From: an archaeon
GTDB taxonomy: Archaea > Iainarchaeota > Iainarchaeia > Iainarchaeales > GCA-2688035
Length of the DNA: 64,000 nucleotides
Direction: 5' to 3'
NCBI GenBank assembly: GCA_035290965.1
Contig: DATDTD010000064.1
Coordinates: 108-64,107 of the forward strand
The notes beneath the pieces were generated by a model. That model did not search any database and was not told the origin of the DNA. It saw only the letters and a program-made list of their open reading frames with translations. The translations under genes were made by a program, and so were the position numbers. Below are positions 1-64,000 of this stretch, one piece after another (the first letter of the stretch is position 1; each line of letters starts with the position of its first letter).

Positions 1-186
1 TTGCACGAAGCAAACTCGGAATACCTGGAAAAGACTCGCAAAATTTATTCCCTGCTTGCAAAAAAGCACAACTGGATTGAAATCACATGCGCGGAAAAAA
101 AGCAGGGCTCCTGGGCTGTGAAGCCGATAGGGGCGGTTAACAAAGAGGTTCTTGAAAAACTCAGGGCAAGGCAAATTATTAAATAG
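1..186 (+). CDS. 3' fragment of a gene truncated by the window edge; tail weakly resembles nucleotide (dTMP-type) kinase C-termini
   Basis: ORF open to position 1 with stop at 184-186. The ...EYLEKTRKIYSLLAKK... helix pattern is only a weak by-eye similarity. Confidence 0.3.
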   Translation: MHEANSEYLEKTRKIYSLLAKKHNWIEITCAEKKQGSWAVKPIGAVNKEVLEKLRARQIIK

Positions 187-218
187 TTGTTTTCCGTTAT
201 TATTTCAGGTTTTTTTAT

Positions 219-1259
219 ATGGGCGCATACATTGACGGGGTAATCGAGTCCTTCAGGCATTCGCTTAATGTCCCGCTCTGGCTCTATTTCATGCTCGTTA
301 CAATTATTTTCCTTATTGTTACGGGAATTGTCTGCATTGTTTTTCTGCTTCTGGGAATTTTCCTTGCTTCGGGAATTCTCGGTACTGACATTCTGAAAAT
401 GATTTTGGATTTGGTTGCAGGCAATGCGGCCGGCTATTCCGCTCTTTTGGGCCTTTCTGCCGCCCTTACAATTCCTGCAGTCATTGCAAACCTTGCAGTT
501 GTATTCGTTGTTTTTTTCATTGCCTGGATTATTGTGGACCTTTTAATCGGCTCTTTTTTCGAGGCAGCGCTTTTTTTCCTTGCAAGGGATTCCCTGCAGG
601 GAGCAAAGCTTGACCTTGGAAGCGCATTTTCAAGCGCAAAGGAAAAATTCCTTGTTTTGTTCAAAGTCAGGGTCCTTGTAGGAATTTTCGTCTCGATTTT
701 GTCGCTCGTAATTTTTTCGCCACTGCTCGCTTCGATTCCCGCTTTAATGCAGCAAATGCCTTTGCTTTCAATGGCATCGGGCAATCCAGGAACTGCCAGC
801 TCTGCAATGCTTGCATTCATTGGCTTTTTCCTGCTCGCTGCAGTGCTTTTCCTTGTACTGTTGCTGGTTCTTTTTTTCCTTTCCCCTTTCCTTACTTTAA
901 TGGTGCCCACTGCAATTTTCTCAAAACTCGGGGCAGTCGATTCGATAAGGCGCACAATTGAAATAACAAAGGCAAAATACTGGGAATCCCTGGGATTTTT
1001 GCTCCTGTTCGGAGTTCTTGCAGGCATTGCCCTGTCTGTTTTCATAGCAATAATAATAGTCATTGAATTCCTGTCTATTTTTGCAATATTCTTCATTGCA
1101 CTTGCTGTTTTCCTTGCAATAGTGCGCGTTGCACTTCAATTCGCTTTCGGCACTTGGATGAATGCCTGGACAACTCTCTCGCAGGTAATCCTCTACGACC
1201 TGAACTCCGGCCATGCAAAAAAACCTGCAAGAAAATCCTTTGTCGGCGGAACACGCTGA
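219..1259 (+). CDS. polytopic integral membrane protein, unknown function
   Basis: 346-aa ORF with many long hydrophobic segments (for example IIFLIVTGIVCIVFLLLGIFLASGILG). The antisense ORFs look like low-complexity artefacts. Confidence 0.6.
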   Translation: MGAYIDGVIESFRHSLNVPLWLYFMLVTIIFLIVTGIVCIVFLLLGIFLASGILGTDILKMILDLVAGNAAGYSALLGLSAALTIPAVIANLAVVFVVFFIAWIIVDLLIGSFFEAALFFLARDSLQGAKLDLGSAFSSAKEKFLVLFKVRVLVGIFVSILSLVIFSPLLASIPALMQQMPLLSMASGNPGTASSAMLAFIGFFLLAAVLFLVLLLVLFFLSPFLTLMVPTAIFSKLGAVDSIRRTIEITKAKYWESLGFLLLFGVLAGIALSVFIAIIIVIEFLSIFAIFFIALAVFLAIVRVALQFAFGTWMNAWTTLSQVILYDLNSGHAKKPARKSFVGGTR

Positions 1260-1341
1260 TTCTTCTTCTGCCTGTTAACCCGCTTTTTGAAAAGGCAATC
1301 TTTAATATTCCAAAGCGCCTTAATTTAACGGAGCATCAACA

Positions 1342-1578
1342 ATGGCAGTGCCAAGAGACCTTAAAAAAATTCATGAAATCAAGCTTGTAAATGGAAAAAT
1401 TGTCAGCATCACTAACTTTTCCCAGCTTGAGCGCCGCAGAATAAAACCGCATATCGGAAGGCTGCTTGGAAGCGGAAAATCAGTAACCGGGCATGCATCC
1501 ACGCTTTTTGTAGATCTCGGAGTTGAAAGCCGCAGCCTCGGGACAAGGCAGGGCAGCCGCAGAAGGCGCGGGCACTGA
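1342..1578 (+). CDS. small basic hypothetical protein
   Basis: 78-aa ORF with an R/K-rich C-terminus (GSRRRRGH). No recognisable family. Confidence 0.3.
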   Translation: MAVPRDLKKIHEIKLVNGKIVSITNFSQLERRRIKPHIGRLLGSGKSVTGHASTLFVDLGVESRSLGTRQGSRRRRGH

Positions 1579-1629
1579 TAAAAAGCAGTTTTTAATAATC
1601 CCGAAGCATATTAATTTACTGATTACAAA

Positions 1630-2028
1630 ATGCCCGTAACAAAAAACCGCAGAAGAACGCGTTCTGTTGTGCACATTAAGGGAAAAACCGCGGGCCTCGG
1701 GCGCCATGCAGTGCAGCCTTCTTCCGGCATGCATCCGCAAAAGCGCTTTCGCATGCTGCTTGGCGGTGCGCGCGGAATCACTGAAGAAAAGAGAAACCGC
1801 AACAGGCTTTTCAGGGCTGGAACTTCAATTGGACTGACGCGTGATTCTGCGAAAGCAATTGCCTTATTCAAGCCTTCACAGCGCGACATTGATGCGGGTG
1901 TTTTCGGCGTAAAGGTAAGGCCAAAGCTAAACGAGATTGCCGACGCGAGAACAAAGGAAGCTGAAAAAAAATCTGCGCGAAGAAGGCGTTCACAAATTTT
2001 TAAAAGATTCTTCCGCGGAAAAAAATAA
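1630..2028 (+). CDS. highly basic hypothetical protein (possible nucleic-acid binding)
   Basis: 132-aa ORF, very R/K rich at both ends (MPVTKNRRRTRS..., ...KKSARRRRSQIFKRFFRGKK). I could not match it to any ribosomal protein family by eye. Confidence 0.4.
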   Translation: MPVTKNRRRTRSVVHIKGKTAGLGRHAVQPSSGMHPQKRFRMLLGGARGITEEKRNRNRLFRAGTSIGLTRDSAKAIALFKPSQRDIDAGVFGVKVRPKLNEIADARTKEAEKKSARRRRSQIFKRFFRGKK

Positions 2029-2056
2029 AATTTTTTCTGATTCAAGCGTCCTGCGC

Positions 2057-2638
2057 TTATTCTTTTGCCCTGAACATTTTTCCGTGCCCGGGAATTATAT
2101 AATCCGCTTTTTCCAGAATAAGTTTCCTGCTTTTCAGCAAATCCTTTTTGTTTTTTGCATAAGGATCTTTCAGGGACAATAATTCTTTCCTTCCTGTTTT
2201 CTGCTTCCCTGTTTCCCACCACCACAAATCAGCGGCAATTGCAACCACTCCCTTTTCTGTTTGCACAATCGGAGTTGCGTGCTCGTGCGCATGCCCCGGA
2301 GTTGGAACAACCTCTATTTCTGTTCCGGGAATTTTTCCCTTAAAAGAAATTTCCTTGTCCCCGCGGTAAATACTGTCCCCGTCCAAAATATCCTTTCCGG
2401 GAAAAAGCCTTATGTTCAGGATATGGTCAGGATGATAATGAGTCAAAAAAACAATGTCAATATTCTTTGGAGTTAAGCCTTCTTTTTTCAGGGCTTCCAG
2501 AAGCAGTTTTTCGTTGCAGCCCGGATCAACGATTATTTTTTTGCCGGAATCCTCAATCAGCACAGTGCTGCTTGTAGCTTCCAAAAAATCCTTTTGTTGG
2601 CGTGCATATCCCTCTACGAGAACTTTTACAACAGCCAT
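2057..2638 (-). CDS. metallo-beta-lactamase fold hydrolase
   Basis: HxHxDH motif (LTHYHPDH), then the downstream His/Asp ligands TPGHAHEH, AADLWWW and a terminal PGHG. Confidence 0.8.
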   Translation of the reverse strand: MAVVKVLVEGYARQQKDFLEATSSTVLIEDSGKKIIVDPGCNEKLLLEALKKEGLTPKNIDIVFLTHYHPDHILNIRLFPGKDILDGDSIYRGDKEISFKGKIPGTEIEVVPTPGHAHEHATPIVQTEKGVVAIAADLWWWETGKQKTGRKELLSLKDPYAKNKKDLLKSRKLILEKADYIIPGHGKMFRAKE

Positions 2639-2748
2639 AAAACAAACCCAAATTATTCAGTTTGCAGTTTTACAATGTGAGCGAAGCGAACCCAATTTGC
2701 GGAGCAAATTGTTTCTTTCACAAGGCTTTCTTTTCCAAAGAAAGGCTT

Positions 2749-2819
2749 TGCGGGTGCCGGGAATTGGACCCGGGCCTCGACCTTGGCAAGGTCGTGTCAA
2801 ACCACTAGACCACACCCGC
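2749..2819 (-). tRNA. tRNA-Gly (GCC)
   Basis: Reverse complement GCGGGTGTGGTCTAGTGGTTTGACACGACCTTGCCAAGGTCGAGGCCCGGGTCCAATTCCCGGCACCCGCA folds as a cloverleaf. It has a 7-bp acceptor stem and an anticodon loop TTGCCAA. CCA is not encoded. Confidence 0.9.
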
Positions 2820-2826
2820 ACCTGCC

Positions 2827-2855
2827 TTTTCTTTTCTTTGCGAAAGAAAAGAAAA
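2827..2855. repeat. perfect 13-bp-arm palindrome (TTTTCTTTTCTTT-GCG-AAAGAAAAGAAAA) 7 nt upstream of the tRNA-Gly 5' end
   Basis: Read directly. It is part of a roughly 60-nt module duplicated upstream of tRNA-Val. Confidence 0.85.
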
Positions 2856-2964
2856 TGTAAGTTGCCAAAAGAAAAGAAACCTCCTCAAGCTGCCTAAAGA
2901 AAAGAAAAATTTCTTTGGCGCCTAGATACTTTTTTCCCGACAAGGATTTTAAAGCAATTGTGCA

Positions 2965-3037
2965 TGGGCCCGGTGAGAATTGGACTCACGGTCTCCACCT
3001 TGTAAGGGTGGCGTCATAACCACTAGACCACGGGCCC
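2965..3037 (-). tRNA. tRNA-Val (TAC)
   Basis: Reverse complement GGGCCCGTGGTCTAGTGGTTATGACGCCACCCTTACAAGGTGGAGACCGTGAGTCCAATTCTCACCGGGCCCA. Anticodon loop is CTTACAA. CCA is not encoded. Confidence 0.9.
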
Positions 3038-3041
3038 TGCC

Positions 3042-3074
3042 CTTTCTTTTCTTTTTGCGAAAAAGAAAAGAAAG
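3042..3074. repeat. perfect 15-bp-arm palindrome (CTTTCTTTTCTTTTT-GCG-AAAAAGAAAAGAAAG) 4 nt upstream of the tRNA-Val 5' end
   Basis: Read directly. It is followed by TGTAAGCTGCCCAAAGAAAAGAAA, which matches the tRNA-Gly upstream module. Confidence 0.85.
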
Positions 3075-3274
3075 TGTAAGCTGCCCAAAGAAAAGAAAAA
3101 ACCTGAATCTTTGGCAAACAAACTTTCCTTTTCCGAAAGAAAAGAACAATTTTGGCAATATGTGCTGTTGCTAAAGAAAAAGGCTGTGGGGAAATATTTA
3201 AATACAAATAATGCCTTATAGGTTTAGGTGATTTTTTGAAAGATGTTTTTTGCTGTGCTAACAATTTCTATTTG

Positions 3275-3649
3275 ATGCGCCTGATAGGCGCTTTGGTCAT
3301 AATTGTGGGATTTGCGTTATTGAGCGGTGCAGTCCTGAATTCTTCGGATTCATGGAGGGCGGTAAACGATTATTCTGGATGCGTTGCAAGCCTTTCTGCG
3401 GATGCCCCTGATTATTCGCAGCTGCGCCTGACTTACTGCCAGCAGTCAATCTATAATATTACAGGCGTACAGATGCTTGCACAGCCTTTGACAAAGAGCT
3501 TTCAGGCACAGGTTCTTCTTACTGCGGTAGTAAAGATATTTGCTTCAATTGCAATAATCTTCTTGGGAGTATGGCTTTACAGGCCTTTTTCAAGGATGAG
3601 GGCAATGCATGCGCAGGCGCATGCAGAGCAAAGGCACCACAGAAAATAA
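3275..3649 (+). CDS. small membrane protein, unknown function
   Basis: ATG at 3275 (MRLIGALVIIVGFALLSGAVL...), an N-terminal TM segment and a second TM near the C-terminus. The ORF track extends to a TTG at 3236. Confidence 0.45.
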   Translation: MRLIGALVIIVGFALLSGAVLNSSDSWRAVNDYSGCVASLSADAPDYSQLRLTYCQQSIYNITGVQMLAQPLTKSFQAQVLLTAVVKIFASIAIIFLGVWLYRPFSRMRAMHAQAHAEQRHHRK

Positions 3650-3737
3650 GAAGAAAGGCAATTGCTCTTTTTCCTTTTTCTTTATTTTTAATTCCTTCAG
3701 CGGAGCAATTGCTTTTTTTGCAGAACCTTTGCAGCAA

Positions 3738-5099
3738 TTAAGCCATTGTAACTACTTTTACTTTTTCAGAGTTTTCAAGGCGGCCTTTTTTCACTCCAAC
3801 CAAGCATTCAATGTTGTTTTCCTGTGCAGCATCGACAAGCCTTTTCGTTACTATGCCGTCGAAAACAACTGCTTTTGTTGCAGGATTTTTGTGCATTTCG
3901 TCAAGAAGGTCTCTTACGCTTACTTCCTTTATTGTGTTGTTTTTTTCATCGAGAAACCTTGCCTTCAGGGAATTTTTGAGTTCCTGCATTATTGGCCCGA
4001 ATTTCTGGTTTTCTTCCTGCGAAGCCGCAGGGCGAAGCTCTTCAAAAGAAGGCATTGCCCGAGGAGCGCCGTCAAATTCAAAGGGCTTTTCAAAAGGCCT
4101 TTCAAAGCTCCTGTGTTCAAACCTTTCCCGCGGCCTTTCCGAAAAATTTCCGCGCATAGGCGGCCTTCTTCCACTGCGCTGCGGCATTCCCCTTCCTCTG
4201 GTGTTTGGCTTGAATTCCCTCTGCGGAAATCTCCTAGGCGGGGGCCTGCTTGAATATTCCCGGTTTTCCATTTCACCTGAAAATCTGTACATTGCAACGG
4301 GAATTTTTCTTGCCAAACTCAAAAGAATTTCTTTTCTTGCAAGTTCCTCAACTTCTTTTCCATCGGGTGCCTTTGCAATGAATTCAATTGTTGCAGTCTG
4401 AACAAGCTGCCTTGCAATCAAATCCCCGCCCCGATCTCCGTCAACAAAAACAGTGATGTGCTTTTTTTTGCTGAGCTCTATTATTGTGGGAGAGATTTTT
4501 GCGCCGTTCATTCCGATAACGTTTTTGATGTTGCTTTTCAAAAGGTTTACAACATCCGCCCTTCCTTCAACAACAATTACCTGTTCGTTTGTTTCAACTT
4601 CCGGCCCTGCAGGAAGCTTTTCCTCTCCGAATTCGACTATTTCCGCTGTTCTCTTGTCCTCCATTATGCCTGTTGCTATTTCCTGGCTTTGGGGCATTTC
4701 AGAGGTTAAGTTCTGGAGCAATTGCTTTGCCCTTTCCGCGAGTGCGCTTCTTTTCACTGCCCTTGTGTCTTCTATTTTTTCGATTTCGAATTTTGATTCA
4801 TAAGGGCCTACCTTGTCAACGCTTTCAACGCACGCCGCAAGCATGCTTGTTTTTACCATGTCCATGCTGCTGGGGGCTGTCAAGGTACCGTTTGTTTTTC
4901 CCATCTGGATTTCGAATTCAACGTCAATCCTTCCTATTTTTCCGGATTGCTGAAGTTCTTTCAGATCCATGTCTTCGCCTAACAGCCCTTCTGACTGCCC
5001 GAAAACCGCGCCTATAATATCGTGTTTTTCTACTATTCCCTGTATTTCGAATTTTGCTTTTATCAGATACTTAAAAGTGTTCAAGTATGTCTTTGCCAT
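3738..5099 (-). CDS. dnaG: archaeal DnaG-type primase (Toprim domain)
   Basis: N-terminus MAKTYLNTFKYLIKAKFEIQGIVEKHDIIGAVFGQSEGLLGEDMDLKELQ is typical of archaeal DnaG. Toprim motifs are VVEGRADV and FVDGDRGGDLI. ATG at 5099. Confidence 0.9.
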   Translation of the reverse strand: MAKTYLNTFKYLIKAKFEIQGIVEKHDIIGAVFGQSEGLLGEDMDLKELQQSGKIGRIDVEFEIQMGKTNGTLTAPSSMDMVKTSMLAACVESVDKVGPYESKFEIEKIEDTRAVKRSALAERAKQLLQNLTSEMPQSQEIATGIMEDKRTAEIVEFGEEKLPAGPEVETNEQVIVVEGRADVVNLLKSNIKNVIGMNGAKISPTIIELSKKKHITVFVDGDRGGDLIARQLVQTATIEFIAKAPDGKEVEELARKEILLSLARKIPVAMYRFSGEMENREYSSRPPPRRFPQREFKPNTRGRGMPQRSGRRPPMRGNFSERPRERFEHRSFERPFEKPFEFDGAPRAMPSFEELRPAASQEENQKFGPIMQELKNSLKARFLDEKNNTIKEVSVRDLLDEMHKNPATKAVVFDGIVTKRLVDAAQENNIECLVGVKKGRLENSEKVKVVTMA

Positions 5100-5140
5100 T
5101 AAATACCACTTCCGTGAAAATTTTACTAGAATCAGAGCAA

Positions 5141-5398
5141 TCAATGCAGGATTTTTTCAAGGGCTTCCTGTTCCGGGAGATTTATCAAAATTTTTTTCCG
5201 CGGACTTTTAAAGCCCTGAATAATTCTTGCATTTGTTTTAAGTTTTTTTTCGAGTTCTTTTATAACTTCAAGATTCGCCCTGTTTTTTTCCGCAGGGCTT
5301 TTAACCTTGATTTTGAGTTCTTTGCTTGAATCAAACCCCGCGATTTCAAACCTGCGCGAGTTTGGGATTATTTTTGCCTTCAAAACAAAATTTTCCAT
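5141..5398 (-). CDS. DUF167/YggU-family small protein
   Basis: MENFVLKAKIIPNSRRFEIAGFDSSKELKIKVKSPAEKNRANLEVIKELEKKL matches the UPF0235 pattern (KV.P.a....i.....l.i.v.a.p..GkAN.el). The upstream part of the 138-aa track ORF is probably not coding. Confidence 0.6.
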   Translation of the reverse strand: MENFVLKAKIIPNSRRFEIAGFDSSKELKIKVKSPAEKNRANLEVIKELEKKLKTNARIIQGFKSPRKKILINLPEQEALEKILH

Positions 5399-5541
5399 AA
5401 AACCATTCAAAAAAAAATTTAACAAATTTTTTTTGCAGCACTGCTTTTTTTGTGCAATGCCTGCCAATTGCTCTAATCCTGAAAAAATTTGTTGAAAGCA
5501 AAGAATATTAATATATGCCTTTTCATGCTCCAATTCCCAGA

Positions 5542-5946
5542 ATGACAAGATACGCAAAAGGAGCCAATGCAGAGAGAGAACTCGTGCATCTTTTATTCGA
5601 CAAGGGATTCAGCGTTATCCGCACTGCAGGAAGCGGAAAAACCTCTCTTCCCGCCCCTGACATAATCGCAATGAAACCCAGCAAGCACCTTGCCTTTGAA
5701 TGCAAGGCATGGGCATCCAACAACCTTTCAATTCCAGTTGCTTCCATGGAAGAATTCCTTTCCTGGTGCACGCGCGCAGGAGTAGAGGCAATTATTGCAT
5801 GGAAATATCCCAGAAAAGGATGGTTTTTCCTAAAGCCCGAAATGCTGCACAACACAGGCAAGTATTATGCTATTTCAAAAAAAGACGCAGAGCGCCATAA
5901 CCAGTACCTTGAGGTTGTAACAGGAATACAGGCGCAGCTGAAATGA
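5542..5946 (+). CDS. hjc: Holliday junction resolvase Hjc
   Basis: KGANAERELVHLLFDKGFSVIRTAGSG...PDIIA...LAFECKA is the archaeal Hjc PD-(D/E)xK core. Confidence 0.85.
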   Translation: MTRYAKGANAERELVHLLFDKGFSVIRTAGSGKTSLPAPDIIAMKPSKHLAFECKAWASNNLSIPVASMEEFLSWCTRAGVEAIIAWKYPRKGWFFLKPEMLHNTGKYYAISKKDAERHNQYLEVVTGIQAQLK

Positions 5947-6009
5947 AGCGCAAAAACAGGCTGCCTCCTTGTCGAAAGAATTATAAACAACCTGTAACTT
6001 TATACTAAA

Positions 6010-6384
6010 ATGCAGGGCAAAGAAAAGATTTTGGCTTTGGGCATTGCGTTAATATTGTTCTTTTTAGCATCAAACATTGTTAGCCAAATTTTTAAAACAA
6101 CAGATTATAGTTCAATGCAGGCAAATGCCTTGTATACTGCAGTAACTCTTGTGGCAATAGGCTTGGTTGCAATGCTTCTTGGGGCGTTCCTCATAAAAGT
6201 AGAATCCATTAGTACGGGCTTGATGGGAGGAAGTGTCCTGATTCTGATTTACGGAGGTGGCTGGTATTATGTACTGTCCCAAAACCAGCTTGAAAAAACT
6301 GTTTTGCTTGCAATAGTTTTTATAGTTCTGGTTGCGGTGGGGTATTTGAAATTCTCCAAAAAAGGCAAATCGGATTCCAAATAA
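6010..6384 (+). CDS. small membrane protein, unknown function
   Basis: 124-aa ORF with four predicted TM segments. Confidence 0.5.
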   Translation: MQGKEKILALGIALILFFLASNIVSQIFKTTDYSSMQANALYTAVTLVAIGLVAMLLGAFLIKVESISTGLMGGSVLILIYGGGWYYVLSQNQLEKTVLLAIVFIVLVAVGYLKFSKKGKSDSK

Positions 6385-6452
6385 CCGCGCATAGTTTCTT
6401 TTTTAATCCTTTTTTTGCACAATTTATTTCATTGGTTAAAAACGGTTTTTTT

Positions 6453-6599
6453 ATGCGTGTTCCCCTCGATGATGTGATTAACGAAGTAAAGTTCCGCCTT
6501 GAGAACAACAAGGACGGCCTGCGCACAAAGATTCTCCTGCAGGAAGCCTTGCAGGCGCTTGAGGGCTACAAAAGCCTGCTTGAACAGAAAAAACTTTGA
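6453..6599 (+). CDS. possible 48-aa helical protein (below the ORF-track cutoff)
   Basis: ATG at 6453. Translates to MRVPLDDVINEVKFRLENNKDGLRTKILLQEALQALEGYKSLLEQKKL, with stop at 6597-6599. It is convergent with fic. Confidence 0.25.
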   Translation: MRVPLDDVINEVKFRLENNKDGLRTKILLQEALQALEGYKSLLEQKKL

Positions 6600-6605
6600 C
6601 AACAA

Positions 6606-6641
6606 GTACTAATTTTAACTAAATTAGTAGCTATTAGTATT
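6606..6641. repeat. copy 1 of a 36-nt repeat flanking fic (GTACTAATTTTAACTAAATTAGTAGCTATTAGTATT)
   Basis: Contains the palindrome TACTAATTT-N4-AAATTAGTA plus a third TTAGTA half-site. It lies just downstream of the fic stop. Confidence 0.85.
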
Positions 6642-6647
6642 TGGTTT

Positions 6648-7988
6648 TCAAGTAGTCTTGATTTTCTCTTCGAATTGGGCTGATTTGTAGAAAAGGAACT
6701 GTTTTTGTTTTTTTTGATAAGCAAGGTATCCCTTTTTTGCAAGGTCCAGCAAATCTGTTCTTGCTGTTTGATAAGTGACATTGTATTTTGTTTGTGTTTC
6801 TTGGATGGTAATTATTTTTTCCGGTTCTTCGATAAAGTCTTTTAGTATAAGTGATTGTCTGAGGCTTAGGTGTTTTGCTACTTTGGTCATGAGCTGGAGC
6901 GCTTCGGTGCGCTCTTTTTGTTTTTGTTTAAGATAGTCATCCAATTCGTTAATTGCCTTTGCGATTGCTTCCAGATTGTAATGAATAAAGTAATTAAGGT
7001 CTAATTCGTCATTTTCAGTATAGAGATAAGCTTTGGCATATTGTGTGTACGCCCTTTTGATTATTCTTGATATGGGCATATATTCGAAAGTCCAGTATCC
7101 TGCCTTTAAACACGACCAATAAAAAATTGCTCTTGCAGTTCTTCCATTTCCATCTTCGAACGGGTGGATGTATCCGATTAGAAAATGCAGGGCAATTGCT
7201 TTTATTATCGGGTGAATGAAGGGGCTTTGCGAATTTGCAAGATCGCAAAAGTCTTGCATTAATTGGGGTATTTTGTTTGCATTTGGCGGCACGTGCATTA
7301 TTTCTCCTGTAAGGGAGTCTTCGACAGTTATATCGTTGCTTTGCCGGAATTTTCCTTCGGCACTTTGGTTTGATAGAGTTCCATTTGTCATTTTTTTGTG
7401 AATGGATAAAACTGCATTTTGAGTGAGTTGTTTATTTTTTTGGTCGTTTGATTCGAATAGTTCTTTTATGAAAGTGATTGTTTGATAATTGTTGTAAATC
7501 ATTTGTTCTGAATTGCTTTTGGGTTTTCTCCTTGTACGGAGCATTTCTTTGGCAACTTTTCGAGTGGTCATGGCTCCTTCCATCTGGCTCGAGGCAATGG
7601 CTTCTTCCATCAAGGAATTGATTAAATATTTTTTCCGTTCGCCTGCCTGAAATCTTCCCAAGGACGATTCTGACCCGATTATTAGCCCTGCGTGCGAGTC
7701 GATGAAGTGGAGTTTTTCCTGTGCTATTTCAGTTAGAAAGTAGTTAAATGTTATTTCCCCTATTTTTATGTGCTTGTATTGCTGGGTTCTAAAAAGTTTT
7801 ATAATGGCCCAAAGTTTTTTGTAATCTATCGGCAGGCCAGAAAAATGATACTTAAGCTCTTCCCAGTACAGATATTTGGATAAGGCATTTTTTACTGCAT
7901 TGGCTATTTGAACATTGTCAAGTAATCCTGGAAATTCAGGGCTGAGGGGTTCGCTTTTCCAATTAGGCGGATTTTCAGGTTTTTTCAT
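6648..7988 (-). CDS. fic: Fic/DOC family protein (AMPylase-type), class II, with a C-terminal winged-helix region
   Basis: Canonical Fic motif HPFEDGNGRTARA. An N-terminal inhibitory-helix motif SSQMEG fits (S/T)xxxE(G/N). The C-terminal part (LSLRQSLILKDFIEEP...YNVTYQTARTDLLDLAKKGYL) looks like a wHTH. Confidence 0.9.
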   Translation of the reverse strand: MKKPENPPNWKSEPLSPEFPGLLDNVQIANAVKNALSKYLYWEELKYHFSGLPIDYKKLWAIIKLFRTQQYKHIKIGEITFNYFLTEIAQEKLHFIDSHAGLIIGSESSLGRFQAGERKKYLINSLMEEAIASSQMEGAMTTRKVAKEMLRTRRKPKSNSEQMIYNNYQTITFIKELFESNDQKNKQLTQNAVLSIHKKMTNGTLSNQSAEGKFRQSNDITVEDSLTGEIMHVPPNANKIPQLMQDFCDLANSQSPFIHPIIKAIALHFLIGYIHPFEDGNGRTARAIFYWSCLKAGYWTFEYMPISRIIKRAYTQYAKAYLYTENDELDLNYFIHYNLEAIAKAINELDDYLKQKQKERTEALQLMTKVAKHLSLRQSLILKDFIEEPEKIITIQETQTKYNVTYQTARTDLLDLAKKGYLAYQKKQKQFLFYKSAQFEEKIKTT

Positions 7989-8002
7989 AATAATCGCAGC
8001 AA

Positions 8003-8038
8003 CTACTAATTTTAAATAAATTAGTAGATATTAGTATT
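8003..8038. repeat. copy 2 of the fic-flanking repeat (CTACTAATTTTAAATAAATTAGTAGATATTAGTATT)
   Basis: Same orientation as copy 1. It lies in the fic upstream region. Confidence 0.85.
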
Positions 8039-8055
8039 AAAAAGCCGTATGCCAA

Positions 8056-8091
8056 CTACTAATTAGCTAGAAATTAGTAATTATTAGTATT
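8056..8091. repeat. copy 3 of the fic-flanking repeat (CTACTAATTAGCTAGAAATTAGTAATTATTAGTATT)
   Basis: Same orientation. It lies 17 nt after copy 2. Confidence 0.8.
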
Positions 8092-8118
8092 TGCTGATGG
8101 CTGGTCCTGGCAAACAAT

Positions 8119-8877
8119 TCAGATTTTTATTTTCGCTTTCTGCCATTCCTGAATTAAGAGCTTTGAGGCTGTTTTTGTGTCGGGCAAACCCTGCTTCAAA
8201 AGCTTGTTTTTTTTCAATGCAAATTTTTCAAGTATTTCTTCAGATTCTGTTTCTTCAATGCCGAAATTTTCTTTTATTGCTTCGGGGTTTTTCAATAGAA
8301 TCCAGTCAATCAGCTCGAGTGCAACCTCTTCTGGCTGTTTCAGCTGCTCTGCATTTTTCGAGCTTACAAGCATTAGTTCAAACTCGTTTTTCTGCTCAAA
8401 GGGAATTATTCCCGGAGAATCCACAAGCAGGATTTTCTGGCTTATTCTTACAAACTGTTCTCCGCGCGTAAACCCCGCCTTTGGGGAAACCCTTGCAACC
8501 GCCCTTCCGCGCAGGGAATTTATTATGCTGCTTTTTCCCGTGTTGGGATAGCCAAGCACTCCTATTACAATCTGCCTGTTCGTGCTTGCTGTTTTCCCTA
8601 TTGTTTCGCGCAGCCTTCTAATCCCGCTTCTTTCCTTTGTGCTCAGAAAAACGCAGGGAGCGAATTTTTCCAGTGACTTTTTTTCCTTCAAAAGAGTTTC
8701 TTTGCTCGCAAGGTCGCTCTTGTTCAGCACAAGAATGAGTTTTTTTCCGCTGCGCAGAATCTTTGTTTCCGTAACAGAATTTCTTGTAAGCTCGGGAAAC
8801 CGCGCGTCTAACACTTCAAGCAGCAAATCGCTTTTTTCGATTATTCGTGAAACCCTTCCCATAAATCCCTTCTGCAT
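8119..8877 (-). CDS. circularly permuted ribosome-biogenesis GTPase (YlqF/RbgA/MJ1464-like)
   Basis: G4 (LNKSDL) precedes G1 (GYPNTGKSSIIN) and G3 (DSPG), which is the permuted order typical of this family. Confidence 0.8.
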   Translation of the reverse strand: MQKGFMGRVSRIIEKSDLLLEVLDARFPELTRNSVTETKILRSGKKLILVLNKSDLASKETLLKEKKSLEKFAPCVFLSTKERSGIRRLRETIGKTASTNRQIVIGVLGYPNTGKSSIINSLRGRAVARVSPKAGFTRGEQFVRISQKILLVDSPGIIPFEQKNEFELMLVSSKNAEQLKQPEEVALELIDWILLKNPEAIKENFGIEETESEEILEKFALKKNKLLKQGLPDTKTASKLLIQEWQKAKIKI

Positions 8878-8940
8878 AGATTCCTTTTAATTCAAAAAAC
8901 CTTAAATATTCGTTTCATTCATTATACTACTGGCTTTTTT

Positions 8941-9465
8941 ATGCAGGCAAAAAAAATACTCGCGATTCTCGCAGTGGCAGTTGTTGTGCTGATAATTTTT
9001 GTTTTTCTCCAGCCTGTTCTTTTTCCTTCTCCTAAAGAAAGCATTGAAAATCCGGATTACGTTGACCCCGGAGTTCTTGCAGGAACAGAGCTTCCGGAAG
9101 ACATTCCCGCGGGAATTCCAGTAACGGGAGTAGACTGCGAGCTCCAGCCCCGGCAGTCCTCAAAGGATTACTGCTATTCGATTCAGGCACAGGATACTAA
9201 CAGCGTGCAGCCCTGCCTGCAGATTTCAACTCTCGCGGAAAAAAACAGCTGCATCAAGGTTCTTGCAATGGACACTGCAGACATTTCTTTCTGCAATTAC
9301 ACTGAAAGCGCCTATTATCCCAATGACAATTCCAATGTGAAATATTCCTGCATTTCAGCAGTTGCGGAAGATTTTGGAGACGAAACAATCTGCAATGCGA
9401 TTCCAAGCGCCGAATGGAAAACCCTCTGCATCCAGAGAGTGCAGGAATACGTTCCGCTGAGCTGA
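8941..9465 (+). CDS. membrane-anchored or secreted Cys-rich protein, unknown function
   Basis: N-terminal TM/signal anchor (ILAILAVAVVVLIIFVFL) followed by a domain with about ten regularly spaced Cys. Confidence 0.5.
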   Translation: MQAKKILAILAVAVVVLIIFVFLQPVLFPSPKESIENPDYVDPGVLAGTELPEDIPAGIPVTGVDCELQPRQSSKDYCYSIQAQDTNSVQPCLQISTLAEKNSCIKVLAMDTADISFCNYTESAYYPNDNSNVKYSCISAVAEDFGDETICNAIPSAEWKTLCIQRVQEYVPLS

Positions 9466-9490
9466 AAAACTTTTTTTTCAATTTAAGGAA

Positions 9491-9832
9491 TCAGAGCAGT
9501 TTCAAATGCCTTACAAATTCGTCTATTGAATTTTCTTCAACAGGGCCTATGCCTATGCATGTCGCCTCTCCGCTTTCAATCTGCGTCAATCCAGCATCCT
9601 TTATGAGTGCAACGGGAAATTTTTTCCTAAGCCTTTCAAATAGTTCAAGAAGCTCTTTTTTTGTCTCAACCTTCAAAACAACTTTTTTCATTCCTGTTTC
9701 GCGCCAAGCCTCGACATCGCCATTGTGGGATTTGAGCATTGCCTCAATGCTTGCATGCGCACATTGAGCCGCGATTTTACCTTTCCCCATTTTTAAATCA
9801 GTTCTTACCACAAGAACCTGTTTTAGCGCCAT
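9491..9832 (-). CDS. pth2: peptidyl-tRNA hydrolase, archaeal type (Pth2)
   Basis: KQVLVVRTDLKMGKGKIAAQCAHAS...GLTQI..G..T..GIGP is the PTH2 signature. Confidence 0.9.
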   Translation of the reverse strand: MALKQVLVVRTDLKMGKGKIAAQCAHASIEAMLKSHNGDVEAWRETGMKKVVLKVETKKELLELFERLRKKFPVALIKDAGLTQIESGEATCIGIGPVEENSIDEFVRHLKLL

Positions 9833-9850
9833 AAAAAATCGTTTCCAATA

Positions 9851-10507
9851 TTATCCTTGCTTTCCAAAATGTTTTTGCCTGTAATGCTTTATAAGCCTTT
9901 TTGCTTCGGGAATGCAGTTCCTGTCCTGAACCCCTATCTTTGTCCTTTTCTGAACCTCTTCGAATGTTTTTGCTCCGTCAAGGACAGCCTCTTCAATATC
10001 CCTGTTTGTAATTTTCAGCGCCTTGTCAATTATTTTTGTGCCTTCTTCCTTTATTCTTTCGGACTGCTTTGTTTTCCTGAAATAATCATTAATGGCTTCC
10101 CTCAAAGCCTTGTCTCCGAGCACTGAACAATGGATCTTTCTTTCCGGCAGTCCCCCCAATCTTTTCATTATGTCCTGGGGAGAAAGTTTCATTGCCTTTT
10201 CAAGCTTCATTCCGCCTTTTTCAGTTACCATTACAGTCAGGATTGAAGTGGATGCAATCGCGCTTGCGCACCCGAAAGTCTGGAACTTGCATTCCCTTAT
10301 CCTGTCTTTTTTTGCGTCAACCTTTATCCATAATTTCATTACGTCGCCGCAAACCGGGCTCCCTATTGTCCCTACTCCGTCAGCCTTGTATTTTTTCGCC
10401 TCTTCCTTTGTCTTGAAAATATTCCTCGGGTTGAAAAAATGGTCCTTTACTTTTTCCGAATAAAACCATCCCTCTTTTCCCACTACATCGGGCTTGAATC
10501 CTTTCAT
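9851..10507 (-). CDS. nifU: NifU/IscU-like Fe-S cluster scaffold with a C-terminal BFD-like [2Fe-2S] region
   Basis: Scaffold cysteines are present in GSPVCGD, FGCASAIASTS and KIHCS. The C-terminal ITNRDIEEAV...EEVQKRTKIG....C resembles a BFD domain. Confidence 0.8.
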   Translation of the reverse strand: MKGFKPDVVGKEGWFYSEKVKDHFFNPRNIFKTKEEAKKYKADGVGTIGSPVCGDVMKLWIKVDAKKDRIRECKFQTFGCASAIASTSILTVMVTEKGGMKLEKAMKLSPQDIMKRLGGLPERKIHCSVLGDKALREAINDYFRKTKQSERIKEEGTKIIDKALKITNRDIEEAVLDGAKTFEEVQKRTKIGVQDRNCIPEAKRLIKHYRQKHFGKQG

Positions 10508-11685
10508 CTTCCCACATCCTTTTTGCTTAATTCAACAGGGCTTAAAGCCCTGAGCTTCTCAATTATCGGCGGCAGTTTTTTTATTACAAAATCAATTTCC
10601 TTTTTTGTAGTCCTTTTGCCGAGAGAAAACCTTATGCTCCCGTGCGCAATTTCATAGGGGATGCCTGTTGCAACAAGCACATGGCTCGGTTCAAGGGAAT
10701 GGGAAGTGCAGGCAGAACCAGAGCTTACGCAAACCCCGAACTTGTCAAGGTAAAGAATAATTGCCTCTCCTTCAACATCCAGAAAAGAAATATTTGCATT
10801 GTTCGGCAGCCTTTTTGAAGGATGCCCCTGCAGAATGCTTTTCGGGATTTTTGCCAAAAGGCTTTTTGTTAGATAATCCCTCAAAGCGATTAATCTTTTT
10901 GCTTCCTTTTTCCTTTCTCCCTGTGCCAATTCCAATGCCTTTGCAAGCGCAACAATTCCAAGAACATTTTCCGTCCCTGCTCTCAAAGAAAATTCCTGCG
11001 CTCCCCCGTGAATCAATGGCTCTATCTTAGTGCCTTTTTTAACAAACAATAATCCTGTTCCCTTCAAAGCATAAATCTTGCTTCCATTGATAGTCATTAA
11101 GTCAACGCCGAGTTTTTCCACATTGATTTCCTCAAAGCCTGCGGCCTGGCAGGCATCAGTATGGAACAAAACATTGTGCTTTTTTGCAATGCGCGCAATT
11201 TCCTTTACAGGCTGAATTGTTCCGATTTCATTATTCGCATACATTATTGAAATCAAGATTGTATCCTTCCTGATTGCATTTTCAAGCTGCTTAAGGTTAA
11301 TCATTCCAAACTTATCTACATCGAGATAAGTTATTTCAAATCCCATTTCCTTTTCCAGCCATTCGCATGCATTCAGCACTGCGTGATGCTCTGTTTTCTG
11401 AGTAATAATATGCTTTCCCTTTTTGCGCAACGCAAAAGCAACTCCCTTGATTGCAAGATTGCATGACTCTGTTCCCGAGCCAGTGAAAATTATTTCTTCC
11501 GGAGAACAGCCCAAGATTTTTGCAATTTTTTCCCTTGCAGAATTCACTGCCTTTTTTGCTTCAAGCCCTATTGAATGGAAGCTTCCGGGATTCCCGAATT
11601 TTTTTTCAAGGAAAGGCGCAATTTCCCCTGCAACCTCATGCCTTGTGTAAGTAGTGGCTGCATGGTCCAGATAAATTCTCTGCAT
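10504..11685 (-). CDS. nifS: cysteine desulfurase (NifS/IscS class)
   Basis: MQRIYLDHAATT start, a SIMYANNEIGT segment, the PLP-Lys region (TINGSKIY) and the active-site SSGSACTS. It overlaps nifU by 4 nt. The ORF track extends to a TTG at 11703. Confidence 0.9.
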   Translation of the reverse strand: MQRIYLDHAATTYTRHEVAGEIAPFLEKKFGNPGSFHSIGLEAKKAVNSAREKIAKILGCSPEEIIFTGSGTESCNLAIKGVAFALRKKGKHIITQKTEHHAVLNACEWLEKEMGFEITYLDVDKFGMINLKQLENAIRKDTILISIMYANNEIGTIQPVKEIARIAKKHNVLFHTDACQAAGFEEINVEKLGVDLMTINGSKIYALKGTGLLFVKKGTKIEPLIHGGAQEFSLRAGTENVLGIVALAKALELAQGERKKEAKRLIALRDYLTKSLLAKIPKSILQGHPSKRLPNNANISFLDVEGEAIILYLDKFGVCVSSGSACTSHSLEPSHVLVATGIPYEIAHGSIRFSLGKRTTKKEIDFVIKKLPPIIEKLRALSPVELSKKDVGR

Positions 11686-11710
11686 TTGCACACCGTTTTT
11701 CAAAAAAGGC

Positions 11711-12043
11711 TTAATTTATTTTCCTGCATTTTCCCATGCAGTTTTTCTGGAAATGATTTTCCATTATGCTCAAAAAAGCCGGAGTTCCCGGCCGTATATT
11801 TCCCGCGGCTTTGCCGAGCGACTTGTCAAGGTTGTAAATCCTTTCCTTTCCGTTTGAAAGGCAGGAAACAAAATTGCAATCCCTGAGTTCCGCAAGCGCA
11901 TGGCTCACAGTGCTCTGCTTTGCGCCTGTTTTTCCGACAAGGGATTGCACGCTTTTCGGGCTTTCCGCAAGCGCCGCAAGAATCTTTATGCGCAGGTCGT
12001 TGCCCAGAGTTTCAAAGCACAGGTGATACGGAGTGTTTCTCAT
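11711..12043 (-). CDS. ArsR/SmtB-family winged-helix transcription regulator
   Basis: LGNDLRIKILAALAESPKSVQSLVGKTGAKQSTVSHALAELRDCNFV matches the ArsR HTH pattern. It is the first gene of the nifS-nifU string. Confidence 0.75.
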   Translation of the reverse strand: MRNTPYHLCFETLGNDLRIKILAALAESPKSVQSLVGKTGAKQSTVSHALAELRDCNFVSCLSNGKERIYNLDKSLGKAAGNIRPGTPAFLSIMENHFQKNCMGKCRKIN

Positions 12044-12057
12044 ATTAATCCCGACTC

Positions 12058-12077
12058 ATATGAATAATAATTCATAT
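12058..12077. promoter_or_regulatory. 8-4-8 palindrome ATATGAAT-AATA-ATTCATAT in the divergent arsR/acd intergenic region (candidate operator)
   Basis: Read directly. It lies 15 nt upstream of the arsR-like start codon. Confidence 0.45.
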
Positions 12078-12104
12078 AAACCCTTTTAAACCTGTGCGGA
12101 TGCA

Positions 12105-14318
12105 ATGCAAAAGATTATTAAAACAAAAAACACAAATTATCTGGCGTTTTTTTTGGATTCACTGCACAAGATGTTTGACCCGAAAACAATCTGCGTGATA
12201 GGCGCAAGCAGCAGGCAGAACAGCGTCGGTTTTTCCCTGATGAAAAACCTTGCGGGGACTGATTACAGGGGGACTGTTTATCCAGTAAATCCAAAAAGGC
12301 GCAGTGTTCTGGGAATACGCTGCTATAAGGGCATTCTCGATTTGCCTGAAAAAATCGATTTGGCAATAATCGCGACTCCCTCCTTTACTGTGCCTGATAT
12401 TGTAAGGGAGTGCGTCAAGGCAGATGCAAAATCAATTATTGTCCTGAGTTCCGGTTTCGGAGAAACAGGAAAAAAAGGAATGCTGCTCGAACAGGAACTA
12501 AAAAAAATAATTTCGGGAACAGGAATAAGAATGCTCGGGCCAAACTGCCTGGGTTATATACGCACTGACAAAAAAGTAAATGCAAGCTTTGCAATTCGGA
12601 ATGCGCTTCCCGGAAGAATGGCTTTAATCAGCCAGTCAGGCGCGCTCTGCTCGAGCATTCTTGACTGGGCTTTGAAGCAGCACGTGGGTTTCAAGTATTT
12701 CATTTCAATAGGCTCGATGGCAGACATTGATTTTTCGGATTTGATTGATTTTATAGGAAAGGATCCTGAGGTTGAAAGCATTGCGATTTACATGGAAACA
12801 ATAAAGGATGCGCGCAGGTTCATGAAAGCCGCAAGCAATTTTGCAAAAACAAAGCCGATTATTGTTGCAAAATCCGGAAAATTCGAGGAAAGCGCAAAGG
12901 CGGCTGTTTCCCACACAGGCTCAATGGCGGGAAACGATGCTGTTTTCGATGCCGCGTTCCAGAGGGCGGGAATTGTGCGCGTTGAAAACATTCTGGATTT
13001 GCTTGGCTGTTCAGAAGCACTGGCAAAACAGCCCCTGCCTAGAGGAAACAGGCTTGCAATAATAACAAATGCCGGAGGTCCCGGAGTAATGGCAGTCGAT
13101 GCTGCAATAATGCAGGGCTCGAAAATTTCCGTTCTTTCAAAAAAAGCCTTTTCTTCGCTTGAAAAAACAATGCCTGCCAACTGGAGCCACAGCAATCCGA
13201 TTGATTTGCTCGGCGATGCGGATGCGGAAAGATACGCCAATGCGCTTGATGCAGTCCTCAAAGAAAATTCAGTTGACGGAGCAGTGATTATTTTCAGCCC
13301 GCAGGCTGTTTCAAATCCCGAGGCAGTTGCTGAAATTGTTTCCGCAAAAGCGCGGCATTCCAAAAAAACAATCCTTGCCTGCTGGATGGGAGAATCTTTT
13401 GTCGAGCCAGCGCGTGAAATTCTGCGCAGGCATTCTATTCCCTGCTACAAGACTCCCGAAGAGGCAGTTCGTGTTTTCGGATACATGGATTCCTACAGGG
13501 AAAACAAAAAATGGCTTTTTGAAACTCCTTCCGCAAAGGAATTCCTGCCCAATCCTTCAAGAAAAAAAATACGCGAAAAAATTTCCGAGTACATTGCAAA
13601 GAAAACCCTTGTTTTGAACGAGCTTGACTCAAAGCAGATTCTTTCAGAATACGGGATTCCCGTGAACAAAACTCTTTTTGCAAAGAATGCAAAACAGGCT
13701 GTTTCAAAATCACTGCAGATAGGCTTTCCAGTTGCATTGAAAGTTGTTTCGAGTTCAATAACGCACAAAACAGATGCAAATGCAGTGGCTTTGAACCTTG
13801 CATCCAAAAAAGAAGTTGCAAAGGCTTTTTCCGAAATAATCAGGAATGCAAAAAAATCAGCTCCCAATGCAAAGATTTTAGGAGTTACTGTGCAGGAAAT
13901 GATTCCGCCCGGAAACCTTGAACTGATAATTGGTTCCAAAACAGACAATATTTTCGGGCCAGTAATCCTGTTCGGCTTCGGGGGAATTTCAACGGAAATT
14001 TTTCGCGACACAAGCATCGGGCTTCCTCCCTTGACGCAAAACCTTGCAAAAAGAATGATTGCAGGAACAAGAGTTTCAAGGCTGCTCTACGGGGAAAGAA
14101 AAAAATTCAAGATAAATGTTTCCGAGCTTGAAAAAATTCTTATTGGTTTTTCGCATTTTGCAGTCGACTTTCCTGAGGTTGAGGAAATAGACATTAACCC
14201 GATAATGGTTTCAAACAACAGGCTTTTTGCTGTTGATGCAAGAATAGTGCTTTCCGAAAAGGTTCTGCGCAAGGAAAAAAACTTTGTCGGGCTTGCAATT
14301 TCCCCCAAGGCAGAATAG
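12105..14318 (+). CDS. acd: ADP-forming acetyl-CoA synthetase (fused alpha/beta, NDP-forming acyl-CoA synthetase family)
   Basis: Contains a CoA-binding domain (FDPKTICVIGAS...VYPVNP), a succinyl-CoA-ligase-like region (SQSGAL, phospho-His loop SHTGSMAG) and a C-terminal ATP-grasp. An alternative start is MFDPK at 12171. Confidence 0.85.
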   Translation: MQKIIKTKNTNYLAFFLDSLHKMFDPKTICVIGASSRQNSVGFSLMKNLAGTDYRGTVYPVNPKRRSVLGIRCYKGILDLPEKIDLAIIATPSFTVPDIVRECVKADAKSIIVLSSGFGETGKKGMLLEQELKKIISGTGIRMLGPNCLGYIRTDKKVNASFAIRNALPGRMALISQSGALCSSILDWALKQHVGFKYFISIGSMADIDFSDLIDFIGKDPEVESIAIYMETIKDARRFMKAASNFAKTKPIIVAKSGKFEESAKAAVSHTGSMAGNDAVFDAAFQRAGIVRVENILDLLGCSEALAKQPLPRGNRLAIITNAGGPGVMAVDAAIMQGSKISVLSKKAFSSLEKTMPANWSHSNPIDLLGDADAERYANALDAVLKENSVDGAVIIFSPQAVSNPEAVAEIVSAKARHSKKTILACWMGESFVEPAREILRRHSIPCYKTPEEAVRVFGYMDSYRENKKWLFETPSAKEFLPNPSRKKIREKISEYIAKKTLVLNELDSKQILSEYGIPVNKTLFAKNAKQAVSKSLQIGFPVALKVVSSSITHKTDANAVALNLASKKEVAKAFSEIIRNAKKSAPNAKILGVTVQEMIPPGNLELIIGSKTDNIFGPVILFGFGGISTEIFRDTSIGLPPLTQNLAKRMIAGTRVSRLLYGERKKFKINVSELEKILIGFSHFAVDFPEVEEIDINPIMVSNNRLFAVDARIVLSEKVLRKEKNFVGLAISPKAE

Positions 14319-14329
14319 CGGAAACCCGC
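14317..14329 (+). promoter_or_regulatory. copy 1 of the conserved upstream element AGCGGAAACCCGC (upstream of nurA)
   Basis: Lies 63 nt upstream of the nurA ATG and is followed by the TATA-like GATTTTAAACAA. It overlaps the acd stop codon. Confidence 0.6.
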
Positions 14330-14379
14330 AGCCAGTTAGATTTTAAACAACCTTTTATTCTTTTTATTAATTGTTTCGC

Positions 14380-15480
14380 ATGCAGAACATAAACACTGTT
14401 ATTCAGGAGGCTGTTTCAAGCATTCAGGGCTTGGAGCAGAAAAGAAGCGTTTTTGCAAAAAAAATCCTTCCCTTTTTGAAAACAGACTTATCTTCTCTTT
14501 CTTCTCCCGAATTGCTTGAATCAAGGCTTGTTTTTCCCGTTGAAAAAATCCCCCTCGATTTCAGCATCGGCGGAGTAGATTCAGGCTTTGTGAGCAAGGA
14601 GCTTTTATCGCTTGATTTGGTTTTAGTTCGGACAGTTGGAGTGGTAATGAAATTCAAAAACAACTGCCTTGAAAAAGCGGATTATTACCCCAATTTTTTT
14701 TCCTTTCCCCTTCCCTTCCTGAGCAACCATGCGCTTGAACAGGACGAATTCGCCTGTTCCAAAAGCATCCGCAGGCTGCTCTCTGAAAACAACGCGGCAA
14801 AAAAAATAATTGAGCAGTTCAAGCCCAAATACTGTTTCCTCGACGGCAGCATTGTTCCGCAGTACCCCGACAAGCCGCGCAATGATTCTAAAATAAAGGA
14901 TTTTTACCACGAGCTGATTCAGAGCTTTCAGGATTTGTACAAAACAGCGGAAAAAAACAGCTGCACTTTAATTGCCTGCGTTGAAGATTCGCGTGGAAGC
15001 AGATTCAGAAGCATTCTGCAGGAACAGGTTTTGGAAAAAGCAAATGTTTCAAGCACTGCCCTGAACGACTGCTATGACGCAATCCTGCTTGATTATCTTC
15101 TTGAAACAGGGCAGAGAAGCATGGCTTTCAGGTATTCTCCTGAAATAGAAAAGCACCCTGTCCTTATGGATTTTGAAAAGGGATTTGCGGAGCGCGTGCA
15201 TGCTTTTTACATCAAGCCTGTTGCGCTTGACAGGCCTGTTCGGGTCGAATTTCTGCATTCCTCGCAGGACAATTTTTCGGATTTTGTGAATGAAATAGCG
15301 GGAATTGTTTTTTCTTTATCCTCCTTGCACAGGGAATATGCTTTTCCGAGCGTTTTGATTGAAGCAGACCTTCATGCGCGCCTGAAACCCGAAGAGATTG
15401 AAATCGTTTACCAGAAAATTCTTGACAAATTGAGCAAGAGCGTCAACCTGCGCATGCGCAGGAACAACAGGCCTTTCTAA
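14380..15480 (+). CDS. nurA: NurA 5'-3' nuclease (DSB end resection)
   Basis: NurA-like size and motifs (IGGVDSGF..., ...FLDGSIVP...). It sits in an operon with herA. Confidence 0.75.
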   Translation: MQNINTVIQEAVSSIQGLEQKRSVFAKKILPFLKTDLSSLSSPELLESRLVFPVEKIPLDFSIGGVDSGFVSKELLSLDLVLVRTVGVVMKFKNNCLEKADYYPNFFSFPLPFLSNHALEQDEFACSKSIRRLLSENNAAKKIIEQFKPKYCFLDGSIVPQYPDKPRNDSKIKDFYHELIQSFQDLYKTAEKNSCTLIACVEDSRGSRFRSILQEQVLEKANVSSTALNDCYDAILLDYLLETGQRSMAFRYSPEIEKHPVLMDFEKGFAERVHAFYIKPVALDRPVRVEFLHSSQDNFSDFVNEIAGIVFSLSSLHREYAFPSVLIEADLHARLKPEEIEIVYQKILDKLSKSVNLRMRRNNRPF

Positions 15481-15492
15481 AATGTGAGAAAA

Positions 15493-15690
15493 ATGCAGAA
15501 AAAAATTGTAAAGCTTTGTTCGCAGTGCGGTTCGCAGAGCTTAAAGCCTGCAGTTACACCCTGGAAGGCGCAGGCAGCGGCCTTCGGGCAGTACAAGTGC
15601 CTTGACTGCGGCTTTGAAGGATTTATCATAGAGGCGGATGAAAAATCCGCGGAAAAAATAAGGAAAAAACTGCGAACAAATAAAAAATGA
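15493..15690 (+). CDS. small Zn-ribbon protein embedded between nurA and herA
   Basis: CSQC-x27-CLDC four-Cys ribbon with a basic C-terminus. Its stop overlaps the herA ATG (ATGA). Confidence 0.55.
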   Translation: MQKKIVKLCSQCGSQSLKPAVTPWKAQAAAFGQYKCLDCGFEGFIIEADEKSAEKIRKKLRTNKK

Positions 15691-17264
15691 TTCCCGCCAA
15701 AAATAAAAGCACAAAACAAAAAAAAGGTTTTTTTATGGAAAAGGAAATCGGAACAGTTATTTCGGGAATGGATTCCCCGTCTCCCTCTGCGCTTGATTTT
15801 GTTGTAAACCAGGGAGTTGTGCATAGGGGGCAGTTTGTGGAGCTTGATTATTCCGAAGGCACAATGATCTGCCTTGTAACAGATGTTTACAAAACAAACA
15901 GGTATTTTGAAAGAGCCGAAAGCGTAAAGGAATTCGAAAGCTCGGGCACAAAGCTGTTTGAACAGTTTCCAACCGCAGAATGGGAATACTTGGTTGCAAA
16001 AACAAAACCCCTCGGAGTTTTCAGGGGCGGGCTTACAAAAAGAGCGACTCTTCCTCCTGGCCCAGGAACAAGGGTCAGGATTGCATCAGCGGAAAACCTG
16101 AAAACATTTTTTCATTTTTCAGACGACGGTGTTCTGCTTGGAACAGTTGAAAACCATAATCTGGAAGTAAAAATCTCAATGAACAATCTGCTGAAAAAAC
16201 ATCTTGCAATTCTGGCTTTGAGCGGAGCGGGAAAATCTTATTTGGTTTCTGTTCTGTTTGAAGAGCTTTTGGAAAGGAAAAAAGAATCGGGAAGAATTGC
16301 AACAATTGTTTTCGACCCTCATGGAGAATATTCAAGCTTTGCCGAGAGAATTCCTGAAAAGGGAAAAACAGATTACAGCAGCAGGACAATTCTGGTAAAG
16401 GCAGGGGACATAAAAATAGGAGTTTCAAAAATAAGCATTAATTTTTTGGATTCATTGATTCCCGGCTTGAGCAGCATAATGAAAAGAGACCTTGCAAAAA
16501 TACTCGATTCTCTGCAGAAAAAAATGCGCTCGGGAAAAGGCCCGTTTGATTTTCTGGATGTTGTGGAGGAAATAGAAAAAAGCAGCATTCACGAAAACAC
16601 GCGCAATGCGCTTCTCTCCTGGATTCACGGCCTCAATGAGTTGAATCTTTTCGGAAAAACAGACAATCCCGGAATTTTTGACCTTGCACAGCCGGGAAAG
16701 CTCACAGTGGTTGATTTGTCAGAATTAATCGACCTGAGAAAAAAGCAGATAATTGTTTCTTACATTTCAAGAAGATTGTTTTATGCACGGCGCGATAAAA
16801 GCGTTCCGCCTTTCCTCCTTGTTTTCGAGGAGGCCCACCAGTTCGCGCCCCAGCAAACATCCAAAGAGAGCGCAATCAGCAGGGGAATTATCCAGACAAT
16901 TGCAAGGGAAGGCAGAAAATTCGGGGCTTCGCTCTGTGTTATTTCCCAGAGGCCGATTCAATTGAGCACAACAGTCCTTGCGCAGTGCAACACGCATATC
17001 ATCCTCAGAATTACGAATCCCTATGATTTGAAACACATCGGCGAGAGTTCCGAAGGCCTTGATAACAGGGCTTTGGACATGATTAATTCTTTGCGCGTGG
17101 GAGAGGCGCTAATTGTCGGAGAAGCAACTCATTATCCGCTTTTTTTCAAGGTGCGCGAAAGAAAAAGCGCTGAAAGCCGGCACGAAATTTCCTTGGAAAA
17201 GGCGGGAATTGAATTTGAATCCGCAAAAGAGCAGAAAAATTCTGAAATGGAAGAATTTCTTTGA
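15687..17264 (+). CDS. herA: HerA hexameric DNA helicase/translocase
   Basis: HAS-barrel-like N-terminus, Walker A ILALSGAGKSY, Walker B FLLVFEEAHQFAP, and the downstream RKFG...SQRP. Confidence 0.9.
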   Translation: MIPAKNKSTKQKKGFFMEKEIGTVISGMDSPSPSALDFVVNQGVVHRGQFVELDYSEGTMICLVTDVYKTNRYFERAESVKEFESSGTKLFEQFPTAEWEYLVAKTKPLGVFRGGLTKRATLPPGPGTRVRIASAENLKTFFHFSDDGVLLGTVENHNLEVKISMNNLLKKHLAILALSGAGKSYLVSVLFEELLERKKESGRIATIVFDPHGEYSSFAERIPEKGKTDYSSRTILVKAGDIKIGVSKISINFLDSLIPGLSSIMKRDLAKILDSLQKKMRSGKGPFDFLDVVEEIEKSSIHENTRNALLSWIHGLNELNLFGKTDNPGIFDLAQPGKLTVVDLSELIDLRKKQIIVSYISRRLFYARRDKSVPPFLLVFEEAHQFAPQQTSKESAISRGIIQTIAREGRKFGASLCVISQRPIQLSTTVLAQCNTHIILRITNPYDLKHIGESSEGLDNRALDMINSLRVGEALIVGEATHYPLFFKVRERKSAESRHEISLEKAGIEFESAKEQKNSEMEEFL

Positions 17265-17346
17265 AAAAATTAATTTTTTTTCCAAATAGCACTTTTTAAA
17301 TATTTTTTGCTTCTCCATAATAGTGCCTTTTTTGGGGTGAAAAACT

Positions 17347-17667
17347 TTGGGGCTCAACAGTTTTATTTATTCTGCAAAGAAAAATACTCCAAAGGCAATT
17401 CCGTTCGACCCGAACAAAAAAATCGCTAATTTTATCGATGCAACCGGGGCTTCTGTTGTAAAATCAGATTCAGGAAACGGAAACGGCAATGGAAATGGCA
17501 ATGGGAACGGAAACTGCGGCTTCTCAAACGCAGCCGCGGAAAAATTCAACTGGGAATCCTGCCCGCACCTGAAAAAAACTTCTCCCCATACTCTCTGCAG
17601 GCGCTTCTTCAGCATTTGCGCAAAGGAAAAATGCAAGGGAAAGTTTTTGGAACTCGGCGACCAATAA
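17347..17667 (+). CDS. hypothetical small Cys-containing protein with a (Gly-Asn)7 repeat
   Basis: 106-aa ORF with a TTG start and no internal Met. It has five Cys in its C-terminal half. Confidence 0.35.
   Translation: MGLNSFIYSAKKNTPKAIPFDPNKKIANFIDATGASVVKSDSGNGNGNGNGNGNGNCGFSNAAAEKFNWESCPHLKKTSPHTLCRRFFSICAKEKCKGKFLELGDQ
17473..17514 (+). repeat. tandem hexanucleotide repeat (GGNAAY)x7 encoding (GN)7
   Basis: gga aac gga aac ggc aat gga aat ggc aat ggg aac gga aac, read directly. Confidence 0.9.
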
Positions 17668-17745
17668 AGCCTTTCGAAGCGCTCATTTCATTCGCTTTCG
17701 AAAGCCTTGGGAAAATGCTTCACAAATTGAAGCGAAAAGCGGAAT

Positions 17746-17758
17746 AGCGGAAACCCGC
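17746..17758 (+). promoter_or_regulatory. copy 2 of AGCGGAAACCCGC (upstream of the PolB-like ORF)
   Basis: Lies 57 nt upstream of the ATG at 17803. It shares the longer GAATAGCGGAAACCCGC with copy 1 and is followed by CCTTTTTAAGCG. Confidence 0.6.
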
Positions 17759-17802
17759 TGTCTAAAAGCCTTTTTAAGCGCCAAAACCCACTTCTTCTCT
17801 GT

Positions 17803-19305
17803 ATGACCTCGAGCACTTCTTTTCAAAATTATTTTGCCGCTTCTGAAAAGACTGAGAATACTATTTTTTGGCTCTCCAGCGCAAAATACTTGGAAGAAAA
17901 AAAGGCAATCCTTGTTGAATTCTCTTCAGGAAACCAGAAGAGGACTGCAAGCATTGCCTTCTTTCCAAGCTTTCTTGTTTCAAAAAAAGCAATTTCAAAG
18001 GAAGACCTGAAAAATGAAATTTCCCTGCTCGGAAACCAGAAATTCACTCTTGCAGAAACAGAAACCTGCTTCAGGGTTGTTTCTACAAATTTTTCCTTTC
18101 TTGAAAAGCTTGCAAACAATATTTTTGCCTCGAACAATGCAATTCCTGTAATGCCCTCCCCCGAAAGGCAGTTCCTCATGGAAAAAAACTGGGGTTTTTT
18201 CTCTGCATTCAATTTTTCAGAATCAGAGGAAATTCCCGAAAAAAACTTTTCCCTGCCCAATATCAAAACAGATTTTTTTTCAGAGCCGCTTCCAAAAACA
18301 ATTTCAGAGCTTGCAAAAATAGATTCTGAAGAGGCAAACTCTATTCTCGCGCTTGTAGCGCTTTCAAAGATTCTCTGCCTGCCGCTTGAAAAAATCCCGA
18401 GCGCTGGCTTTTTGCAGCAGGAAATTTTCCTTGAAAACATTTTTTTCAAAAACAATTTTGCTCCGGAACAATTGTCAAAGCACGACATGCACGAAATCCA
18501 TCTTTCCCAGGCAGCGAGCTTTTTCAGGGGCACTCCCGAATTCGACCTTGCTCCTTTGATTCCCTCGCTTCTTACAGATGCTGTTTACAATCTCGGCCCT
18601 GATTCCATAAATTGTTCCTGCTGTGAGCCAAAAACCCTTGATGCAAAAAACCTTTTGCCAAGCACTCTTGTTGAGGTAGAGTTCCTGAAGGACGCTTTTT
18701 ACTTTGAATCCGGCAATTCCTGCTTTTCAAATGCTTTCCATGAAAGCAATTCCCTGAAAGAAAACAGGCTGCAGAGAAAAAAGGAATTTTTCCTCAAACA
18801 GTTTCCAATTGGGCCTTTCAGCAGAAACCAGGCAAGCCAAATTCCCCTGCCTGATGCAGCCGTGCTTGAGCAGGATTCCTCGGCAAAAATTCTTGGCTTT
18901 AAGGAAAGGCACTGGCACTGCATGAAGCAGGAATCCCTTGTTTCAAAAACAATAAAAGCAATCATGGAGGAAACTGCGGAAGCAAATTCCTTCATTGAAA
19001 AAACCCAAAGGGAGTGCTTTGCAGGCAATGGAATAATGGGTTTTTCGGAAATGGAAAAAAACTTTTCACTGCGCTTTGCTCTTGAATACAAGAAATCTTT
19101 GGAATTTTTCCTTCTCAATCTTCCCGCGCATTTCTGCAACAGGGAAAGCAGGTTTTACAATCCTGTTTTTTCAAGTGCAGTAGAGGCTGTTTACAGCAAT
19201 GCAATCATTGCATTCAATTCCATAAAGCAAAACCCTTCCACAGCCGGCATTCCCAACGAGCGCCTGAACACCTATCTGCTTGCAACAGCAAAAAGGGAAG
19301 AATAA
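17803..19305 (+). CDS. truncated, probably inactive family B DNA polymerase-like protein
   Basis: By-eye collinear similarity to archaeal PolB. Matches include the N-terminal domain (SPERQFLMEKNWGFF vs IPFAKRYLIDKGLIP), ExoIII-like AKIDSEEANSILAL, GFLQQEIFLENIFFKNNFAPEQ, motif A-like EFDLAPLIPSLLTDAVYNLGPDSIN and HWHCMKQES vs RWYCKECAES. Motif C DTD is replaced (FAGNGI). ExoI/II and the thumb are absent. Confidence 0.45.
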   Translation: MTSSTSFQNYFAASEKTENTIFWLSSAKYLEEKKAILVEFSSGNQKRTASIAFFPSFLVSKKAISKEDLKNEISLLGNQKFTLAETETCFRVVSTNFSFLEKLANNIFASNNAIPVMPSPERQFLMEKNWGFFSAFNFSESEEIPEKNFSLPNIKTDFFSEPLPKTISELAKIDSEEANSILALVALSKILCLPLEKIPSAGFLQQEIFLENIFFKNNFAPEQLSKHDMHEIHLSQAASFFRGTPEFDLAPLIPSLLTDAVYNLGPDSINCSCCEPKTLDAKNLLPSTLVEVEFLKDAFYFESGNSCFSNAFHESNSLKENRLQRKKEFFLKQFPIGPFSRNQASQIPLPDAAVLEQDSSAKILGFKERHWHCMKQESLVSKTIKAIMEETAEANSFIEKTQRECFAGNGIMGFSEMEKNFSLRFALEYKKSLEFFLLNLPAHFCNRESRFYNPVFSSAVEAVYSNAIIAFNSIKQNPSTAGIPNERLNTYLLATAKREE

Positions 19306-19353
19306 CCCCCATTTGCCTGCCTGTTTGCAAGCCTGCTTTTTCACGCTTTCCGA

Positions 19354-19632
19354 ATGGCTTTTTTAACCTTTGCGTTTACTAGTTTTTTTGAATACATAGC
19401 TGTTTTTTTCCTGAGTGTGTTTTTTTTGGAAAAGATTTCAAGGTTTGAAAAAGCAAGGTTATTGTCGGCAAGGGCGCTGCAGTTAGCATTGGGCGCGCCT
19501 CCCTTGATAAAAATAGAGTCGGAAAGGACAATGTTCGAGGTTGCAACCAAGGAATTCGAGCAGAAAATCCTGCCATTGACTATTTTGAGGACTTTTCCAA
19601 ACGGCGAAAAAAAGGAAATTTCCTGGAATTAA
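19354..19632 (+). CDS. doubtful hypothetical ORF upstream of rps17e
   Basis: 92-aa ORF with one N-terminal hydrophobic segment. A competing antisense ORF (19341-19550) is equally plausible. Confidence 0.2.
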   Translation: MAFLTFAFTSFFEYIAVFFLSVFFLEKISRFEKARLLSARALQLALGAPPLIKIESERTMFEVATKEFEQKILPLTILRTFPNGEKKEISWN

Positions 19633-19653
19633 AAATTTCAAATTGGTGTTTTT

Positions 19654-19848
19654 ATGGGAAAAGCTGTTCCAAAAGCAATCAAAATGCGCGTAATAGAGCT
19701 CCTTGAGGAAATTCCCGAAAAGTTTTCCATTGATTTTGAGGCAAACAAAAAAGTCCTTGACGCCTTAAAAATGCCTTTTTCAAAAGTAGACAGGAACATG
19801 ATGGCTGCCTTTGTCGCAAGAAAAATCAAGGCACAGAAAAAAGCCTAA
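19654..19848 (+). CDS. rps17e: 30S ribosomal protein S17e
   Basis: MGKAVPKAIKMRVIELLEEIPEKFSIDFEANKKVL....SK..RN.MA.FV.R matches the archaeal S17e pattern. Confidence 0.8.
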   Translation: MGKAVPKAIKMRVIELLEEIPEKFSIDFEANKKVLDALKMPFSKVDRNMMAAFVARKIKAQKKA

Positions 19849-20447
19849 TTTTTGTCTTTTGAATGAACATGAATAATCTGATTTCCTTCGGCTATTTTTT
19901 CCAAATACCCAAGCAATTCTGCCGCCTGTTTCTTTTTGTGTCCGTTAGGCAGGGCTTCAACATATTTTTTTAGTTCACGCACGTTGATTGCCCCTACTTC
20001 AAAAAAAACAAGGTTTCCTTTCGGAGTCCTGCCTACATTGGTTTCAAAGCGGTTAATGAGAATTCCCGCCTTTGAAAATTCTCTTGCAAGAACATTTATT
20101 TCTTCCTTGACTTTGCTTCTGTGCTTCAAAAAATTTTTATCAGCGGCCATGTCCTCGTAAAAGCCGTTTATCCCCTTCCTGCTTGTTCTGTTTAATGGAA
20201 CTGCTTCCAAAAAAACACTTCTTTTGTCAGTGCCTGAAGCAACAAGCCTTGGAAAATGGCTTGGAAACAAAAGATGCGCCATGCTCATTGCAGTGCTGTA
20301 TGCCGGATTGGGATTCCATTTTTCCCTGACTGTCCTTTTCACCAAATGAGGAAATCCTTTGAAACCGAGTTTATGCTTTTCTTTTTGTGAAAGAGAGCGC
20401 ACAGCTGCATGCTCCCCAGTTATATTGACACGGCGCGGCTTTGTCAT
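19845..20447 (-). CDS. hypothetical protein immediately downstream of rad50
   Basis: 200-aa ORF with no recognisable motifs. It lacks metallophosphoesterase signatures, so it is not Mre11. Confidence 0.5.
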   Translation of the reverse strand: MTKPRRVNITGEHAAVRSLSQKEKHKLGFKGFPHLVKRTVREKWNPNPAYSTAMSMAHLLFPSHFPRLVASGTDKRSVFLEAVPLNRTSRKGINGFYEDMAADKNFLKHRSKVKEEINVLAREFSKAGILINRFETNVGRTPKGNLVFFEVGAINVRELKKYVEALPNGHKKKQAAELLGYLEKIAEGNQIIHVHSKDKN

Positions 20448-20510
20448 ATATGCAAAAAAGAATGAAAAACAATTTTTTAATGCTTGCTGAAAAAAGCATG
20501 AACATTACTT

Positions 20511-22571
20511 TTACATTATTTCAAGTTTTTCGGGCATTGTTGCCCCGTCGTTTCCCTTGTCTCTCTGCAGGGCGTAAATGCTTGCGCTTGCTGCTTTTTC
20601 CATTTCCCTGTCATGCGTAATAATGAAAATCTGCTCCACAAGTTCGGGCAATTGTTCCCTCATTGTTTTGCTTAAAACGCTAACTGAATGTGCATCAAGA
20701 TTGTGAGTCGGCTCATCCAGAATCAATAGTGAAAGATTCTGTGTTAAAACAAGCGAAAAGGCAATCCTGATGCAGAGAGCGGCAGCGCTTCTTTCTCCGC
20801 CGCTCAAAATTCCTTCAACCCTTGTCCAGTTTCCGTTCCTGTCCTTTACCTTCAGTTCATAGCTTCCCTGTTCTATTTCAAGCCTTGCGCTTGAAAAATC
20901 GCCGTAAGGATAAATTTTCTGCCAGATATCGTTCATTGCAAGATTAATGTTTTCCACAAGCATTTCCCGCAGTTCTGCCTGCGTTGCCTTCAAGGAGTTT
21001 GTAAAAAGAATTATTTTTTCCCGCGCTTTTTCGCTTTTTTTGATTTTTTCCTCAAGCTCAAGCAGCTGTTTTTTTACATCTTCGGCTTTTTTGAGGTCCT
21101 GGCTGAGCTCTCCGATTCTTTCATTGTCGTTTCTTTTTTCACGCTCAAGGCTTTCAAGCAGGGATTTTTCCTCAATCAGCTGCTTCTGGTTTTTTTTAAG
21201 TTCTGATTCTTCAAAGCCTGTTTTTTCAAGTTCTTTTTCAGCTTTCTCAGCATTCTTTTCAGTCTCTGAAAGGCTTTTTTCCTTTTTTTCAATTGCCTCG
21301 AATTCTTTCAAAAGTCCTTTCATTTCAAGGAGGGCTTCTTTTTCCTTTTCCCTTTTCTCTTCAAGCTTTTCCTTCAAAGAGTTTTTTTTGTCAATCTCTT
21401 CCTTTGCCTTTTTCATTTTTCCAAGCAGTTCTTTTTCCTTCAGCGCAATTTCCTCTTTTTCGGCAGTGTTTTCCCCGAGAAGGGATTTTTTCGCATTTTC
21501 ATCAAGCGGCTTTTTGCACACAGGGCAGTCTGCCTTTGCATGCTTGAGCTCGTGGATTGATTTTTCAATGCGCGAAATTTTTTCCTCGTTCAATCCCTGT
21601 TCCTTTACAAGCGCATTCGCTTCCTGCATCAGTTCCTTTATTTCAGAATCGTTTTTGCTTTTTTCCCCGAGGATTTTTTCAATTTCCTTTTCCTTTTCAT
21701 GAAGCTCTTTTTCAAGCGCAGTTCCTGTTTTTCCCTTCAATGACTTTTTTGTTTCCTCAATTGTTTTTTTTGTTTCGCGGATTTCAGCCTGCATTGCAAG
21801 CAGCTCTTCCTTTGCCCTGTGAAATTCCTTTTCCTTTTTTTCAAGCTCTGTTTCTTTTTCGCGGAGCTTTTCAATTTCTTTTTTTGTACCTGCGATTTTT
21901 TCTTCTGCTTCAGAAACAGCCTTTTTCTTTGCCGAGATTTTTTTTCCAAGCTCGGAAAGTTCTTTTTCATCGAAAACTTTTTTCTGCTTTTCAAGCCAGT
22001 CTTTTCTTTCTGCAAGAAGGTCTTTCAAAGAGTTGGAAATTTTCACTGCATTGCCCCTTGCCTGCTCGTATTTTTTCAAGTCAAGCAGCTCGTCAAACTG
22101 CTCTTTTCTCTCCAATGGGGAAAGCCGTAGAAAAAAGTCTATCTGGTTCTGTTCCGAATAAACAGCCCTGCTGAAGAGATTGTAATTGATTTCAAGCGCC
22201 TGTTCAATCGCCCTTGTGACATCGGTTGATTTCGGGCCTGCCAGCAGCTTGTTTTCGCAGTGCAGTTTTGCCTCGTTTGTGCCTTTTCTTTTTATTATTC
22301 TTTCAACTGCAAAATTTTTTTCATTGTAAAAAAATTCCACTGAAACCTTTGCAAATTCCTCTTTGTTCGGCTTGCTTGTAATGATTTCTTCAAGAGAAAC
22401 CCGCTTGCTCTGCAAAGCAGGAAAAGTTCCGAAGAGAGCGAAGCAGATTGCGTCCATGATTGAGCTTTTGCCCGAGCCCATTGCACCTACAAGCACGTTT
22501 GTCCCGTTTTCAAATTCAAAAACGCTTTTTGCATGCGTGCGCCAGTTTTCAAGCGTGACTCTTTTTATCAT
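20511..22571 (-). CDS. rad50: Rad50 ATPase (short coiled coil, zinc hook)
   Basis: Walker A GAMGSGKSS, long K/E-rich coiled coils, a CPVC zinc hook (KADCPVCKKPL), the signature LSGGERS and Walker B LLILDEPT. Confidence 0.9.
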   Translation of the reverse strand: MIKRVTLENWRTHAKSVFEFENGTNVLVGAMGSGKSSIMDAICFALFGTFPALQSKRVSLEEIITSKPNKEEFAKVSVEFFYNEKNFAVERIIKRKGTNEAKLHCENKLLAGPKSTDVTRAIEQALEINYNLFSRAVYSEQNQIDFFLRLSPLERKEQFDELLDLKKYEQARGNAVKISNSLKDLLAERKDWLEKQKKVFDEKELSELGKKISAKKKAVSEAEEKIAGTKKEIEKLREKETELEKKEKEFHRAKEELLAMQAEIRETKKTIEETKKSLKGKTGTALEKELHEKEKEIEKILGEKSKNDSEIKELMQEANALVKEQGLNEEKISRIEKSIHELKHAKADCPVCKKPLDENAKKSLLGENTAEKEEIALKEKELLGKMKKAKEEIDKKNSLKEKLEEKREKEKEALLEMKGLLKEFEAIEKKEKSLSETEKNAEKAEKELEKTGFEESELKKNQKQLIEEKSLLESLEREKRNDNERIGELSQDLKKAEDVKKQLLELEEKIKKSEKAREKIILFTNSLKATQAELREMLVENINLAMNDIWQKIYPYGDFSSARLEIEQGSYELKVKDRNGNWTRVEGILSGGERSAAALCIRIAFSLVLTQNLSLLILDEPTHNLDAHSVSVLSKTMREQLPELVEQIFIITHDREMEKAASASIYALQRDKGNDGATMPEKLEIM

Positions 22572-22621
22572 TCTGACCAGTAAAAACAGCTATGGAAATT
22601 GATTAAAAAAGAAGCCGATTT

Positions 22622-22879
22622 TTAAAGCAGAGTCATGTTTTCCACTTCTGAGTTTTCAATGCTTTCAATGGAAGAAATTTCCTGTTCAAGCTCTGCGAGC
22701 GCGGTATCTGCCTTTTCTTCTATCAAAATTGCTGCCTTGAGAATTTCAATTCCGAATCCTATTGGAAATTTCTGGACATCCTTTACAATGCCTTTCTTTA
22801 TTTTTTTCAAATCGGCAATTGCATTGTCAATCTGGTCTTCCTTGGGAGTAATCTTGAAGATTACGATTGTTTTTCCCAA
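22622..22879 (-). CDS. ef1b: translation elongation factor aEF-1 beta
   Basis: 85-aa protein. KITPKE......A...LKKI...........P.GFG...L is typical of aEF-1beta. Confidence 0.8.
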   Translation of the reverse strand: MGKTIVIFKITPKEDQIDNAIADLKKIKKGIVKDVQKFPIGFGIEILKAAILIEEKADTALAELEQEISSIESIENSEVENMTLL

Positions 22880-22900
22880 GCAAAAACACCTTAGAAGCAG

Positions 22901-23065
22901 TTACGGCCCTTCAAAGCCGCATTCCCCGCATTTGTATGTTTTCACTGCCTTTCTGCAGTGCGGGCAGCGCAGTATGCGCTCTTTGCCGCAGTTCGGGCAT
23001 TTGAACTCTACAAATCCTGTTGTCAGTTCCCTGTTGCAAGTGCTGCAAACCTTCAAGATTATCAC
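22901..23065 (-). CDS. 54-aa double Zn-ribbon protein (not in the ORF track)
   Basis: Has a GTG start. My own translation is VIILKVCSTCNRELTTGFVEFKCPNCGKERILRCPHCRKAVKTYKCGECGFEGP, containing four CxxC pairs. A Zn-ribbon gene upstream of aEF-1beta is a common archaeal arrangement. Confidence 0.65.
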   Translation of the reverse strand: MIILKVCSTCNRELTTGFVEFKCPNCGKERILRCPHCRKAVKTYKCGECGFEGP

Positions 23066-23157
23066 CAAAAACCAATTATTCTAAAGTTGCCAAAATTAAT
23101 AATTAGAACTTTATACAACATTCTTTAATCAGAGCGGTTTTTAAAGTTAATTCTGAA

Positions 23158-23229
23158 GGGCCCATAGGCTAATGGATAGACTATCCGGCTTCGGACCGGA
23201 TAATGGGGGTTCGAATCCCTCTGGGCCCG
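23158..23229 (+). tRNA. tRNA-Arg (TCG)
   Basis: GGGCCCATAGGCTAATGGATAGACTATCCGGCTTCGGACCGGATAATGGGGGTTCGAATCCCTCTGGGCCCG. Anticodon loop is CTTCGGA and the T-loop is GTTCGAATC. Confidence 0.9.
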
Positions 23230-23244
23230 CTGGATTGATTAAAA

Positions 23245-23958
23245 ATGCGCGTCCCAAAAAAAACGCAGAAACAGAGAAAGCCGCGGGCAAGAGCTGCTGG
23301 CTGGGCAAGCCTGAAAGTGCATGACATTCCGAGCAGCACAACTCTGTTTCCTGTTCTCTTTCGTTATATCTCTCCAAACAGCAGGATTTTGGATGTAGGA
23401 TGCGGTCCAGGGAAAGTCAGTTCAAGCCTGTATGAACAAGGCTATGCAAATATTTTTGGGATAGACATTAATCCGAACGCAGTGCGCTTTGCAAGAAAAA
23501 GCCTTTCAAAGCTCGGAATGCAGAAAGCAGGAGAATGTTTCAGGGTTGCCAACGCGCAAAAAATTCCTTTTCCGAACTCTTCTTTTGACTGCATAATAAA
23601 CAAGGCTTTCTGGACTACTGTAACTTCAAACAGGGCAGCCATAATAAAAGAGATTGCGCGAGTCCTTAAACCGCAGGGAGTTTTGTATCTTGCAGAATTT
23701 GCCCAGAACTGGCGCGCGCAAAAATTCCGGCAGGACTATGAGAAAGGAATAAGAAAGGGCTATGAAAAAGGAACATTTGACGCTGCCAGCAGAAGCGGCA
23801 TGCCTGATTTACAAGTGCACCATTATACAAAAGCAGAATTTGCTTCTTTGCTGAAACAGGCGGGTTTCAGGATTGAACATTATTCCAAAGAGCCCTTCAA
23901 AACAAGAACAGGAACACCCACAATAGGGCATGTGATTATTGCAAGAAAAAGCGCATAG
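23245..23958 (+). CDS. class I SAM-dependent methyltransferase
   Basis: Motif I ILDVGCGPGK, then FGIDIN and the post-I/II acidic residues. Confidence 0.75.
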   Translation: MRVPKKTQKQRKPRARAAGWASLKVHDIPSSTTLFPVLFRYISPNSRILDVGCGPGKVSSSLYEQGYANIFGIDINPNAVRFARKSLSKLGMQKAGECFRVANAQKIPFPNSSFDCIINKAFWTTVTSNRAAIIKEIARVLKPQGVLYLAEFAQNWRAQKFRQDYEKGIRKGYEKGTFDAASRSGMPDLQVHHYTKAEFASLLKQAGFRIEHYSKEPFKTRTGTPTIGHVIIARKSA

Positions 23959-25332
23959 TTACAAGAAGCCCTCTTTTCCCCGCAGATATCTAGTGAAAAA
24001 TTCCTGAAATTCAGGGCTTTTTTTGTAGAGCTTTTCAAGGTTTTTTTCGTGCAAAACAACTGCCTTCTGCTGTATTGCCTTTTTCATGTCGGGCTTTTCC
24101 TGTGAAACAATTTTTTTTGCATATCCTGCCAAGAACTTTTCGGCGCTTGTAAATTCGCGTTCTGTTTCCAGAACCCACCTTCCCTTTTCAATTCTCGGCC
24201 CAGATAATGGCTTTTTATGGGCTTTAAGAAATTTTTCAGAATGCTCTTTCATTTCAACAGGCGGCCCTATTCTTTTCACTGCCTTCTGCAGTTGCAGGCT
24301 TTCAAGCTCGAACAAAAAAATAATATTGTTTTTTTCGTCAGTCCATTCAGCCGAAGAATCAACCTTGAAATCGTGGACTTCAAGCGCCTTGGAAATCTTT
24401 TCGCGCAGGCGCTTTATTTCCCCCCAGATAACATCAGCGAGCGCGCCTTTGGGATAGCCTATTTCAAGCCCGATTAATTCCTTTTTCTTCAAAATCTCAA
24501 GAACCTTCTGCATTGGCAACGGAGTTATTCTTTCGGGGAAAAAGAATTTCATTGAAGGCTTTTTCAGGAAAGCGTTTGCAGCGGCAACAAGCCGATTGAA
24601 TTGTTCAACTGAAAGCGCAGCAGCAACATTCCGATTTTTGTCCACTGGGTCGATTATTACAAGGTGCTTCTGGAATTTTTCCCTTGCCTCTTTTTTTTGC
24701 AAATGATTTTCAATGTCAATTACTTGTCCAAAAGAAAACTTTGCAATTGCTTTTATTGCATTTGCAAAAGTCTTGTATTTCAGAATCAGAAGCTCTACAA
24801 CATACCCCGGAACAGAACCGGTCTTTATTTCTGCGCCGTAGGCATCTATTCCCTTCAGAAACTGCCGCAATAATCTTATTTCGTTTTTCTGTTTTTCCGA
24901 AAGCCTTTTTTTCAGATAGCGCTGGTGGAAAACGCTCCTGTCAACGCTGCTCATTTTTTTTGAGGCATCGCTTATTTTATAGCTTGGAACTATTTCAACT
25001 TCAAAGCCGTAAATCATTCCCCTTACGTAGGGATGCTCGGAATATGCCTCTTCCCATTCATGTCCTTTGAAAACCTGCTTTCCAATCCGCAGGCCTTCTT
25101 TTTCAAACTCTTCCCTTGAAAGTTTCTGCGGGAATAAAACAAAAATATCCAGATCCCTGTCGCCTTTCAGGTGAGTGTCGCGCGCGCTGCTCCCTGCCCA
25201 TACTACGTCAATGTGTTTTCCTTCCATTCCCTTGATCTGCTGCATTATTTTTTTTGCGAGCTCTGCCTCTGATTTTTTTTCCTCTGCAGAGGGAACAACG
25301 CGTTCCAGAACCTGTTTCAGCAATTCTTTCAT
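23959..25332 (-). CDS. cca: CCA-adding tRNA nucleotidyltransferase, archaeal class I
   Basis: GSSARDTHLKGDRDLDIFVLFP is the catalytic motif. Length and N-terminal architecture are typical of archaeal Cca. Confidence 0.9.
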   Translation of the reverse strand: MKELLKQVLERVVPSAEEKKSEAELAKKIMQQIKGMEGKHIDVVWAGSSARDTHLKGDRDLDIFVLFPQKLSREEFEKEGLRIGKQVFKGHEWEEAYSEHPYVRGMIYGFEVEIVPSYKISDASKKMSSVDRSVFHQRYLKKRLSEKQKNEIRLLRQFLKGIDAYGAEIKTGSVPGYVVELLILKYKTFANAIKAIAKFSFGQVIDIENHLQKKEAREKFQKHLVIIDPVDKNRNVAAALSVEQFNRLVAAANAFLKKPSMKFFFPERITPLPMQKVLEILKKKELIGLEIGYPKGALADVIWGEIKRLREKISKALEVHDFKVDSSAEWTDEKNNIIFLFELESLQLQKAVKRIGPPVEMKEHSEKFLKAHKKPLSGPRIEKGRWVLETEREFTSAEKFLAGYAKKIVSQEKPDMKKAIQQKAVVLHEKNLEKLYKKSPEFQEFFTRYLRGKEGFL

Positions 25333-25407
25333 GTCAATCAGGAAAATATTGGCAAAAACCTGTTAATATTACTATCCCATTTTTGCATTGGATTTCTGCA
25401 AATGCCC

Positions 25408-26064
25408 TTATGCTGCAAGCCTTTCCTTTGCCTTTGCAGCAGTGCCTGGCTTCCGCGCAAAATATCCAGTATGCGTTTTGGGATTAATGCGGAAAACATA
25501 TCCTTTCCTTGGAATAGCGTGCTCAACCAGGAATCCATTTTCTTTCAGCATTCTTCTTATGATTTCCGCTATTTTGCTTGTCACTTTTGGAGTGCTGTCA
25601 CTGTATTTTTCCCAAACCTCTTCTATGAAAAGCCCGACCCGTCCGATTTCTTCGGGGGAATTGACAAGTTTTTTTGTTGCTCGCATGCTGAAATATCCAG
25701 TTACTTTTCCGTGCCTGTCAACTGTTTTAATATGCCAGACCTTTAGTCCGTATCCGAATACATGCTTTGTAAGAAAATAATTAAGGTCTCCGAGAGAAGG
25801 CGTTGAAATAGCCCTGCGCAGGGCATAGAAAGGGTGGGTATGCGCAAAAGCATGTTCATTTTCTCTTGGCGGAGAAGGATAGACAAATATTTTTCCGCGG
25901 CCCTCCTCGGCTTCTCTCATGAATCCCGGCTTTCCTTTCTGCCTGTACCAGCCCATTTCCCTTGTTTTGATTTCAGGCATTGCCTCAACAATCTGGTAAG
26001 GCCTTAATTTCTGAGGGTTTGTGGCAAGCATGTGCCTTATTTTTCTCTTGGTGGCAGGTTTCAT
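25408..26064 (-). CDS. hypothetical protein with a possible JAB/RadC-like metal motif
   Basis: EAEEG...AHTHPFYALRRAISTPSLGDL loosely fits E...HxHP...PSxxD, but the spacing is atypical. Confidence 0.4.
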   Translation of the reverse strand: MKPATKRKIRHMLATNPQKLRPYQIVEAMPEIKTREMGWYRQKGKPGFMREAEEGRGKIFVYPSPPRENEHAFAHTHPFYALRRAISTPSLGDLNYFLTKHVFGYGLKVWHIKTVDRHGKVTGYFSMRATKKLVNSPEEIGRVGLFIEEVWEKYSDSTPKVTSKIAEIIRRMLKENGFLVEHAIPRKGYVFRINPKTHTGYFARKPGTAAKAKERLAA

Positions 26065-26174
26065 GCAAAAACAATGGAAACTTCAAATAAAAAGATTTTG
26101 CTTTTGCACTGGGCTGCGGAATTGCATGCGTGAAAAAACATATTTTTAAAACAACGCGCGGTCATTTTTTGTTC

Positions 26175-26390
26175 ATGCTTTCCAAAAGCGAATTGCTTGC
26201 CGCGCTTGACAATGCCCTGAGATTTGAGCTCGAAGAGGGAGTTTCAAGATACTCTGCAATAATCCGGCAGGCTCCCGATGCAGAATCAAAAAAAATACTG
26301 GAAAAACTTTTGCGTGAAACAAAACAGCATGCATTGACTCTTGTTCAGCTGAAATTCCTTGTTCTGGAGGCTGACAAAAATGGCTACTGA
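26175..26390 (+). CDS. small helical protein (ferritin/rubrerythrin-like half-bundle?)
   Basis: 71 aa, predicted two helices, with an E..E....Y ... E..QH pattern. Confidence 0.4.
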   Translation: MLSKSELLAALDNALRFELEEGVSRYSAIIRQAPDAESKKILEKLLRETKQHALTLVQLKFLVLEADKNGY

Positions 26391-26568
26391 AAGCTTTTTG
26401 CTTGACCTGCAAAGCCTTTTGAGGCTTGAACAGAACATGGAATCTGTTTACGAGAAAATATTGAAGCAGATTAGCACTCCTGAAATCAGCGGGCCGATAA
26501 AGGCAATAGATGTGCAGGAACAGGAACATGTAAGGCTGCTTGAAAAACTGATTGAAAAGCACGCATAG
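26380..26568 (+). CDS. small helical protein, apparent paralogue of the preceding ORF
   Basis: 62 aa (MATESFLLDLQSLLRLEQNMESVYEKIL...EQEHVRLLEKL). It overlaps the previous ORF by 11 nt. Confidence 0.4.
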   Translation: MATESFLLDLQSLLRLEQNMESVYEKILKQISTPEISGPIKAIDVQEQEHVRLLEKLIEKHA

Positions 26569-26629
26569 CAGCCTTGGTTTCAAGCCAAAAATTAATTATA
26601 CAGGTTACTGCCTATTATTCTCGGTTCAA

Positions 26630-28180
26630 ATGCAGGAAAAGCCAAAGCAGCCTTTTGGAAAAAAATTGGATTCCTACGACAACATAGAGATTACCGAGGA
26701 ATTTCCCTTCAATTTGTACAATGTAAAAGCGCAGGAGCTTCCCCAGAACGAAAGGCTTATTGCAAATGCATTGGTTCAATTGATTTTAAGAAAATCCTCT
26801 TTCCACGACCTTGAATCTGTTCTTGGAAAAAACGCTTCGTTGGTTGAAGAAATCCGCAGTGAAATAATCCAGCCCATTGATGCAGAGGAAATGCTCCAGA
26901 AGTTTCCCAGCACAGAGGCATTGGAAAAAATAGGGAAAACCATTCTCGGGATTGCAAAAAAGATTCAGGTGAAAAACCCGGAGCTTTTCACGCAGATTGT
27001 GCTTGATGAAACCTTGGGCTTCAGGAGCCTTTCTTCCTTTATGCGCGACAATCTGCTTGAGGAAATAATGGTTAACGGTTTTGAAAAAAATGTTTTTGTT
27101 TTGCACAAAAGGTTCGGCATATGCAAAACAAACATTGTTGCCCGTAAAAATGGATTCCTGCACGAAACAATTTCAAGGATTGCCGCAACAGCAAACAGGC
27201 AGTTCAGCGAGCACAGCCCCCTGCTTGATGCACGTCTTCCTGACGGAAGCAGGGCAAATGCAACTCTGCAGTATGTGACTCCCGCAGGCCCCTCCCTTAC
27301 AATTAGAAAATTCAATCCAGTTCCCTTTTCAATAACAGATTTGCTCGCAAACAGCACTCTTTCCAGCGAAGCCGCGGCTTTTTTGTGGACAATGATTGAG
27401 GGAATGAATATTTCCCCGAAAAACATTATTATTACCGGGGGAGCGGGAAGCGGAAAAACCTCTCTCCTGAATGTCCTGAGTTTTTTTATCAGGAAGCACG
27501 AAAGAATTATTTCAATCGAGGACACAATAGAGCTTGATTTTGCGGGAAGGGAAAACTGGATTCAGATGGAATCAAGGCCTGCGCTTCACGATATTCCCTC
27601 TGTTTCAATGGATGACCTGCTGAAAAACTCTTTGAGAATGCGCCCTGACAGGCTTATTGTGGGGGAAGTGCGCGGAGAAGAAGCCCAGACACTGTTTGTT
27701 GCAATGGACACAGGGCATGAAGGAATTCTGGGAACTTTACACAGCAACACTGCAAGGGAAATGCTCCTGCGCTTAAAAAGCGCTCCAATGAATGTTCCGG
27801 AACAAATGCTCCCATTGCTTGATTTTGTAATAGTAATGCAGCGCAGGTATAACCCCGAAAAAGGAATGCAGCGCAGGATAAAGCAGATTGCCGAAGTATC
27901 CAGAATGGACGACAAGGTTTTGTTGAGCAATATTTTCGAGTTCAACGAAAAAAAGGATGCAGTGGAAAAAACAGATGTTCCGAGCCATGTCTTTGAAATG
28001 CTTGCAAACGAATGCGGAATGCAGAAAAACGATTTGAAAAAAGAAATCCTGATCCGCCAGAAAATCCTTGACTGGGCTTTTTTGGAAAAAAAGCATTCAA
28101 ACAGCGAGCTCGAGGAAATAATTCAGGGCTATTATTACAATCCCGAAAAAATCCTGAAAAAAGTAAGCGAAAGCCTCTAA
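26630..28180 (+). CDS. type IV pilus/archaellum-family secretion ATPase (GspE/FlaI/VirB11 superfamily), intein-free copy
   Basis: LLDARLPDGSRANA, Walker A ITGGAGSGKTSLLN, Asp box ERIISIEDTIELDF, Walker B RPDRLIVGEVRGEEA and His box TGHEGILGTLHSN. Confidence 0.9.
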   Translation: MQEKPKQPFGKKLDSYDNIEITEEFPFNLYNVKAQELPQNERLIANALVQLILRKSSFHDLESVLGKNASLVEEIRSEIIQPIDAEEMLQKFPSTEALEKIGKTILGIAKKIQVKNPELFTQIVLDETLGFRSLSSFMRDNLLEEIMVNGFEKNVFVLHKRFGICKTNIVARKNGFLHETISRIAATANRQFSEHSPLLDARLPDGSRANATLQYVTPAGPSLTIRKFNPVPFSITDLLANSTLSSEAAAFLWTMIEGMNISPKNIIITGGAGSGKTSLLNVLSFFIRKHERIISIEDTIELDFAGRENWIQMESRPALHDIPSVSMDDLLKNSLRMRPDRLIVGEVRGEEAQTLFVAMDTGHEGILGTLHSNTAREMLLRLKSAPMNVPEQMLPLLDFVIVMQRRYNPEKGMQRRIKQIAEVSRMDDKVLLSNIFEFNEKKDAVEKTDVPSHVFEMLANECGMQKNDLKKEILIRQKILDWAFLEKKHSNSELEEIIQGYYYNPEKILKKVSESL

Positions 28181-28716
28181 GCAGAAAATTCTATTGAAAA
28201 AAGTTTTTTGTAGTGCGGCCCCTTGGGTGTTAAGGTTGACTGCATCAAGTCAAAGCCCCGCACTTTTATTTTTTCAAAAAACTTTTTTCCCCTGAGTCTT
28301 TCAACCGCAGAATCAAACTCTTTTTTATACGCTCCCTTGTTTCTTGCAAGCGTAAGATGCGCGTGAAAATCCTCGCAGGGCATTTCCAATGCAGTGCATA
28401 ATTTTCTTGAAAGCAGGTTGAATTCCTCTGTTCCCTTTCCAGTCCCAAGCCAGAGCACTCTTCCCTTGAAGTGCCCTATGCAATTTATCTCTGCTTCAAA
28501 TGATTCAAAGCTTTCAAGCGCTGATGCCTTTTTCTGCAGCTCTGGAATTTTTTCCTCTGGAAAATAACCCAGAAAAGCAAGCGTAATGTGAAGGTTTTCC
28601 CTGCTTACTTTTCCAAATCCCTCTTTCGGAATTTCAGAAACAAGCTCATTGAAAATTTTTTCCTTTAGCTCTTCCGAAAAATTAACCGCAAAAAACAATC
28701 TTGCATTTTCAGTCAT
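28177..28716 (-). CDS. thpR: RNA 2',3'-cyclic phosphodiesterase / 2'-5' RNA ligase (2H family)
   Basis: Two HxT/S motifs: HITLAFLG and HLTLAR. Confidence 0.85.
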   Translation of the reverse strand: MTENARLFFAVNFSEELKEKIFNELVSEIPKEGFGKVSRENLHITLAFLGYFPEEKIPELQKKASALESFESFEAEINCIGHFKGRVLWLGTGKGTEEFNLLSRKLCTALEMPCEDFHAHLTLARNKGAYKKEFDSAVERLRGKKFFEKIKVRGFDLMQSTLTPKGPHYKKLFSIEFSA

Positions 28717-29306
28717 TTCAGCGCCTTTCTCAGCTCTTTTTCAAGCCGTTTTATTGTCACAAAGTTTTTTTTGATTTTTTCATTCGCCTTCCTGACTAAA
28801 AACTCGAGGAATTCCTTTTCCACAAGGATTTTTTCACTGCTTTTAACCGGCACGGAAATTCTCTGTGTTCCTTCTATTTCAAACAAAAATTTTCCGGGTT
28901 TTGCGACAATTATTCCGCCCCTTTTCACTCCCGCTCTCTTCATTGTTTCAAGAACAATGTTTGCGTTTTCAAGAGTGCCTGTTCCCAGATGCAGAATTAT
29001 AGGCTCCATTTTGAACCAGATTTCATTGGAAGTTTTTTCCTGCAGCGCGTTCCATACTTCGCTTGGCTTCACAACATTGTGCCATTTCCTGTGAAATTTT
29101 GTCCCTAACTTTTTTTCGTCCTTTGACATCTGCAGCAGGAGAATTCTTCCCGAACAGCAGCTTGAAGTGAAAAAGTTTTTTGTTTTTGCCACAAAACTGC
29201 ACAAGGGAATAAGCGCCTCGTCCGCCTTTCCTTCTTGCACGGCCTTTGCGAATGTTTCTGCATGCCTTTTTTTTGTCATCAAAAACCTTGTTTCATCAGT
29301 GTCCAT
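28713..29306 (-). CDS. taw3: tRNA wyosine-derivative methyltransferase Taw3/TYW3
   Basis: FFTSSCCSGRILL motif and a TYW3-like C-terminal half. Confidence 0.7.
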   Translation of the reverse strand: MDTDETRFLMTKKRHAETFAKAVQEGKADEALIPLCSFVAKTKNFFTSSCCSGRILLLQMSKDEKKLGTKFHRKWHNVVKPSEVWNALQEKTSNEIWFKMEPIILHLGTGTLENANIVLETMKRAGVKRGGIIVAKPGKFLFEIEGTQRISVPVKSSEKILVEKEFLEFLVRKANEKIKKNFVTIKRLEKELRKALK

Positions 29307-29322
29307 TTTTGCACCCCCGCAA

Positions 29323-29976
29323 TTACTGCAGGCTTATTCTCTCGAATTTTATTTTTTCTCCCTGCAGTTCAAGCACAATCGCGTGCATGTCCTTTACTGC
29401 GCCCGAGTTTATGCAGAGAGTTTTTCCTATTTTTTCCTCTCCGAATGCTTCGTGGCAGTGCGCGCACAAATGCAGCAATGGCCGGAATTCTTCTATTATT
29501 TTTCTCACTGCGCTTGAGCCTATGTGGACTCCCCTGCTTGCAAAATCAATTTTTGTCCCAAGGGGAGGGAGGTGAGTGCAGAGAACAATGTTTTTTTCTC
29601 CCGCGCAGAGTTTTTTCAAAGTGCTGTAAATTTTTTCTTCCGAAAAATTTGTTTCCCCCGGATTTCCAAGGATAGCGCCTCCGAAGCCAATGAAAGTAAA
29701 ACCTTCAATTTTTGCTTTTTTTGAGTGCAGCGAAATTCCGCGCTCTTCAAAAAACCCTGAAACTTCTTTCAGGTCAAGGTTTCCGGGCAGCGCAAGGATT
29801 TTTTTGTTCCCGATTATCTGCAGGATTTTTTTTATGTCTGAAATCCCCCCGTAATGCGTGTTGTCTCCGAGCAGCAGAACCAGTTCTGTGCCTTTTTGTT
29901 TTTCAAAAGCGCTTTTTGCTGTTTTTTCAAGCATTTCCATGCTTGAATGGATGTCCGCAAAGACTGCTATTTTCAT
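29323..29976 (-). CDS. calcineurin-like metallophosphoesterase (MJ0936/YfcE-like)
   Basis: MKIAVFADIHS, LLLGDN, ALPGNLD, CTHLPP and CAHCHE phosphoesterase motifs. Confidence 0.8.
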   Translation of the reverse strand: MKIAVFADIHSSMEMLEKTAKSAFEKQKGTELVLLLGDNTHYGGISDIKKILQIIGNKKILALPGNLDLKEVSGFFEERGISLHSKKAKIEGFTFIGFGGAILGNPGETNFSEEKIYSTLKKLCAGEKNIVLCTHLPPLGTKIDFASRGVHIGSSAVRKIIEEFRPLLHLCAHCHEAFGEEKIGKTLCINSGAVKDMHAIVLELQGEKIKFERISLQ

Positions 29977-30055
29977 ACACAAGCCTTTTAAATTTTATAT
30001 CTGATAAATAGTAATAATTTCATAACGCAGGTTTTTAATCATAAAGGGGTTTTTC

Positions 30056-30847
30056 TTGCTTTCAAGGTTTGCACAGATTTTCGCGCTTTTCTTTGCCATA
30101 ACTCTTTTTTTTGGATTTGCATCTGCAGCAATAAAGGTTGTCCTTCCCGTTGAGGCGCAGGTTTCAAGCGGCGAGGAAATCGATTTCGGGAATGTTGCAG
30201 TGGGGGAAACCTTCAGCGTTGTACTCCAGAAAAATTCCGGAGAGGGATTTTCCTGGGACAATGTTTCAGTCAATGTCCCGAACGGCTGGCAGGCAAATTA
30301 TTCTCTGGGGGATAAGACAATGATTGCAGAAATTTCAGTGCCGAGAAACGCTCTTGAAAGCGTCCAGGTGCTTTATTTTTCGCTTTCCTCTTCTGAAAAA
30401 TCCGCGGAAGAAAACTTCAAGGGAGTCCTGACAGTCAAAAAAAACCTTCTTACTGTTTCAATCGACAATCTCAAGCAGGATGCAGTTGTTGGAAAACCTA
30501 TTACCTATACTTTGATTGCAAGCAATGATTCGATTGCAAAGCACAGCGTACTTGTCGCTTCCTCTCTTCCAAATTACTGGTTCGAGCCATTTACAATTGC
30601 GCTTGAGCCCAAGCAGAAAAAAGAGCTAGTCCTCTCACTTACTCCGCAGGCATATGGATTGAGAAATTTTTCCTTTTTTACAAGGTCTGCGCAGAATGAC
30701 TTTTCAAGGGAATTTGTTTCAGAGCTTAGGGTTGCACCGACATTGCAGGGAAAATTCCTTGCTCCCGCATACGCATTTCCATTATTTTCCTTATCCAACT
30801 TTGCCTTTTACCTTCTGAATTCGCTTCTTTCAATGCCATTTGCATGA
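30056..30847 (+). CDS. exported protein with an N-terminal signal and a C-terminal TM anchor, beta-rich (adhesin/S-layer-like?)
   Basis: TTG start. The signal is FALFFAITLFFGFASAA and there is a C-terminal hydrophobic tail. Confidence 0.5.
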   Translation: MLSRFAQIFALFFAITLFFGFASAAIKVVLPVEAQVSSGEEIDFGNVAVGETFSVVLQKNSGEGFSWDNVSVNVPNGWQANYSLGDKTMIAEISVPRNALESVQVLYFSLSSSEKSAEENFKGVLTVKKNLLTVSIDNLKQDAVVGKPITYTLIASNDSIAKHSVLVASSLPNYWFEPFTIALEPKQKKELVLSLTPQAYGLRNFSFFTRSAQNDFSREFVSELRVAPTLQGKFLAPAYAFPLFSLSNFAFYLLNSLLSMPFA

Positions 30848-30853
30848 AGAAGT

Positions 30854-32461
30854 GTGCATGAGTGGTTTTTTTTGCCTGCTATTCTGGAAGAATACTCAAA
30901 GCAAATAATTTCCCTGATTGAAGAAGGAAAGATAACAAACAAGCGCACTCTTAACGAACACAAAATCCTTTTGTGCAAAAAACTCGGCATAAAAGACCTG
31001 CCTTCAAATCCAGACATTCTTTTTTTTGCAAAAACAAGGGAACAGAAAATCCTGCGCATTCTCGGCATAAAACCCACAAGGACTCTTTCGGGAGTTGCAG
31101 TAATTGCAGTAATGTCTCCTCCTGAAAAATGCCCGGGAAAATGCATTTACTGCCCTAGCTCTCTTCTTCCGAATCAAAAAACTCCGAAAAGTTATACTGG
31201 AAGGGAGCCCGCAACAATGCGCGCAGTAAAAAACAATTTTTCCGCAAAAAAACAGATTTTTTCAAGGCTGAAGTCTCTTGAGGAAACAGGGCACAGCACT
31301 GAAAAAATAGAGCTCATAATAATGGGGGGCACGTTTCCCGCAATGCCTTTTCAAAAGCAGAAAAAATTTGTTTTGGACTGCTTAAACTCTATTTCTGGAA
31401 AAAAAACAAGTTCTCTGGAAAAGGCAAAGCTTTTTGCGGAAAAATCAGAAAAGCGCGTAGTGGGAATTACTTTTGAAACCCGCCCTGATTTCTGCGGGAA
31501 AAAAGAAATCAAAACACTGCTTGATTTCGGGGCAACAAGAGTGGAGTTAGGGGTTCAAAGCGTTTTCGATGATGTTCTAAAAAAAATAAACCGTGGGCAT
31601 TCAGTGCAGGAAACAATTACTGCAACGCAATTGTTGAAGGATTCCGCCTTCAAAGTAACTTATCACTTTATGCCGGGCCTGCCGGGAAGTTCTTCTGCAG
31701 GGGATTTGAGTGCAGTGAAAAAGATTTTTTCACAACAGGAATTCAGGCCTGATTCCCTGAAAATCTATCCCTGCCTTGTAATTGAGGGAACAGAACTTTT
31801 CAGGATTTGGAAGCGCGGAGAGTTTGAGCCGCTTTCAACTGAAAGCGCAGTGAAGCTTGTTTCAAAAATAAAGGGGATTGTTCCGCGCTGGGTGCGGATA
31901 ATGCGCGTACAGAGAGACATTCCGCATTATCTTGTAAAGGCGGGAGTCCAGAAAACAAACCTGCGGCAGATTGTTTCAGAGGAAATGCATAGGCAAGGAA
32001 AAAAATGTTCCTGTATCCGCTGCAGGGAAGCGGGGCTTCTTTCTTTGCGCTCTGAAAAAAAGTTTGATTTGGAAAATGCAAAAATCTTTGTGGATTCCTA
32101 TTCTGCGAGCAATGGAAAGGATTTTTTTATTTCTCTTGAAGACAAGAAAAGGGAATTATTGTATGGCTTTACGCGCCTGCGCTTTCCTTCAAGTCCTTTT
32201 CTGAAGGAAATTGATTCCGAAACAGCGCTTATTCGGGAACTGCATGTTTTCGGAACTGCTCTTCCCCTTGATTCCCATGAAGATTCAGGCTTTCAGCACA
32301 GGGGAATCGGAAAAATGCTTCTGCAGAAAGCCGAAGAGATTGCCATTGAAAAATTTGATGCGAAAAAACTTACAGTGATTTCCGGCTTGGGGGCAAAGCA
32401 GTATTATTTCTCGTTGGGCTTTGAAAGGAACTGTTTTTTTGTTTCAAAAAAGCTTTTTTAA
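30854..32461 (+). CDS. elp3: Elp3-family radical SAM/GNAT tRNA U34 modification enzyme
   Basis: Radical SAM cluster CPGKCIYCP and a C-terminal GNAT with QHRGIGKMLL. GTG start. Confidence 0.9.
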   Translation: MHEWFFLPAILEEYSKQIISLIEEGKITNKRTLNEHKILLCKKLGIKDLPSNPDILFFAKTREQKILRILGIKPTRTLSGVAVIAVMSPPEKCPGKCIYCPSSLLPNQKTPKSYTGREPATMRAVKNNFSAKKQIFSRLKSLEETGHSTEKIELIIMGGTFPAMPFQKQKKFVLDCLNSISGKKTSSLEKAKLFAEKSEKRVVGITFETRPDFCGKKEIKTLLDFGATRVELGVQSVFDDVLKKINRGHSVQETITATQLLKDSAFKVTYHFMPGLPGSSSAGDLSAVKKIFSQQEFRPDSLKIYPCLVIEGTELFRIWKRGEFEPLSTESAVKLVSKIKGIVPRWVRIMRVQRDIPHYLVKAGVQKTNLRQIVSEEMHRQGKKCSCIRCREAGLLSLRSEKKFDLENAKIFVDSYSASNGKDFFISLEDKKRELLYGFTRLRFPSSPFLKEIDSETALIRELHVFGTALPLDSHEDSGFQHRGIGKMLLQKAEEIAIEKFDAKKLTVISGLGAKQYYFSLGFERNCFFVSKKLF

Positions 32462-32482
32462 CCTGCCCTGCGTTATTTATTC

Positions 32483-32791
32483 ATGGCAGAGCATGACGAA
32501 TGGCTTTTGTTCCTTGAATCCCATCCGGAACTCTGGCGGATTTCAAAATCAACTATTTTAATGAAAATCCTCGAACAGTTGTGCAAAGAATCCCTTTCCC
32601 TTGAAGCTCTTTATTTTCATTTTCCGAGCATTTCCCTGCCTGATCTTGAAGAAATCCTTGAAACCTTTATTGCAGACAGGCTTGTTGAGAAGCAGTTTGT
32701 GGCAAAAAGCATTGTTTTCCATGCAACTGAAAAATGCAGGAAATTCATGGTTGTTTACAGCAGTGCAAAAAGCTCCTTTACAGTCAAGTAA
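32483..32791 (+). CDS. small winged-helix-like protein
   Basis: 102 aa with a helix-turn-helix-wing pattern (ILMKILEQLCKESLSLEAL...LVEKQF...IVFHATEKC). No family assigned. Confidence 0.4.
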   Translation: MAEHDEWLLFLESHPELWRISKSTILMKILEQLCKESLSLEALYFHFPSISLPDLEEILETFIADRLVEKQFVAKSIVFHATEKCRKFMVVYSSAKSSFTVK

Positions 32792-32797
32792 ACTCCC

Positions 32798-33229
32798 ATG
32801 AAACGCGCTTTTCGAACCATTTATAAATTATATATACTACTAAAATTTTTATTAAATATAAAAAGGAAAGGGAGTTTTTTTTTGTCCAAATCCTTGATTG
32901 CAGTCCTCGGTGCGGGAAAAGGCACCTGGGGGCATATTAACAGGCTTATTGCAGAGGAAGAATGGAGCAAAGTGCTGCTTGTTTCCAATGAATGGGGCCA
33001 GCAGAATTTTTCCGCTGCAAAACCCGTTGAATGGGTCCTTGTCAATAACCGTTCCGGCTTTGAGGTTTTAAAGAACGCAATCCTTGAAAAGCTTCCAGAG
33101 GATGAAATCTGCGTTTCGCTTGTTTCAGGCTCTGGAAAAGAACACATGGCAATGCTTGTCGCATTAAAAGAGACAAAAAAACCCTACAAGCTCGTAATTC
33201 TCACAGGGCAGGGAACAAAATATTATTGA
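32798..33229 (+). CDS. small Rossmann-like protein (mini CARF-like pattern?)
   Basis: IAVLGAGKGTW... and ...VSLVSGSGKEHMAMLVAL resemble the N- and C-terminal loops of CARF/DUF1887-type folds. The true start may be an internal TTG near 32884. Confidence 0.4.
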   Translation: MKRAFRTIYKLYILLKFLLNIKRKGSFFLSKSLIAVLGAGKGTWGHINRLIAEEEWSKVLLVSNEWGQQNFSAAKPVEWVLVNNRSGFEVLKNAILEKLPEDEICVSLVSGSGKEHMAMLVALKETKKPYKLVILTGQGTKYY

Positions 33230-33288
33230 AGCGCGGTTTGCTTTGCTCACGTTCTAATTAAATCTTTTTTGCTCTTTTTTTTGTCTTC

Positions 33289-33648
33289 ATGTGGGAAATT
33301 CTTTTTTTTGCAATAATTGTTTTCCTGATAATCTTCATTGCCTTTCTTTTTTCAAGGTTAAGCGGCCTGCAGAAAACTCTTGCGCACACTGAATTCAGGA
33401 AGGCCAGCCAATCCGTAAAATACGGCAAGCTCACAGAGCAATGGATTCCTTTTTCGGAAAAATTTCCCTTTCCAAGGGAAAACTTCAGGTTTTTAGGAAA
33501 CCCGATTGATGGAATTGCATTCAACGAGGAAAAAATAATTTTCTGCGAATTCAAGGCAAATACATCTGCCTTGAGCGAAAAGCAGAAGAGCATAAAAAAA
33601 CTGGTTCAGGAAAAAAAGGTCGAATGGCTTGAATTAAGGGCTGAATGA
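33289..33648 (+). CDS. membrane-anchored endonuclease distantly related to archaeal Hjc (COG4741-type)
   Basis: N-terminal TM, then GKLTEQWIPF...FRFLGNPIDGIAF.....IIFCEFKAN...LSEKQKSIKKLV. This is a PD-(D/E)xK core (D...E.K). Confidence 0.6.
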   Translation: MWEILFFAIIVFLIIFIAFLFSRLSGLQKTLAHTEFRKASQSVKYGKLTEQWIPFSEKFPFPRENFRFLGNPIDGIAFNEEKIIFCEFKANTSALSEKQKSIKKLVQEKKVEWLELRAE

Positions 33649-33656
33649 TTTTCAGA

Positions 33657-35183
33657 TTATTCGTATGTTCTCTTTTTTTCCCCGCTGCAGTAATTTTCCC
33701 ACGCCGAGTTTTTCAGGTTTTCTCCCCCTTGGGTGGGATATTTTCCGTTTAAGCACGCCATGCACAAATCGTTTTTCGGCAGGCTTATTCCATTGACAAG
33801 CCCTTCAATCGGCAGGTAGGCAAGCGAATCAGCTCCAATGTGCTGTTTGATTGCTTCAAGCTCTTTTTCCGAAAGCTCTGTTTTCATTTCTTCAATGTTT
33901 TTTGTTTTCGGAGCAGTTACGAATTCCCCGAAAGTAGACATGTCAATTCCGTAAAAGCAGGGAAATCTTATCGGAGGGCAGCTTACTCTTACATGAACCT
34001 CTTTTGCCTTTCCCGTTTCCCTTATGTAATTTACAATCGCCTTTGTTGTTGTTCCGCGCACAATGCTGTCTTCAACGAGAATTACTTTTTTTCCCTTCAA
34101 AACCTTTTTGTTCACTGTGTATTTTTCCTTTGCGCGCTCAAACCTGTTTGCGCCCTCAATAAAAGTCCTGCCGACATATCTGTTTCTTATCAGGCCTTCC
34201 TGTACCGGCGCTCCCAGAGAAAAAGCCATTGCGTCTCCCGCTGGCTTTGCAGTATCCGGAACAGGCACTACAATGTGCTCTGAAGAAATTTTTTCTGTTT
34301 CAATCTTTGCAAGCTCTTCTCCCAAAGAATATCTTGCGGAATAAACATTCCTGCCCTCTATTTCAGAGGCAACGTTTGCGAAATAAACCCATTCAAACAT
34401 GCAGTGGGCTTTTCTGTTGCTTTTGCAGAACCATTTTTTTTCAATGCTTCCATTTCCGATTTCAACCATTGAGCCGGGAGCGACTGTTTCGAATTTTTCA
34501 ATGCCGATGTTTTCAAGCGCTGCGCTTTCGCTTGCCGCGGCAACAATCCCGTCTTTCTGCCCGACTACAAGCGGCTTAAACCCTAGAGAATCCCTTGCAA
34601 CAACTGTTTCTCCCTCGGCATTTATGAATGAAATGCTGTAAGCCCCGTCAAGTGCAGGGTGCAATCCTGAAAAAACATCCACGGTCCTTGTTTTTTTGTC
34701 TCCCGCGCACCCCCTTGCAAGAAAATGCATTATCAGCTCTGTGTCATTGTCAAGGATAAAATGATACTGGCGCGCTTCCATCTGTTTTTTGAGTTCTGCA
34801 AAATTTGCAATGTTTCCGTTGAAACCGAAGCTGAACCATTTCCATTTTCTTCCGTGCTTTCTTTCAAACGGCTGTGCAAAAGCCTTCTTGTTTCCCCCGA
34901 ATGTAGAATATCTCAAATGCCCTATTCCCTTGTTTCCGGAAAATCTTTTCATAATTCCCTGAAAAGCCTTTTCGTTGCTTACTCTGAAGACCTCGTTGAC
35001 AAGCCCTGTTTCTCTCAGGGTATTTAGCAGCATTTTTTTTCCTGCATTAAAAGTAGTTATTCCCGCGCTTAACTGCCCGCGATTCTGCTGCTGCAGCATT
35101 ATTTTGTACAAGTATGTAGCCGCGTTTTCCTTTTCAGGAACGCTTACTGCAGCAATTCCGCACTCTTCATGAACTTCAGCCAT
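33657..35183 (-). CDS. purF: amidophosphoribosyltransferase (glutamine PRPP amidotransferase)
   Basis: N-terminal nucleophile ...ECGIAAV, a PRPP loop ILVEDSIVRGTT, and C-terminal Cys ligands for the Fe-S cluster. Confidence 0.85.
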   Translation of the reverse strand: MAEVHEECGIAAVSVPEKENAATYLYKIMLQQQNRGQLSAGITTFNAGKKMLLNTLRETGLVNEVFRVSNEKAFQGIMKRFSGNKGIGHLRYSTFGGNKKAFAQPFERKHGRKWKWFSFGFNGNIANFAELKKQMEARQYHFILDNDTELIMHFLARGCAGDKKTRTVDVFSGLHPALDGAYSISFINAEGETVVARDSLGFKPLVVGQKDGIVAAASESAALENIGIEKFETVAPGSMVEIGNGSIEKKWFCKSNRKAHCMFEWVYFANVASEIEGRNVYSARYSLGEELAKIETEKISSEHIVVPVPDTAKPAGDAMAFSLGAPVQEGLIRNRYVGRTFIEGANRFERAKEKYTVNKKVLKGKKVILVEDSIVRGTTTKAIVNYIRETGKAKEVHVRVSCPPIRFPCFYGIDMSTFGEFVTAPKTKNIEEMKTELSEKELEAIKQHIGADSLAYLPIEGLVNGISLPKNDLCMACLNGKYPTQGGENLKNSAWENYCSGEKKRTYE

Positions 35184-35247
35184 TCTGCAAACCCGACAAA
35201 TAATAATGCAATAGTAATAAATTTTAATGATACCACAATGCTTTTTT

Positions 35248-36294
35248 TCAGTATCTGATTTTGAATTTCAGCAGTGCCGCAATTCCGCCCAGTCCCTCTA
35301 ACTTTTTTCCGGGTTCCTGTTCGGAATTCAGGATATGGATTATTCCCTTGTTTTTTTCAACTGCATCCATCAAAGGCTCTATCTGTTCCCTTTTCTCGAG
35401 CAAAAATTTGTCCAAAACAAGAAGCTCCTTCACTGCGCCTGCTTCAATTGTTTTTTTTGTTTCCTCCAAGCCGTATTCCGCAAGAGAAGTGTTTTTTCCA
35501 ATGTTTAATAACACCTCTTCAATGAGCTTTGCTTCAAGAACTATCTGCCTTTGCTTTGAAATCTTTTCAAGTACATCCGATTTCATTAATTCCTGCAGTC
35601 CCGTAATGCCTGTGGAGTTTGTTGCCGCAAACAAAAAATTTCCCCTGAAATTTTTTTCCTGAAGCCATTTTTTTAGGGAGTCTTTTTCAAATCCTGGCCC
35701 CGCAAAAACAATTGTTTCAGCAGTAATTTCCTTTGTTTTCTGCAGTATTTCTGAAAAATATTTTTTCTGCATTCCCTCTTCCTGCTCAAACCTTTTTCCG
35801 CGCGAAGCACCCTTTACAATTCCCCGCGGCTCTAATTCAAATTCTTTTAACAATCCAAAGGCGGCGCTTTCCTCGTCAAAAACAACAAGCAGGATATTAG
35901 TGGTTTTAGAGGCTTTTTTTGCATTTTCCAGCCTTTCAACCTGGTAATTTTTCAGTTCTTTTTTTTTGATTGTAATGGGTTCATTGAGCTCTATTTCAAT
36001 TGCCTGGTGTGATTTTAATTCTACAAGCTCTTCGGGCTTTCCCTCTATGATTATTCCCTGAACCCTGAGCTTTCCGGAAAATTTGTGAAAATCTGTTTTT
36101 TCCACTTCAAGCGAAACAAAAATCTTCACGCGCTCTGATTTCTGCTCAATGTCCTTTGCCTTAATCCGCCTGTCAGTGCTCCCGCTCACAAGGTCTCCTG
36201 CTTCAATTATTTTTTCCAGATGCCACAGGTCATCCATGCTTTCAGGAACAACCTTTACAAGGGCATTTTTTTTGTCAAGCGAAAGAATGCGCAT
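35248..36294 (-). CDS. pelA: Pelota (mRNA surveillance/ribosome rescue)
   Basis: MRILSLDKKNALVKVVPESMDDLWHLEKII, with eRF1-like central and C-terminal domains. Confidence 0.9.
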   Translation of the reverse strand: MRILSLDKKNALVKVVPESMDDLWHLEKIIEAGDLVSGSTDRRIKAKDIEQKSERVKIFVSLEVEKTDFHKFSGKLRVQGIIIEGKPEELVELKSHQAIEIELNEPITIKKKELKNYQVERLENAKKASKTTNILLVVFDEESAAFGLLKEFELEPRGIVKGASRGKRFEQEEGMQKKYFSEILQKTKEITAETIVFAGPGFEKDSLKKWLQEKNFRGNFLFAATNSTGITGLQELMKSDVLEKISKQRQIVLEAKLIEEVLLNIGKNTSLAEYGLEETKKTIEAGAVKELLVLDKFLLEKREQIEPLMDAVEKNKGIIHILNSEQEPGKKLEGLGGIAALLKFKIRY

Positions 36295-36305
36295 GATTAT
36301 CACAT

Positions 36306-36704
36306 TTAATTTTCTTCAATCAATTTTTTCAACATTTTCAAATTTTTAATTTTCATGGGCGATTCAATTTTTCCATTGACTCCGTTTTCCTCAGAATAAG
36401 TCAAACGCGTGCCTGTGGGAATTGCTTTGTAGCGATAAGAGCAGGAATATTCTCCATTTACCAAATGAAAATCCAATCTTCTGTTCTCAATGAAGCCTGT
36501 TACAACAAGCGCCGTTTGCTTTGCCTCTTTTTTTTCGGCATTTGTCTTTTGGCTGTAAATTGTCCCGATTTTCACAATCGGGTCAGAAGTTTTTTCTTCA
36601 AGCACTGAAGGAATCCACTTCGGAGTGTTTTTCGGATTTAGAGTGAACTGAAAAACAACTGGCACGGGTTTTCTAATGTCAATTGTCAGTGTGTTCTTTT
36701 TCAT
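36306..36704 (-). CDS. SRPBCC/START-like small protein
   Basis: 132 aa. ...I..P...VF.F..NP.N.PKW... is the pattern of AHSA1/polyketide-cyclase-like folds. Confidence 0.5.
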   Translation of the reverse strand: MKKNTLTIDIRKPVPVVFQFTLNPKNTPKWIPSVLEEKTSDPIVKIGTIYSQKTNAEKKEAKQTALVVTGFIENRRLDFHLVNGEYSCSYRYKAIPTGTRLTYSEENGVNGKIESPMKIKNLKMLKKLIEEN

Positions 36705-36756
36705 ACTGAATCAATGGTTTTAACTTTTTAAATGCCTTTCTGAGCTAAGGTGGATT

Positions 36757-36769
36757 AGCGGAAACCTGC
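36757..36769 (+). promoter_or_regulatory. copy 3 of the conserved upstream element (AGCGGAAACCTGC)
   Basis: Lies 58 nt upstream of the ATG at 36815. It is followed by TTTCGGCAGGTTATTTAAAAA, in which AACCTGC/GCAGGTT forms a dyad. Confidence 0.55.
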
Positions 36770-36814
36770 TTTCGGCAGGTTATTTAAAAACGAGCAGCCA
36801 TATCCTTTGTAGTT

Positions 36815-37300
36815 ATGTCTAACAGAAAAGAGGTTTTGGGCAAGCTTTGGGCGCATTTTAATTTCAGCCTGAATTCCTTAGTGGATAGAATAGTTTTGCA
36901 GAAAACTATTTATGTTTTGTCTTATCTCAACTATCCAAATCTTGGCGATTACAAAAAAGATTTTGCAATGTATATTCACGGGCCGTATTCCCCCCTTTTA
37001 GCACACGATGCTTATGACCTTTCGGAAAATCTTAAAATAAAATCCGGTTTTTCAGAAACAGAGGAAGAAAAAGTCAGTTTATTTGAAGAATCCGTAAAGT
37101 TTGCCGCAGAAGGAAATAATAAACTGGAACATTTTATGGCCTGCGAATTGGTTGCAGACATAATCTTTTTGTATTCTAATGAAAAAGTCAGGGATGAAAA
37201 CAAACTTTTTGAAATCTTGAAAGAAAAAAAAACCTATTTTAACGATTCCGCCAAAGTTTTTGCAGTAGCCAATTTTTTAAAAGAGAAAAAAATAATCTAG
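36815..37300 (+). CDS. Panacea (DUF4065)-like protein, candidate antitoxin
   Basis: RIVLQKTIYVLSYL......DFAMYIHGPYSPLLAHDAYDL resembles the LQKLLYfa...f.aw.hGPv.p.vy core of DUF4065. Confidence 0.45.
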   Translation: MSNRKEVLGKLWAHFNFSLNSLVDRIVLQKTIYVLSYLNYPNLGDYKKDFAMYIHGPYSPLLAHDAYDLSENLKIKSGFSETEEEKVSLFEESVKFAAEGNNKLEHFMACELVADIIFLYSNEKVRDENKLFEILKEKKTYFNDSAKVFAVANFLKEKKII

Positions 37301-37311
37301 CGCTGATTCTC

Positions 37312-37842
37312 ATGGGGAGCCGTGATAAATGCAGTTTCGGGCAGAGCGCCCATTGCACAAGGTGCGGCAAAGCCGACAAATGCCAGCTTAAAAAAATATT
37401 GTGTGATACAAATGTTATTTCCGCTGCATTTCTTGAAGAAAAAGAACAGGATATTGCAATGACGTTCTTGGAAAATCACAGGCAAAAACACCTTATCGTA
37501 ATAACAAAAGAAATTCTTGGCGAAATCATTGGGGTTCTTCTGACAAAGTCAGGCAACGATCAATTGGCACTGGACAATATAACTAAGTTTTTAAGCCATT
37601 TAAAAGATTTTATAGTAGAAAGCCCGCCATATTCTGAAGAAGAGTTTAGAGAAGTTCTGAACAAAATTTGGGATTCAAAAGAACTGCGTTGCGGTTATGC
37701 TGACCGCATCCATATCGCAAACGCAATTTTTTCAAAAATAAAATTTTGTACTCTTGAAGAAAAAATACGTGAAGATGCAAAAACAGTGAATGACATAGTT
37801 TCTGAGGAAGGCTATAAATTTGAATTGTACAATTTACATTAG
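37312..37842 (+). CDS. PIN-domain protein, candidate toxin/RNase
   Basis: ILCDTNVISAAFL (first acidic residue), ...EIL.E..., and C-terminal YADRIHIANAI. It starts 11 nt after the preceding ORF. Confidence 0.55.
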   Translation: MGSRDKCSFGQSAHCTRCGKADKCQLKKILCDTNVISAAFLEEKEQDIAMTFLENHRQKHLIVITKEILGEIIGVLLTKSGNDQLALDNITKFLSHLKDFIVESPPYSEEEFREVLNKIWDSKELRCGYADRIHIANAIFSKIKFCTLEEKIREDAKTVNDIVSEEGYKFELYNLH

Positions 37843-37871
37843 AAGTCGAACTAATGTGTCTGGTGTTTTTA

Positions 37872-39665
37872 ATGTCGGGTTTCAGCAAGGGAAAGCAGCG
37901 CGTAGCTGTCATAGATAAAGACAAGTGCATCAACGGCAACGGATGCAATTTTTTGTGCGGTTCTGTATGCCCGGTCAATCGTTCGGGAAAAGAATGCATT
38001 GTCATCGGAGAAGACAACAAGCCGATTATTGACGAAGACCTCTGCACAGGCTGCGGAATCTGCCCTAAAAGATGTCCTGTGCAGTGCATAATTGTAATCA
38101 ACCTTCCTTCGGAAAAAAACACTGTTCCAGTCCACAAGTACGGCAAAAACTCCTTCAGGCTTTTTAATTTGCCCACGCCGAAAAAAAATTCAGTTGTCGG
38201 CCTTTTAGGAAGCAACGGCATTGGAAAAACAACTGCCCTGAGAATTCTTGCCGGGCAGCTGGTTCCGAATTTTGCAGATTTTGAAAATCCAGCTGATTAC
38301 AAAAAAGCAGTTGATTTTTTCAAAGGAAAAGAACTTCAGGCGTTTTTTGAAAGGCTTTCGAAAAAACAGGCAAGGCTTTCCTACAAGCCCCAGAAAATCG
38401 ACGAGATTCCGAGCATTTTCAAGGGAAAAGTAAAACAGTTATTGGAAAAAACAGACGAAAAAAAACAGTTAAAGGAAATCGCAAAAAAACTCGAGATTGA
38501 TTCTATTCTAGGAAACGACATTGCAACTGTTTCAGGAGGGGAACTGCAGAGAATAGCGATTGCCGCCTGCTTCCTGAAAAAAGCGGAAATCTATTTTTTT
38601 GACGAGCCAAGCACTTATCTTGATGTGAGCCAGCGCCTCAAAACAGGCGCTCTGATAAGAAGCCTTCTGGATGAAAATACAAGCGTTTTTGTCGTAGAGC
38701 ACGACCTTGCACTGCTCGATTATCTGAGCGATTACATTGACATTTTTTACGGCAGCAAATCCGCGTATGGAATAGTAAGCGGCTCAAAAAGCGTGCGCAA
38801 CGGAATAAACGAATTTTTGGAAGGCTTTTTGCCGGAAGAAAACCTGCGCTTCCGTGAAAAAGAGCTGCGCTTCAATGTGCATCCTGCAGTTGTTTCAAAA
38901 AAGAAAAGAGTTGTCCTTGAATATCCCGCGCTTGAAAAAAAGCTCGGAAACTTTTTCCTTCACGCGTCACAGGGAAACTTTATGGAAGGCGAAACAATCG
39001 GAGTTCTGGGGCCGAATGCAATTGGCAAAACAACTTTTGTAAAAATGCTTGCGGGAGAAATAAATCCCGACAACACTGCGCTTGATTTCAAAATGAAGAT
39101 TGCATACAAGCCCCAGTACATTCAGGCAGAACAAAATACCCTTGTGAGAGAACTTTTTTCCGCCAAAAAAATAAACTCTGAAATTTTTGAATCAGAGGTA
39201 AACAAAAAGCTCGGCATAAAAAAGTTTTTCGAACAGAATCTTTCCGAGCTTAGCGGCGGAGAACTGCAAAAAGTAAGCATTGCCTATAATCTCTGCCTTG
39301 ACTTTGATTTGCTGCTGCTTGACGAGCCGAGCGCCTTCATGGACATTGAGGAAAGGCTCAGGGTTGCTGACTGTATCCGCGGGATTATTTCAAATACAAA
39401 AAGAATCGCGCTTGTTGTAGACCATGATATTTTGTTTCAGGATTATGTTTCCGACAGGCTAATTGTTTTTTCAGGGGCTCCCGCAAAAAAGGGAACAGCC
39501 TCTGAGGCAATGGAAATGCACAGGGGAATGAATCTTTTCCTGAAAGAAATGAATGTTTCGATGAGAAGGGACGTTAACAGCGGGCGTCCTAGAATAAATA
39601 AATTGGATTCTGTTTTAGACCAAGAACAGAAGAAAAGCGGGGAATACTATTATAAAATAGGTTAA
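37872..39665 (+). CDS. abcE1: ABCE1 / RNase L inhibitor-type ribosome recycling ATPase
   Basis: N-terminal 2x[4Fe-4S] domain (CINGNGCNFLCGSVCP; CTGCGICPKRCP) and two ABC cassettes (GSNGIGKTT/SGGELQR/YFFDEPS and GPNAIGKTT/SGGELQK/LLLDEPS). Confidence 0.95.
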   Translation: MSGFSKGKQRVAVIDKDKCINGNGCNFLCGSVCPVNRSGKECIVIGEDNKPIIDEDLCTGCGICPKRCPVQCIIVINLPSEKNTVPVHKYGKNSFRLFNLPTPKKNSVVGLLGSNGIGKTTALRILAGQLVPNFADFENPADYKKAVDFFKGKELQAFFERLSKKQARLSYKPQKIDEIPSIFKGKVKQLLEKTDEKKQLKEIAKKLEIDSILGNDIATVSGGELQRIAIAACFLKKAEIYFFDEPSTYLDVSQRLKTGALIRSLLDENTSVFVVEHDLALLDYLSDYIDIFYGSKSAYGIVSGSKSVRNGINEFLEGFLPEENLRFREKELRFNVHPAVVSKKKRVVLEYPALEKKLGNFFLHASQGNFMEGETIGVLGPNAIGKTTFVKMLAGEINPDNTALDFKMKIAYKPQYIQAEQNTLVRELFSAKKINSEIFESEVNKKLGIKKFFEQNLSELSGGELQKVSIAYNLCLDFDLLLLDEPSAFMDIEERLRVADCIRGIISNTKRIALVVDHDILFQDYVSDRLIVFSGAPAKKGTASEAMEMHRGMNLFLKEMNVSMRRDVNSGRPRINKLDSVLDQEQKKSGEYYYKIG

Positions 39666-41203
39666 TTTTCCCAAACATTTTTATAGCTGCAAAACGTTTT
39701 GAGAAATTTTGCCAATGTCTGGCTTTGTATTATCTTTTGGTCGCGTGTAGGAGTAATTTTTATTCCAAATGTTTTTTCTATTTTGTTTTCGATTTCTTTA
39801 TTTGTTAGAATTTTTTTTGGGGGCCGTTGAATAACCGTAACCATTGTCTTTTTTGGCGAAAGATATTCAAAAATATTTTTGTCAATTTGGTTTGTTTTTA
39901 ATTTAAATTTAATAAAGTTATGCCCCCGTAATCCAAATTTTACATTATTTTTCGAAGCTTCTTCCAAAATTTCTTTTTTTTTCAAAACTTTTTCATACAG
40001 TTTCAGGGGGGCTGCGAGTTCATTTGTTTCAAATCTCGAATAATTTTTTCTAGATAAATTTAACTCTTGCGAAAATTCTTGTTGGGTTAGTCTTTTTTTT
40101 TTCCTTATTTTTTTAAGTTTTTCTCCAAATCCTTTGATTCTCAAATGTTCAATCAGGGTAATATCGAAGTATTTATTAAAAATGGATTTGTTGTCAAATC
40201 CTAGAAACGCTTCTTTTGCAGTCCCTCTTTTTATGTGATGTTCTAAAATATTTTGTTTTCTTGGATGTGAAAAACCTATTTCTTTGCTGAATTTCATGGT
40301 GTCCTTTGAGTATATTTTTATTCCGGAAATTCCAAGATTGTCAAATACTACTTCGCTGGGTGAAAGTCCAAATCCTATCAGGGCTTTTCTGACCTCTCTT
40401 GTAAAATCAGCATCTGCTGATTTGAATGTAAGGTAATTGTATTTTTCATGTATGTGCCCGTCAGTGTCAAAAAGTCCCCTGACAAATGCTCGTAGGCACT
40501 CGCGGTTTTTTTTGTAAATGGATGGTATTCTCAGCCTTTTTTTTGGAGAAAGCGGAACTTCTAAAAAAATAGTCACAAATTTGGAAATTGGTCTAGAAAC
40601 AACAAGTAATTCAAATTGGTGGTCCCTTCTTCGAATGGGGGCGGGTGATTTTCCGAAAAGCTTGTAAAAGAGGCCACCCACGTATTCAAGAAACTCTTTT
40701 GATGCCTGTAAATTTTCTTCTTTGTGGTGGCCATCATTTATTTTAATCAAGTTTTTGCTTATGTAGCCGTCCCCGAATATTACGCCACAAAGATACGCCA
40801 ATTCAGTGTTTAACAATTGTTTCTTAGTTAGTGGAAGTGAAATTGTTTTATTATTGTAAATTAATACCTTGTTTGTAACGCTCTTTTGGAAAAAATTGTC
40901 TTCTTTTGAGAGAAGACTAACTGCCCTTATGAAACTTACTGGAAAAAAATTAGAGGAAAGCCACTCTTTCAGGGTTTCTAGCCTTACTCTGTATTTGGCG
41001 CACAAGTATTTTTGGTAAAAATCCCTTAAGGCTATAAAGCCTCTTTGTTTGTCTGTTTTTAATATTCTTCTCTTTGTTTTTGGAGAAAAAACTCTTGGAG
41101 CAGATTTTATGTTTTTATTCTTTCCAATCAGGCAAAGCGCGATGTTTAATTTTTCTCCGAAGAACTTCTGCTTTAACAAAGAGTCGTTTTTTATAGAAAC
41201 CAT
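39662..41203 (-). CDS. free-standing double-motif LAGLIDADG endonuclease-like protein fused to an XRE-type HTH
   Basis: LAYLCGVIFGDGYI and LRAFVRGLFDTDGHI are the two LAGLIDADG motifs. The HTH is LKKIRKKKRLTQQEFSQELNLSRKNYSRFETNE. The gene is visibly more AT-rich than its neighbours. Confidence 0.75.
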   Translation of the reverse strand: MVSIKNDSLLKQKFFGEKLNIALCLIGKNKNIKSAPRVFSPKTKRRILKTDKQRGFIALRDFYQKYLCAKYRVRLETLKEWLSSNFFPVSFIRAVSLLSKEDNFFQKSVTNKVLIYNNKTISLPLTKKQLLNTELAYLCGVIFGDGYISKNLIKINDGHHKEENLQASKEFLEYVGGLFYKLFGKSPAPIRRRDHQFELLVVSRPISKFVTIFLEVPLSPKKRLRIPSIYKKNRECLRAFVRGLFDTDGHIHEKYNYLTFKSADADFTREVRKALIGFGLSPSEVVFDNLGISGIKIYSKDTMKFSKEIGFSHPRKQNILEHHIKRGTAKEAFLGFDNKSIFNKYFDITLIEHLRIKGFGEKLKKIRKKKRLTQQEFSQELNLSRKNYSRFETNELAAPLKLYEKVLKKKEILEEASKNNVKFGLRGHNFIKFKLKTNQIDKNIFEYLSPKKTMVTVIQRPPKKILTNKEIENKIEKTFGIKITPTRDQKIIQSQTLAKFLKTFCSYKNVWEN

Positions 41204-41337
41204 TCTTGAATGCAGGGGCGAGCATTATTTAAATATATTTTTATGATACCGTCCCTAGGATAGACCGTCCAAAAACCCAGTCTGATAAAAAATTCCTAAC
41301 CGAAAAATCTCAGGGAATATTATTATCAGTAACTGCC

Positions 41338-41838
41338 TCAGGGGTTTTGTGGGATTTCAATGACTCCCGACTGCAAATCAGTTATTGTTATTTTGCAGGA
41401 ACCGCTTGCAGAGCTTGCGTCAACCCTTTTTTTGAAGGTAACATCTTTTTCAAAGCTCGCGCTGAATCCCGAAAGGCTTTTCGTGCATTTAAGTTTCGTT
41501 GAAACAGTTATGTCAGTTGTGCCGGAAGCCGTTGGGGAGGTATAAGTGCAATTGTCCCCGAAAGAACTGTTTTTTGTGATTAAAAAAGAATTATTTATTG
41601 CGCTTGCGCTGAGTGTAAAATTGCAGCCTGCATCGACAGAGCCTGCAAGTGCCCTGCTTGTTGTCTTGTCAAGCAGATAGCGCGCATTGTTCCACTCGCT
41701 TTTCAGTTCCAGAACCTGCTTTGAAAAGTCAGCAGACGAAACGTTTGCAGTGCTTGTGGTTGAAACAATTATTGCCGCGGCAACAAGTGCAACTGCTGCA
41801 ATTGCAAGCAATGCGCTGAAAATCCCTTTTCTGTTCAT
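41338..41838 (-). CDS. pilin-like protein (class III signal peptide)
   Basis: MNRKG|IFSALLAIAAVALVAAAIIV N-terminus. It is the last gene of a four-gene pilin string. Confidence 0.6.
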   Translation of the reverse strand: MNRKGIFSALLAIAAVALVAAAIIVSTTSTANVSSADFSKQVLELKSEWNNARYLLDKTTSRALAGSVDAGCNFTLSASAINNSFLITKNSSFGDNCTYTSPTASGTTDITVSTKLKCTKSLSGFSASFEKDVTFKKRVDASSASGSCKITITDLQSGVIEIPQNP

Positions 41839-42167
41839 TTTACATCACAATAAACATTTGTCGCTATATCCCCGCTGCCCGGATCGTAAGTGAAATGCTG
41901 TGCACAAAAATAGTATTTTGCATCAGAGGAAACCAGCTCGTTGGGCCCTTGTAACTGCAAAGAGAAAAGCGGGTTTATTTCGTCGTAATTCTTTTTCAAA
42001 TAAAATCCGGCTATCGAAGCATCAGATGCCGTTGTTTTCACTGCTTCAAAGGTTTTTGTTTCAGTTCCCGCAGTGCTTGTGTATAGCATTGCAAGTGCGG
42101 CAATTGCAATCAGAACAACCGCGATTCCGACTGTAGCATCAATGCTGAAAAAAAACGCTTTTTTCAT
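41835..42167 (-). CDS. pilin-like protein (class III signal peptide)
   Basis: MKKAF|FFSIDATVGIAVVLIAIAALAML. Confidence 0.6.
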   Translation of the reverse strand: MKKAFFFSIDATVGIAVVLIAIAALAMLYTSTAGTETKTFEAVKTTASDASIAGFYLKKNYDEINPLFSLQLQGPNELVSSDAKYYFCAQHFTYDPGSGDIATNVYCDVK

Positions 42168-42168
42168 T

Positions 42169-42678
42169 TCACTGCCTCCAGACCGAGATTGTAATTGCTT
42201 TTGGAACTAAACCGCATGTTCCGCTTGCTGTTCCCATGCATATCTCAAGTTCGCTTTTCGGAACAGGTCCCGAGTAAGTGACAACAGCCCTTTGTTCCGC
42301 GAAAACGTTTGCAGGTGCATTTGCTCCCTGCGTTATTGCGGTTCCTGCAAGCAGTATTTGGGTTGTGGAATCAAAAACCCCAAAAGCATAGCCGCTTGGA
42401 ATTCCCAGGCTCGCACTGTTGACTTTGCTGAGGTCAATGCAGTTTGGCAAATGAGTAATTATGCTGCTGTCTGTGCTTGTCAGAGGGCAAGTTATCTGCG
42501 GGCTGCCTGCCAGGAGCATTGAAGCGTTTTTTCCTATTGTTTCAAGCTCGTTCTGTGCAAGCTCCTGTTTCTGCGAGTAAATCCTTGTTTCCGTTGATTG
42601 AATCAATAAGCCTAATCCGAACACTATGATAATCAGCGCAAGCAGCAAATCCAGTGACAATACCTGTGCCTTTTTCAT
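42169..42678 (-). CDS. pilin-like protein (class III signal peptide)
   Basis: MKKAQ|VLSLDLLLALIIIVFGLGLLI. Confidence 0.65.
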   Translation of the reverse strand: MKKAQVLSLDLLLALIIIVFGLGLLIQSTETRIYSQKQELAQNELETIGKNASMLLAGSPQITCPLTSTDSSIITHLPNCIDLSKVNSASLGIPSGYAFGVFDSTTQILLAGTAITQGANAPANVFAEQRAVVTYSGPVPKSELEICMGTASGTCGLVPKAITISVWRQ

Positions 42679-42682
42679 TGTT

Positions 42683-43081
42683 TCACCCGTTAATTACAAG
42701 AATTTCCCCGCAATCTGTTGGCAGCGAGGGAACAGTTGTTCCCTGAGGCACTGGGGTTTTTTCCTCAATGCCTCCCAAACTTGCAACGATTTCATTTCCA
42801 ATCAAGCTTAGAGTGCATTTTTGCGAGCCTGTTCCCGGCTTTGCAATCATTGGAATGTTATATTCAAGCGAATAAGTTCCGTCGCCAAGTGCCTGCGCGG
42901 AAGCAACCAATTGTGCGGCATTGAGAGAGATTTCTTTCAGCTGAATCCTTACTGCAGTGTCTTCCTGCAGGGAAACAACCTGGCTGCTCAGGATTGTGAG
43001 GCTGTAAAAAAAGATTATTGCAAAGAGAATAGTGAAAAGAGCGTCAAGGCTCAGCTGGGCTTTTTTTGATTTGTGCATCAT
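42683..43081 (-). CDS. pilin-like protein (class III signal peptide)
   Basis: MMHKSKKAQ|LSLDALFTILFAIIFF. Confidence 0.65.
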   Translation of the reverse strand: MMHKSKKAQLSLDALFTILFAIIFFYSLTILSSQVVSLQEDTAVRIQLKEISLNAAQLVASAQALGDGTYSLEYNIPMIAKPGTGSQKCTLSLIGNEIVASLGGIEEKTPVPQGTTVPSLPTDCGEILVING

Positions 43082-43123
43082 AGCATATGGAGTTTCAGTT
43101 ATTTAAAATTTGTGCTGTGAGTA

Positions 43124-44671
43124 TTATTTTTTTATCAGGCTGTGGCCTGTCATTTCCTTGGGTTTTGGAAGCCCCATTACTTCAAGAATTGTGGGAGCGA
43201 CATCGCTCAGGCCGCCTTTCTGCATTTTTGCTTTTTTCAATTTTGCGTCATTGCTGATTAGAATAAATGGAACTGGATTTGTCCCGTGGCTCGGCTTCGG
43301 CTCTCCGTTGGGGTAAAACATTGTTTCAATGTTTCCATGGTCTCCTGTAATCATGCAGGAATATCCCTTTTCAAGCGCAAGGGAAACAATTTTTCCAAGG
43401 CATTCATCAACTACTTCACAGGCCTTTATTCCTGCTTCAAACTTTGCGGAATGTCCCACAAGGTCGCCGTTCGCAAAGTTTATTGCAATGAAATCATATT
43501 TTTGCTTTTCAATTTCAGGCAGAAGCTTTTCAGTTATTTCAAAAGCAGACATTTCCGGCTTTTCGTCATAGGAAGGGACTTTTGGGCTTGGAACTAAAAT
43601 CCTGTCTTCTCCCTCAAAAGGCTCTTCGAGCTGGCTGTTGAAAAAGAAAGTCACGTGCGCGTATTTTTCAGTTTCCGCAATGCGCAATTGCTTCAACCCG
43701 TTTTCTGAAAGAATCTGCCCCAAATTTTTTGTTACTTTCTGGGGCTCAAACGCAAAAGGCAAATCAAGTGCCTCATCATACCTGCTCATGCACACAAAAG
43801 CAATGTCAAGCTTTTTTCCCCTGTCGAATTCATTAAAGTCCTTGTTTGTAAGCGCGTAAGTCAATTGGCGTGTCCTGTCGCTCCTGAAATTCCAGAATAT
43901 TACGGAATCCCTGTCCTTTATTGTCGCAATCGGCTTTCCAGAAGAATCAACAATTACAATTGGCTGTACGTAATAATCTGTTTTGTCTCCGCGCGCATAT
44001 GCGTTTTCAATTGCCTTCAAAGTGTCGGTTTCCTTTATTCCTTCTCCGAAAACAAGCAGCCTGTAGGCCTTTTCCGTTCTTTCATAATTCTTGTCCCTGT
44101 CCATTGCATAATATCTCCCGTTTATTGTGGCAATTTTTCCCACGCCGATTTTTTTGGATTCTTTTTCGAATTCCTCAAAATATTTTTTCGCGCTTTTTTC
44201 GGGAACGTCTCTCCCGTCCAAAAACGGGTGCACGAAAACCTTTTCGATTTTGTTTTTTTTCGCAAGCTCAAGCAATGCATACAAATGCGCTGTCATTCCG
44301 TGTATTCCCTCATCTGAAAATAATCCCATGAGATGCAATGCGGAATTGTTTTTTTTGCAGTTGTTTATTGCAATCATTAACGCGGGATTTTTGAAGAATT
44401 CTTTGGAACGGATTTCCCTGTTAATGAATTCCAATGGCTGCCAGACAATTCTTCCTGCTCCCATTGTCAGATGCCCGGGTTCAGAGCCTCCCTGGGTTCC
44501 TTCGGGAAGCCCGACTGCATTGCCCATGCACTGCAGAATTGTCATTGGAAAATTTTTTTCATAATAATCATTGTTGGGAACCTTTGCAGCCTTTACGGCG
44601 TTTCCCTTTACTTCTTCACTGTAGCCCCAGCCGTCCCTTATAATCAGAATAACCCTGTTTTTCGGTTTCAT
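43124..44671 (-). CDS. gpmI: 2,3-bisphosphoglycerate-independent phosphoglycerate mutase
   Basis: VILIIRDGWG, GGSEPGHLTMGAGR, and C-terminal ITGDHGN...HG.NPVPF. Confidence 0.9.
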   Translation of the reverse strand: MKPKNRVILIIRDGWGYSEEVKGNAVKAAKVPNNDYYEKNFPMTILQCMGNAVGLPEGTQGGSEPGHLTMGAGRIVWQPLEFINREIRSKEFFKNPALMIAINNCKKNNSALHLMGLFSDEGIHGMTAHLYALLELAKKNKIEKVFVHPFLDGRDVPEKSAKKYFEEFEKESKKIGVGKIATINGRYYAMDRDKNYERTEKAYRLLVFGEGIKETDTLKAIENAYARGDKTDYYVQPIVIVDSSGKPIATIKDRDSVIFWNFRSDRTRQLTYALTNKDFNEFDRGKKLDIAFVCMSRYDEALDLPFAFEPQKVTKNLGQILSENGLKQLRIAETEKYAHVTFFFNSQLEEPFEGEDRILVPSPKVPSYDEKPEMSAFEITEKLLPEIEKQKYDFIAINFANGDLVGHSAKFEAGIKACEVVDECLGKIVSLALEKGYSCMITGDHGNIETMFYPNGEPKPSHGTNPVPFILISNDAKLKKAKMQKGGLSDVAPTILEVMGLPKPKEMTGHSLIKK

Positions 44672-45036
44672 TCCACCACTTCCAGTTCAATCCGCTTTCC
44701 ATCCGCATTGTACGCGGCAATATTGCCAATATTGAAGGGATAAGAGATTATTAAATTAATTTTTCCCGTTTTTTTGAAAAACCTTTTGTCCTCGGAACTG
44801 TGATTGTTGTTCGGAGAGGGATGCGAATGAATGCTTCCCACAATGCTCCTGTCAAAGGGCACGAGATTCAAATCTATTGAAGAAAAAGTATCTCCGAAAA
44901 GAGAAGGCAGTACCACAAGCTCGTCTATCACATTGTTTTTTCCTTTGCTGCCTAACATTGCAATGAATTCCTTCGGAAAAACATTCCTTGAAGCAATTGC
45001 AATTGATTCAGCTGTCGCTCTTTTTATTGCAGCCAT
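44668..45036 (-). CDS. JAB/MPN (JAMM) metalloprotease-domain protein
   Basis: GSIHSHPSPNNNHSSEDKRFF matches HxHx7Sx2D, with an upstream Glu (PKEFIAM). Confidence 0.75.
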   Translation of the reverse strand: MAAIKRATAESIAIASRNVFPKEFIAMLGSKGKNNVIDELVVLPSLFGDTFSSIDLNLVPFDRSIVGSIHSHPSPNNNHSSEDKRFFKKTGKINLIISYPFNIGNIAAYNADGKRIELEVVE

Positions 45037-46232
45037 TAAAACCCCAGATAAAATAATAAAGCTGGAATCATTAAAAATGCCATGCAGTTAGTCCTTTTCA
45101 CGCCTTTGGAAACAGCAAGCAGTCCGATTGCAGTTGCGGAAGCAAAGGCAATCAGGCCTGAAATTTCAGAGAGAAATGCAACAAGCGCTATCAGCACTGC
45201 AAGAATTATCAGGTTTGTTTTTTCATAATTTATCCTGTGCATTTTTTTTACAATTATTTTTGCGAGAAACATTGTAACAGCAAAGCCGAAGCCGAGAGCT
45301 ATTAGGCCGGCAATGCACAAAAGCAGAATGTTCTGAGCGCTTATTTCAATTAACTGGCTTATTGCTGCGGCGCTTCCGTTCCTTGTTTTTCCCCATGCAA
45401 ACAAAACAAGAAAGCCGAGCAGCATGTTTGCTGTTCCGCTCCCCCCGAGCAGGACAAGGAATTTTTTTGTGGAAATTTTTCCAAAAATCTTTTTCAGGAT
45501 GAAAGCCGCCTGGTTCGAGCCTATTGCAGGGAGTATTGAAACAATGCTTCCGGCAAGAAAACCCAGCAGGCTTCCTTCGAGAATAATCGTTTTTTTTATT
45601 CTAAATTTTTTTTCCTGTTGTTCCGGAAAAACGCTTTTTTTCCTCAGGGATTCTATTATTGTTGCCGCGCCGAAAAAACCCGTTATACCGGCAAGCAATG
45701 GCTCTTTTACAATGCTTTTTTCCCCGAGAACAATTGCCCCAAGCAGGGCGGAAAGCGCAATTATTGTTATTGCCCAGAATTTTTTCCCCATTCCCTTTTC
45801 TCCAAGAACCATTGTTGCAAGCACAACTAAAAGCGCAAAGGGAATTATTTTCGGAAGGAAGGAACTTGCCTTCTGCACAAAAAGGACAAAAACCGGCGCA
45901 AATGCAATTGCAATCAATCCCGAAAAAAACGCTCCGCTCGCTGCGAGCTTTATTGCAAGCAATCCCTTTCCCTTCAGCAGCATTCTGTGCCCTGGAAGCA
46001 CTGACAAAAAATTTTCCTCTTCGGGCGCCCCAAAAAGAATGCTGGGCACAAAATCAACAAAGGAATGCACAATGCTCATGCTTGCAATCATTAATGAAAC
46101 TCCCAATGCATCTGCAGGTCGCATTGTTGCCGCAAAAGCAGCAACAGTATTGATGTGAATCCCGGGGCTCAAGCCAGTGAAGATTCCTATAATGCATCCC
46201 AGAAGAATCCAGAAAACAGGGAAAACATCCAT
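45036..46232 (-). CDS. TctA/DUF112-family membrane protein
   Basis: GLSPGIHINTVAAF near the N-terminus plus many TM segments. ATG at 46232; the ORF track extends to a TTG at 46271. Confidence 0.65.
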   Translation of the reverse strand: MDVFPVFWILLGCIIGIFTGLSPGIHINTVAAFAATMRPADALGVSLMIASMSIVHSFVDFVPSILFGAPEEENFLSVLPGHRMLLKGKGLLAIKLAASGAFFSGLIAIAFAPVFVLFVQKASSFLPKIIPFALLVVLATMVLGEKGMGKKFWAITIIALSALLGAIVLGEKSIVKEPLLAGITGFFGAATIIESLRKKSVFPEQQEKKFRIKKTIILEGSLLGFLAGSIVSILPAIGSNQAAFILKKIFGKISTKKFLVLLGGSGTANMLLGFLVLFAWGKTRNGSAAAISQLIEISAQNILLLCIAGLIALGFGFAVTMFLAKIIVKKMHRINYEKTNLIILAVLIALVAFLSEISGLIAFASATAIGLLAVSKGVKRTNCMAFLMIPALLFYLGF

Positions 46233-46236
46233 TTTC

Positions 46237-46662
46237 TCACTGGTTCCATTCCTCTGCCTTTTCAACAACAATTTCCAACTGCCTGTTGTACAACTGGATT
46301 TTTCCAGTTATTTTCAAAAATTTCTGCTCCCTGAACAACTGCCTTTCCTCAATGCTTGGATTGAATTTTACTCCAAGGATTTTGTTTCCATCGTACAATT
46401 CAAAGGAAATTGTTTTTTCCTTTTCAGAAAACCAGTTTACCCTGCCTTTTGCAACCACAGCCAGTCCAGTTTTCTCCCGGGTTATTTCTCCTATTTTCAT
46501 TTCCTTTGCTTCAAAAATTCCCTGCAAAAAAAACAGAATCAGGATTCCTGAAATTGCTATTGCAATCGAAACACTGCCAAGGCTAATGCCGAGATGCATG
46601 AAAAGAAAACGCAAAAAGAGAGAATAAAAAGCAGGCGCCTGTTTCGGCAAAAAACGAAACAA
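46237..46662 (-). CDS. membrane-anchored OB-fold (tRNA_anti-like) protein
   Basis: One TM, then VVAKGRVNWFSEKEKTISFELYDGN..LGVKF.....KITGKIQLYNRQLEIVV. An alternative ATG is at 46599. Confidence 0.55.
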   Translation of the reverse strand: MFRFLPKQAPAFYSLFLRFLFMHLGISLGSVSIAIAISGILILFFLQGIFEAKEMKIGEITREKTGLAVVAKGRVNWFSEKEKTISFELYDGNKILGVKFNPSIEERQLFREQKFLKITGKIQLYNRQLEIVVEKAEEWNQ

Positions 46663-46668
46663 AAAGTT

Positions 46669-47037
46669 CTAGCAATTATTTTGGTTTGAATTTAATTTTA
46701 CAAAAACTGTTTGGTATAAATTTTTTTGTCTTATTATCCATGCAATTCCCGCGGCATTGATGTCTGTGCAGCCGACAACCCCGCCGTCCAAGGACTTTGT
46801 AGTAATGAGCAGGGTAATCTTGCTGCTTGCAAGGTCTTCTGTATGGACAATTGTGTCTATGACAAAATTTGCGTTCGGGTTTGCGTTTATTGCGAGCAGC
46901 GCCGTTGCCCTTGCAAGCCCGATTGCAATAGTCGGATTCTGTATTGCGTTGAAATAGCCGAGTATTGCTGTTGCCATTACAATTACTATGAGCGCAAGGC
47001 TGATTGTTTCAATGCTTGCCTGTGCCTTTGAATTCAT
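46669..47037 (-). CDS. pilin-like protein (class III signal peptide)
   Basis: MNSKAQ|ASIETISLALIVIVMATAIL. ATG at 47037. Confidence 0.65.
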   Translation of the reverse strand: MNSKAQASIETISLALIVIVMATAILGYFNAIQNPTIAIGLARATALLAINANPNANFVIDTIVHTEDLASSKITLLITTKSLDGGVVGCTDINAAGIAWIIRQKNLYQTVFVKLNSNQNNC

Positions 47038-47041
47038 TTTC

Positions 47042-47599
47042 TCACGGAACAATTCCTACTGAAATAGCTCCCGCTGTTTTTGAAATGCTCACGTTTGCAA
47101 GTGACCTTTCAGTTCCGCCGCCCAAAAAAGCCCCGTTCGGATTAGTGCTGCATGAAAAATCAGTTGCCTGAACTGCAATTCTTCCCCGACATTCAAGTGT
47201 TTCTTGCAAGGTTACTGGATTTATTGTTGTTGCACAGCAGTTTGTAGCGCCTGCAGGGCAAGAAGCCGGGTCGTTCGGGTTCCAGGTATTGAGCATTTCA
47301 GCGCTGTAATCTATTGAACCGCTTTCGCAGGTTATTGCGCTTTTTTCAGGAAGGAAAACGCTTATTGTTGACTTTGCGCTGTTCGGAGAAAGCCCGACAG
47401 AATCAATTGTTCCCGCGATTTTCTGCGCCGCAATCTTTGCGTTCCCCAGCCTTGAGATTTCTTCTGCGGAATTGTTTGAAAAATTCACCATTGGCATTAC
47501 TACTGCAGTAATATAGATTATTATGAACAGCAATAGGAAAATGAATTCTATTGAAACCTGCCCTCTTGAATTCTTCAAAGCAAAAAAAGCCAGTGCCAT
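47042..47599 (-). CDS. pilin-like protein (class III signal peptide)
   Basis: ...KNSRGQ|VSIEFIFLLLFIIIYITAVV. Confidence 0.65.
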   Translation of the reverse strand: MALAFFALKNSRGQVSIEFIFLLLFIIIYITAVVMPMVNFSNNSAEEISRLGNAKIAAQKIAGTIDSVGLSPNSAKSTISVFLPEKSAITCESGSIDYSAEMLNTWNPNDPASCPAGATNCCATTINPVTLQETLECRGRIAVQATDFSCSTNPNGAFLGGGTERSLANVSISKTAGAISVGIVP

Positions 47600-48699
47600 A
47601 AAAAATCTCCCGCCAAACCCAAAAAAACATATGCAATCAGGACAGCCGGAACAAACGGAACACTTTCGCTGATTGAAACATTTTCCCCAATCTTTTTTTC
47701 CTTTGCAAGCGCCTGCAGTTCCTTTATTTCTTCCAAAGACAATCCTGCTGCCCTTGCGCTTGAAACAATTCTCCTGCCCTTCGGATTCAGATAATCCGAT
47801 AGTTCATGCAATCTATTTTGTTTTAAGTAATTAATAACATTTTTGATTTGAATTTCAGGAGCCTTTGAGACTGTTCCATTGCTTTCAATGAATGTTTCCG
47901 AAACAATCATTCCTTCTTCAAGGTTTGAAACATTCACTTTTTTCCTCAGCAGTGTTTTCGACAAAAAATACAATTTGAACAAAAGCCACACGCCCAAAAA
48001 GAAAAATAACAGCAGAAAAAGCCATTGCAAAGAAGCAGTCATGTCCTGCAAGAGCGCAAAGGCAAAAACAGCAACCGCGATTCCAACCTGCAGAACTCTT
48101 TTTCTCAAAAGCCCGAAAGCAAACAGCAATGGAATGTCAAGCAGCACTGGCAAATTGAAATACATGAGGATAAAACCCATTCCTATTATTGCAAAGCAGT
48201 ATTCTATTGTCGAAAAAATCTTTTTTCTTGCATCAAGCAGGAAAGCCTTTTTCTGTTCATGATTCTTCTGGAGCTTTACTGCGCTTATGAATGCGCCGTA
48301 CGGCAGCATTGCAAAAACAGAGAAAATGAAAAGGCTTATTACAAAAATCGGGAGCTGTATGCTCGGGCTTGTTATTCCAAATGCATTAAGGATATTCGGG
48401 TTTATGGGATTCAAAGCCGCGATTGCAATCATTAGTTTTACGTCTCCGCCAGCCCATACTCCCGCTTTCCATAAAAGCCATGCAAAGCCGAACGCAATCG
48501 CTATTCCCGCAATGCAAAAAGCAACCGGGAGAATGCTTGCTTCAAGGAAACCCTGTGCGACATGCAGTATTATTCCAAGCGCAAGCATTGCATAATTCAG
48601 CTTATCGGGAACAATTCTCTGTTTCAAATCAGTAAAGGTTGCTGTGGCAAGGAAAAAAAGTGAAATAAAAAAGAAAAAGAACCGGAACAACAAAAACAC
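47575..48699 (-). CDS. A24-family prepilin/preflagellin peptidase with a C-terminal extension
   Basis: TATFTDLKQRIVPDKLN (first Asp) and AGGDVKLM (second Asp, GxGD-like), within a polytopic membrane protein. Confidence 0.8.
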   Translation of the reverse strand: MFLLFRFFFFFISLFFLATATFTDLKQRIVPDKLNYAMLALGIILHVAQGFLEASILPVAFCIAGIAIAFGFAWLLWKAGVWAGGDVKLMIAIAALNPINPNILNAFGITSPSIQLPIFVISLFIFSVFAMLPYGAFISAVKLQKNHEQKKAFLLDARKKIFSTIEYCFAIIGMGFILMYFNLPVLLDIPLLFAFGLLRKRVLQVGIAVAVFAFALLQDMTASLQWLFLLLFFFLGVWLLFKLYFLSKTLLRKKVNVSNLEEGMIVSETFIESNGTVSKAPEIQIKNVINYLKQNRLHELSDYLNPKGRRIVSSARAAGLSLEEIKELQALAKEKKIGENVSISESVPFVPAVLIAYVFLGLAGDFLWHWLFLL

Positions 48700-48712
48700 C
48701 TTTTTGTTGTTC

Positions 48713-48883
48713 TCAGGAAAGCAGGGAGCCTATTGTTTTGTTCCTGTAATTGAGAATGTCAGACTGCGAAGCAAGCGCCAATCCCCTGATTGAATCAATG
48801 AGCAGCGCTGCAGAGGTAGCCAGAATAATCACAAAGCTGGCTAACAGCAAATACTCAAAGGAAACCTGCGCAGTGCACTCCAT
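48713..48883 (-). CDS. small pilin-like protein
   Basis: MECTAQ|VSFEYLLLASFVIILATSAAL. ATG at 48883. Confidence 0.6.
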   Translation of the reverse strand: MECTAQVSFEYLLLASFVIILATSAALLIDSIRGLALASQSDILNYRNKTIGSLLS

Positions 48884-48894
48884 GAAAAAAACCT

Positions 48895-49203
48895 TTATGG
48901 GAAGCAAGTTCCTGTTCTGCCGCCAATTCCAACGGGTGTTTTGCCAACGCAAACGTTTACTGAGTTTAACGTGCAGTCTCCTTCGTTACACAGCGTGTTT
49001 GTTGTTGATGCGTCCGGGTCTTTTCCATTACAAGCGTCTGCTGTGTTTGGTCCTGCGCACAGTCCGTCAAGTATGTTTTGGTTTGTCCTTGATTGTACTG
49101 GACCGGTTGTAGACGATATCAGTGCGATTACTATTGCCGCAACCAATACTGCTCCGCCGATTATGAGGAGATACTCAAGCGCTCCTTGTCCTTTTGTATT
49201 CAT
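48895..49203 (-). CDS. pilin with a canonical class III signal peptide and a Cys-rich C-terminal domain (candidate major pilin)
   Basis: MNTKGQ|GALEYLLIIGGAVLVAAIVIAL, with eight Cys in the C-terminal 60 aa. Confidence 0.75.
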   Translation of the reverse strand: MNTKGQGALEYLLIIGGAVLVAAIVIALISSTTGPVQSRTNQNILDGLCAGPNTADACNGKDPDASTTNTLCNEGDCTLNSVNVCVGKTPVGIGGRTGTCFP

Positions 49204-49300
49204 TTAAAAACCTCCATTTATTTTTTTGCAAAAAAATTACAATTTTTATACTTCTTTATTGTTTATTCCTGTTTAAATAACTGCCTTTTTCTTCAAAGCA

Positions 49301-49456
49301 CTATCTCGGCGGCTGGTTAAGCTGGTTTTCAATTGCAGGCTCAAGGTTCCGCGGAATGCTTTTAAGATACAATCCGACTGCGGTTGCAATCGCAATAATG
49401 CTTCCAAGCAGAAGCAGATACTCAAGCGAAGTCTGCGCCCTGTTTTCCTTAAACAT
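49301..49456 (-). CDS. 51-aa pilin-like protein (not in the ORF track)
   Basis: My own translation is MFKENRAQ|TSLEYLLLLGSIIAIATAVGLYLKSIPRNLEPAIENQLNQPPR. The track ORF 49273-49479 is in a different, implausible frame. Confidence 0.6.
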   Translation of the reverse strand: MFKENRAQTSLEYLLLLGSIIAIATAVGLYLKSIPRNLEPAIENQLNQPPR

Positions 49457-49481
49457 TTTTTCACAGCTCTTTTTTTCACTT

Positions 49482-50408
49482 TCAGCCTATCATTAACCCC
49501 GATGCGAATCCCGCAACATAGTAGAGAATGAAAGCCAGTAATAAAAGGATTGGGAAGTATATAATGCTTTTGCTCAATTTTCCGTCGCGCATCAAAGCAA
49601 CCATTGTGCTTGTCGCCAAAACCTCTATCAAAAGATATGCGAGCATGAGCGTGAGAATAAAATCTTTTACGGAAAGCACTTCAAGCCTCTGGGCTTCTGA
49701 AACCCCCGCGCTTGCGCCCGCCCTTATGAACAAGGAGATTACTGTCGAAACAAATCCGAAAATCATAGGAGTTATGAATACTCCCGCTGCAACCATGAAA
49801 ATTACCTGCATCATTACCTGTGCTTTTCTTTCCACTGAAATCCTGTATGCTTCCCTTACATCGTTTGAAATGTCGTCAAGCACATCTGCAAGCCCTGCGC
49901 CGGCTTTTATTGTATCGACGATTACTGTAACGCTCCTGCTGATGAGCCTTGAATTAATGTTTTCCGAAAAACTGCGCAGGCTGTCTTCAAGGTTTTCCCC
50001 CTCCTCCAGCTTTCTCAAAACCATTTCAATTTCCTTGCTCAAGGGGCCGTACTGCGAGAGCGCAACTTCGCGGAGGGCAAACTCGTATGTTCCGCCTGCT
50101 TTCAAAGTATCCGACATCTGTTTCAATGCCTCGGGAAGCGCTTCCTCTATCTGGCTTATTCTTTCCATTGCCTTGAGGTATGGATATCCAAGCATTATGT
50201 CGAGCACTCCCAAAAAAGCCGCAAAGCTTGTTATCTGGGAAATCGGAAGCTCAAGCCTTGAAATTAAGAGATAGCAGACAATGAAAGCGAGCGAGGAAAA
50301 AGAAGCCGAAATCAGAATCCAGGTTGTAGCCTTGTACCTGAACTGGGCTTCGCGTATTATTCTCTTGTATTTTGTCAGCAAAGCGAATCTGCTTTCTTTT
50401 ACAACCAT
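49482..50408 (-). CDS. FlaJ/TadC-like (T2SS-F domain) pilus platform membrane protein
   Basis: ATG at 50408 (MVVKESRF...). It has a helical cytoplasmic T2SSF-like segment flanked by TMs. The upstream part of the track ORF overlaps the preceding gene. Confidence 0.7.
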   Translation of the reverse strand: MVVKESRFALLTKYKRIIREAQFRYKATTWILISASFSSLAFIVCYLLISRLELPISQITSFAAFLGVLDIMLGYPYLKAMERISQIEEALPEALKQMSDTLKAGGTYEFALREVALSQYGPLSKEIEMVLRKLEEGENLEDSLRSFSENINSRLISRSVTVIVDTIKAGAGLADVLDDISNDVREAYRISVERKAQVMMQVIFMVAAGVFITPMIFGFVSTVISLFIRAGASAGVSEAQRLEVLSVKDFILTLMLAYLLIEVLATSTMVALMRDGKLSKSIIYFPILLLLAFILYYVAGFASGLMIG

Positions 50409-50440
50409 TTTTTTTTCACTTTTTTTTATTTTTCTTTTTT

Positions 50441-51634
50441 TTATACCTTTGGCTGCGAGGATTTTATGTAGATTACAAGCATAAGCAGCAGCGCGGGCAG
50501 CACAACCAGATACATGACGCTCATTGTAACGGGAGTCAGCGGCAGCGACTGCAGTGAAACAGTGTTTCCGGTTATTACGCTGTTTCTTATTGCGCCCAGA
50601 ATTCCCATTATTACAGGAAGCCATATTGCAACGAAAATAAATATTACCCCGAAAAAATTCATTCTCTGTGCAAAGTCACGGGTTTTCATTCTAAGTTCAA
50701 AGCCCACATCGTCCGCAATAGTGCTCATTATTTCAGAAAGATTCCCGCCTGTTTTCAATGCGCGTATCATGTGCGTTAAGGAATTTCTCAGCGACTTGTT
50801 CTGCGTCCTTAGAGCAAGCCTGCTTAACGCGTCCTTTATTTCAATTCCCTCCTCAACCTCGTTAATTGTTTTTGCAAACTCCTCGCTTAAAACTCCATAA
50901 TCGGAAACAGCTATTGCCTGCAATGTCCTGTACAATCCCATTCCCGAATGAAGTTCAGTGCTCATGTGCCTTAACGCAAAGGGAAGTTCCATGCTTATCG
51001 CGTCTCCGCGCGATTTTGCCTTCTGCTTTGGAACAGCAAAAATAACTATTACGCTCAAAAAGAAAAACCATATCGCAAGGAGAACCGGCGCCAGAATCTT
51101 CAGGTAAAGCGGCAGCCAGGACAATCCGATTAATATCCCGGAAATTGCAAATACAACGAGCGCGCAGATTGTCGAAAGAGTAACTGTTATTGCAACATAC
51201 TGTTTTACTGAATAGCGCATGTTTGCGGAAAACAAAAAATATGAAAGTGTTTCCATCTGCGGCATTCTTATTACTATTTTGCTCAAGGGGGAGAAAATCC
51301 TTTTTGCCTTTATGTAAAGCATTCCGATTTTTCTCACTGTGGGCGAGCTTACCTCCTGCAGTTCTTCAACCTTCTGGATTTCAATTTCTTTTGTTTTTCC
51401 CTCTGCAATTATTCCTCTCAATTCTCCTAAGCTTCCTTCGAGGCCGCCGTATTCAACGCCTTCCAGCTGGTATTTCCTGCGCATTTTTTGCACAATGCTT
51501 TCCACTTTTTCAACGTCCAATCCTTCCAGCTTTTCCTCTTCGTGCCCTGTTTCCTGCGCAGGCTTCTGCAGGGCTTCGCCTTTCTTTTTGTCCTTTTCCT
51601 CTATTTTCTTTTTTAGGAAATCCAGAGAAGCCAT
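50441..51634 (-). CDS. FlaJ/TadB-like (T2SS-F domain) pilus platform membrane protein
   Basis: 397 aa with an acidic N-terminal cytoplasmic region, TM pairs and a T2SSF-like helical segment (LPFALRHMSTELHSGMGLYRTLQAIA). Confidence 0.7.
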   Translation of the reverse strand: MASLDFLKKKIEEKDKKKGEALQKPAQETGHEEEKLEGLDVEKVESIVQKMRRKYQLEGVEYGGLEGSLGELRGIIAEGKTKEIEIQKVEELQEVSSPTVRKIGMLYIKAKRIFSPLSKIVIRMPQMETLSYFLFSANMRYSVKQYVAITVTLSTICALVVFAISGILIGLSWLPLYLKILAPVLLAIWFFFLSVIVIFAVPKQKAKSRGDAISMELPFALRHMSTELHSGMGLYRTLQAIAVSDYGVLSEEFAKTINEVEEGIEIKDALSRLALRTQNKSLRNSLTHMIRALKTGGNLSEIMSTIADDVGFELRMKTRDFAQRMNFFGVIFIFVAIWLPVIMGILGAIRNSVITGNTVSLQSLPLTPVTMSVMYLVVLPALLLMLVIYIKSSQPKV

Positions 51635-54600
51635 CAGCTTTCCCTCTTTTTGAGAATAAAAGAATTAGTTGCGTCCTGCACGCTCTTCATGTCGCGGATT
51701 CCCTTTTTGCTGAGCCCTCTCAAAAAATCCGCTCTTTCCTTTATTTCAAGTTCAAGATCTTTTTTTGCAAGTCCTGTAAACTCGCCGAGCATCTGAATGT
51801 ATCTTGCGGAAATGCTGCTTCTTTCAAGCAGGTCTTTTACAGGCTCTCTTGAAAAAACAGGCTGTGTCTGGGCTTTTCCCGCGAGGACTCCGCTCACCTC
51901 TGAAATTTCAGTCAATCTTCTTATTGTCCCTTTTTTCTTGTCGTGCAATCTGTGCTCTATCAAAATCAAGTCAAGCCCGCTCAGCATTAATTCCGGAACA
52001 TTCATTGGCGGGCTTGTTATTCTTACAATTGTTTCCTGCGCGGAATTTGCATGGATTGTTCCCATTGAGCCCACATGCCCTGTGTTCATTGCAGTGAAAA
52101 GGCTGAATGCTTCTCTATGACGCACTTCTCCCACAATTATCCTGTCAGGGCGCATTCTCAAGGAGTTTTTTGTGAGAATGTCAAGAGTCAGTTCTCCCTT
52201 TCCTTCAAGTCCTGGGGGTCGTGACTCTAATCTTATCCAGTGCTTCAAGGGAAGGTTTAATTCCGCAGTATTGTGGGCAAAAACATTTGAGCAGACAAAG
52301 TTTTCGCATTCCGGAACAGATAAATCATAAACAGTTCTTTCGGTTTTTTCCAGTGCAATTATTTTTTCTATCTGGTCCCAGAAAATATCGGCTTCTGCAA
52401 GCATTTTGAGTTTTTCATTCGGCTTTTCCTGTGCAATCTTTGCCAGGAATCTCCTTCCGAAGCGGCTTTTTCCGGAATAATATTCGTGCTGAACAGTTAT
52501 TTGCCCTTTAATTGCTTCCAAAAATGCGGCAGGCAATGGAATAATATCTGAACAATCGTGGGTTGCCGGCTTTTTAAGGGCAGTCTCGCGGATTCTTTCC
52601 ATTTTTCTTTTTATTATGAATCCCACGATTTCTTCGAACAGCAAAATATTATTGTAACTTGAAATTCTTCCTTTGAACGTCTTGTCTTTTTGATATGTTT
52701 TTTTTGCAATCCTGCCGTGTATTCCAAGCCTTAACAGCAATGTCTGGACATCTTCCATAAGTTTTTTTGATGCCGATGTCCATTCTATCTCGTTTTTTCC
52801 GACTGTTCCGTCTCCTGAAAAATAACCACTTAAAAATGCAGCGATTTGCCGGTTGTCAAGGCGCATTGTCCAGTCGGGGGCTCTTTTTGTGAAAGCGTTC
52901 CCTTTCAAATCAAGCACATCTTTCATTATTGTTTTTAGCAATGCGGAATTTACCATTGTGGAAAACTTGTCACTGTGCATTTTAGTGCTTATGCCAAACC
53001 GGGCAGCTACTCTCGTTACAAGCTCTTTAAGCTCTGCTTCGCTTACTGAAAATATTATTGAGTTTTTGTCATAACACCCGTCGGCAAGCCACAGTCCCGT
53101 GAGCTCCAGAAATTCCTGGTCGATTTCCAGCATTGCAGGGATTTTAATGCGGCTTCTTCCTGCTTTGAAGCACAGGCCTCTTGCATCCGCATTTGAAAAA
53201 TAGTTTTTTTCAAGCAGTTCCCTGAAAACCCTTACTGGGATAGAGCCTTTTCTTCTCCACAGGTTTATCATTGCACTTTTGCCGCCTGCGGTTTTTTGGT
53301 TAACAAATTCTGAAAGATACTCTTTTGGGATTTTTTTTAAAACACAAGTTATTTTTTCCCCGCATATAAAAAATCTTTCAAGCTTTTCAAGGCAATCCAG
53401 CAGATTAACCTCTTTCAGGCCGCTGGCTTCAAAAGGCAGGCTTCTTGGAGTTGCGATAAAATCGTTTTCCTTTAACTCGCCTGTTTTTATTGCAGAAATA
53501 TTCCCTTCTTCGTCAATGGCAAACAGGGAATGGTCTTCGGTAACTTTAATGCTCTTGCCGCTTTTGAGAATAACTTCAAACATTTTTTTGCATGTTCTGT
53601 GCCTTATAAAACACCTGATTCTTTTTTTCACTATTTTTCCGTTTTTGTCAAAGCACAGTACTTCCAAATCTTCAATGTTTCCGCAAATCTCGTGCTTTTC
53701 CGCAGAGTAACTGCAACCGTGCGTTTCAATCATTTTTTCAACAATTTCCCCGATTTTAACCCTTCTCGGATTGTTTTTTTCAAAAACAATTATTTCCTCA
53801 TCCGCATCAACACTGTCTTCAATTGTAATTATTCTTTCTGATTCGGGAATGAAAGCAGCGAGAACATTCAATGTTGTTGTTTTTCCGCTTCCCGCTCCCC
53901 CTGAAATTAAAATGTTTGCAGGCCTTGAGCCCATTCCTTCCACTGCAAGCCACAAAAATCCCGCAACCTCTGCGCTCATTGTGTTCAGGTTTATCAAATC
54001 CACAATCGAATAAGGATCTTCCCTGAATTTTCTTATTGTTAGAGTGCTTGCTTCAACAGATGCAGGGGGAAAGGTTGCGTTCACTCTGCTTCCGTCAGGG
54101 AGACGTGCATCAAGCAATGGGCTGCTGATATCAACTCTTCTTCCGACTTCGCGCGCAATCCTGTTTGTTAAGTCCTGTATTTCCTGTTCGGAAAAAAATT
54201 CAATGTTTGTTGTCATCATTCCGTACTGCCTGTGAAAAAGGAAAACAGGCTTTTTCGCGCCTACAACCATTATTTCTTCCAGCTTGTCGTCTCTTACAAG
54301 CGGATCAATGATTCCATAGCCCACCATTTCGCGGACAACTGCTTCCGCATAAAAATCAAATCTTCTTTCGGGAATCCTAAGTTCGGGAGCAGAGCGCAGA
54401 ATTTCAAGGATTTTCTGCTTGTAAATCGCTCTTCTCTGCAGTACGTCCCTTATCCTGTAAGGGCTGATTGTAATCAGCCTTGTCGCTGCCTCCTTGATGG
54501 TTGAAACAATTGCCTTTTCAGAGGCAGACGGCCTTGTGACTGGCACCATGTAATAAAGAAGCGGCTTTCCCGGGATCTTGTAAATTTTTACATCGCCATA

Positions 54601-54903
54601 AGCATCAATCTCGATTTTTTTCCCGACTGCTTCAATTTCACGTTCAGCAGTCGATTTTTCTTCCGGTTTCACTGCCCTTTCTTCCTCGGCCTGCTTCATT
54701 GGCTCGCTTATTTCCTGCAGTTTTTTTTTCAGTTCTTCCCCTAGCTCAAACTCTTCCGCTTTTTCGCGCCTTTCGTCGGGCGCTTTTTCAAGGGAAGCCT
54801 TTGCGTCTTCAATTGCAGCCTTTGCCTCTTCCTGAGGAGAGGGCTTTGCCTGTTCCTCAGACTTCGCCCTCATAATCAGTTTTTTCAAATAATCAGTCGG
54901 CAT
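51634..54903 (-). CDS. pilus-assembly ATPase (GspE/FlaI/VirB11 superfamily) interrupted by an intein
   Basis: The exteins carry LLDARLPDGSRVNA, Walker A ISGGAGSGKTT, ERIITIED|...|TAELNL, Walker B RPDRIIVGEVRHREA and His box TGHVGSMGTIHAN. Confidence 0.9.
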   Translation of the reverse strand: MPTDYLKKLIMRAKSEEQAKPSPQEEAKAAIEDAKASLEKAPDERREKAEEFELGEELKKKLQEISEPMKQAEEERAVKPEEKSTAEREIEAVGKKIEIDAYGDVKIYKIPGKPLLYYMVPVTRPSASEKAIVSTIKEAATRLITISPYRIRDVLQRRAIYKQKILEILRSAPELRIPERRFDFYAEAVVREMVGYGIIDPLVRDDKLEEIMVVGAKKPVFLFHRQYGMMTTNIEFFSEQEIQDLTNRIAREVGRRVDISSPLLDARLPDGSRVNATFPPASVEASTLTIRKFREDPYSIVDLINLNTMSAEVAGFLWLAVEGMGSRPANILISGGAGSGKTTTLNVLAAFIPESERIITIEDSVDADEEIIVFEKNNPRRVKIGEIVEKMIETHGCSYSAEKHEICGNIEDLEVLCFDKNGKIVKKRIRCFIRHRTCKKMFEVILKSGKSIKVTEDHSLFAIDEEGNISAIKTGELKENDFIATPRSLPFEASGLKEVNLLDCLEKLERFFICGEKITCVLKKIPKEYLSEFVNQKTAGGKSAMINLWRRKGSIPVRVFRELLEKNYFSNADARGLCFKAGRSRIKIPAMLEIDQEFLELTGLWLADGCYDKNSIIFSVSEAELKELVTRVAARFGISTKMHSDKFSTMVNSALLKTIMKDVLDLKGNAFTKRAPDWTMRLDNRQIAAFLSGYFSGDGTVGKNEIEWTSASKKLMEDVQTLLLRLGIHGRIAKKTYQKDKTFKGRISSYNNILLFEEIVGFIIKRKMERIRETALKKPATHDCSDIIPLPAAFLEAIKGQITVQHEYYSGKSRFGRRFLAKIAQEKPNEKLKMLAEADIFWDQIEKIIALEKTERTVYDLSVPECENFVCSNVFAHNTAELNLPLKHWIRLESRPPGLEGKGELTLDILTKNSLRMRPDRIIVGEVRHREAFSLFTAMNTGHVGSMGTIHANSAQETIVRITSPPMNVPELMLSGLDLILIEHRLHDKKKGTIRRLTEISEVSGVLAGKAQTQPVFSREPVKDLLERSSISARYIQMLGEFTGLAKKDLELEIKERADFLRGLSKKGIRDMKSVQDATNSFILKKRES
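52270..53814 (-). mobile_element. 515-aa intein with a LAGLIDADG homing-endonuclease domain inside the pilus ATPase
   Basis: Starts SVDADEEIIV (block A, Ser1), has block B TEDH, LAGLIDADG motifs LTGLWLADGCYD and AAFLSGYFSGDGTV, and ends VYDLSVPECENFVCSNVFAHN|T. The exteins rejoin to match ERIISIEDTIELDF of the paralogue at 26630. Confidence 0.85.
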
Positions 54904-54978
54904 TGAAACCGATAAGAAAACAGCTTTTTTGAATAAAAACCTTCCGTGCGCCTGAGATGCCTGTTTTCAGAAAAGAAC

Positions 54979-56715
54979 TCATTCCTTTGCTTCGATTTTT
55001 TTCAGGGTTTCTTCAATAAAATCAGTTATTTTTTTTGTTTCTGTTTTGCTGCTTCCCCTGTTTCTCACTGTGACAGTGTTTTCCTTTTCTTCCCTGTCTC
55101 CCACAACAAGAATGAGCGGGACTTTTTCAAGTTCAGCCTGCCTTACTTTGTGGGAAATTGTTTCCTGTTCCCTGTCGACTTCGGCGCGCAAATTTTTTTC
55201 AAGCATTTCTTTTGAAATTTTTTCAGCAAATGCAAAATGCCTGTCTGCAATCGGCAGAATCTTTATCTGGACAGGGCTCAGCCATAATGGAAAGTTTCCC
55301 GCAAAATGTTCTATCAGGATTGCCATGAATCTTTCAAGGCTTCCGAAAGGAGCGCGGTGAATCATTACTGGCCGGTGCGGCTTGTCGTCTTCTCCGATAT
55401 AACTCAAATCAAATCTTTCAGGGAGATTGTAATCAACCTGAATTGTGCCGAGCTGCCATTCTCTCCCCAGGGAATCCTTCACAATAAAATCAAGCTTTGG
55501 GCCGTAAAAAGCTGCTTCGCCTTCTTCGGCTGTAAAGGGAAGTTTTGTTTCCTTCAAAACCTGTTCAATGTCTTTTTCGGCTTTTTTCCAGTTTTCATCG
55601 CTGCCGATGTATTTTGAGGAATCACCGCGCTTTCCGAATCTTGCCCTGTAATCTGAAAATTTCAGTGCATTGAAAATCATTTTTACAATGTCCATTACTG
55701 CCTTGAACTCTGTTTTCAATTGTTCCGGCGTGCAGAAAATATGCGCATCGTCCTGGGTAAAGCCCCGTACTCTCACTAATCCGCTTAACTCTCCCGATTT
55801 TTCATATCTGTAAACAGTTCCGAATTCCGCATACTTCAAAGGAAGCTCCTTGTAAGAGCGCCTTTTCATTTTGTAAACCTGTATATGGTGCGGGCAGTTC
55901 ATCGGCTTGAGCAGAAATTCTTCTTCTTCGATTTTTATCGGGGCATACATGCTTTCCCTGTATGTTTCCAAGTGCCCGGAAGTTTTGTACAAATCTATTT
56001 TTGCAATGTGCGGAGTAACAAGAAATTTGTATCCTTCGCGCAACTGCTGTTTTTTCAAAAAAGCTATCAGCTCTTCCCTTATGACTGTTCCTTTCGGAAG
56101 CCAGATCGGCAATCCCGCCCCAACTTCTTTTGAAATCAAAAAGAGTTCCTGTTCTTTTCCTATTTTCAAATGGCTTCTCTGTTCGGCCTCTTCGCGCTTT
56201 TTCAGCCATTCATCAAGCATTTTCTGTTCGGGAAAAGAAATTCCGTAAATCCTCTGGAGCATTTTATTTTTCTCAGAACCTTTCCAGTATGCTCCCGAGC
56301 TTCTCAATAATTTCACTGCCTTTATTGCCTCTGAATTTTCAATGTGCGGCCCTTTGCATAAATCAGTGAAGCTTCCGTTTGTGTAAGTGGAAATTTTTCC
56401 CTCTTCAAGCTCGTTAATCAGTTCAATTTTGTAAGGCTCGTTTTTGAAAACCTGAAGCGCGTCTTTTTTTGAAATTTCTTTTTTCACAAATTTTTCTTTT
56501 TTCTTTGCGATTTCAAGAATTTTTTTCTCAATCCTTTCAAGGTCCTCGGGAGAAAACGGTTTTTCAACATCAAAATCGTAATAAAAACCCTCTTCAATCG
56601 AGGGGCCTATTGCAAGCCTTGCATCCGGAAACAATTCTTTCACTGCTGCGGCTAAAACATGGCTTGAGGAGTGCCAGAATTTTTCCCTGTAAGACGCGTC
56701 GTTCCAGTTCGGCAT
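54979..56715 (-). CDS. thrS: threonyl-tRNA synthetase (catalytic core + SAD + anticodon-binding; no long N-terminal editing/TGS region)
   Basis: HSSSHVLAAA (SAD HxxxH), class II motifs (FLLKPMNCPHH; GLVRVRGFTQDDAHIF; the motif 3 region) and a C-terminal anticodon-binding domain. Confidence 0.9.
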   Translation of the reverse strand: MPNWNDASYREKFWHSSSHVLAAAVKELFPDARLAIGPSIEEGFYYDFDVEKPFSPEDLERIEKKILEIAKKKEKFVKKEISKKDALQVFKNEPYKIELINELEEGKISTYTNGSFTDLCKGPHIENSEAIKAVKLLRSSGAYWKGSEKNKMLQRIYGISFPEQKMLDEWLKKREEAEQRSHLKIGKEQELFLISKEVGAGLPIWLPKGTVIREELIAFLKKQQLREGYKFLVTPHIAKIDLYKTSGHLETYRESMYAPIKIEEEEFLLKPMNCPHHIQVYKMKRRSYKELPLKYAEFGTVYRYEKSGELSGLVRVRGFTQDDAHIFCTPEQLKTEFKAVMDIVKMIFNALKFSDYRARFGKRGDSSKYIGSDENWKKAEKDIEQVLKETKLPFTAEEGEAAFYGPKLDFIVKDSLGREWQLGTIQVDYNLPERFDLSYIGEDDKPHRPVMIHRAPFGSLERFMAILIEHFAGNFPLWLSPVQIKILPIADRHFAFAEKISKEMLEKNLRAEVDREQETISHKVRQAELEKVPLILVVGDREEKENTVTVRNRGSSKTETKKITDFIEETLKKIEAKE

Positions 56716-56780
56716 AGTATCACTTCAATCAATAATTCTAATTAAAAAAGGGTTAAAAATTCTGCCGTTTTCCTGCAATC

Positions 56781-56793
56781 AGCGGAAACCCGC
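56781..56793 (+). promoter_or_regulatory. copy 4 of AGCGGAAACCCGC (upstream of nreA)
   Basis: Lies 54 nt upstream of the ATG at 56835 and is followed by GCGCGAACAGGTTAATTAAATTT. Confidence 0.6.
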
Positions 56794-56834
56794 GCGCGAA
56801 CAGGTTAATTAAATTTTCCAGCAGAAATTGTTTC

Positions 56835-58067
56835 ATGCTGAACAGTTCTTTGTGCATAAAATGCAAGGGCAAATTGTTGTGCGGGCTGAGCCATTGCCCG
56901 ATACTTGAAAAATACAATTCTTTGCGCAGGACAACCTCGCTGATTTCAGGAAAAGAATTTTCAGGTTCAAGCCCGCCAAGTGTTTTTGTTTCCTGGAAAA
57001 ATTATCCTAATGTTTCAATCGCCCCCCTTGCTCCGCCTGTCATTGACGAAAAAAACTCTTTTCTGGATTCTCCCGAGCAGTGGTTCGGACTGCCGCTTGA
57101 AAAAATTGTTTCAATGCGCGAACAATTGATTCAGAGCAACACAAAGGTTTTCGTTGAAGAAGCCGCAAACCCGAGTTATTCTCTTGTTAACCTGCAGGAA
57201 ATTGCAATGGCTGCAAAGCCAGTAGAGCTTGAAATTGAACTCAAAAAAAAGCCTGTTCCAAGGCTTTCCTTTCACGAAAGCATTGCGCCAATCGGCCCAG
57301 TGGGGGAGCTTGAAAAATTTTCCCTGGTTTCAAATCCCGACATTCCACAGAAAATAGATTATCTTGTTTCCGATACAGCGGTTAAAAGCAATACTGCAGT
57401 GCTTGAGCTTTACTCTGCAGGCTTTCCAGTTTCAACTCTTTACAAGCTGCTTTCAGCGGGAACTCTGGGAGTGAAAAAAAACAGAAAATTTGTTCCGACC
57501 CGCTGGTCGATTGTTGCTGTCGAAGATAACATTGGAAAAGATTTGATTGTAAAAGTAAAGGAGTTTTCAAAAATTTCCGAATTCCAGCTTTTCCACAGCA
57601 ATTACCTTGACAATGATTTCTGGGTTCTGCTTCTGCCAAATGCGTGGTCTTTTGAAAACCTCGAATGCTGGCTGCCCGGGGGAATCTGGACAGCAAAGGC
57701 AAAAAGATTCCACATTTCACAGGACCACGAGTTTTACAACGGAAGAAAAACCTACGCGAGCAATATAACAGGCGCATATTATTCTGCGCGCCTTGGAGTT
57801 CTTGAATACCTGCAGAAAATCCATAAGCAGGCTGCGGCAGTTGTTTTCCGCGAAATCGGAGAAGGCTATTCAATTCCTGTCGGAAGCTGGCAAATTCTTG
57901 AAAACGTGCGGCATTCCTTTGATTCAAAGCCGCTTGTTTTCTACGAACTGCCAATGGTTTTCGAGTTTTTGAAAAGAAAATTAAAAGTGCCAATAAAATT
58001 TTATTTGAAGGAATCAAAACTGCTTGACAGCGCAATGCACCAGAAAAATCTTTTCCAGTTTTCCTAA
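56835..58067 (+). CDS. nreA: NreA-like archaeal DNA repair protein (DUF650/651 family) with a C-terminal PIP-like box
   Basis: N-terminal Zn-ribbon-like CIKCKGKLLCGLSHCP, ...VPTRWSI... in the middle, and a C-terminal QKNLFQFS resembling QxxLxxFF. Confidence 0.6.
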   Translation: MLNSSLCIKCKGKLLCGLSHCPILEKYNSLRRTTSLISGKEFSGSSPPSVFVSWKNYPNVSIAPLAPPVIDEKNSFLDSPEQWFGLPLEKIVSMREQLIQSNTKVFVEEAANPSYSLVNLQEIAMAAKPVELEIELKKKPVPRLSFHESIAPIGPVGELEKFSLVSNPDIPQKIDYLVSDTAVKSNTAVLELYSAGFPVSTLYKLLSAGTLGVKKNRKFVPTRWSIVAVEDNIGKDLIVKVKEFSKISEFQLFHSNYLDNDFWVLLLPNAWSFENLECWLPGGIWTAKAKRFHISQDHEFYNGRKTYASNITGAYYSARLGVLEYLQKIHKQAAAVVFREIGEGYSIPVGSWQILENVRHSFDSKPLVFYELPMVFEFLKRKLKVPIKFYLKESKLLDSAMHQKNLFQFS

Positions 58068-58453
58068 TGCCTGATTCTTCTTCTTTCTTCAATCAGGTTG
58101 ACAATCCTCTGAAGCTCTGCTGCGTGTCCCATTATCTCTTCCTTTATGTCGCGCGCGCGTCTTGGAAACTTTGCATGCTCTGCTTCAAACTCTGCAACAC
58201 GCATGTCAGGCAAGTCCTGAAATCTTTCCGCGGAAGCAATGGCTTTTTTTGCGAATTCCAGCGCAGGGTTTACATAAGCCCAGTCAACTGTTTTTGCATT
58301 TGCGTTCACGCGCAGCAATTCCCTGTTGTGCCTGAACTGCTCGCCTGAAAAAAGTTTAACAGTATTTGCAACGGGCTGCATATGCACTTGTTCAAGCACT
58401 CCCTGCCTTCTTCTTTGGGGGATTCTTCTCACTTTTGCTCTTGGAACAGCCAT
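58064..58453 (-). CDS. hypothetical basic/helical protein
   Basis: ATG at 58453 (MAVPRAKVRRIPQRRRQG...). No family recognised. It overlaps the nreA stop by 4 nt (convergent). Confidence 0.4.
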   Translation of the reverse strand: MAVPRAKVRRIPQRRRQGVLEQVHMQPVANTVKLFSGEQFRHNRELLRVNANAKTVDWAYVNPALEFAKKAIASAERFQDLPDMRVAEFEAEHAKFPRRARDIKEEIMGHAAELQRIVNLIEERRRIRH

Positions 58454-58472
58454 TTTTCCGCCTTGGAAATTT

Positions 58473-59444
58473 TTATTTTTTTGCATACTTCAAAAACTGC
58501 GCAAGCAGTGCTTCTAACTGTATTCTTTCGTTTGCTCCCTCTACAATCCGAAAATTGTATTCTCCGATTGTATCAACAAGCTCTATTTTTGTTTTGCTGG
58601 GAATTTCTTCTTCGGGAGCATCAATTATTTCCCTGTACAACTGCATCAAAATGTCTTCTCCAGCCATTCCGTGCTCGAACATCAAAGAATCAAGCTTCTG
58701 CCTTGCTTCGAGAAAATTTCCTTTCAATGCAAGAGAAATCATTTCCTTTATTTCCTCGGGCTTTGCCCTGCTGCTCACATCGTAAACTGTTTTTTCAGTT
58801 ATTTTGCTTTCAAGCGAGGCTCCCGACTGCAGGACATTTATTGCCTTTCTCATGTCTCCCATTGAAACATAAATAATTGCGTCAAGTGCTTTTTCCTCTA
58901 TTTTTACGTTTTCCTTTTCCGCTATTTCCTTCAATCGCGCAATCATTTCCTTTGAGCCGAGAGGTCTGAACCGAAAAACAACGCACCTGCTTTGAATCGG
59001 TTCTATTATGCGCGAGGAATAATTGCAGCTCAGAACAAACCTGCATGTGCGCGCAAATTTTTCCATTGTCCTTCTAAGCGCCTGCTGTGCGTCCTGGGTA
59101 AGCGCGTCTGATTCGTCCAGAAAAATTATTTTGAAGCCCGAATTGAAAGCGAGCGTTCTTGCAAAATCCTTTATTGTTCCCCGTACAACATCAATTCCTC
59201 TTGTATCTGATGCATTCAGTTCGAGGAAGTTTCTTTCGAATTCCTTTCCGAAAAGCTCTCTTGCAAGGGCAACTGCCGCAGAGGTTTTTCCGCTTCCTGC
59301 AGGGCCGGAAAAAAGAAGATTGGGAACAAGGTTTTTTTTCACATAGCTTTCAAGCCTGTTTACTATTTCCTTCTGCCCTATTATGTCGCCTAGTTTATTA
59401 GGACGGTATTTTTCAATCCAGGGCAATTCTGCTTGTTCTGCCAT
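58473..59444 (-). CDS. rfcS: replication factor C small subunit
   Basis: PWIEKYRP, Walker A GPAGSGKTS, the DEAD-like IIFLDESDALT, SRC motif (QSRC). Confidence 0.95.
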   Translation of the reverse strand: MAEQAELPWIEKYRPNKLGDIIGQKEIVNRLESYVKKNLVPNLLFSGPAGSGKTSAAVALARELFGKEFERNFLELNASDTRGIDVVRGTIKDFARTLAFNSGFKIIFLDESDALTQDAQQALRRTMEKFARTCRFVLSCNYSSRIIEPIQSRCVVFRFRPLGSKEMIARLKEIAEKENVKIEEKALDAIIYVSMGDMRKAINVLQSGASLESKITEKTVYDVSSRAKPEEIKEMISLALKGNFLEARQKLDSLMFEHGMAGEDILMQLYREIIDAPEEEIPSKTKIELVDTIGEYNFRIVEGANERIQLEALLAQFLKYAKK

Positions 59445-59501
59445 AAGACTCGAAAAACTTGTGCTCGCAAAACAATAAAAGCTTATAGAAACAGCAGCCA
59501 G

Positions 59502-60446
59502 TTACCTGATTCTGCGCCTGCTTTGAAGCGGTTTCATAGTATGCTGTCCCAATGCTGCTTTTATGGGTCGCCATAATTGTGTAATCCTGCTTTCAGAAAC
59601 TCCCAGCATTTTCCCTGTTCTTCTCTCGTTTATTCCCGCAAATCTTGCAAGCACTAATGCCTGCTGTTTTTGAGTAAGGCCTTTTTCCTGCAGGAATTTC
59701 AGCACCTGCCTTAAGTTCATTTCTCCTGTTCCTTTTGCGGCAATATTTCCCGCAGTGCCTTTTTCTTCTACCCTGCCTGAATCAATTGAAACAGTCCTGG
59801 GTTTTCTTTTGGATTTTTTTATTATGTCAAGGCAGGCGCTCTTAACAGCAAAATTGCAATAATTGTCAATAATATTCTTTACCTTCTTTTTGTATCTTGC
59901 GGGGTTGAATGTTTCAAGTTTCCATTTCAGCAGATCGCGAATAAAGTCTGCAACCGCTTCCCTGCTTGGCATGGCTGTCCTGATATGCGGGTTTTGCCAC
60001 AGTGCCCTGCTTCTGTTTTCAATTAGCCTTTCTTTTTGTGCAATAATCTGTTCTATTTGTTCCGCTGTAAAATGGCCTGTTTTTCTTGCAGGGTCTCTTG
60101 TAAGGCGCTTTATCACGTGCTTTTTTCCCGTTTGCCTGAAAAGCCAAGCAGAAATGTCGGTTACAACACCGAATGGGACTTTTTCTTCGGCTGCAATTTC
60201 CTTGCCGGTTTTTTGCGTGTTTTGCAGTTTTGTTATTATTGCCTGAATTTTTTGTTCTGCATACTTTCCCGTGAGCGGAATTCTTGGCAGCGGCTTAAGC
60301 GAATAATCCGGCACAAGGGATGCCCTTCCCTGTATTATCGGAACTGCAAGCCTGCGAAGCTCTGCGATTCTTTCCCTGCTGATTTTGGTTTCATGAACCA
60401 TATGATCACTAAGAACAACGGCATTTGCTTTTATTAAATTTACCAA
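59502..60446 (-). CDS. sigma-70-like protein (region 2-like and region 4-like segments) with a roughly 150-aa unknown N-terminal extension
   Basis: The C-terminus LTQKQQALVLARFAGINERRTGKMLGVSESRITQLWRPIKAAL fits the sigma-70 r4 HTH. AVADFIRDLLKWKLETFNPARYKKKVKNIIDNYCNFAVKSACLDIIKKSKRK fits r2. TTG start; an alternative ATG is at 60401. Confidence 0.5.
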   Translation of the reverse strand: MVNLIKANAVVLSDHMVHETKISRERIAELRRLAVPIIQGRASLVPDYSLKPLPRIPLTGKYAEQKIQAIITKLQNTQKTGKEIAAEEKVPFGVVTDISAWLFRQTGKKHVIKRLTRDPARKTGHFTAEQIEQIIAQKERLIENRSRALWQNPHIRTAMPSREAVADFIRDLLKWKLETFNPARYKKKVKNIIDNYCNFAVKSACLDIIKKSKRKPRTVSIDSGRVEEKGTAGNIAAKGTGEMNLRQVLKFLQEKGLTQKQQALVLARFAGINERRTGKMLGVSESRITQLWRPIKAALGQHTMKPLQSRRRIR

Positions 60447-60499
60447 TCAAAGTGCGGTTTGGCAATTGTTTTTAATCAATACGCATTACTTGTTTTAGC

Positions 60500-61030
60500 A
60501 TGGAAGCAAAAAAGCCTGAATTTGAAATGCCCAAGCCACTTGACTCTATGCAGAAGATTCTTGCGATTATTTTCTTTGTTTTTTCCTACGGAATACTCTT
60601 CGCGATTGGCTCTGCGAGCTCGCAGATTCAGAATGCTGTTGCAAACATCCCAATCCTCAATCTTATCCTGCCATTGCCAGTGGTTTACGACATCCCGACA
60701 AATCCCATATGGAATGTTTCAATGATGTATCTCCTGATGCCGATTGTGGGATTCTGGCTTGTTTTCCTTTCAATTGACTGGATACAGGAATTTTTCGAAA
60801 CAAAGCACGCGAAGACAATTGTTTTTCCCATAATTTTCACTGTTTTCTGCCTTGCGGCATTGTATGTTGCAGTTTATTGGATGGCTGCAGAAAACGCTGT
60901 CCTTTCAGGGCGGGGGACTGTTTCTTTTGATTTCTGGACAGAGCTTAGAGTCTCTGCATTCTATCTTTTCCTTGTTTCCGGCCTCCTGGGATGGGTTTCA
61001 AGGATTGCTGTCGAAAAAATAAAAATTTGA
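60500..61030 (+). CDS. membrane protein, unknown function
   Basis: 176 aa with five hydrophobic segments. Confidence 0.5.
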   Translation: MEAKKPEFEMPKPLDSMQKILAIIFFVFSYGILFAIGSASSQIQNAVANIPILNLILPLPVVYDIPTNPIWNVSMMYLLMPIVGFWLVFLSIDWIQEFFETKHAKTIVFPIIFTVFCLAALYVAVYWMAAENAVLSGRGTVSFDFWTELRVSAFYLFLVSGLLGWVSRIAVEKIKI

Positions 61031-61053
61031 ATCTTTCCTGAACCTGTTTGCTT

Positions 61054-62301
61054 ATGAAAAAGACTTTTTTCATTGAGGGCTACGGCTGTTCGCTCAACAA
61101 AGCCGAAACAGAGCAGATAGCGGGCTTCCTTGAATCAAGCGGCTTTCAGATTGTTTCAAAACCCGAAAAAGCAGGCACAATCATAATCAACACCTGCGCT
61201 GTAAAGGAGCCGACTGAAAACAGGATGCTTGCGCGCATAAAGCACCTGAAAAAAATTTCCAAAAAAAATTCAAGGCTCATTGTTTTCGGCTGCCTTTCAA
61301 AAATCAATCCGAAAAAAATCTCGGAAATTTCAGGGGACATTATAAAAATCGGGCCTAACCTTGAAGAGCTTGCAAAAGAACTCAACATAAAGGAAACAGC
61401 CTTCTCCCCGCGCGTTAAACAGAAGCATTCCTCAAAATTCGTTTCAATTATCCCCATCGCAAGAGGCTGTTTGGGAAACTGCGCTTTCTGCGCCACAAAA
61501 AATGCGCGCGGCTCTTTGAAAAGTTATTCTCCTGCTGAACTGAAAAAAAAATTTTTCAGGGAAACAAAAATTCCAAGGGAAATCTGGCTCACTGCGCAGG
61601 ACACTGCGTGCTACGGCCTTGACATTGGAACAAGCCTTCCAAATCTTCTCAGGCAATTCCTGAAGAGCAAAAAAAATTTCAGGATAAGAATCGGGATGAT
61701 GAATCCGCACCATGCGCTCTCAATGCTAGAAGATTTTCTTCCCTTGTTTGAGGACAGGCGCATGTACAGGTTTTTTCACATTCCGCTTCAATCAGGGTCT
61801 GACAGGATACTGAAAAAAATGAGCCGCCCTTATTCAAAAAAGAATTTTTTCCTGTTAGTAAAAAAAATCCGTGAAAAGCTTCCCGACGCTGTTATTTCAA
61901 CAGACATCATTGCCGGCTTTCCCGGAGAAACTGAAAACGACTTTCAGGAAACGCTTGATGCAGTGAAAAAAATTTCACCGGACATAATAAACATTTCGCG
62001 CTTCGGTGCGCGCCCCGGAACTGCAGCGGAAAAAATGCCTTTGCAGCTGCACGGGCGCGTAAAAAAGGCGCGCAGCAGGATTCTTTCCGAGGTTCAGAAA
62101 AAAATCTCGCTTGAAAAAAACAAAAGGCTCATTGGGAGCGTGCAGGAAATTTTTGTTTCCGAAAAGGGAACAAAGGGAAATTTTGTGGGAAGAGCGGTTT
62201 CCTACAAGCCTGTTGTAATTGAAAAGAATCTTCTGGGAAAATTTGCAAAGGCAAGGATTGAAAACGCGTTTGCATGCTTTCTTTTCGGCAAAACACAATA
62301 A
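61054..62301 (+). CDS. MiaB-like radical SAM methylthiotransferase (archaeal/eukaryotic e-MtaB/CDKAL1 type)
   Basis: UPF0004 N-domain Cys (GCSLN, NTCAVK, GCL), radical SAM CLGNCAFC and a C-terminal TRAM-like segment. Confidence 0.85.
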   Translation: MKKTFFIEGYGCSLNKAETEQIAGFLESSGFQIVSKPEKAGTIIINTCAVKEPTENRMLARIKHLKKISKKNSRLIVFGCLSKINPKKISEISGDIIKIGPNLEELAKELNIKETAFSPRVKQKHSSKFVSIIPIARGCLGNCAFCATKNARGSLKSYSPAELKKKFFRETKIPREIWLTAQDTACYGLDIGTSLPNLLRQFLKSKKNFRIRIGMMNPHHALSMLEDFLPLFEDRRMYRFFHIPLQSGSDRILKKMSRPYSKKNFFLLVKKIREKLPDAVISTDIIAGFPGETENDFQETLDAVKKISPDIINISRFGARPGTAAEKMPLQLHGRVKKARSRILSEVQKKISLEKNKRLIGSVQEIFVSEKGTKGNFVGRAVSYKPVVIEKNLLGKFAKARIENAFACFLFGKTQ

Positions 62302-62358
62302 CAGTTGGTTTTTATATTTTTCCAATATAAAAAATAATGCAATATAAAGGGGTTTTTT

Positions 62359-63132
62359 ATGCTCTTGTTCCAGGCTTTAGGCAATGCTTTTTCGGAATAT
62401 GCCGCGAATTTCAAGACTGCGCTTGTTTTTGTTTTATTGCTTGTTTTTGCGCCTGTGGCGTTTTTCCTCGGAAACTTTTTCATTGGCTCGGGAACAATTC
62501 TCCTTGACTACAATCTCTCGCTTGCAAACCCAATGCAGCTTGTGCTCGCGCTTGCATTTTCCATTGTTTATGTGCTGGTTTACTCTTTTTTTATTTCAAT
62601 AATAATTTTCTCTGTGCGCAAGGATTTGAGCCAGCTGCATTTCCAGTATTACCTGACTGACATGATTCGGAAATTCACTTTCAAGATTTTCTGGTTTTAC
62701 TTTATTTTTTTCCTTGCATTGTTTTTAATCGGCTCCGCTCTTTTCATGCTCAATGCGCCTGTTGTGCTGATAACGCTTATTCTGCTCCTGTTTTCAGTTG
62801 GAGTTCTCTTTGTCCCGCAGGCAATTGTAATCGACGAGGACGACATTCTGAACTCCTTTTACAACAATTTCGAATTCATAGCAAAAAACTTTTCCTCTTT
62901 CGTCTATGTAATAATAACCGCAATTGTCCTGCTCGCAATAGTGCAGTTAATTGAATTCCTGCTGGACATTTCCCTCGGAATAGGAAGCTTTGTTTCAATA
63001 GTAATAGCGCTTGTTTTCATTGTTCCCTATCTGGAGATACTGAAAACCTATTTGTACATGCTGAAATACAATCTGATAAAACAGCCTGATTTGCTGCACA
63101 GGAACAGGTCGAGAAAAAGGCGCGTGCGCTGA
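62359..63132 (+). CDS. polytopic membrane protein, unknown function
   Basis: 257 aa with six hydrophobic segments and a basic tail (RNRSRKRRVR). Confidence 0.5.
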   Translation: MLLFQALGNAFSEYAANFKTALVFVLLLVFAPVAFFLGNFFIGSGTILLDYNLSLANPMQLVLALAFSIVYVLVYSFFISIIIFSVRKDLSQLHFQYYLTDMIRKFTFKIFWFYFIFFLALFLIGSALFMLNAPVVLITLILLLFSVGVLFVPQAIVIDEDDILNSFYNNFEFIAKNFSSFVYVIITAIVLLAIVQLIEFLLDISLGIGSFVSIVIALVFIVPYLEILKTYLYMLKYNLIKQPDLLHRNRSRKRRVR

Positions 63133-63199
63133 TTTTTTTTTCCAAATTCCCAAGGCAAAAGTATTTAAATAAAAAAGTTCTATTCTTGCCTGATTTTAA

Positions 63200-64000
63200 A
63201 TGCAAAAAGCCAAGGCGCAGGGCGCACTTGAGTATCTGCTTATCATCGGCGGCGCTGTTTTAGTCGGCGCGCTCGTAATCGCCCTCATTATGGGCGCAAG
63301 CGGCCCGACCCAGAGCAACACACAACAGCAAATTGTGAATACACTCTGTAATGGCCTGACAAAAGACAAATGCGGTTCGAGCAGCACAACCCCGACAGCG
63401 CCTTCAAAAGGATGCGTAGCAGGAGACTGCACTTGGGATTTGGCAAAAAGCCTCTGCACAGGACAGACACAAACAAGCAGAAGCGCAACCTGCTTCGGAG
63501 GAACAAGCAATACAGGAACACCCTGTACAGGCACAGAAACCCAGCTCTGTTCAAGTCAGCTTGGAGTTTGTGCGGGTTCCCAGCAAACCTGCACAGGCGG
63601 AACTTGGCCCGGATGCAATTATACAACAATAACGGGTTATGAACAAACAGAAACAAATTGTACTGACGGCTTGGATAATGATTGTGATGGCTTAACCGAT
63701 GCGGGCGACCCAAAATGCACAACAACAGACACATCTTGCACAAGCAACGAAGGAACATGCAGGCTTGAAACAGACGGCTGTCAATCAGGAGAAACAGAAA
63801 CTTCACTCGGAATAACGCAATGCGAGCCATTAGGACAAATTTGCTGCACCGTAAATACACCGTCATCATGCGGAAATGGTACAACTGAAACAGGCGAAAC
63901 ATGCGGAGAACCTGGTCTGCCGACATGTTCAAGCGGATACACCTGCACTAACTGCCAATGTATACAAAACCAGACAGGAACATTAGTAGTTGCACCGGCA
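63200..64000 (+). CDS. pilin-headed Cys-rich surface protein (5' partial; open to the window end; not in the ORF track)
   Basis: My own translation is MQKAKAQ|GALEYLLIIGGAVLVGALVIALIMGASGPTQ..., then a T/G/C-rich domain with CTDGLDNDCDGLTDAGDPKC (MopE-type DNDCDG metal-binding-like motif). There are 267 in-frame codons with no stop. Confidence 0.75.
   Translation, partial: MQKAKAQGALEYLLIIGGAVLVGALVIALIMGASGPTQSNTQQQIVNTLCNGLTKDKCGSSSTTPTAPSKGCVAGDCTWDLAKSLCTGQTQTSRSATCFGGTSNTGTPCTGTETQLCSSQLGVCAGSQQTCTGGTWPGCNYTTITGYEQTETNCTDGLDNDCDGLTDAGDPKCTTTDTSCTSNEGTCRLETDGCQSGETETSLGITQCEPLGQICCTVNTPSSCGNGTTETGETCGEPGLPTCSSGYTCTNCQCIQNQTGTLVVAPA

Follow-up and report, generated by a model that had tools for sequence, protein, structure and literature searches.

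Why does one short DNA word stand, always in the same orientation and at much the same distance, before genes for DNA end resection, a polymerase-like protein, a toxin-like pair and nreA? The question arises from a 64-kb stretch of DNA, analysed at its full length and called here the window, from an uncultured groundwater Iainarchaeon (Iainarchaeia, Diapherotrites, DPANN). The first-pass annotation had reported four copies of a 13-mer, AGCGGAAACCYGC, upstream of mostly repair-type genes, and pattern counts, shuffles and gene calls bear this out. Scanning the window yields exactly four matches, which start at 14317, 17746, 36757 (the T variant) and 56781 and all lie on the + strand; the mean chance expectation is 0.01, and none of 100 dinucleotide-preserving shuffles reaches four. 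When two mismatches are allowed, a single extra match appears, at 41923, on the antisense strand within a coding region. A position weight matrix (PWM) built from other genomes only ranks the four copies 1, 2, 3 and 6 among 128,000 positions. The site is real, fixed in position, conserved in orthologous promoters and co-evolving across the promoters of one genome. We consider it probable that it is a transcription-factor site abutting BRE/TATA, and that it defines a regulon for double-strand-break repair and damage tolerance. The shared promoter word would thus mark the break-repair genes of the source archaeon and its relatives as one co-regulated set.

Copy 1 overlaps by 2 nt the TAG stop of acd, the ADP-forming acetyl-CoA synthetase gene (12105-14318), and like copy 2 it follows a gene on the same strand. 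Copy 4 lies within the divergent thrS-nreA intergenic region, and copy 3 likewise in a divergent intergenic region. The distances to the ATG are those given earlier (63, 57, 58 and 54 nt), and gene calls of public assemblies share these starts. Each copy is followed by a TATA-like A/T-rich box, again as had been claimed, which starts 10–12 nt downstream of the motif; TATA and BRE were assigned by sequence only. The full site has a consensus of ~17 bp, tTCA[G/C][C/G/T]GGAA[A/G]yc[C/T]GCtc, of which the 13-mer is the core and GGAA the best conserved part, and the sites span about −41 to −65 relative to the ATG, just upstream of the predicted BRE/TATA (Table 1).

Table 1. Sites, predicted promoter boxes and genes of the four units in the window. 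The function of the TATA-like boxes is presumed from their sequence.
Feature	Position	Strand	Remarks
Motif copy 1, AGCGGAAACCCGC	14317..14329	+	63 nt before nurA ATG; PWM 18.6
TATA-like box, ATTTTAAAC	14340..14348	+	nurA promoter; 10 nt after motif
nurA, 366 aa	14380..15480	+	Pfam NurA E 4e-9; gene call
CxxC zinc-ribbon protein, 65 aa	15493..15690	+	between nurA and herA
herA, 525 aa	15687..17264	+	Pfam DUF87/HerA E 1.6e-30; HAS-barrel
Motif copy 2, AGCGGAAACCCGC	17746..17758	+	57 nt before PolB-like gene ATG; PWM 21.4
TATA-like box, CTTTTTAAG	17770..17778	+	PolB-like gene
PolB-like protein, 500 aa	17803..19305	+	predicted family-B DNA polymerase fold; motif A probably kept, DTD of motif C probably lost
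Motif copy 3, AGCGGAAACCTGC	36757..36769	+	58 nt before 161-aa gene ATG; PWM 21.8
TATA-like box, TTATTTAAAA	36780..36789	+	161-aa gene
161-aa helical protein, putative antitoxin	36815..37300	+	resembles C-terminal (toxin-binding) domain of the DarG antitoxin
PIN-domain protein, 176 aa, putative toxin	37312..37842	+	Pfam PIN E 8e-7
Motif copy 4, AGCGGAAACCCGC	56781..56793	+	54 nt before nreA ATG; PWM 24.1
TATA-like box, TTAATTAAA	56805..56813	+	nreA
nreA, 410 aa	56835..58067	+	Pfam Nre_N E 2e-94, Nre_C E 2e-33

Such copies might also reflect chance recurrence, a terminator or RNA hairpin, or a dispersed repeat (MITE), all of which we regard as extremely improbable. A MITE, the alternative raised in the first-pass annotation, was checked by flank alignment: the flanks of the copies are unrelated and alignment is confined to the motif and the A/T box, so the element is not a MITE. 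The segment GCGG-AAAC-CCGC can pair as a 4-bp hairpin, but the pairing is not kept in relatives, as in CACCGGAAATCCACTC, and the hairpin is rejected. Rfam covariance models at gathering score give no match for the element and find only three tRNAs in the window. The position of copies 1 and 2 after a same-strand gene would suit a terminator, yet copies 3 and 4 cannot be terminators because they lie in divergent intergenic regions. Chance is opposed both by the low expectation and by the conservation of the element in orthologous promoters.

The nurA-herA and nreA identities proposed earlier are upheld by Pfam. In relatives, the zinc-ribbon position between nurA and herA is filled by a gene of 55–65 aa. 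NreA acts in the repair of mitomycin-C damage in Haloferax (PMC7776575). The gene behind copy 2 encodes a protein of a family restricted to Iainarchaeia that matches no Pfam or NCBIfam polymerase model, even at E 10. Its earlier description as PolB-like is supported by fold: the AF2 model has a pLDDT of 86, and family-B polymerases make up all of the top 50 Foldseek hits (probability 1.0, E 4e-7, TMq ~0.45). A weak profile alignment (E 0.16–1.1) places the family's DFSxxxPxL...NIGxDT on PolB motif A (DxxSLYPS) and has the DTD of motif C (YGDTDS) replaced; within the family D248 is nearly invariant and D351 invariant. On this reading, the target is a degenerate family-B-polymerase-like protein. 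It is like the archaeal PolB2 (Dpo2) translesion polymerases (PMC8764526, PMC11791011) in its shrunken family-B fold, probably degenerate catalytic motifs and putative repair-type regulon, and unlike them in its lack of detectable similarity to Pfam polymerase models, in its confinement to one class and in that no PPB2 or iRadA partner genes adjoin its gene.

The genes behind copy 3 had been read as a Panacea/PIN pair. The toxin–antitoxin-like pairing and the PIN domain (by Pfam) hold, but the Panacea name does not: Pfam gives no hit of any kind, DUF4065 included, for the 161-aa protein at E 10, and the likeness is instead to the C-terminal domain of DarG (PADLOC E 1.9e-4; Foldseek 7yk3, TMq 0.61). 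The layout is that of a type II toxin–antitoxin system, with a small antitoxin-like gene directly upstream of a toxin-domain gene and the two moving together. They adjoin each other both in the window, where the ABCE1 gene comes after the PIN gene, and in the different surroundings of L123, from another genome, which has no ABCE1 there. The L123 pair keeps the site 55 nt before its ATG (score 21.6).

We found the element at an unchanged promoter position before the nreA, nurA and PolB-like orthologues of related Iainarchaeia, which were scanned as genome fragments. With a PWM trained without any of the relatives' nreA sites, a site of at least 10 bits lies at −55 to −68 in the nreA promoters of 9 of 22 relatives, compared with 0 of 374 control ORF starts; about a third of the relatives' nreA promoters have no recognisable site on the gene strand. 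The site also precedes nurA in five relatives (L043, L045, L046, L052, L130) and the PolB-like gene in four (L043, L045, L047, L130), in L043 and L045 as two tandem copies 27 bp apart. Two distant relatives, L128 and L129, whose PolB-like protein is ~30% identical, carry [A/G]CCGGCA at the equivalent position. Here the core has changed from CCGGAA to CCGGCA at once in every target promoter (nurA, herA, PolB-like, rad50). All four CCGGCA-type occurrences in 21.5 kb of L128 are promoter-placed (nurA, herA, the PolB-like gene and rad50), as are all three in L129 (nurA, the PolB-like gene and a LAGLIDADG gene). This concerted change points to one trans-acting factor, and it is very likely that a protein binds the site. 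In four genomes the site is found before free-standing LAGLIDADG endonuclease genes, with examples in L007 and L011; the genome of the window itself has a fifth, weaker copy ~560 nt beyond the window's left edge, at 71 nt from the LAGLIDADG gene that it precedes (L126). Conservation in orthologous promoters, concerted change and unrelated flanks together support the original reading of the element as a promoter-proximal regulatory signal common to DNA-repair genes.

How wide is the regulon? No comparable site lies upstream of 17 other gene starts checked in the window, which include rad50, hjc, RFC, dnaG, ABCE1, thrS, pelota and acd, and within the window the claim that housekeeping genes have no copy is thus correct. 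Its repair and replication genes rad50, hjc, RFC and dnaG and a second resolvase-like gene all stand without the site, hence the set is narrow, and "DNA repair regulon" is a label resting on a handful of genes. Across the class, the core would comprise nurA-herA (DNA end resection), the degenerate PolB-like protein and nreA, joined in some genomes only by rad50, the antitoxin/PIN pair and free-standing LAGLIDADG homing-endonuclease genes. That DNA damage, or double-strand breaks, would provide the inducing signal seems to us slightly more likely than not. A tie to the cell cycle, to replication or to another stress is an unlikely alternative. Cells growing undisturbed also use end resection and specialised polymerases at stalled forks, and NreA binds PCNA (PMC7776575), but RFC and dnaG of the window have no site, and resection genes, a degenerate PolB, a toxin–antitoxin pair and homing endonucleases together mirror known damage regulons.

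The geometry suggests how the site might work. It ends 10–12 bp upstream of the TATA box and therefore abuts the predicted BRE, its 3′ block stopping ~3–4 bp from it, so that a bound factor would touch TFB/TBP. We envisage that a sequence-specific transcription factor of Iainarchaeia most probably binds the ~17-bp site and would contact TFB/TBP from beside the BRE; an autoregulated gene for such a factor was not seen in the ~0.7 Mb of Iainarchaeal sequence. Archaeal sites so placed usually serve activation through recruitment of TFB or TBP (Ptr2, TFB-RF1, upstream SurR/TrmBL1). The present sites share their place immediately upstream of BRE/TATA, although motifs and regulons are unrelated, and we lean modestly towards activation over repression. 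An operator for a LexA- or DdrO-like repressor, which would block TFB/TBP assembly beside the BRE and be released on damage, appears rather doubtful. The short distance to the presumed BRE would suit it, bacterial damage regulons (SOS, RDRM/DdrO) work by repression, and derepressible regulons typically carry toxin–antitoxin and mobile-element genes along. However, archaeal repressors usually overlap TATA/BRE or the start site, whereas this site is wholly upstream of the TATA box, and the distal copy 27 bp further upstream (L043, L045) fits cooperative activation better than occlusion. Fixed TATA spacing, strict orientation and asymmetric sequence would also be expected of a core-promoter feature, an extended BRE read by an alternative TFB/TBP paralogue. 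This is quite improbable, as the start of the site is >20 bp from the TATA box on the upstream side, farther than any BRE known to us reaches, and a BRE role is out of the question for the second copies, which lie 27 bp further upstream.

The factor could conceivably be an Orc1/Cdc6-family winged-helix protein and the site a derivative of an origin-recognition-box (ORB) half-site, as in the Sulfolobales, though we think this unlikely. In Sulfolobales, Orc1-2 binds the DDRE, 5'-ANTTTC-3', at −23 to −55 from the ATG, at BRE/TATA (PMC6061795), and Orc1-2-dependent induction in S. islandicus includes dpo2, an "inactivated-looking" PolB, and nurA/rad50/mre11/herA (PMC6061795, PMC7390963). The outputs are equal, a degenerate PolB with nurA/herA/rad50, and the DDRE has GTTTC/GAAAC in common with our site. 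Furthermore, tCA[G/C]yGGAAAC agrees with the euryarchaeal mini-ORB GTTCCAGTGGAAAC (PMC1868953) at 9–10 of its 11 right-hand positions, and L112, a contig from brine (hypersaline), has three direct repeats TTTTCACCGGAAACGTGGTGTGTTCA within a non-coding stretch of 600 bp; they contain the core of the promoter site, and their layout is origin-like. On the other hand, the ORB likeness was noticed post hoc and extends to one half of the dyad only; if the left TTC serves as anchor, the spacing is off by 1 nt; relative to the gene, the site and the DDRE point in opposite directions; and the CCGGCA variant of the distant relatives is no longer ORB-like. No Orc1/Cdc6 gene occurs in the Iainarchaeal sequences analysed, which are genome fragments. 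That a DPANN Orc1/Cdc6-family protein also serves as master regulator of double-strand-break repair, by way of an ORB-derived half-site beside the BRE, is a shade less probable still. To our knowledge, initiator-mediated damage control has so far been shown only in Sulfolobales; were the Orc1/Cdc6 reading true, such control would be ancient and widespread in Archaea, and selfish elements (LAGLIDADG homing endonucleases, the toxin–antitoxin pair) would repeatedly have captured the signal and be expressed with the host recombination machinery.

Whatever the protein, our preferred reading of a transcription-factor site beside the BRE can be set against several known systems. Like the DDRE, the element is short, promoter-proximal, close to BRE/TATA and common to damage-response-type genes, and a degenerate PolB and resection genes (nurA, herA, and rad50 in L128) carry it; the two position ranges overlap in part. 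It differs in that its reverse complement, GGTTTC, agrees with the DDRE at 5/6 positions on the strand opposite to the gene and has wider flanks. The phylum here is DPANN rather than Thermoproteota, and the gene set has nreA, the toxin–antitoxin pair and LAGLIDADG genes as members but no ups, ced or tfb3 genes. The right half of the ORB/mini-ORB GTTCCAGTGGAAAC, CAGTGGAAAC, is nearly identical to CAG[C]GGAAAC here (PMC1868953, PMC1904270). ORBs have a dyad structure and occur beside orc1/cdc6 in clusters about an A/T-rich unwinding element (PMC1868953, PMC1904270), whereas the present sites are single or tandem double sites in ordinary promoters, with no cluster and no orc1 nearby, and the left TTCC half is not kept.

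As with the SOS box/LexA and the Deinococcus RDRM/DdrO, one short site marks recombination, specialised-polymerase, toxin–antitoxin and mobile-element genes. E. coli polB/dinA is a family-B enzyme. SOS and RDRM sites are palindromic repressor operators overlapping bacterial promoters, and LexA and DdrO are bacterial, whereas the site here is asymmetric and lies upstream of an archaeal TATA-like box. In gene content, the proposed regulon parallels both the experimentally defined Orc1-2 regulon of Sulfolobales and the bacterial SOS regulon.

The 13-nt element AGCGGAAACCYGC has exactly four matches in the 64-kb window, all on the + strand, at 14317, 17746, 36757, and 56781 (copies 1–4). They lie 63, 57, 58, and 54 nt, respectively, upstream of an ATG that is the start codon in public gene calls too. 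Dinucleotide-preserving shuffles gave a mean of 0.01 matches, and none of 100 shuffles reached four. An A/T-rich TATA-like box, recognized from sequence only, begins 10–12 nt past every copy, and copy 1 overlaps the stop codon of the acetyl-CoA synthetase (ADP-forming) gene. The first-pass annotation had described these copies, their ATG distances, the boxes, and the overlap, and its account proved accurate on recount. Allowing two mismatches added a single match in the window, at 41923, which we attribute to chance: it is antisense within a gene, lacks a TATA box, and scores 17.6–18.0 bits by PWM, against a maximum in random windows of 15.5 bits on average and up to 20.7 bits. The site is absent from 17 other gene starts in the window, including those of rad50, hjc, a second resolvase-like gene, RFC, dnaG, ABCE1, thrS, and pelota, in line with the earlier remark that no copy precedes housekeeping genes there. 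Weaker sites were sought before rad50, hjc, RFC, dnaG, ABCE1, and the LAGLIDADG–HTH gene at 41203, and none was found. The short cores GCGGAAA and CGGAAAC are uninformative alone, being frequent inside genes, for example in P-loop codons. A 7-bp inverted repeat (AACCTGC/GCAGGTT, loop TTTCG; 36763–36781) that spans the 3′ end of the motif to the TATA box is present at copy 3 only.

Sequences flanking the copies fail to align with one another, which rules out a MITE, the dispersed repeat against which the first-pass annotation had asked that the element be checked. A known structured RNA was rejected as no Rfam family matches, and the small GCGG/CCGC hairpin is not kept in relatives. Copies 3 and 4 sit in divergent intergenic regions, where terminators are impossible. 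Six lines of comparative evidence argue that the element is a regulatory site, and the promoter-proximal signal proposed at first reading is borne out by conservation at orthologous promoters, PWM tests, concerted change, and negative controls.

The genes downstream were examined through their products. Pfam confirmed the names nurA-herA for the copy 1 unit, in which a 65-aa zinc-ribbon gene lies between the two, and nreA for the copy 4 gene. The 500-aa protein behind copy 2 (gene at 17803–19305) gave empty or marginal results in Pfam, NCBIfam, and PDB sequence searches, and its ~40 homologs are all hypothetical proteins whose source names, where given, are Diapherotrites, 'ainarchaeum' or 'archaeon'. 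Its AlphaFold model, built on 34 homologs, has a pLDDT of 86 and a pTM of 0.85, and Foldseek places only family-B DNA polymerases (Pol epsilon, Pfu, KOD, 9°N) among its best 50 PDB matches, with probability 1.0, E values down to 4e-7, and a TMq of about 0.45. When PDB sequences were searched with a profile of the family, the matches were again family-B polymerases only, and weak (E 0.16–1.1); in this weak alignment the family's DFSxxxPxL...NIGxDT falls on polymerase motif A, and motif C has other residues in place of its DTD. The family-B identity came from the structure prediction. We take the protein, on its predicted fold, to be a miniature, catalytically degenerate-looking PolB, so the initial label 'PolB-like' was right. 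The family has an invariant CxCC cluster (C271, C273, C274) and is always found in the order herA – 500-aa gene – rpoK – S17e – rad50. Between herA and the PolB-like gene lies a small Cys-containing ORF (17347–17667) with a CAKEKCK motif that is kept in the relative's locus L130, and with a (Gly-Asn)n run from GGAAAC/GGCAAT-type hexamer repeats at about 17470–17520.

Copy 3 precedes a gene for a 161-aa protein, a PIN gene, and then ABCE1. The first-pass annotation had read the first two as a Panacea/PIN pair; Pfam upheld PIN, and 'Panacea' was not confirmed, since the 161-aa protein has no Pfam match and instead resembles the C-terminal, toxin-binding part of DarG antitoxin models (NCBIfam E 0.035, PADLOC E 1.9e-4). 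The sole convincing structural neighbor of its model (pLDDT 83) is the DarG chain of the DarTG complex (TMq 0.61). Only four homologs were found. The 161-aa gene and the adjacent PIN gene form a toxin-antitoxin-like pair. In a second genome the pair follows a DHH phosphoesterase gene, with no ABCE1, and TCAGGGGAAACCCGCTT lies 55 nt before the ATG, indicating that the site goes with the pair and not with ABCE1. Elsewhere in the window are two Holliday-junction-resolvase-type genes (5515–5946 and 33289–33648, both +; Hjc, Endonuc_Holl), a 219-aa metallophosphatase (29323–29982), and rad50 (20511–22571, −), which has no recognizable adjacent Mre11 and a 200-aa unknown protein downstream. Groundwater metagenome contigs, up to 227 kb long, encode identical proteins, and the genomes closest to the source are Candidatus Iainarchaeum/Diapherotrites MAGs (DPANN).

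Conservation was assessed in ~0.7 Mb of Iainarchaeal sequence, in fragments. The exact 9-mer GCGGAAACC had no match at orthologous promoters across the relatives' loci, and conservation emerged only on reading the promoters and scanning with a PWM. The relatives' nreA promoters (NreA 50–77% identical) have a GGAA-centered element ~55–68 nt before the start and 8–14 nt before the TATA box, examples in other Iainarchaeia being TACCGGAAACCCGCTC, CACCGGAAACCTGCTC, CAGGGGAAATCTGCGC, and TATGGGAAATGCGC. The site is also found at nurA promoters (L043, L045, L046, L052, and L130) and at promoters of the PolB-like gene (L043, L045, L047, and L130), in L043 and L045 as a tandem pair 27 bp apart before the latter gene. 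A PWM made from other genomes' sites only ranks the four window copies 1, 2, 3, and 6 of 128,000 positions. With a PWM made without the relatives' nreA sites, 9 of the 22 nreA promoters from relatives score at least 10 bits at −55 to −68, versus 0 of 374 control ORF starts; both tests are thus positive after circularity is removed. About one third of the relatives' nreA promoters have no clear site on the gene strand. Those in L013, L015, and L018 lack a forward site; near the TATA box, ~30–50 nt ahead of the start, they have a TTTCC(G/C) core, the reverse of GGAAA, which may be a flipped site or a coincidental match. No such site was seen in the HerA loci of other DPANN lineages (L048–L062) or in Bathyarchaeial nreA loci.

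The most telling line of evidence is a concerted change in two distant genomes, L128 and L129, which have the order nurA – Zn-ribbon – herA – PolB-like – rpoK – S17e – rad50 and a PolB-like protein ~30% identical. At all targets in both, [A/G]CCGGCA replaces CCGGAA at the same promoter position. The 7-mer occurs four times in the 21.5 kb of L128, both strands counted (5107, 7077, 9948, and 14056(−)), each time 52–55 nt before a gene: nurA, herA, the PolB-like gene, and rad50. In L129 it occurs three times (6287, 9948, and 16692), before nurA, the PolB-like gene, and a LAGLIDADG gene. L128 thereby adds rad50 and a separately transcribed herA to the targets, whereas rad50 of the window genome (22571, −) has no site. 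A joint change at all targets is the mark of one trans-acting factor with drifted specificity, and would be an example of a site and its putative factor co-evolving with the target set kept. In both loci an inserted HAD-family hydrolase gene separates nurA from Zn-ribbon/herA (L128 6236–6913, L129 7431–8102).

Outside the window but in its genome, ~560 nt to the left, a fifth, weaker copy lies 71 nt before a free-standing LAGLIDADG gene; such site-bearing genes were found in four genomes (see table).

Free-standing LAGLIDADG genes with a promoter site (L126, DNA just outside the window; other loci from relatives)
Locus	Coordinates	Strand	Site and remarks
L126	833–1729	−	promoter site AGCGGAAAGCCAGC
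L007	7725–8921	−	24.3 bits; C-terminal ArsR-type wHTH
L011	1502–2407	−	high-scoring independent site
L129	16744–17598	+	[A/G]CCGGCA site at 16692

By analogy with WhiA, a LAGLIDADG(+HTH) protein was considered as the regulator and rejected, as these proteins are mutually 21–30% identical or not detectably similar even where the sites are nearly identical. Because of this divergence we read them as mobile endonuclease genes with an acquired signal, and they may be selfish genes co-expressed with the host recombination machinery. The source lineage is rich in LAGLIDADG elements, both inteins and free-standing genes. A 513-aa LAGLIDADG_3 + HTH_3 (XRE-type) protein (39662–41203, −) is encoded directly after ABCE1, convergent with it, from a promoter without the site; LAGLIDADG inteins interrupt a T2SSE/FlaI-type ATPase gene (51634–54903, −) and a CDC48 gene just outside the window (L127 18958–20774); and the NifU gene of L130 is intein-bearing too.

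The site spans ~17 bp and is asymmetric, with a strong 5′ block, tCA-s-y-GGAA, followed about one helical turn further on by a weaker 3′ block, yGCtc or CACTC. The site is always oriented towards the gene and ends 10–12 bp before the TATA box, i.e., 3–4 bp before the presumed BRE. TATA-like boxes at the other window promoters lie ~30–40 nt before the ATG, so the transcripts are probably leaderless or short-leadered, with the site upstream of the start. Archaeal factors that bind just upstream of BRE/TATA are mostly activators that recruit TFB or TBP (Ptr2, TFB-RF1, SurR, TrmBL1), and repressors overlap TATA/BRE or the start site. Given this position and precedent, we lean modestly towards an activator over a repressor; the putative factor, adjoining the BRE, would recruit TFB or TBP and so activate transcription. 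The tandem distal copies support activation.

One lead on the binder is an Orc1-type protein, which we consider unlikely. The conserved tCAG[C/T]GGAAAC is similar to the right-hand half of the euryarchaeal mini-ORB GTTCCAGTGGAAAC (PMC1868953), but it matches only half of the ORB dyad, and the CCGGCA variant is no longer ORB-like. The site and the Sulfolobales DDRE ANTTTC, footprinted by Orc1-2 (PMC6061795), have GAAAC/GTTTC in common, but their orientation is opposite. L112, a hypersaline brine contig, has three direct repeats of TTTTCACCGGAAACGTGGTGTGTTCA arranged in an origin-like manner over ~600 bp without genes; yet no Iainarchaeal Orc1/Cdc6 gene or origin was found among the loci examined. 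A search of all of these for an Orc1/Cdc6 gene or ORB cluster (Walker-A regex; tblastn with S. solfataricus Orc1-1, the query checked against PDB 2QBY_A) matched CDC48 only. The L112 repeats (6511–7119, as TGAACACACCACGTTTCCGGTGAAAA, the reverse complement; spacing 374 and 209 bp, in a gene-poor stretch) may mark a replication origin with ORB-like boxes sharing a CACCGGAAAC core.

At the core of the target set are NurA-HerA, which resect DNA ends, the degenerate PolB, and NreA, joined by Rad50 in one lineage. The bacterial SOS regulon groups genes for recombination with a family-B polymerase (polB/dinA), toxin-antitoxin modules, and genes of mobile elements. In Saccharolobus islandicus, dpo2 is activated in the Orc1-2-dependent damage response along with nurA, rad50, mre11, and herA, which are recombination genes (PMC6061795); its product, a PolB that was long regarded as inactive, is the sole damage-inducible polymerase of that species (PMC7390963). 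Haloferax NreA works with PCNA in repairing mitomycin-C damage (PMC7776575). The parallel in targets with both the Orc1-2 response and SOS makes a DNA damage or double-strand-break response the most likely program, which may instead be one of cell cycle or fork restart. The motif supplies a concrete candidate regulon for an uncultured class and, if the program is a damage response, gives a repair or damage-tolerance context to the Iainarchaeia-specific miniature PolB-like family and to NreA. To our knowledge, there is almost no evidence of a dedicated DNA-damage regulatory network in Archaea outside Sulfolobales, and none for reduced-genome DPANN; our literature search found no paper on promoter motifs or regulons in Iainarchaeia/Diapherotrites. 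The bacterial SOS response is tapped by mobile elements, and the homing-endonuclease and toxin-antitoxin genes hint at a similar tapping of the host break-repair program here. The placing of the mini-PolB family in a probable repair regulon, the co-evolution of site and putative factor, and the recruited homing endonucleases and toxin-antitoxin pair are possibly as interesting to specialists as the motif itself, and the site can serve as bait for finding its regulator.

Like the Sulfolobales DDRE, the SOS box, and the Deinococcus RDRM, the Iainarchaeal element would be one short site marking a repair regulon. It does not match the DDRE hexamer or the ORB architecture, and the SOS box and RDRM are read by LexA and DdrO, which are bacterial proteins. 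The site belongs to none of DDRE, SOS box, and RDRM.

Follow-up and report, generated by a model that had tools for sequence, protein, structure and literature searches.

The window, by which we mean the whole 64-kb stretch of DNA analysed here, carries an open reading frame (ORF X, positions 17803-19305, plus strand) whose product appears to descend from family B DNA polymerases (PolBs) and to have lost their activity. The best explanation we can offer, on which we would place an even bet, is that ORF X is a PolB-derived pseudo-enzyme, in a regulon with nurA and herA, that serves break resection as an adaptor without catalysis of its own. The initial annotation had read it as a much reduced, dead PolB homologue linked to the end-resection genes, and this core reading is supported by our analysis. 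The ORF is real, starts with ATG, encodes 500 aa and has herA upstream, and all of the peptides quoted from it at the time are found in its translation, including PERQFL (residues 120-125), AKIDSEEANSILAL (171-184), GFLQQ...APEQ (202-223), EFDLAP...DSIN (246-270), HWHCMKQES (370-378) and GNG (408-410). A homologue search returned 43 homologues, and the family comprises 210 representative clusters at E ≤ 1e-3, 141 of which are at E ≤ 1e-30. ORF X is therefore no one-off, as the family holds at least 141 clusters (a lower bound, at 50% identity), with ~500 aa per member. All of the named members belong to Iainarchaeia/Diapherotrites, and the members with a named source are always annotated as 'hypothetical protein'. 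The family is thus far absent as a described entity from the literature we searched, and a single class of tiny DPANN archaea, the Iainarchaeia, has conserved it.

The relationship to PolB is most visible at the level of the fold. The AlphaFold2 model of ORF X (pLDDT 86.6, pTM 0.85) gave 96 PDB matches at E ≤ 1e-3 in Foldseek, and the best 50 of the 96 are all family B polymerases (E from 3e-6, probability 1.0 for most, TMq 0.37-0.48), in the kind of comparison that the initial annotation had proposed as a check. These matches include the Pol epsilon core, KOD/Tgo/9N and Pol II, with Pol epsilon cores as the top full-length matches, and the sequence identity in the structural alignments is just 7-10%. 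In a viral structure library, the named proteins among the first 34 matches are all DNA polymerases, with PolBs at the top. Profile searches point the same way. The family profiles (A1, A3) searched against PDB sequences matched almost exclusively PolBs, with the best E value of 0.009 for the P. calidifontis PolB (5mdn), followed by KOD (0.15), Pol alpha (0.32) and Pfu (1.2). PolBs make up six of the eight PDB sequence matches of the family profile with a collinear motif order, and when aligned with four different PolBs the profiles run collinearly from motif A through the fingers and the RWY helix to motif C. When the family was compared with Thermococcales PolB by hhalign, residues 184-297 of ORF X were aligned with residues 330-445 of Pfu PolB at E 5e-4 and a probability of 31%, a weak score because the PolB profile held Thermococcales sequences alone, all at ≥67% identity to Pfu PolB; against the single Pfu PolB sequence the probability was 6%. 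ORF X alone against PDB sequences gave a chance match to saporin and nothing else, and the Pfam models proposed earlier as a check, DNA_pol_B (PF00136) and DNA_pol_B_exo1 (PF03104), did not match it, nor at E ≤ 1 did anything else in Pfam or NCBIfam. The empty family searches, the hhalign probabilities and the low identity would be expected if the likeness were spurious and ORF X had an unrelated fold. We consider this extremely unlikely, since family B polymerases account for the 50 best structural matches in the PDB and for the named top matches of the viral library, mostly at a probability of 1.0, and the sequence matches follow the PolB motif order. The collinear likeness first noticed by eye thus holds in the fold searches and in the weak profile alignments, and judging from the model and the profiles, the likeness of ORF X to PolB exceeds chance.

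On the predicted structure, ORF X has retained the PolB N-terminal domain, the finger helices and a vestige of the palm, and it lacks both the exonuclease domain and the thumb. The PolB-type N-terminal domain (residues 20-137, positions 17860-18213, plus strand, as are all the segments below) is a beta-rich fold modelled at high confidence, and the Foldseek global alignment of ORF X covers the whole PolB. We infer the residue-by-residue pairing in this segment, in which F53-x-P55 would correspond to the PolB 'F-x-P-Y' and P120-ERQFL-125 to 'PFAKRYLID'. Among the 109 family sequences over which residue conservation was counted, P55 is invariant, and conservation exceeds 90% at F53, R122, Q123, F124 and L125. 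The 3'-5' exonuclease domain, expected to be ~170-200 aa, is replaced by a short linker of ~25 poorly conserved residues (138-162, positions 18214-18288; mean conservation 0.28) that spans from the N-terminal motif to a helix aligned just upstream of Pfu residue 329. ExoI and ExoII are absent, in agreement with the ~170-aa gap originally described, and all that remains of the exonuclease is an ExoIII-like helix without its Y/D residues. This helix belongs to a segment (residues 163-216, positions 18289-18450) in which the N-terminal domain resumes and the palm entry helices follow, and which also comprises LSKIL..PLEKIP and EIFLENIFF; these were aligned by hhalign, and hmmsearch with 5mdn and KOD repeats the same pairing of the palm entry helices. 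The degenerate motif A region follows (residues 246-270, EFDLAPLIPSLLTDAVYNLGPDSIN, positions 18538-18612), aligned to PolB DFSSMYPNIMMKYNLSPDT. Its DxxSLYPS region is recognisably aligned, with D248 present and the Tyr replaced by I/W. The earlier placements of the palm entry and motif A are thus reproduced by both hmmsearch and hhalign.

The remaining polymerase motifs have been lost. The fingers (residues 379-444, positions 18937-19134) are modelled as two long helices, 379-419 and 421-444, and their conservation is low (0.32). Motif B had been called degenerate, and indeed LLNLPAHFCN stands at its position (437-446), with the K/N/Y/G residues lost; in the family, 'llselPkhLln' is aligned opposite the KxxxNSxYG of PolB, Pol II and Pol alpha. 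In the C-terminal palm remnant (residues 445-500, positions 19135-19302, by hmmsearch), HMMER aligns the PolB 'RWY..AESVTAW' helix with SRFYNPVFSSAVEAV (449-463), and the degenerate motif C position falls at about 478-485, where both aspartates are missing. In the profile alignments 'rVlssskska' replaces YGDTDS, and most of the family members have 'GyrVlh.n...aF' opposite the PolB 'G..V.YGDTDS.F'. The initial annotation was right that the DTD of motif C is gone and misplaced the position at GNG, which is located inside finger helix 1 and therefore is not the motif C position. It had also equated HWHCMKQES with the PolB RWYCKECAES, and this was an error. W371-x-C373 precedes the finger helices, and although hhalign against the single Pfu PolB gave the same pairing, we rejected it, since in the predicted topology, as in four HMMER alignments, the RWY helix comes after the fingers. 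ORF X ends ~15-20 residues past the motif C position, compared with ~45 aa in other members, the C-terminal tail being more divergent and shorter in the clade of the window than in the rest of the family; the ~190-aa thumb expected after motif C is absent, as had been noted before. Having lost the catalytic motifs along with the exonuclease domain and the thumb, ORF X, judged from its predicted fold and its motifs, almost certainly does not polymerise DNA.

Among the PolBs of known function, ORF X resembles archaeal PolB3 (Pfu, KOD, Tgo, and P. calidifontis PolB) in its N-terminal fold with the motifs F-x-P and P-x-x-R-x-[FY]-L, the palm entry helices, the two finger helices and the helix after them, the motif A context DF-S--[YW]P-L----N-[SG]P[DE]T-N, and a Cys right after motif A, C274, which is aligned with Pfu C429. 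It differs from PolB3 in having no ExoI/ExoII core and no thumb, in the loss of motifs B and C and the variability of the motif A Asp, and in its length (500 aa vs ~775). A further difference is an insertion of ~100 aa, where Pfu has a 14-residue Cys-Cys loop.

This insertion (residues 271-373, positions 18613-18921, plus strand) follows motif A and is clamped by C271, C273, C274 and C373. It is the best-conserved segment of ORF X (0.51) and holds H313, R322, P335-x-G337-P338-F339 and D351-A352. The four Cys residues are near-invariant (~105 of the 105-106 ungapped sequences), G337 and P338 do not vary, 108 of the 109 sequences have R at position 322, and H313 and D351 are near-invariant. Given their invariance, a Zn or Fe-S centre is the probable ligand of the four Cys residues. 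The motifs of the N-terminal domain and this Cys-clamped insertion are now the main targets of selection. Modelled in isolation (pLDDT 86.6), the insertion matched mostly GINS subunits at the top of the Foldseek results (weak E values of 0.08-1, probability up to 0.99), among them the B-domain of Gins51 in the GAN complex (5ghr), at a TMt of 0.71. In hhalign it was aligned with residues 32-62 of human PSF2 at a sub-significant probability of 30%, and the family profile matched PSF2 in the PDB at E 0.63, again sub-significant. As modelled, the insertion resembles the GINS B-domain (N-terminal in Psf2/Psf3, C-terminal in Gins51/Sld5/Psf1) in being a small beta-beta-alpha-beta module with the pattern G-P-F-x6-[IV]-P-L-x2-A-x2-L; it differs in that it is internal to a PolB palm and comes after two additional strands and a pair of helices. 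The GINS B-domain likeness is a weak one, below significance in each single test.

The conserved residues of the insertion and the surviving motif A aspartate raise the question of whether ORF X could still be an enzyme, either a nucleotidyl transferase/polymerase acting via D248 or a nuclease acting via N283, H313, R322 and D351. D248 is found here and is D in 79 of the 109 family sequences (72%), H313, R322 and D351 are strongly kept as described above, 'inactive' B2-type PolBs may retain activity, and primer-independent PolBs function without the first motif C Asp (PMC7544198). ORF X, however, has neither motif B nor either of the motif C aspartates, its D248 is N in 14 of the 109 sequences and E in three, and the thumb that would hold the duplex is missing. 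The G-P-F...P-L-x-D-A...L pattern fits the structural signature of a GINS B-domain and not a known active site, and Pfam and NCBIfam give no nuclease or transferase family. We consider an enzymatic role very improbable.

The position of the insertion invites comparison with Pol epsilon. We take the motif A aspartate of Pol2 to be D640, as derived from the position of M644. Counted from this residue, the four CysX [4Fe-4S] cysteines at the foot of the P-domain, a ~100-aa palm insertion after motif A in the Pol epsilon core, lie at +25/+28/+37/+123 (PMC6582351), and the four Cys residues of ORF X lie at +23/+25/+26/+125 from D248. The two insertions thus have the same site, four Cys residues at the base and near-identical spacing. 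They differ in the arrangement of the cysteines (C-x-C-C in ORF X vs C-x2-C-x8-C in Pol epsilon) and in the fold, which in ORF X resembles, if weakly, GINS B-domains and not the P-domain. No Pol epsilon chain was found among the best 50 structural matches of the isolated insertion, and no sequence match to Pol2 was obtained. Homology of the insertion to the P-domain was rejected on these grounds, and the parallel is therefore limited to the position and the Cys spacing.

ORF X is surrounded by genes of end resection. Upstream on the plus strand are nurA (14371-15480; Pfam PF09376, E 4e-9) and herA (15687-17264; PF01935, E 1.6e-30, with a HAS barrel), and downstream is rpoK (19354-19632, plus strand), followed by a convergent rad50 with a zinc hook on the minus strand (20511-22571; AAA_23, SMC_N and Rad50_zn_hook). 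The placement of ORF X between herA and rad50 given earlier is therefore correct, with rpoK also lying downstream of ORF X. To compare the neighbourhood in relatives, related loci were retrieved with a sub-alignment of the family (A2). The order nurA-herA-X ... rad50 is kept in essentially all of 24 loci, and the synteny extends over more than 20 genomes. One divergent member (P0043) has retained nurA-herA-X and rad50 and lost the neighbours rpoK and EF1-beta, and in a divergent clade (P0041, L026) ORF X is not adjacent to herA. No RadA-like or arCOG07300-like gene was seen among the neighbours in 27 loci. Two small ORFs, at 17347-17667 in the gap between herA and ORF X and at 19845-20447 downstream of rad50, are unconserved in the other loci. 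No mre11 was found near rad50, either by Pfam on the larger ORFs of the window or by tblastn with Pfu Mre11 on the window and the 27 loci. We also considered ORF X itself as Mre11 and rejected this, as it has no Metallophos match and its fold is that of PolB.

The synteny in Iainarchaeia also takes in the unrelated genes of rpoK, S17e, EF1-beta, aS21 and the CCA enzyme, so that adjacency alone is weak evidence for a function in repair, and the repair case rests largely on the cis-element described below. This wider synteny would suit a housekeeping protein or a decaying remnant that sits beside herA through frozen gene order, as would the faster evolution of ORF X, which is only ~30% identical between loci, compared with 49-69% for herA and 45-58% for nurA. 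Against such a remnant, the nurA-herA-rad50 linkage survives in a divergent locus (L025) despite different other neighbours, and the invariant residues and the confident fold over at least 141 clusters speak against decay. With the distribution of the element added, we regard a housekeeping or decaying ORF X as very unlikely.

The element, AGCGGAAACCCGC, is located upstream of ORF X at 17746-17758 (plus strand). Its core, CGGAAACC, starts at 17748, which is 55 nt upstream of the start codon; with the T at 17759 included, the element is an inverted repeat, AGCGG-N4-CCGCT, and a TATA-like CTTTTTAAG is found downstream of it at 17770-17778. The sequence occurs in exactly three copies in the 64 kb, at 14317, 17746 and 56781. 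The other two are exact matches on the plus strand upstream of nurA (14317-14329) and of nreA (56781-56793), the latter gene being at 56835-58067 on the plus strand with Pfam Nre_N and Nre_C. The shared upstream element that had been pointed out at ORF X is thus common to nurA, ORF X and nreA. In the compared loci, in which the element was scored at 40-70 nt upstream of the start codons, an equivalent is present at -50 to -61 upstream of ORF X in 21 of 21 loci, and it was also found at nurA (10/16), herA (6/20) and rad50 (3/18). The housekeeping neighbours, in contrast, never carry it (rpoK 0/19, EF1-beta 0/18, CCA enzyme gene 0/12), and within the window it is found at 4 of ~71 ORFs, namely nurA, ORF X, nreA and one unknown ORF. 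A generic promoter feature was rejected because of these two results. Together with the conserved synteny, the shared element makes the link between ORF X and the repair genes much stronger than adjacency alone. A conserved operator-like element of this kind marks a candidate DNA-repair regulon in a phylum without genetics.

On the adaptor reading, the Iainarchaeial machinery that processes the ends of double-strand breaks would have in ORF X a subunit or adaptor without catalytic activity. It would be transcribed from a promoter with the operator-like element common to nurA, herA, sometimes rad50, and here nreA. What remains of its PolB surfaces may recognise DNA ends or junctions of single strand and duplex, the candidate DNA-binding surfaces being the single-strand channel of the N-terminal domain, the cleft between palm and fingers, and a helix that is basic in the family consensus (K319/R322/R324-K327), and the Cys-clamped insertion could act as a GINS B-domain-like docking module for a partner such as HerA-NurA or Rad50. 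A GINS-like module on a dead PolB would, however, fit a role at the replisome equally well. ORF X could then be a replisome or fork scaffold whose insertion binds a Gins51-type partner (GAN/RecJ-Cdc45 or the PolD subunit DP1). The best structural matches of the insertion are GINS subunits including the Gins51 B-domain, with a PSF2-like sequence, the C-terminal domain of Gins51 is reported to bind GAN and DP1 (PMC9023282), and a dead PolB is known to serve as a replisome scaffold in Pol epsilon (PMC7544198, PMC2669801). We nevertheless find this rather unlikely. The element is common to nurA, herA, rad50 and nreA and was not found at the single PCNA gene examined (L025), no replication gene is among the conserved neighbours of ORF X across the compared loci, and the GINS similarity is itself sub-significant.

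Inactivated PolBs are already known, and their roles are largely unsolved. An 'inactivated' archaeal group, PolB2/Dpo2, was reportedly described by Rogozin in 2008. Its members have disrupted catalytic motifs and an exonuclease domain that is kept with its catalytic residues replaced, they share a predicted operon with arCOG07300 and with RadA paralogues that are themselves inactivated, and a non-catalytic role in repair or regulation was proposed for them from the neighbourhood (Makarova 2014, PMC4104785). ORF X is likewise an archaeal PolB paralogue with disrupted motifs for which the neighbourhood suggests a non-catalytic role. By the features described for PolB2/Dpo2, it is set apart by the absence of the exonuclease domain and the thumb, the Cys4-clamped insertion and the link to nurA-herA-rad50. 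The C-terminal half of Pol2 in Pol epsilon is a PolB module without catalysis that serves as a scaffold (PMC2669801, PMC7544198), and is thus a precedent for a working dead PolB of the same derivation. It is fused to an active polymerase, has a degenerate exonuclease-polymerase layout and a CysA/CysB C-terminal domain, and binds CMG, whereas ORF X stands alone as a protein of 500 aa and belongs to a candidate repair regulon. Compared with these dead PolBs, the ORF X family is far more reduced, its conservation peaks in a new inserted module, gene position and regulation tie it clearly to the NurA-HerA-Rad50 resection system, and its rad50 stands without an adjacent mre11.

ORF X therefore offers a testable entry to what dead polymerases do, and to the organisation of double-strand-break repair in reduced DPANN genomes. 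A bolder extension, which we think unlikely, is that ORF X replaced or joined Mre11 as the partner of Rad50/HerA-NurA, serving as a DNA-end sensor with a metal cluster, possibly Fe-S, and docked onto the resection motor by its GINS-B-like insertion, and that it has a Cys4 insertion at the P-domain/CysX site outside Pol epsilon. The P-domain and CysX have been described as restricted to Pol epsilon orthologues (PMC7544198), so ORF X raises the question of whether metal-clamped insertions were acquired independently at this position of PolBs; if true, a Cys4 insertion at the P-domain/CysX site in a DPANN archaeon would bear on the origin of the Pol epsilon feature.

The ORF at 17803-19305 (+), hereafter X, begins with ATG and encodes 500 aa, as the initial annotation had described it, and it is a real gene of a conserved family. 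No Pfam or NCBIfam model was matched by X, even at E ≤ 1. A word-indexed search returned 43 relatives, and those bearing names are all annotated as hypothetical protein and come, where the source is named, from 'Candidatus Iainarchaeum/ainarchaeum', 'Candidatus Diapherotrites' or unclassified archaeal MAGs. When 1.84 billion representatives were searched exhaustively with a profile, 210 clusters scored E ≤ 1e-3, and 141 of these reached E ≤ 1e-30; each is ~500 aa long or a fragment, with no member of family B DNA polymerase (PolB) length among the 150 matches listed. Scanning one genome per species identified 21 loci carrying the family, and the taxon-named ones belong to Iainarchaeum or 'Ca. 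Forterrea', the others bearing just the label 'archaeon'. These sources place the window in an Iainarchaeia (DPANN) genome.

The AlphaFold2 model of X, built on a 39-sequence alignment, has a pLDDT of 86.6 and a pTM of 0.85, with poorly modelled parts limited to residues 1-17 and 228-246. Foldseek found 96 PDB matches at E ≤ 1e-3, and the best 50 of these 96 are all PolBs (E from 3e-6, probability 1.0, query-normalised TM 0.37-0.48), including the yeast and human Pol epsilon catalytic cores, KOD/Tgo/9N/Pfu-type archaeal PolBs, E. coli Pol II and P. calidifontis PolB. In a viral structure library PolBs also rank top, and the named proteins in the first 34 matches are all DNA polymerases. The PolB homology proposed from sequence thus held up at the level of structure. 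The sequence evidence agrees with the fold evidence, but is weaker: Pfam and NCBIfam are silent, the 39-sequence family profile had three PDB matches at E < 10, all PolBs, and the 109-sequence profile had eight, six of them PolB or Pol alpha, with PolB 5mdn as the best (E 0.009). In addition, hhalign with a Thermococcales PolB profile paired X 184-297 with residues 330-445 of Pfu PolB (E 5e-4, probability 31%; the Pfu query is 100% identical to its database entry). A spurious fold match, which the silence of the domain libraries might suggest, is unlikely beside these results.

X has a PolB-derived fold that lacks the exonuclease domain and the thumb. Residues 20-137 form the PolB N-terminal domain, with P55 in FFPSF (PolB F-x-P-Y-[FI]-Y) and P120-ERQFL (Pfu PFAKRYLID), the strongest motif of the family. 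At the expected place of the exonuclease domain there is only a short, poorly conserved linker (138-162), followed by the helices after ExoIII leading into the palm (163-216), where LSKIL.LPLEKIP is set against LSRLVGQPLWDVS and EIFLENIFFKNNFAPE provides a second pairing. The motif A region (246-270), in which EFDLAPLIPSLLTDAVYNLGPDSIN pairs with the PolB motif A segment, is followed by an insertion (271-373), two finger helices (379-444) and SRFYNPVFSSAVEAV (449-463), the counterpart of the PolB ARWY..AESVTAW helix. The thumb is absent because the protein stops soon past the motif C position. Both losses had been recognised in the initial annotation, and its quoted peptide strings all occur in X at collinear positions. 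For the N-terminal domain, the palm entry and motif A, its pairings find support or are plausible, but two others fail on position: HWHCMKQES cannot be the RWYCKECAES helix, because W371-x-C373 precedes the fingers and RWYC follows them, and the GNG equated with the motif C DTD (G408-N-G410) sits inside finger helix 1.

X has lost polymerase motifs B and C, as had been claimed, and motif A is degenerate. At the motif C position most family members carry G-y-r-V-l-h-x-n-x3-a-F opposite PolB G-x-x-V-x-Y-G-D-T-D-S-x-F, and in the window's own clade (relatives 48-62% identical) this tail is swapped for a shorter, different sequence. LLNLPAHFCN stands in place of motif B KxxxNSxYG, and the motif A aspartate, D248, is conserved in just 79 of 109 family sequences, with N in 14. 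With motif A variable and motifs B and C replaced, it is very unlikely, judging from these sequences, that X works as a DNA polymerase; residual catalysis, for which the aspartate kept in the 79 might speak, is unlikely as well. The C-terminal tail (window 19240-19302) is shorter and different throughout the clade of proteins P0002-P0009 (columns ~600-660 of the family alignment A1 and its sub-alignment A2). The usual tail reads ..GYR(I/V)LH.N...AF(I/V)KG.SSL.LAK.FS....LP.P.I..F, and its last part, PIP-box-like (Q-P-K-I-x-A-F in many), is missing from the window protein.

Conservation averaged over columns peaks in the insertion (0.51), followed by the motif A segment (0.49) and the N-terminal domain segments (0.43 for 20-137, 0.41 for 163-216); the fingers (0.32) and the C-terminal palm remnant (0.34) score low. 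P55, G337 and P338 never vary, R322 is kept in 108/109 sequences, D351 is D in 106/109 and E in the other three, and N263, N283, H313, P335 and W371 are each >90% conserved. Four cysteines flank the insertion, with N-C-x-C-C-x-P opening and W-x-C closing it, and C271, C273, C274 and C373 are kept in essentially all ungapped sequences. The Cys4-clamped insertion and the N-terminal motifs are under strong constraint.

The offsets of these cysteines from the motif A Asp (+23/+25/+26/+125) are strikingly like those of the Pol epsilon CysX (+25/+28/+37/+123, taking the Pol2 motif A Asp to be D640). The CysX [4Fe-4S] ligands, C665/C668/C677/C763, lie at the P-domain's base (PMC6582351), and P-domain and CysX are confined to Pol epsilon orthologues (Kazlauskas et al., PMC7544198). 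The isolated segment 244-384 of X models well (pLDDT 86.6), no Pol epsilon chain is among its best 50 structural matches, and a search for a sequence match between the insertion and Pol2 gave none; the insertion is rejected as a P-domain and is likened to it by position only. Its top structural matches are GINS subunits (E 0.08-1, probability up to 0.99), namely S. solfataricus GINS, PSF2 of three eukaryotes and the T. kodakarensis Gins51 B-domain (TMt 0.71). Two independent, weak sequence signals agree: the profile-PDB search lists Drosophila PSF2 (E 0.63), and there is an hhalign pairing of 335-365 (PIGPFSRNQASQIPLPDAAVLEQDSSAKILG) with human PSF2 32-62 (probability 30%; query confirmed against the database). 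With no P-domain match and with GINS matches on top, the description we adopt for the insertion is that of a Cys4-clamped, GINS-B-domain-like module occupying the site where Pol epsilon instead carries its P-domain. Known inactivated PolBs are PolB2/Dpo2, with arCOG07300 and a dead RadA (PMC4104785), and the C-half of Pol epsilon (PMC2669801). No description of a reduced, insertion-bearing, nurA-herA-linked PolB family was found in the literature searched.

Upstream of X lie nurA (14371-15480, +; PF09376) and herA (15687-17264, +; DUF87/HerA with HAS barrel), and downstream lie rpoK (19354-19632; Rpb6 in Pfam, RNA polymerase subunit K in NCBIfam) and the convergent rad50 with zinc hook (20511-22571, -), so the neighbours herA and rad50 are as first reported. 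The order nurA-herA-X-rpoK...rad50 (convergent)-EF1-beta...CCA enzyme gene recurs in 24 Iainarchaeia loci, with unrelated genes now and then inserted. Across these loci, excluding partial-contig fragments, identity is ~27-35% for X, 49-69% for herA, 45-58% for nurA and 38-50% for rad50. Adjacency alone proves little, because housekeeping genes share the synteny. Two observations nevertheless make the link to repair genes specific: the divergent family member P0043 (364 aa) is still found after nurA-(HAD)-herA and near rad50 at a locus from which rpoK and EF1-beta are gone, and a cis-element upstream of X recurs at repair-gene promoters. The proposed linkage to herA is not universal, since a divergent 485-aa relative of the P0041 clade (L026 8001-9458) lies away from herA, flanked by glycosyltransferases and Alba, with a CCACCGGACA site ~105 nt upstream. 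Upstream of the nurA region are Fe-S assembly genes (NifS-like cysteine desulfurase; NifU in locus L001) and an ArsR/HTH_5 regulator (window 10504-12043, -; L001 1-1969), separated from nurA by a 737-aa acetyl-CoA-synthetase-like gene in the window and by two small ORFs in L001. This Fe-S gene neighbourhood is apparently conserved beside X, whose cysteine site is a putative metal-cluster site.

Archaeal mre11 normally adjoins rad50. Here the genes beside rad50 are EF1-beta and small non-conserved ORFs, and no locus (window and L001-L025) has an mre11 neighbour. tblastn with Pfu Mre11 (sequence confirmed against the database) found nothing better than E ~1 in the 64-kb window or 27 loci, and Pfam detected no Metallophos protein among the larger window ORFs. 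A further reading, which we consider quite improbable, is that X takes the place of Mre11 and/or shows a metal-clamped insertion at the P-domain site outside Pol epsilon.

A short, operator-like cis-element lies ~50 nt upstream of the X start in every locus. Most genomes have it as aCCaCCGGCA, whereas its form is [GC]CGGAAA[CT]CC in L002, L021 and the window; at X, nurA, herA, some rad50 genes and nreA it precedes a TATA-like box by ~10-20 nt. Its core occurs 40-70 nt upstream of the start of X in 21/21 cases, of nurA in 10/16, of herA in 6/20 (the copies with a promoter of their own) and of rad50 in 3/18, and of rpoK (0/19), EF1-beta (0/18) and the CCA enzyme gene (0/12) in none. In low-GC loci the hexamer appears only 1-6 times per ~17 kb, and nearly all copies lie at these promoters. 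The window has exact copies of the 13-mer AGCGGAAACCCGC at 14317-14329 (nurA), 17746-17758 (X, where it forms the inverted repeat AGCGG-N4-CCGCT, read through T at 17759) and 56781-56793, before nreA (56835-58067; Nre_N/Nre_C), whose product is a PCNA-associated repair factor. A one-mismatch copy (36757-36769) precedes a 161-aa ORF without Pfam match (36815-37300, +); after this ORF come a PIN-domain gene (37312-37842) and one resembling ABCE1/RLI (37854-39665). The element is absent from the PCNA gene of L025, the only one checkable. These sites look like a candidate DNA-repair regulon, of which X, sharing the element with nurA, herA, rad50 and nreA and carrying it in 21/21 cases, would be the most consistent member. 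A role unrelated to repair, with which the housekeeping synteny would be compatible, is unlikely given the promoter element common to X and the repair genes.

We consider it about an even chance that X serves the machinery that processes break ends as a non-catalytic subunit, either binding DNA or acting as an adaptor; in this role the remnant PolB DNA-binding surface and the basic helix of the insertion (K319, R322, basic 324-327) would recognise ends or junctions and the GINS-B-like module would dock a partner. The main rival, that X is a replisome scaffold like the dead half of Pol epsilon or Gins51 partner binding, fits the GINS matches; set against the repair-gene link, we regard it as rather unlikely.

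The element site sequence has drifted between lineages. Between herA and X, a 106-aa non-conserved ORF (17347-17667, +) contains seven tandem GGNAAY hexamers at 17473-17514 (GGAAAC GGAAAC GGCAAT GGAAAT GGCAAT GGGAAC GGAAAC), encoding (GN)7; head to tail they give CGGAAAC and CGGCAAT, both similar to the core of an element variant. The repeats lie ~290 nt upstream of X and may be coding sequence, a binding-site array or coincidence. A free-standing LAGLIDADG gene occurs at L012 12680-13522 (+) and L002 16448-17269, and the L012 copy, whose start is preceded at 51 nt by a CCGGCA element, may be a further regulon member. In the window, a 1089-aa FlaI/T2SSE-like type II/IV secretion ATPase (51634-54903, -) is split by an intein bearing a LAGLIDADG homing-endonuclease domain, while another T2SSE ATPase, at 26552-28180, has no intein.

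Follow-up and report, generated by a model that had tools for sequence, protein, structure and literature searches.

A probable active LAGLIDADG intein in the Asp box of a type IV pilus-like ATPase of a small DPANN-type archaeon

Results

The ATPase gene and its pilus-like locus

The window, i.e., the whole stretch of 64,000 nucleotides that was analyzed, stems from a small DPANN-type archaeon. It contains an ATPase gene with a long insert, genes for further parts of a pilus-like system, and a second ATPase gene:

51634..54903, minus strand: precursor ATPase gene from the ORF listing, 1089 aa; the product is a pilus ATPase of the T2SSE/CpaF/TadA-like type that contains one probable intein
53815..54903, minus strand: N-extein, residues 1-363, which includes the N-terminal domain and Walker A as well as the first Asp-box half (IITIED)
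52270-53814, minus strand: probable intein, residues 364-878 of the precursor, 515 aa (SVDADEEIIV ... NVFAHN)
51634..52269, minus strand: C-extein and stop codon, residues 879-1089, with Thr+1 and the other Asp-box half (TAEL), followed by Walker B RMRPDRIIVGEVR and the His box NTGHVGSMGTIHANS
49482..51634, minus strand: two genes for T2SSF (TadB/TadC/FlaJ-like) membrane platform proteins, immediately downstream of the ATPase gene (Pfam T2SSF 1.2e-20 and 3.2e-18)
47042..48699, minus strand: a prepilin peptidase (Peptidase_A24 and Arc_PepC) and a pilin-like protein with a class III signal peptide
26552..28180, plus strand: paralogue without an intein, 542 aa, a T2SSE ATPase of the FlaI/TadA-like type (ERIISIED-TIELDF)

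The combination of an ATPase, T2SSF proteins, a prepilin peptidase and a class III signal peptide protein points to an archaeal type IV pilus-like locus, for which the host-attachment role suggested in the earlier note is a putative one. The precursor gene is a single open frame in the ORF list, which is intact across 3267 bases and has no internal stops. Its N-terminus (MPTDYLKKLI) agrees with the N-termini of orthologues (MPSYLDDLIKK), and the start of the public gene call (P0001) is 94 residues too late.

The earlier note had described the host as an ATPase of the GspE/FlaI/VirB11 type, and this is supported by a match to Pfam T2SSE (2.4e-40) and by the closest solved relatives, which are CpaF (8rkd), the GspE-like 2oap of Archaeoglobus, and FlaI. 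The T2SSE match is broken in two; one stretch ends at residue 365, and the next begins at 878. The motifs of the T2SSE and PilT-VirB11-like proteins are present in the usual order, i.e., Walker A (GAGSGKTT, with GSGKT at residue 338), IED|TAEL, RPDRIIVGEVR at 918, and TGH...HANS at 941. The equivalog scores for FlaI (NF058587, 278.7, NCBIfam cut-off 550) and TadA (TIGR03819, 224.3, cut-off 373) lie below the cut-offs, but both are split by the insert; CpaF/TadA-like archaeal T4P ATPase is the most suitable name for the protein.

Boundaries and splicing regions of the insert

In the earlier note an insert of 515 aa had been placed directly behind ERIITIED of the 1089-aa frame. Its boundaries were found to be exact to the base, and the minus strand is added here. 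ERIITIED occupies residues 356-363, and TAELNL directly follows the insert. Removal of the insert yields a 574-aa protein that reads ERIITIED-TAELNL. The ligated-extein junction peptide is ...IITIEDTAELNLPLK, and the joined DNA flanks are GAAAGAATAATTACAATTGAAGAC|ACTGCGGAATTAAACCTTCCCTTG. The alignment to the CpaF structure 8rkd (...ERVVTCED) stops at query residue 365 and picks up again with AAELQL at 878, gapless on either side, which verified that the insert splits the Asp box, as this motif is defined in PMC5424180. In PilB the glutamate of this box coordinates Mg2+ (PMC5424180). In the following, the Asp box is called site a and the His box site b; site b is uninterrupted and intein-free in the ATPase of the window.

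A profile search for splicing blocks had been proposed in the earlier note, and these blocks were indeed present. The insert matched Pfam Intein_splicing (3.5e-25), with the match reaching residue 878, and TIGR01445 intein_Nterm at residues 365-461 (1.2e-12), and many NCBIfam equivalogs of intein-containing proteins matched as well. The Intein_splicing match together with a match to LAGLIDADG_3 (1.5e-25) rules out chance. From its N-terminus to its C-terminus, the insert consists of five regions, all on the minus strand:

53440..53814, minus strand: N-terminal splicing region, intein residues 1-125, with block A Ser1-Val2 and block B T92-E-D-H95
53125..53439, minus strand: helical linker, intein residues 126-230, a probable DNA-recognition region
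52615..53124, minus strand: double LAGLIDADG core, intein residues 231-400, matching Pfam LAGLIDADG_3 in two stretches
52405..52614, minus strand: post-endonuclease helical region, intein residues 401-470
52270..52404, minus strand: C-terminal splicing region, intein residues 471-515, with block F VYDLSV (D497) and block G NVFAHN (H514-N515)

The motif TEDH at precursor residue 455 corresponds to T92-H95 of the intein. In an alignment of nine homologous site-a inteins the residues S1, V2, T92, H95, D497, H514 and N515 were invariant. The slot of block F that is usually His is Glu (ENF) in the intein of the window and also in every aligned relative, and this His position has been reported to be non-essential in some inteins (PMC2807308).

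Endonuclease core and predicted fold

The two LAGLIDADG-type motifs are GLWLADGC (D245) and GYFSGDGT (D335). The state of these acidic residues had been singled out in the earlier note for a check, and both catalytic Asp are intact; they are retained in eight of the nine aligned site-a inteins. The mean identity to the relatives is 56% for the endonuclease core; the two splicing parts reach 49% and 59%, the post-endonuclease region 40%, and the helical linker, as the least conserved part, 29%. The core is thus as conserved as the splicing domains, which suggests selection on the endonuclease.

The AF2 model of the intein has a pLDDT of 88.8 and a pTM of 0.89. The N-terminal splicing region is beta-rich with a pLDDT above 90, the linker is helical and modelled with confidence, and the pLDDT is 46-69 over about residues 410-470. 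The top matches in Foldseek all had a probability of 1.00, namely PI-PkoII, i.e., Pol intein 2 of Thermococcus kodakarensis (2cw7, TM 0.73, E 7e-31), the TliVMA intein (7qss, TM 0.64) and PI-PfuI (1dq3, TM 0.60); the E values of the three solved inteins range from 7e-31 to 7e-22. As in the intein of the window, a HINT splicing domain is combined in them with a LAGLIDADG core and an additional region for DNA binding. In contrast, their hosts are a DNA polymerase, a V-ATPase and a ribonucleotide reductase, and the identity is only 16-19%. The domain matches, the alignment, the AF2 model and the Foldseek search therefore all bear out the previous description as a full-size LAGLIDADG Ser1 intein with TEDH, a terminal HN and Thr+1.

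Comparison with KlbA and with catalogued inteins

The in-frame insertion, the nucleophile, blocks B and F, the His-Asn end, the +1 residue and the HINT fold assign the insert, as judged from its sequence and model, to the class 1 inteins. An intein of class 2 in the same ATPase superfamily is KlbA of Methanocaldococcus jannaschii (MJ0781, 2jmz/2jnq), which splices without an N-terminal nucleophile (PMC2807308). The earlier note was right that KlbA is an Ala1 intein in the same ATPase family, as the construct 2jmz starts with MNTGHDG|ALAYDE. However, KlbA sits at another site, i.e., in the His box (NTGHDG|A...N|CxGTxH), with Ala1 and Cys+1, whereas the intein of the window sits in the Asp box with Ser1 and Thr+1. 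In addition, KlbA of M. jannaschii is a mini-intein, whereas the intein of the window carries an endonuclease. The hallmarks of class 2 were not found in the intein of the window; Ser1 and Thr+1 are present, and the His box is uninterrupted. KlbA-type inteins occupy the His box in many orthologues of the ATPase (E 2e-29 to 2jmz).

VirB11 and CpaF are already catalogued as intein hosts, and Asp-box inteins are already deposited in databases. The main text of Novikova et al. 2016 (PMC4760082) lists 21 inteins for archaeal VirB11 (COG0630) and five for CpaF (COG4962), from Crenarchaeota, Euryarchaeota and 'other archaea'. The class of host protein is the same as here, and the inteins lie in a conserved ATPase motif of archaeal secretion or pilus ATPases. 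In contrast to the Asp-box placement that was fixed here, that main text contains no insertion-site map for VirB11/CpaF. In the searchable literature on inteins in DPANN archaea or in pilus-type ATPases, only this tally was found, and Asp-box inteins were not individually described.

Distribution of the Asp-box intein

Among genome contigs 245 relatives were found, and the junctions were read by tblastn-anchored extraction in the best 80 of these 245 loci, all from genomes of other DPANN species. A homologous intein at ED|SV...HN|T was present in 80/80 of them. At the N-junction one locus had QD|SV and one N-flank was cut off; the C-junction was HN|T in 79 of the 80 and HN|S once. Asp-box inteins occur in at least four ATPase subfamilies of DPANN archaea. 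Because at least 80 genomes of other DPANN species have the same element in the same position, the intein of the window is an ordinary case, and the rarity that the earlier note had implied for this Ser1/Thr+1 intein was a misjudgment.

The allelic site-a inteins of DPANN ATPases in public MAGs, e.g., Candidatus Diapherotrites/Iainarchaeum PEXL01000008 and JAZDDZ010000016, and the proteins P0002-P0009, have the same insertion point, Ser1/Thr+1 and domain order as the intein of the window. In the same orthologue the identity is 46-53% over all 515 residues, and in other ATPase subfamilies it is 35-43%. In one relative, P0009, both catalytic Asp are replaced by Ser, and another, P0091, is a mini-intein of 183 aa at the same site.

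A check for intein-free alleles in related populations had also been proposed, and empty sites were found in related genomes. The site was empty in the same-family orthologues of 19/19 genomes, including three congeneric ones (L023-L025), whose proteins are 76-77% identical to the exteins. For this orthologue, no copy other than that of the window was found in the GTDB family; the presence of the intein is, thus, lineage-specific, as expected for a homing cycle. At the congeneric empty sites, 21-22 of the 24 central bases match the joined flanks. Occupancy was scattered over the extein tree, and site a requires at least three changes. The ratio of intein to extein identity was nearly constant (0.69-0.77) for all sampled site-a relatives, and so nothing points to a recent transfer.

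Paralogues in the same genome

The genome, which is assembled in 88 contigs, contains five T2SSE-type ATPase genes. The paralogue in the window is intein-free, as had been claimed, and its gene is called here at 26552-28180. It is 45% identical to the spliced extein. Around the site, its DNA agrees with the joined flanks of the gene with the intein in 29/48 bases, and in the central 24 in only 14, which makes it an unlikely homing target. A second paralogue, on contig C20, also has an intein at the same site. With an identity of only 37% between the two inteins and 40% between the exteins, a recent transfer between these two genes within the genome was rejected.

The window also contains a free-standing LAGLIDADG+HTH gene at 39662-41203. 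A BLAST comparison yielded zero matches to the site-a intein, and the gene was rejected as a relative of it. The identity to the endonuclease part of His-box inteins was only 24-27%, with 31% in one match of 122 residues.

Discussion

Proposed splicing and homing cycle

The observed in-frame insertion, catalytic residues, fold, same-site homologues in many genomes and patchy presence very probably reflect a class 1 intein of the canonical type, in which a LAGLIDADG homing endonuclease is embedded. It lies between Asp363 and the Thr of the Asp box (IIT-IED|TAEL) in the assembly ATPase of a type IV pilus-like system. The intein is real and probably active. Translation would yield the 1089-aa precursor. 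As an ATPase it cannot be active, since the 515 residues of the intein separate Walker A and one half of the Asp box from the other half, Walker B and the His box. The precursor is predicted to splice. Ser1 would undergo an N-O acyl shift, aided by T92 and H95 of block B, and attack by Thr+1 would lead to a branched intermediate. Cyclization of Asn515, aided by His514, would release the intein, and an O-N shift would join ...IED to TAEL..., resulting in the 574-aa ATPase.

The freed double-motif LAGLIDADG enzyme would most likely cut intein-less alleles of the same site, and repair of the cut allele would copy the intein in (homing). The endonuclease is presumed to recognize this site and to be active, and its conservation suggests that the activity persists at present. 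Signatures that would be left by such a homing cycle are the altered relatives P0009 and P0091, the scattered occupancy, the empty site in all 19 same-family genomes, and the close match of the congeneric sites to the joined flanks.

Alternative explanations

Splicing might be intact while the endonuclease is no longer active, so that the intein would be a fixed, vertically inherited passenger, kept only because precise deletions are rare. The identity ratios fit a long co-divergence better than a recent invasion, and dead or reduced relatives do exist, i.e., P0009 with its Ser/Ser pair and the mini-intein P0091. However, neither catalytic Asp has been lost, and conservation is as strong in the endonuclease core as in the splicing domains. 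Moreover, the 19 intein-free same-family orthologues would require many independent precise losses under pure vertical descent, and this explanation is therefore regarded as rather unlikely. That the intein was co-opted as a conditional switch, by which redox state, temperature, pH or host contact gates pilus assembly, has only a small chance of being correct. The intein lies in the Mg2+-binding Asp box, so that ATPase activity would strictly require splicing; several sites of this ATPase family accumulate inteins in DPANN archaea; and conditional splicing has been reported elsewhere, e.g., for RadA and DnaB inteins. Nevertheless, the congeneric and other same-family orthologues work without an intein, and the patchy occupancy is that of a selfish element. 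Conserved catalytic motifs are, according to PMC4760082, the general location of inteins, so that a regulatory explanation is not needed.

Degeneration of the insert to a non-splicing remnant would turn the gene into a pseudogene, and one of the other four T2SSE paralogues would power the pilus. With five T2SSE-type genes such a redundancy is conceivable, and block F has Glu in place of the usual His. Yet the frame is intact over its full length, all catalytic splicing residues are present and invariant across the relatives, the exteins have remained highly similar to those of the congeneric orthologues, and the gene heads the T2SSF operon, all of which makes a pseudogene very improbable. That the insert results from a chimeric assembly or from the in-frame fusion of a separate gene has a negligible probability. 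Nothing in favour of it was found apart from the fragmentation of the assembly, and removal of the insert exactly restores the host sequence. The same architecture is furthermore present in 80 independent assemblies, the best 80 of 245, and in many database proteins.

Significance of the intein

The significance of the canonical class 1 intein hardly extends beyond annotation. It adds one clean data point to the view that the type IV filament ATPases of DPANN archaea represent a hot spot for inteins, in which two sites, the Asp box and the His box, are well populated. Family models and gene callers score this ATPase too low, since it is split by the intein. All-oxygen nucleophile pairs such as Ser1/Thr+1 are generally slower than Cys-based pairs. 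It is conceivable, but hardly to be expected, that the Asp-box Ser1/Thr+1 inteins form one DPANN-wide lineage that was transferred repeatedly among paralogous ATPases of type IV filaments, and that, in these episymbiotic archaea, slow all-oxygen splicing gates pilus assembly post-translationally. The intein of the window, the 37%-identical intein of C20, and the empty, diverged site of the third paralogue are a natural triplet for homing specificity. The family is compact and apparently robust and has mini-intein relatives (P0091), and thus it is possibly of minor interest for protein engineering.

An Intein Splits the Asp Box of a Pilus ATPase

In the ORF listing of the window, the ATPase gene is a single uninterrupted frame. 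The earlier note had placed it at the correct coordinates but had left out the strand, which is minus. Its coordinates and motifs for the insert were all correct, and the paralogue that it had described as free of the insert was found as well.

51634-54903 (-), gene of the ATPase precursor, 1089 aa
52270-53814 (-), insert of 515 aa, residues 364-878 of the precursor
26552-28180 (+), paralogue without the insert, ERIISIED-TIELDF

Residues 356-363 of the ATPase read ERIITIED, the insert begins with SVDADEEIIV and finishes with NVFAHN, and TAELNL follows immediately. Without the insert the ATPase has 574 aa. The Pfam model T2SSE matched the precursor in two stretches (2.4e-40), and the best NCBIfam scores for the host were those of FlaI, TadA, BasE and VirB11 models. 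In a PDB comparison, ERVVTCED of CpaF (8rkd) was aligned to query residue 365 and AAELQL picked up at 878, and, thus, the insertion is precise and its position inside the Asp box is fixed to the residue. The Asp-box glutamate is a ligand of the catalytic magnesium in PilB (PMC5424180); the active site of the precursor is therefore split, and splicing would be needed for function.

In its public annotation (P0001, from a 5445-base contig) the protein has 995 aa and starts at an internal GTG (VKIEIDAYG...). The N-termini of orthologues (MPSYLDDLIKK...) speak for the ATG further upstream, at 54903, as the probable start, and thus for the 1089-aa product. Directly downstream are two T2SSF platform genes, followed by a prepilin peptidase (Peptidase_A24 and Arc_PepC) and a class III signal peptide protein, indicating that the host gene encodes the ATPase of a type IV pilus-like locus.

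Splicing and Endonuclease Parts of the Intein

The sequence observation was confirmed and its interpretation as an intein was supported: Ser1, the TEDH of block B, two LAGLIDADG motifs, the terminal HN and Thr+1, all claimed before, were recovered in motif positions, Pfam matches and alignment. Intein_splicing (Pfam) covers residues 373-878 (3.5e-25), LAGLIDADG_3 matched in two stretches (1.5e-25), and the NCBIfam model intein_Nterm lies at 365-461, next to matches to many intein-containing equivalogs. TEDH is found at residue 455. The LAGLIDADG-type motifs are GLWLADGC and GYFSGDGT, and the catalytic Asp of both is intact (D245 and D335 of the intein).

Nine inteins were aligned, i.e., that of the window, a second copy from the same genome and seven from database orthologues. 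S1, V2, T92 and H95 (block B), D497 (block F), and H514 and N515 (block G) were invariant in all nine, and at one block F position the usual His is replaced by Glu throughout the family (ENF). An AlphaFold model based on this alignment was confident (pLDDT 88.8, pTM 0.89), and its best structural matches were intein homing endonucleases, namely PI-PkoII (2cw7, E 7e-31, TM 0.73), the TliVMA intein (7qss) and PI-PfuI (1dq3). Among relatives, conservation was 56% in the endonuclease core versus 49% and 59% in the splicing parts, and far lower in the linker regions (29% and 40%). This pattern is as would be expected from purifying selection on an active endonuclease.

Two Insertion Sites in the Orthologues

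Two intein sites are in use in orthologues of the window's protein:

Site a, Asp box, IED/SV...HN/TAEL, Ser1/Thr+1
Site b, His box, NTGHDG/A...SN/C(L/M)GT, KlbA-like

In the window's protein site a is filled and site b is empty; both are filled in four database proteins (P0002, P0005, P0009, P0091). The earlier note had placed the KlbA inteins in ATPases of this family and described them as mini-inteins with Ala1, and this held true: the NMR construct of MJ0781 (2jmz) starts with MNTGHDG, a His-box sequence, followed by ALAYDE. It matches the His-box inteins of the orthologues at E 2e-29. The KlbA intein thus differs in site and first residue (His box, Ala1) from that of the window (Asp box, Ser1/Thr+1). 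A second lineage at site b has Cys1/Ser+1 (P0091, P0096, P0102, P0107, P0115, P0118).

Class 2 chemistry is characterized by Ala1 and Cys+1 (PMC2807308). In KlbA-type His-box inteins with Cys+1, residue 1 is mostly Ala, with Ile, Met, Val or Ser in others (P0009, P0083, P0092, P0095, P0098), a variability that fits a class 2 mechanism without a residue-1 nucleophile.

A free-standing protein is encoded roughly 10 kb away from the ATPase gene with its empty His box:

39662-41203 (-), double LAGLIDADG and HTH protein, 513 aa

It showed 24-27% identity to the endonuclease and HTH part of His-box inteins (E 1e-13 to 2e-6), with 31% in one short 122-residue match, and no match to the Asp-box intein.

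Spread of the Asp-Box Intein

Allelic homologues were found in a full-length search, which revealed seven orthologues with a full-size intein at site a (P0002-5, P0007-9; 40-51% intein identity) and one with a 183-aa mini-intein (P0091). An exhaustive search with just the intein as query yielded 137 representative clusters (E<=1e-30), many with IED/SVTGDSEI shortly after Walker A. When one genome per prokaryote species was scanned, 245 relatives came up, and junctions were examined in the best 80 of these. The N-junction was ED/SV in 78 of the 80 and QD/SV in one, and in one the N-flank was cut off; the C-junction was HN/T in 79 and HN/S in one. By record title, carriers among these 80 were Iainarchaeum/Diapherotrites, Woesearchaeota, Pacearchaeota, Nanoarchaeota, Aenigmatarchaeota and Micrarchaeota.

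The hosts belong to at least four subfamilies of ATPases, told apart by the C-extein (TAELNLPL; TLELPV..LRKL; TRE[LI].LPDFLHW; TPELRLPHPHW). Besides the window's ATPase and a FlaI-like paralogue on contig C20, a third kind of ATPase, found in a genome of the same genus (locus L017, ORF 652..4533, minus strand), is a divergent T2SSE-like protein of 1293 aa with a long N-terminal extension, and carries a related intein (LVQED/SVTGDSEI...NILAHN/TLEIPV). The same host class, of about 1275 aa, is the commonest carrier among the best 80 of 245 loci.

Among the intein hosts already listed by Novikova et al. (2016) are VirB11, with 21 inteins, and CpaF, with 5, both of archaea (PMC4760082). A literature search found no paper describing DPANN Asp-box inteins specifically. 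The window's intein is thus a textbook case; its family is widespread and visible in databases, and inteins had been known before from its host class.

Other T2SSE ATPases are tandem fusions without inteins (P0006, P0010-P0075); they have two ATPase units in about 1000-1200 aa, and a further one has about four units in 1680 aa. Many are labelled FlaI or CpaF, and several come from Hydrothermarchaeota-like MAGs.

Mobility, Proposed Mechanism and Alternatives

The distribution is patchy. In a tree built from the exteins of 53 orthologues the occupancy of both sites was scattered, with at least three changes for site a, and P0096 and P0099 have nearly identical exteins and differ by a site-b intein. 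The search covered 19 other genomes of the GTDB family, and in every one the orthologue was unbroken at site a, including three congeners (76-77% identity, frames of 582-602 aa); site b was broken in four of the 19. Among the genomes searched, the window's species is thus alone in its family in having site a filled in this gene, a lineage-specific presence worth recording locally. In the congeneric empty sites 50-52 of 60 bases were the same as in the joined flanks, with 21-22 identical among the central 24, and in the window's intein-free paralogue only 14 of the central 24 were. Later stages of the homing cycle are seen in relatives: P0009 has Ser in place of both catalytic Asp, and P0091 has a mini-intein.

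The ratio of intein to extein identity between the window's copy and all sampled site-a relatives was steady (0.69-0.77), so that no recent donor was in view among them. The intein may stem from old residence with many losses or from an old transfer; the data fit either.

Most likely, the intein splices by the standard class 1 route and then homes. Ser1 would perform an N-O shift, Thr+1 would carry out the transesterification, Asn515 would cyclise, and the exteins would be joined through an O-N shift; once freed, the intein would mediate homing through its LAGLIDADG domain.

A fixed passenger with an inactive endonuclease, a reading compatible with the preferred one, has a modest chance of being correct; in the window's copy both catalytic Asp are present. 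Conditional splicing with a regulatory role is improbable. A dead intein in a pseudogene is less probable still, given an open frame and invariant splicing residues, and an assembly artefact, with the same junctions in other genomes, is hardly credible. Class 1 splicing with homing stays the preferred reading.

Further Inteins in the Genome

The window comes from a genome of 1.2 Mb, assembled into 88 contigs and about 88% complete. Where relatives of its proteins are named, these are MAGs of Diapherotrites/Iainarchaeum, Micrarchaeota and 'Nanoarchaeota'. The second Asp-box copy lies on contig C20 (frame 2..2965, minus strand), in a FlaI-like T2SSE paralogue with a 501-aa LAGLIDADG intein (MED/SVAGES...VCHN/TREL). 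It is 37% identical to the window's intein (E 3e-100), and the exteins are 40% identical. That one genome holds two paralogues with the intein and another with an empty site is worth keeping as a local observation.

By Pfam intein matches, at least ten frames of this genome bear inteins (further contigs C69, C12, C3, C62, C23, C88, C86 and C81). With flanks judged by eye, the hosts on these contigs resemble a HerA-like P-loop ATPase, RtcB, Cdc48, RpoB (truncated where the contig ends), a polyprenyl synthase, the PolD small subunit and two fragments (an RNA polymerase A''-like C-end and Lon).
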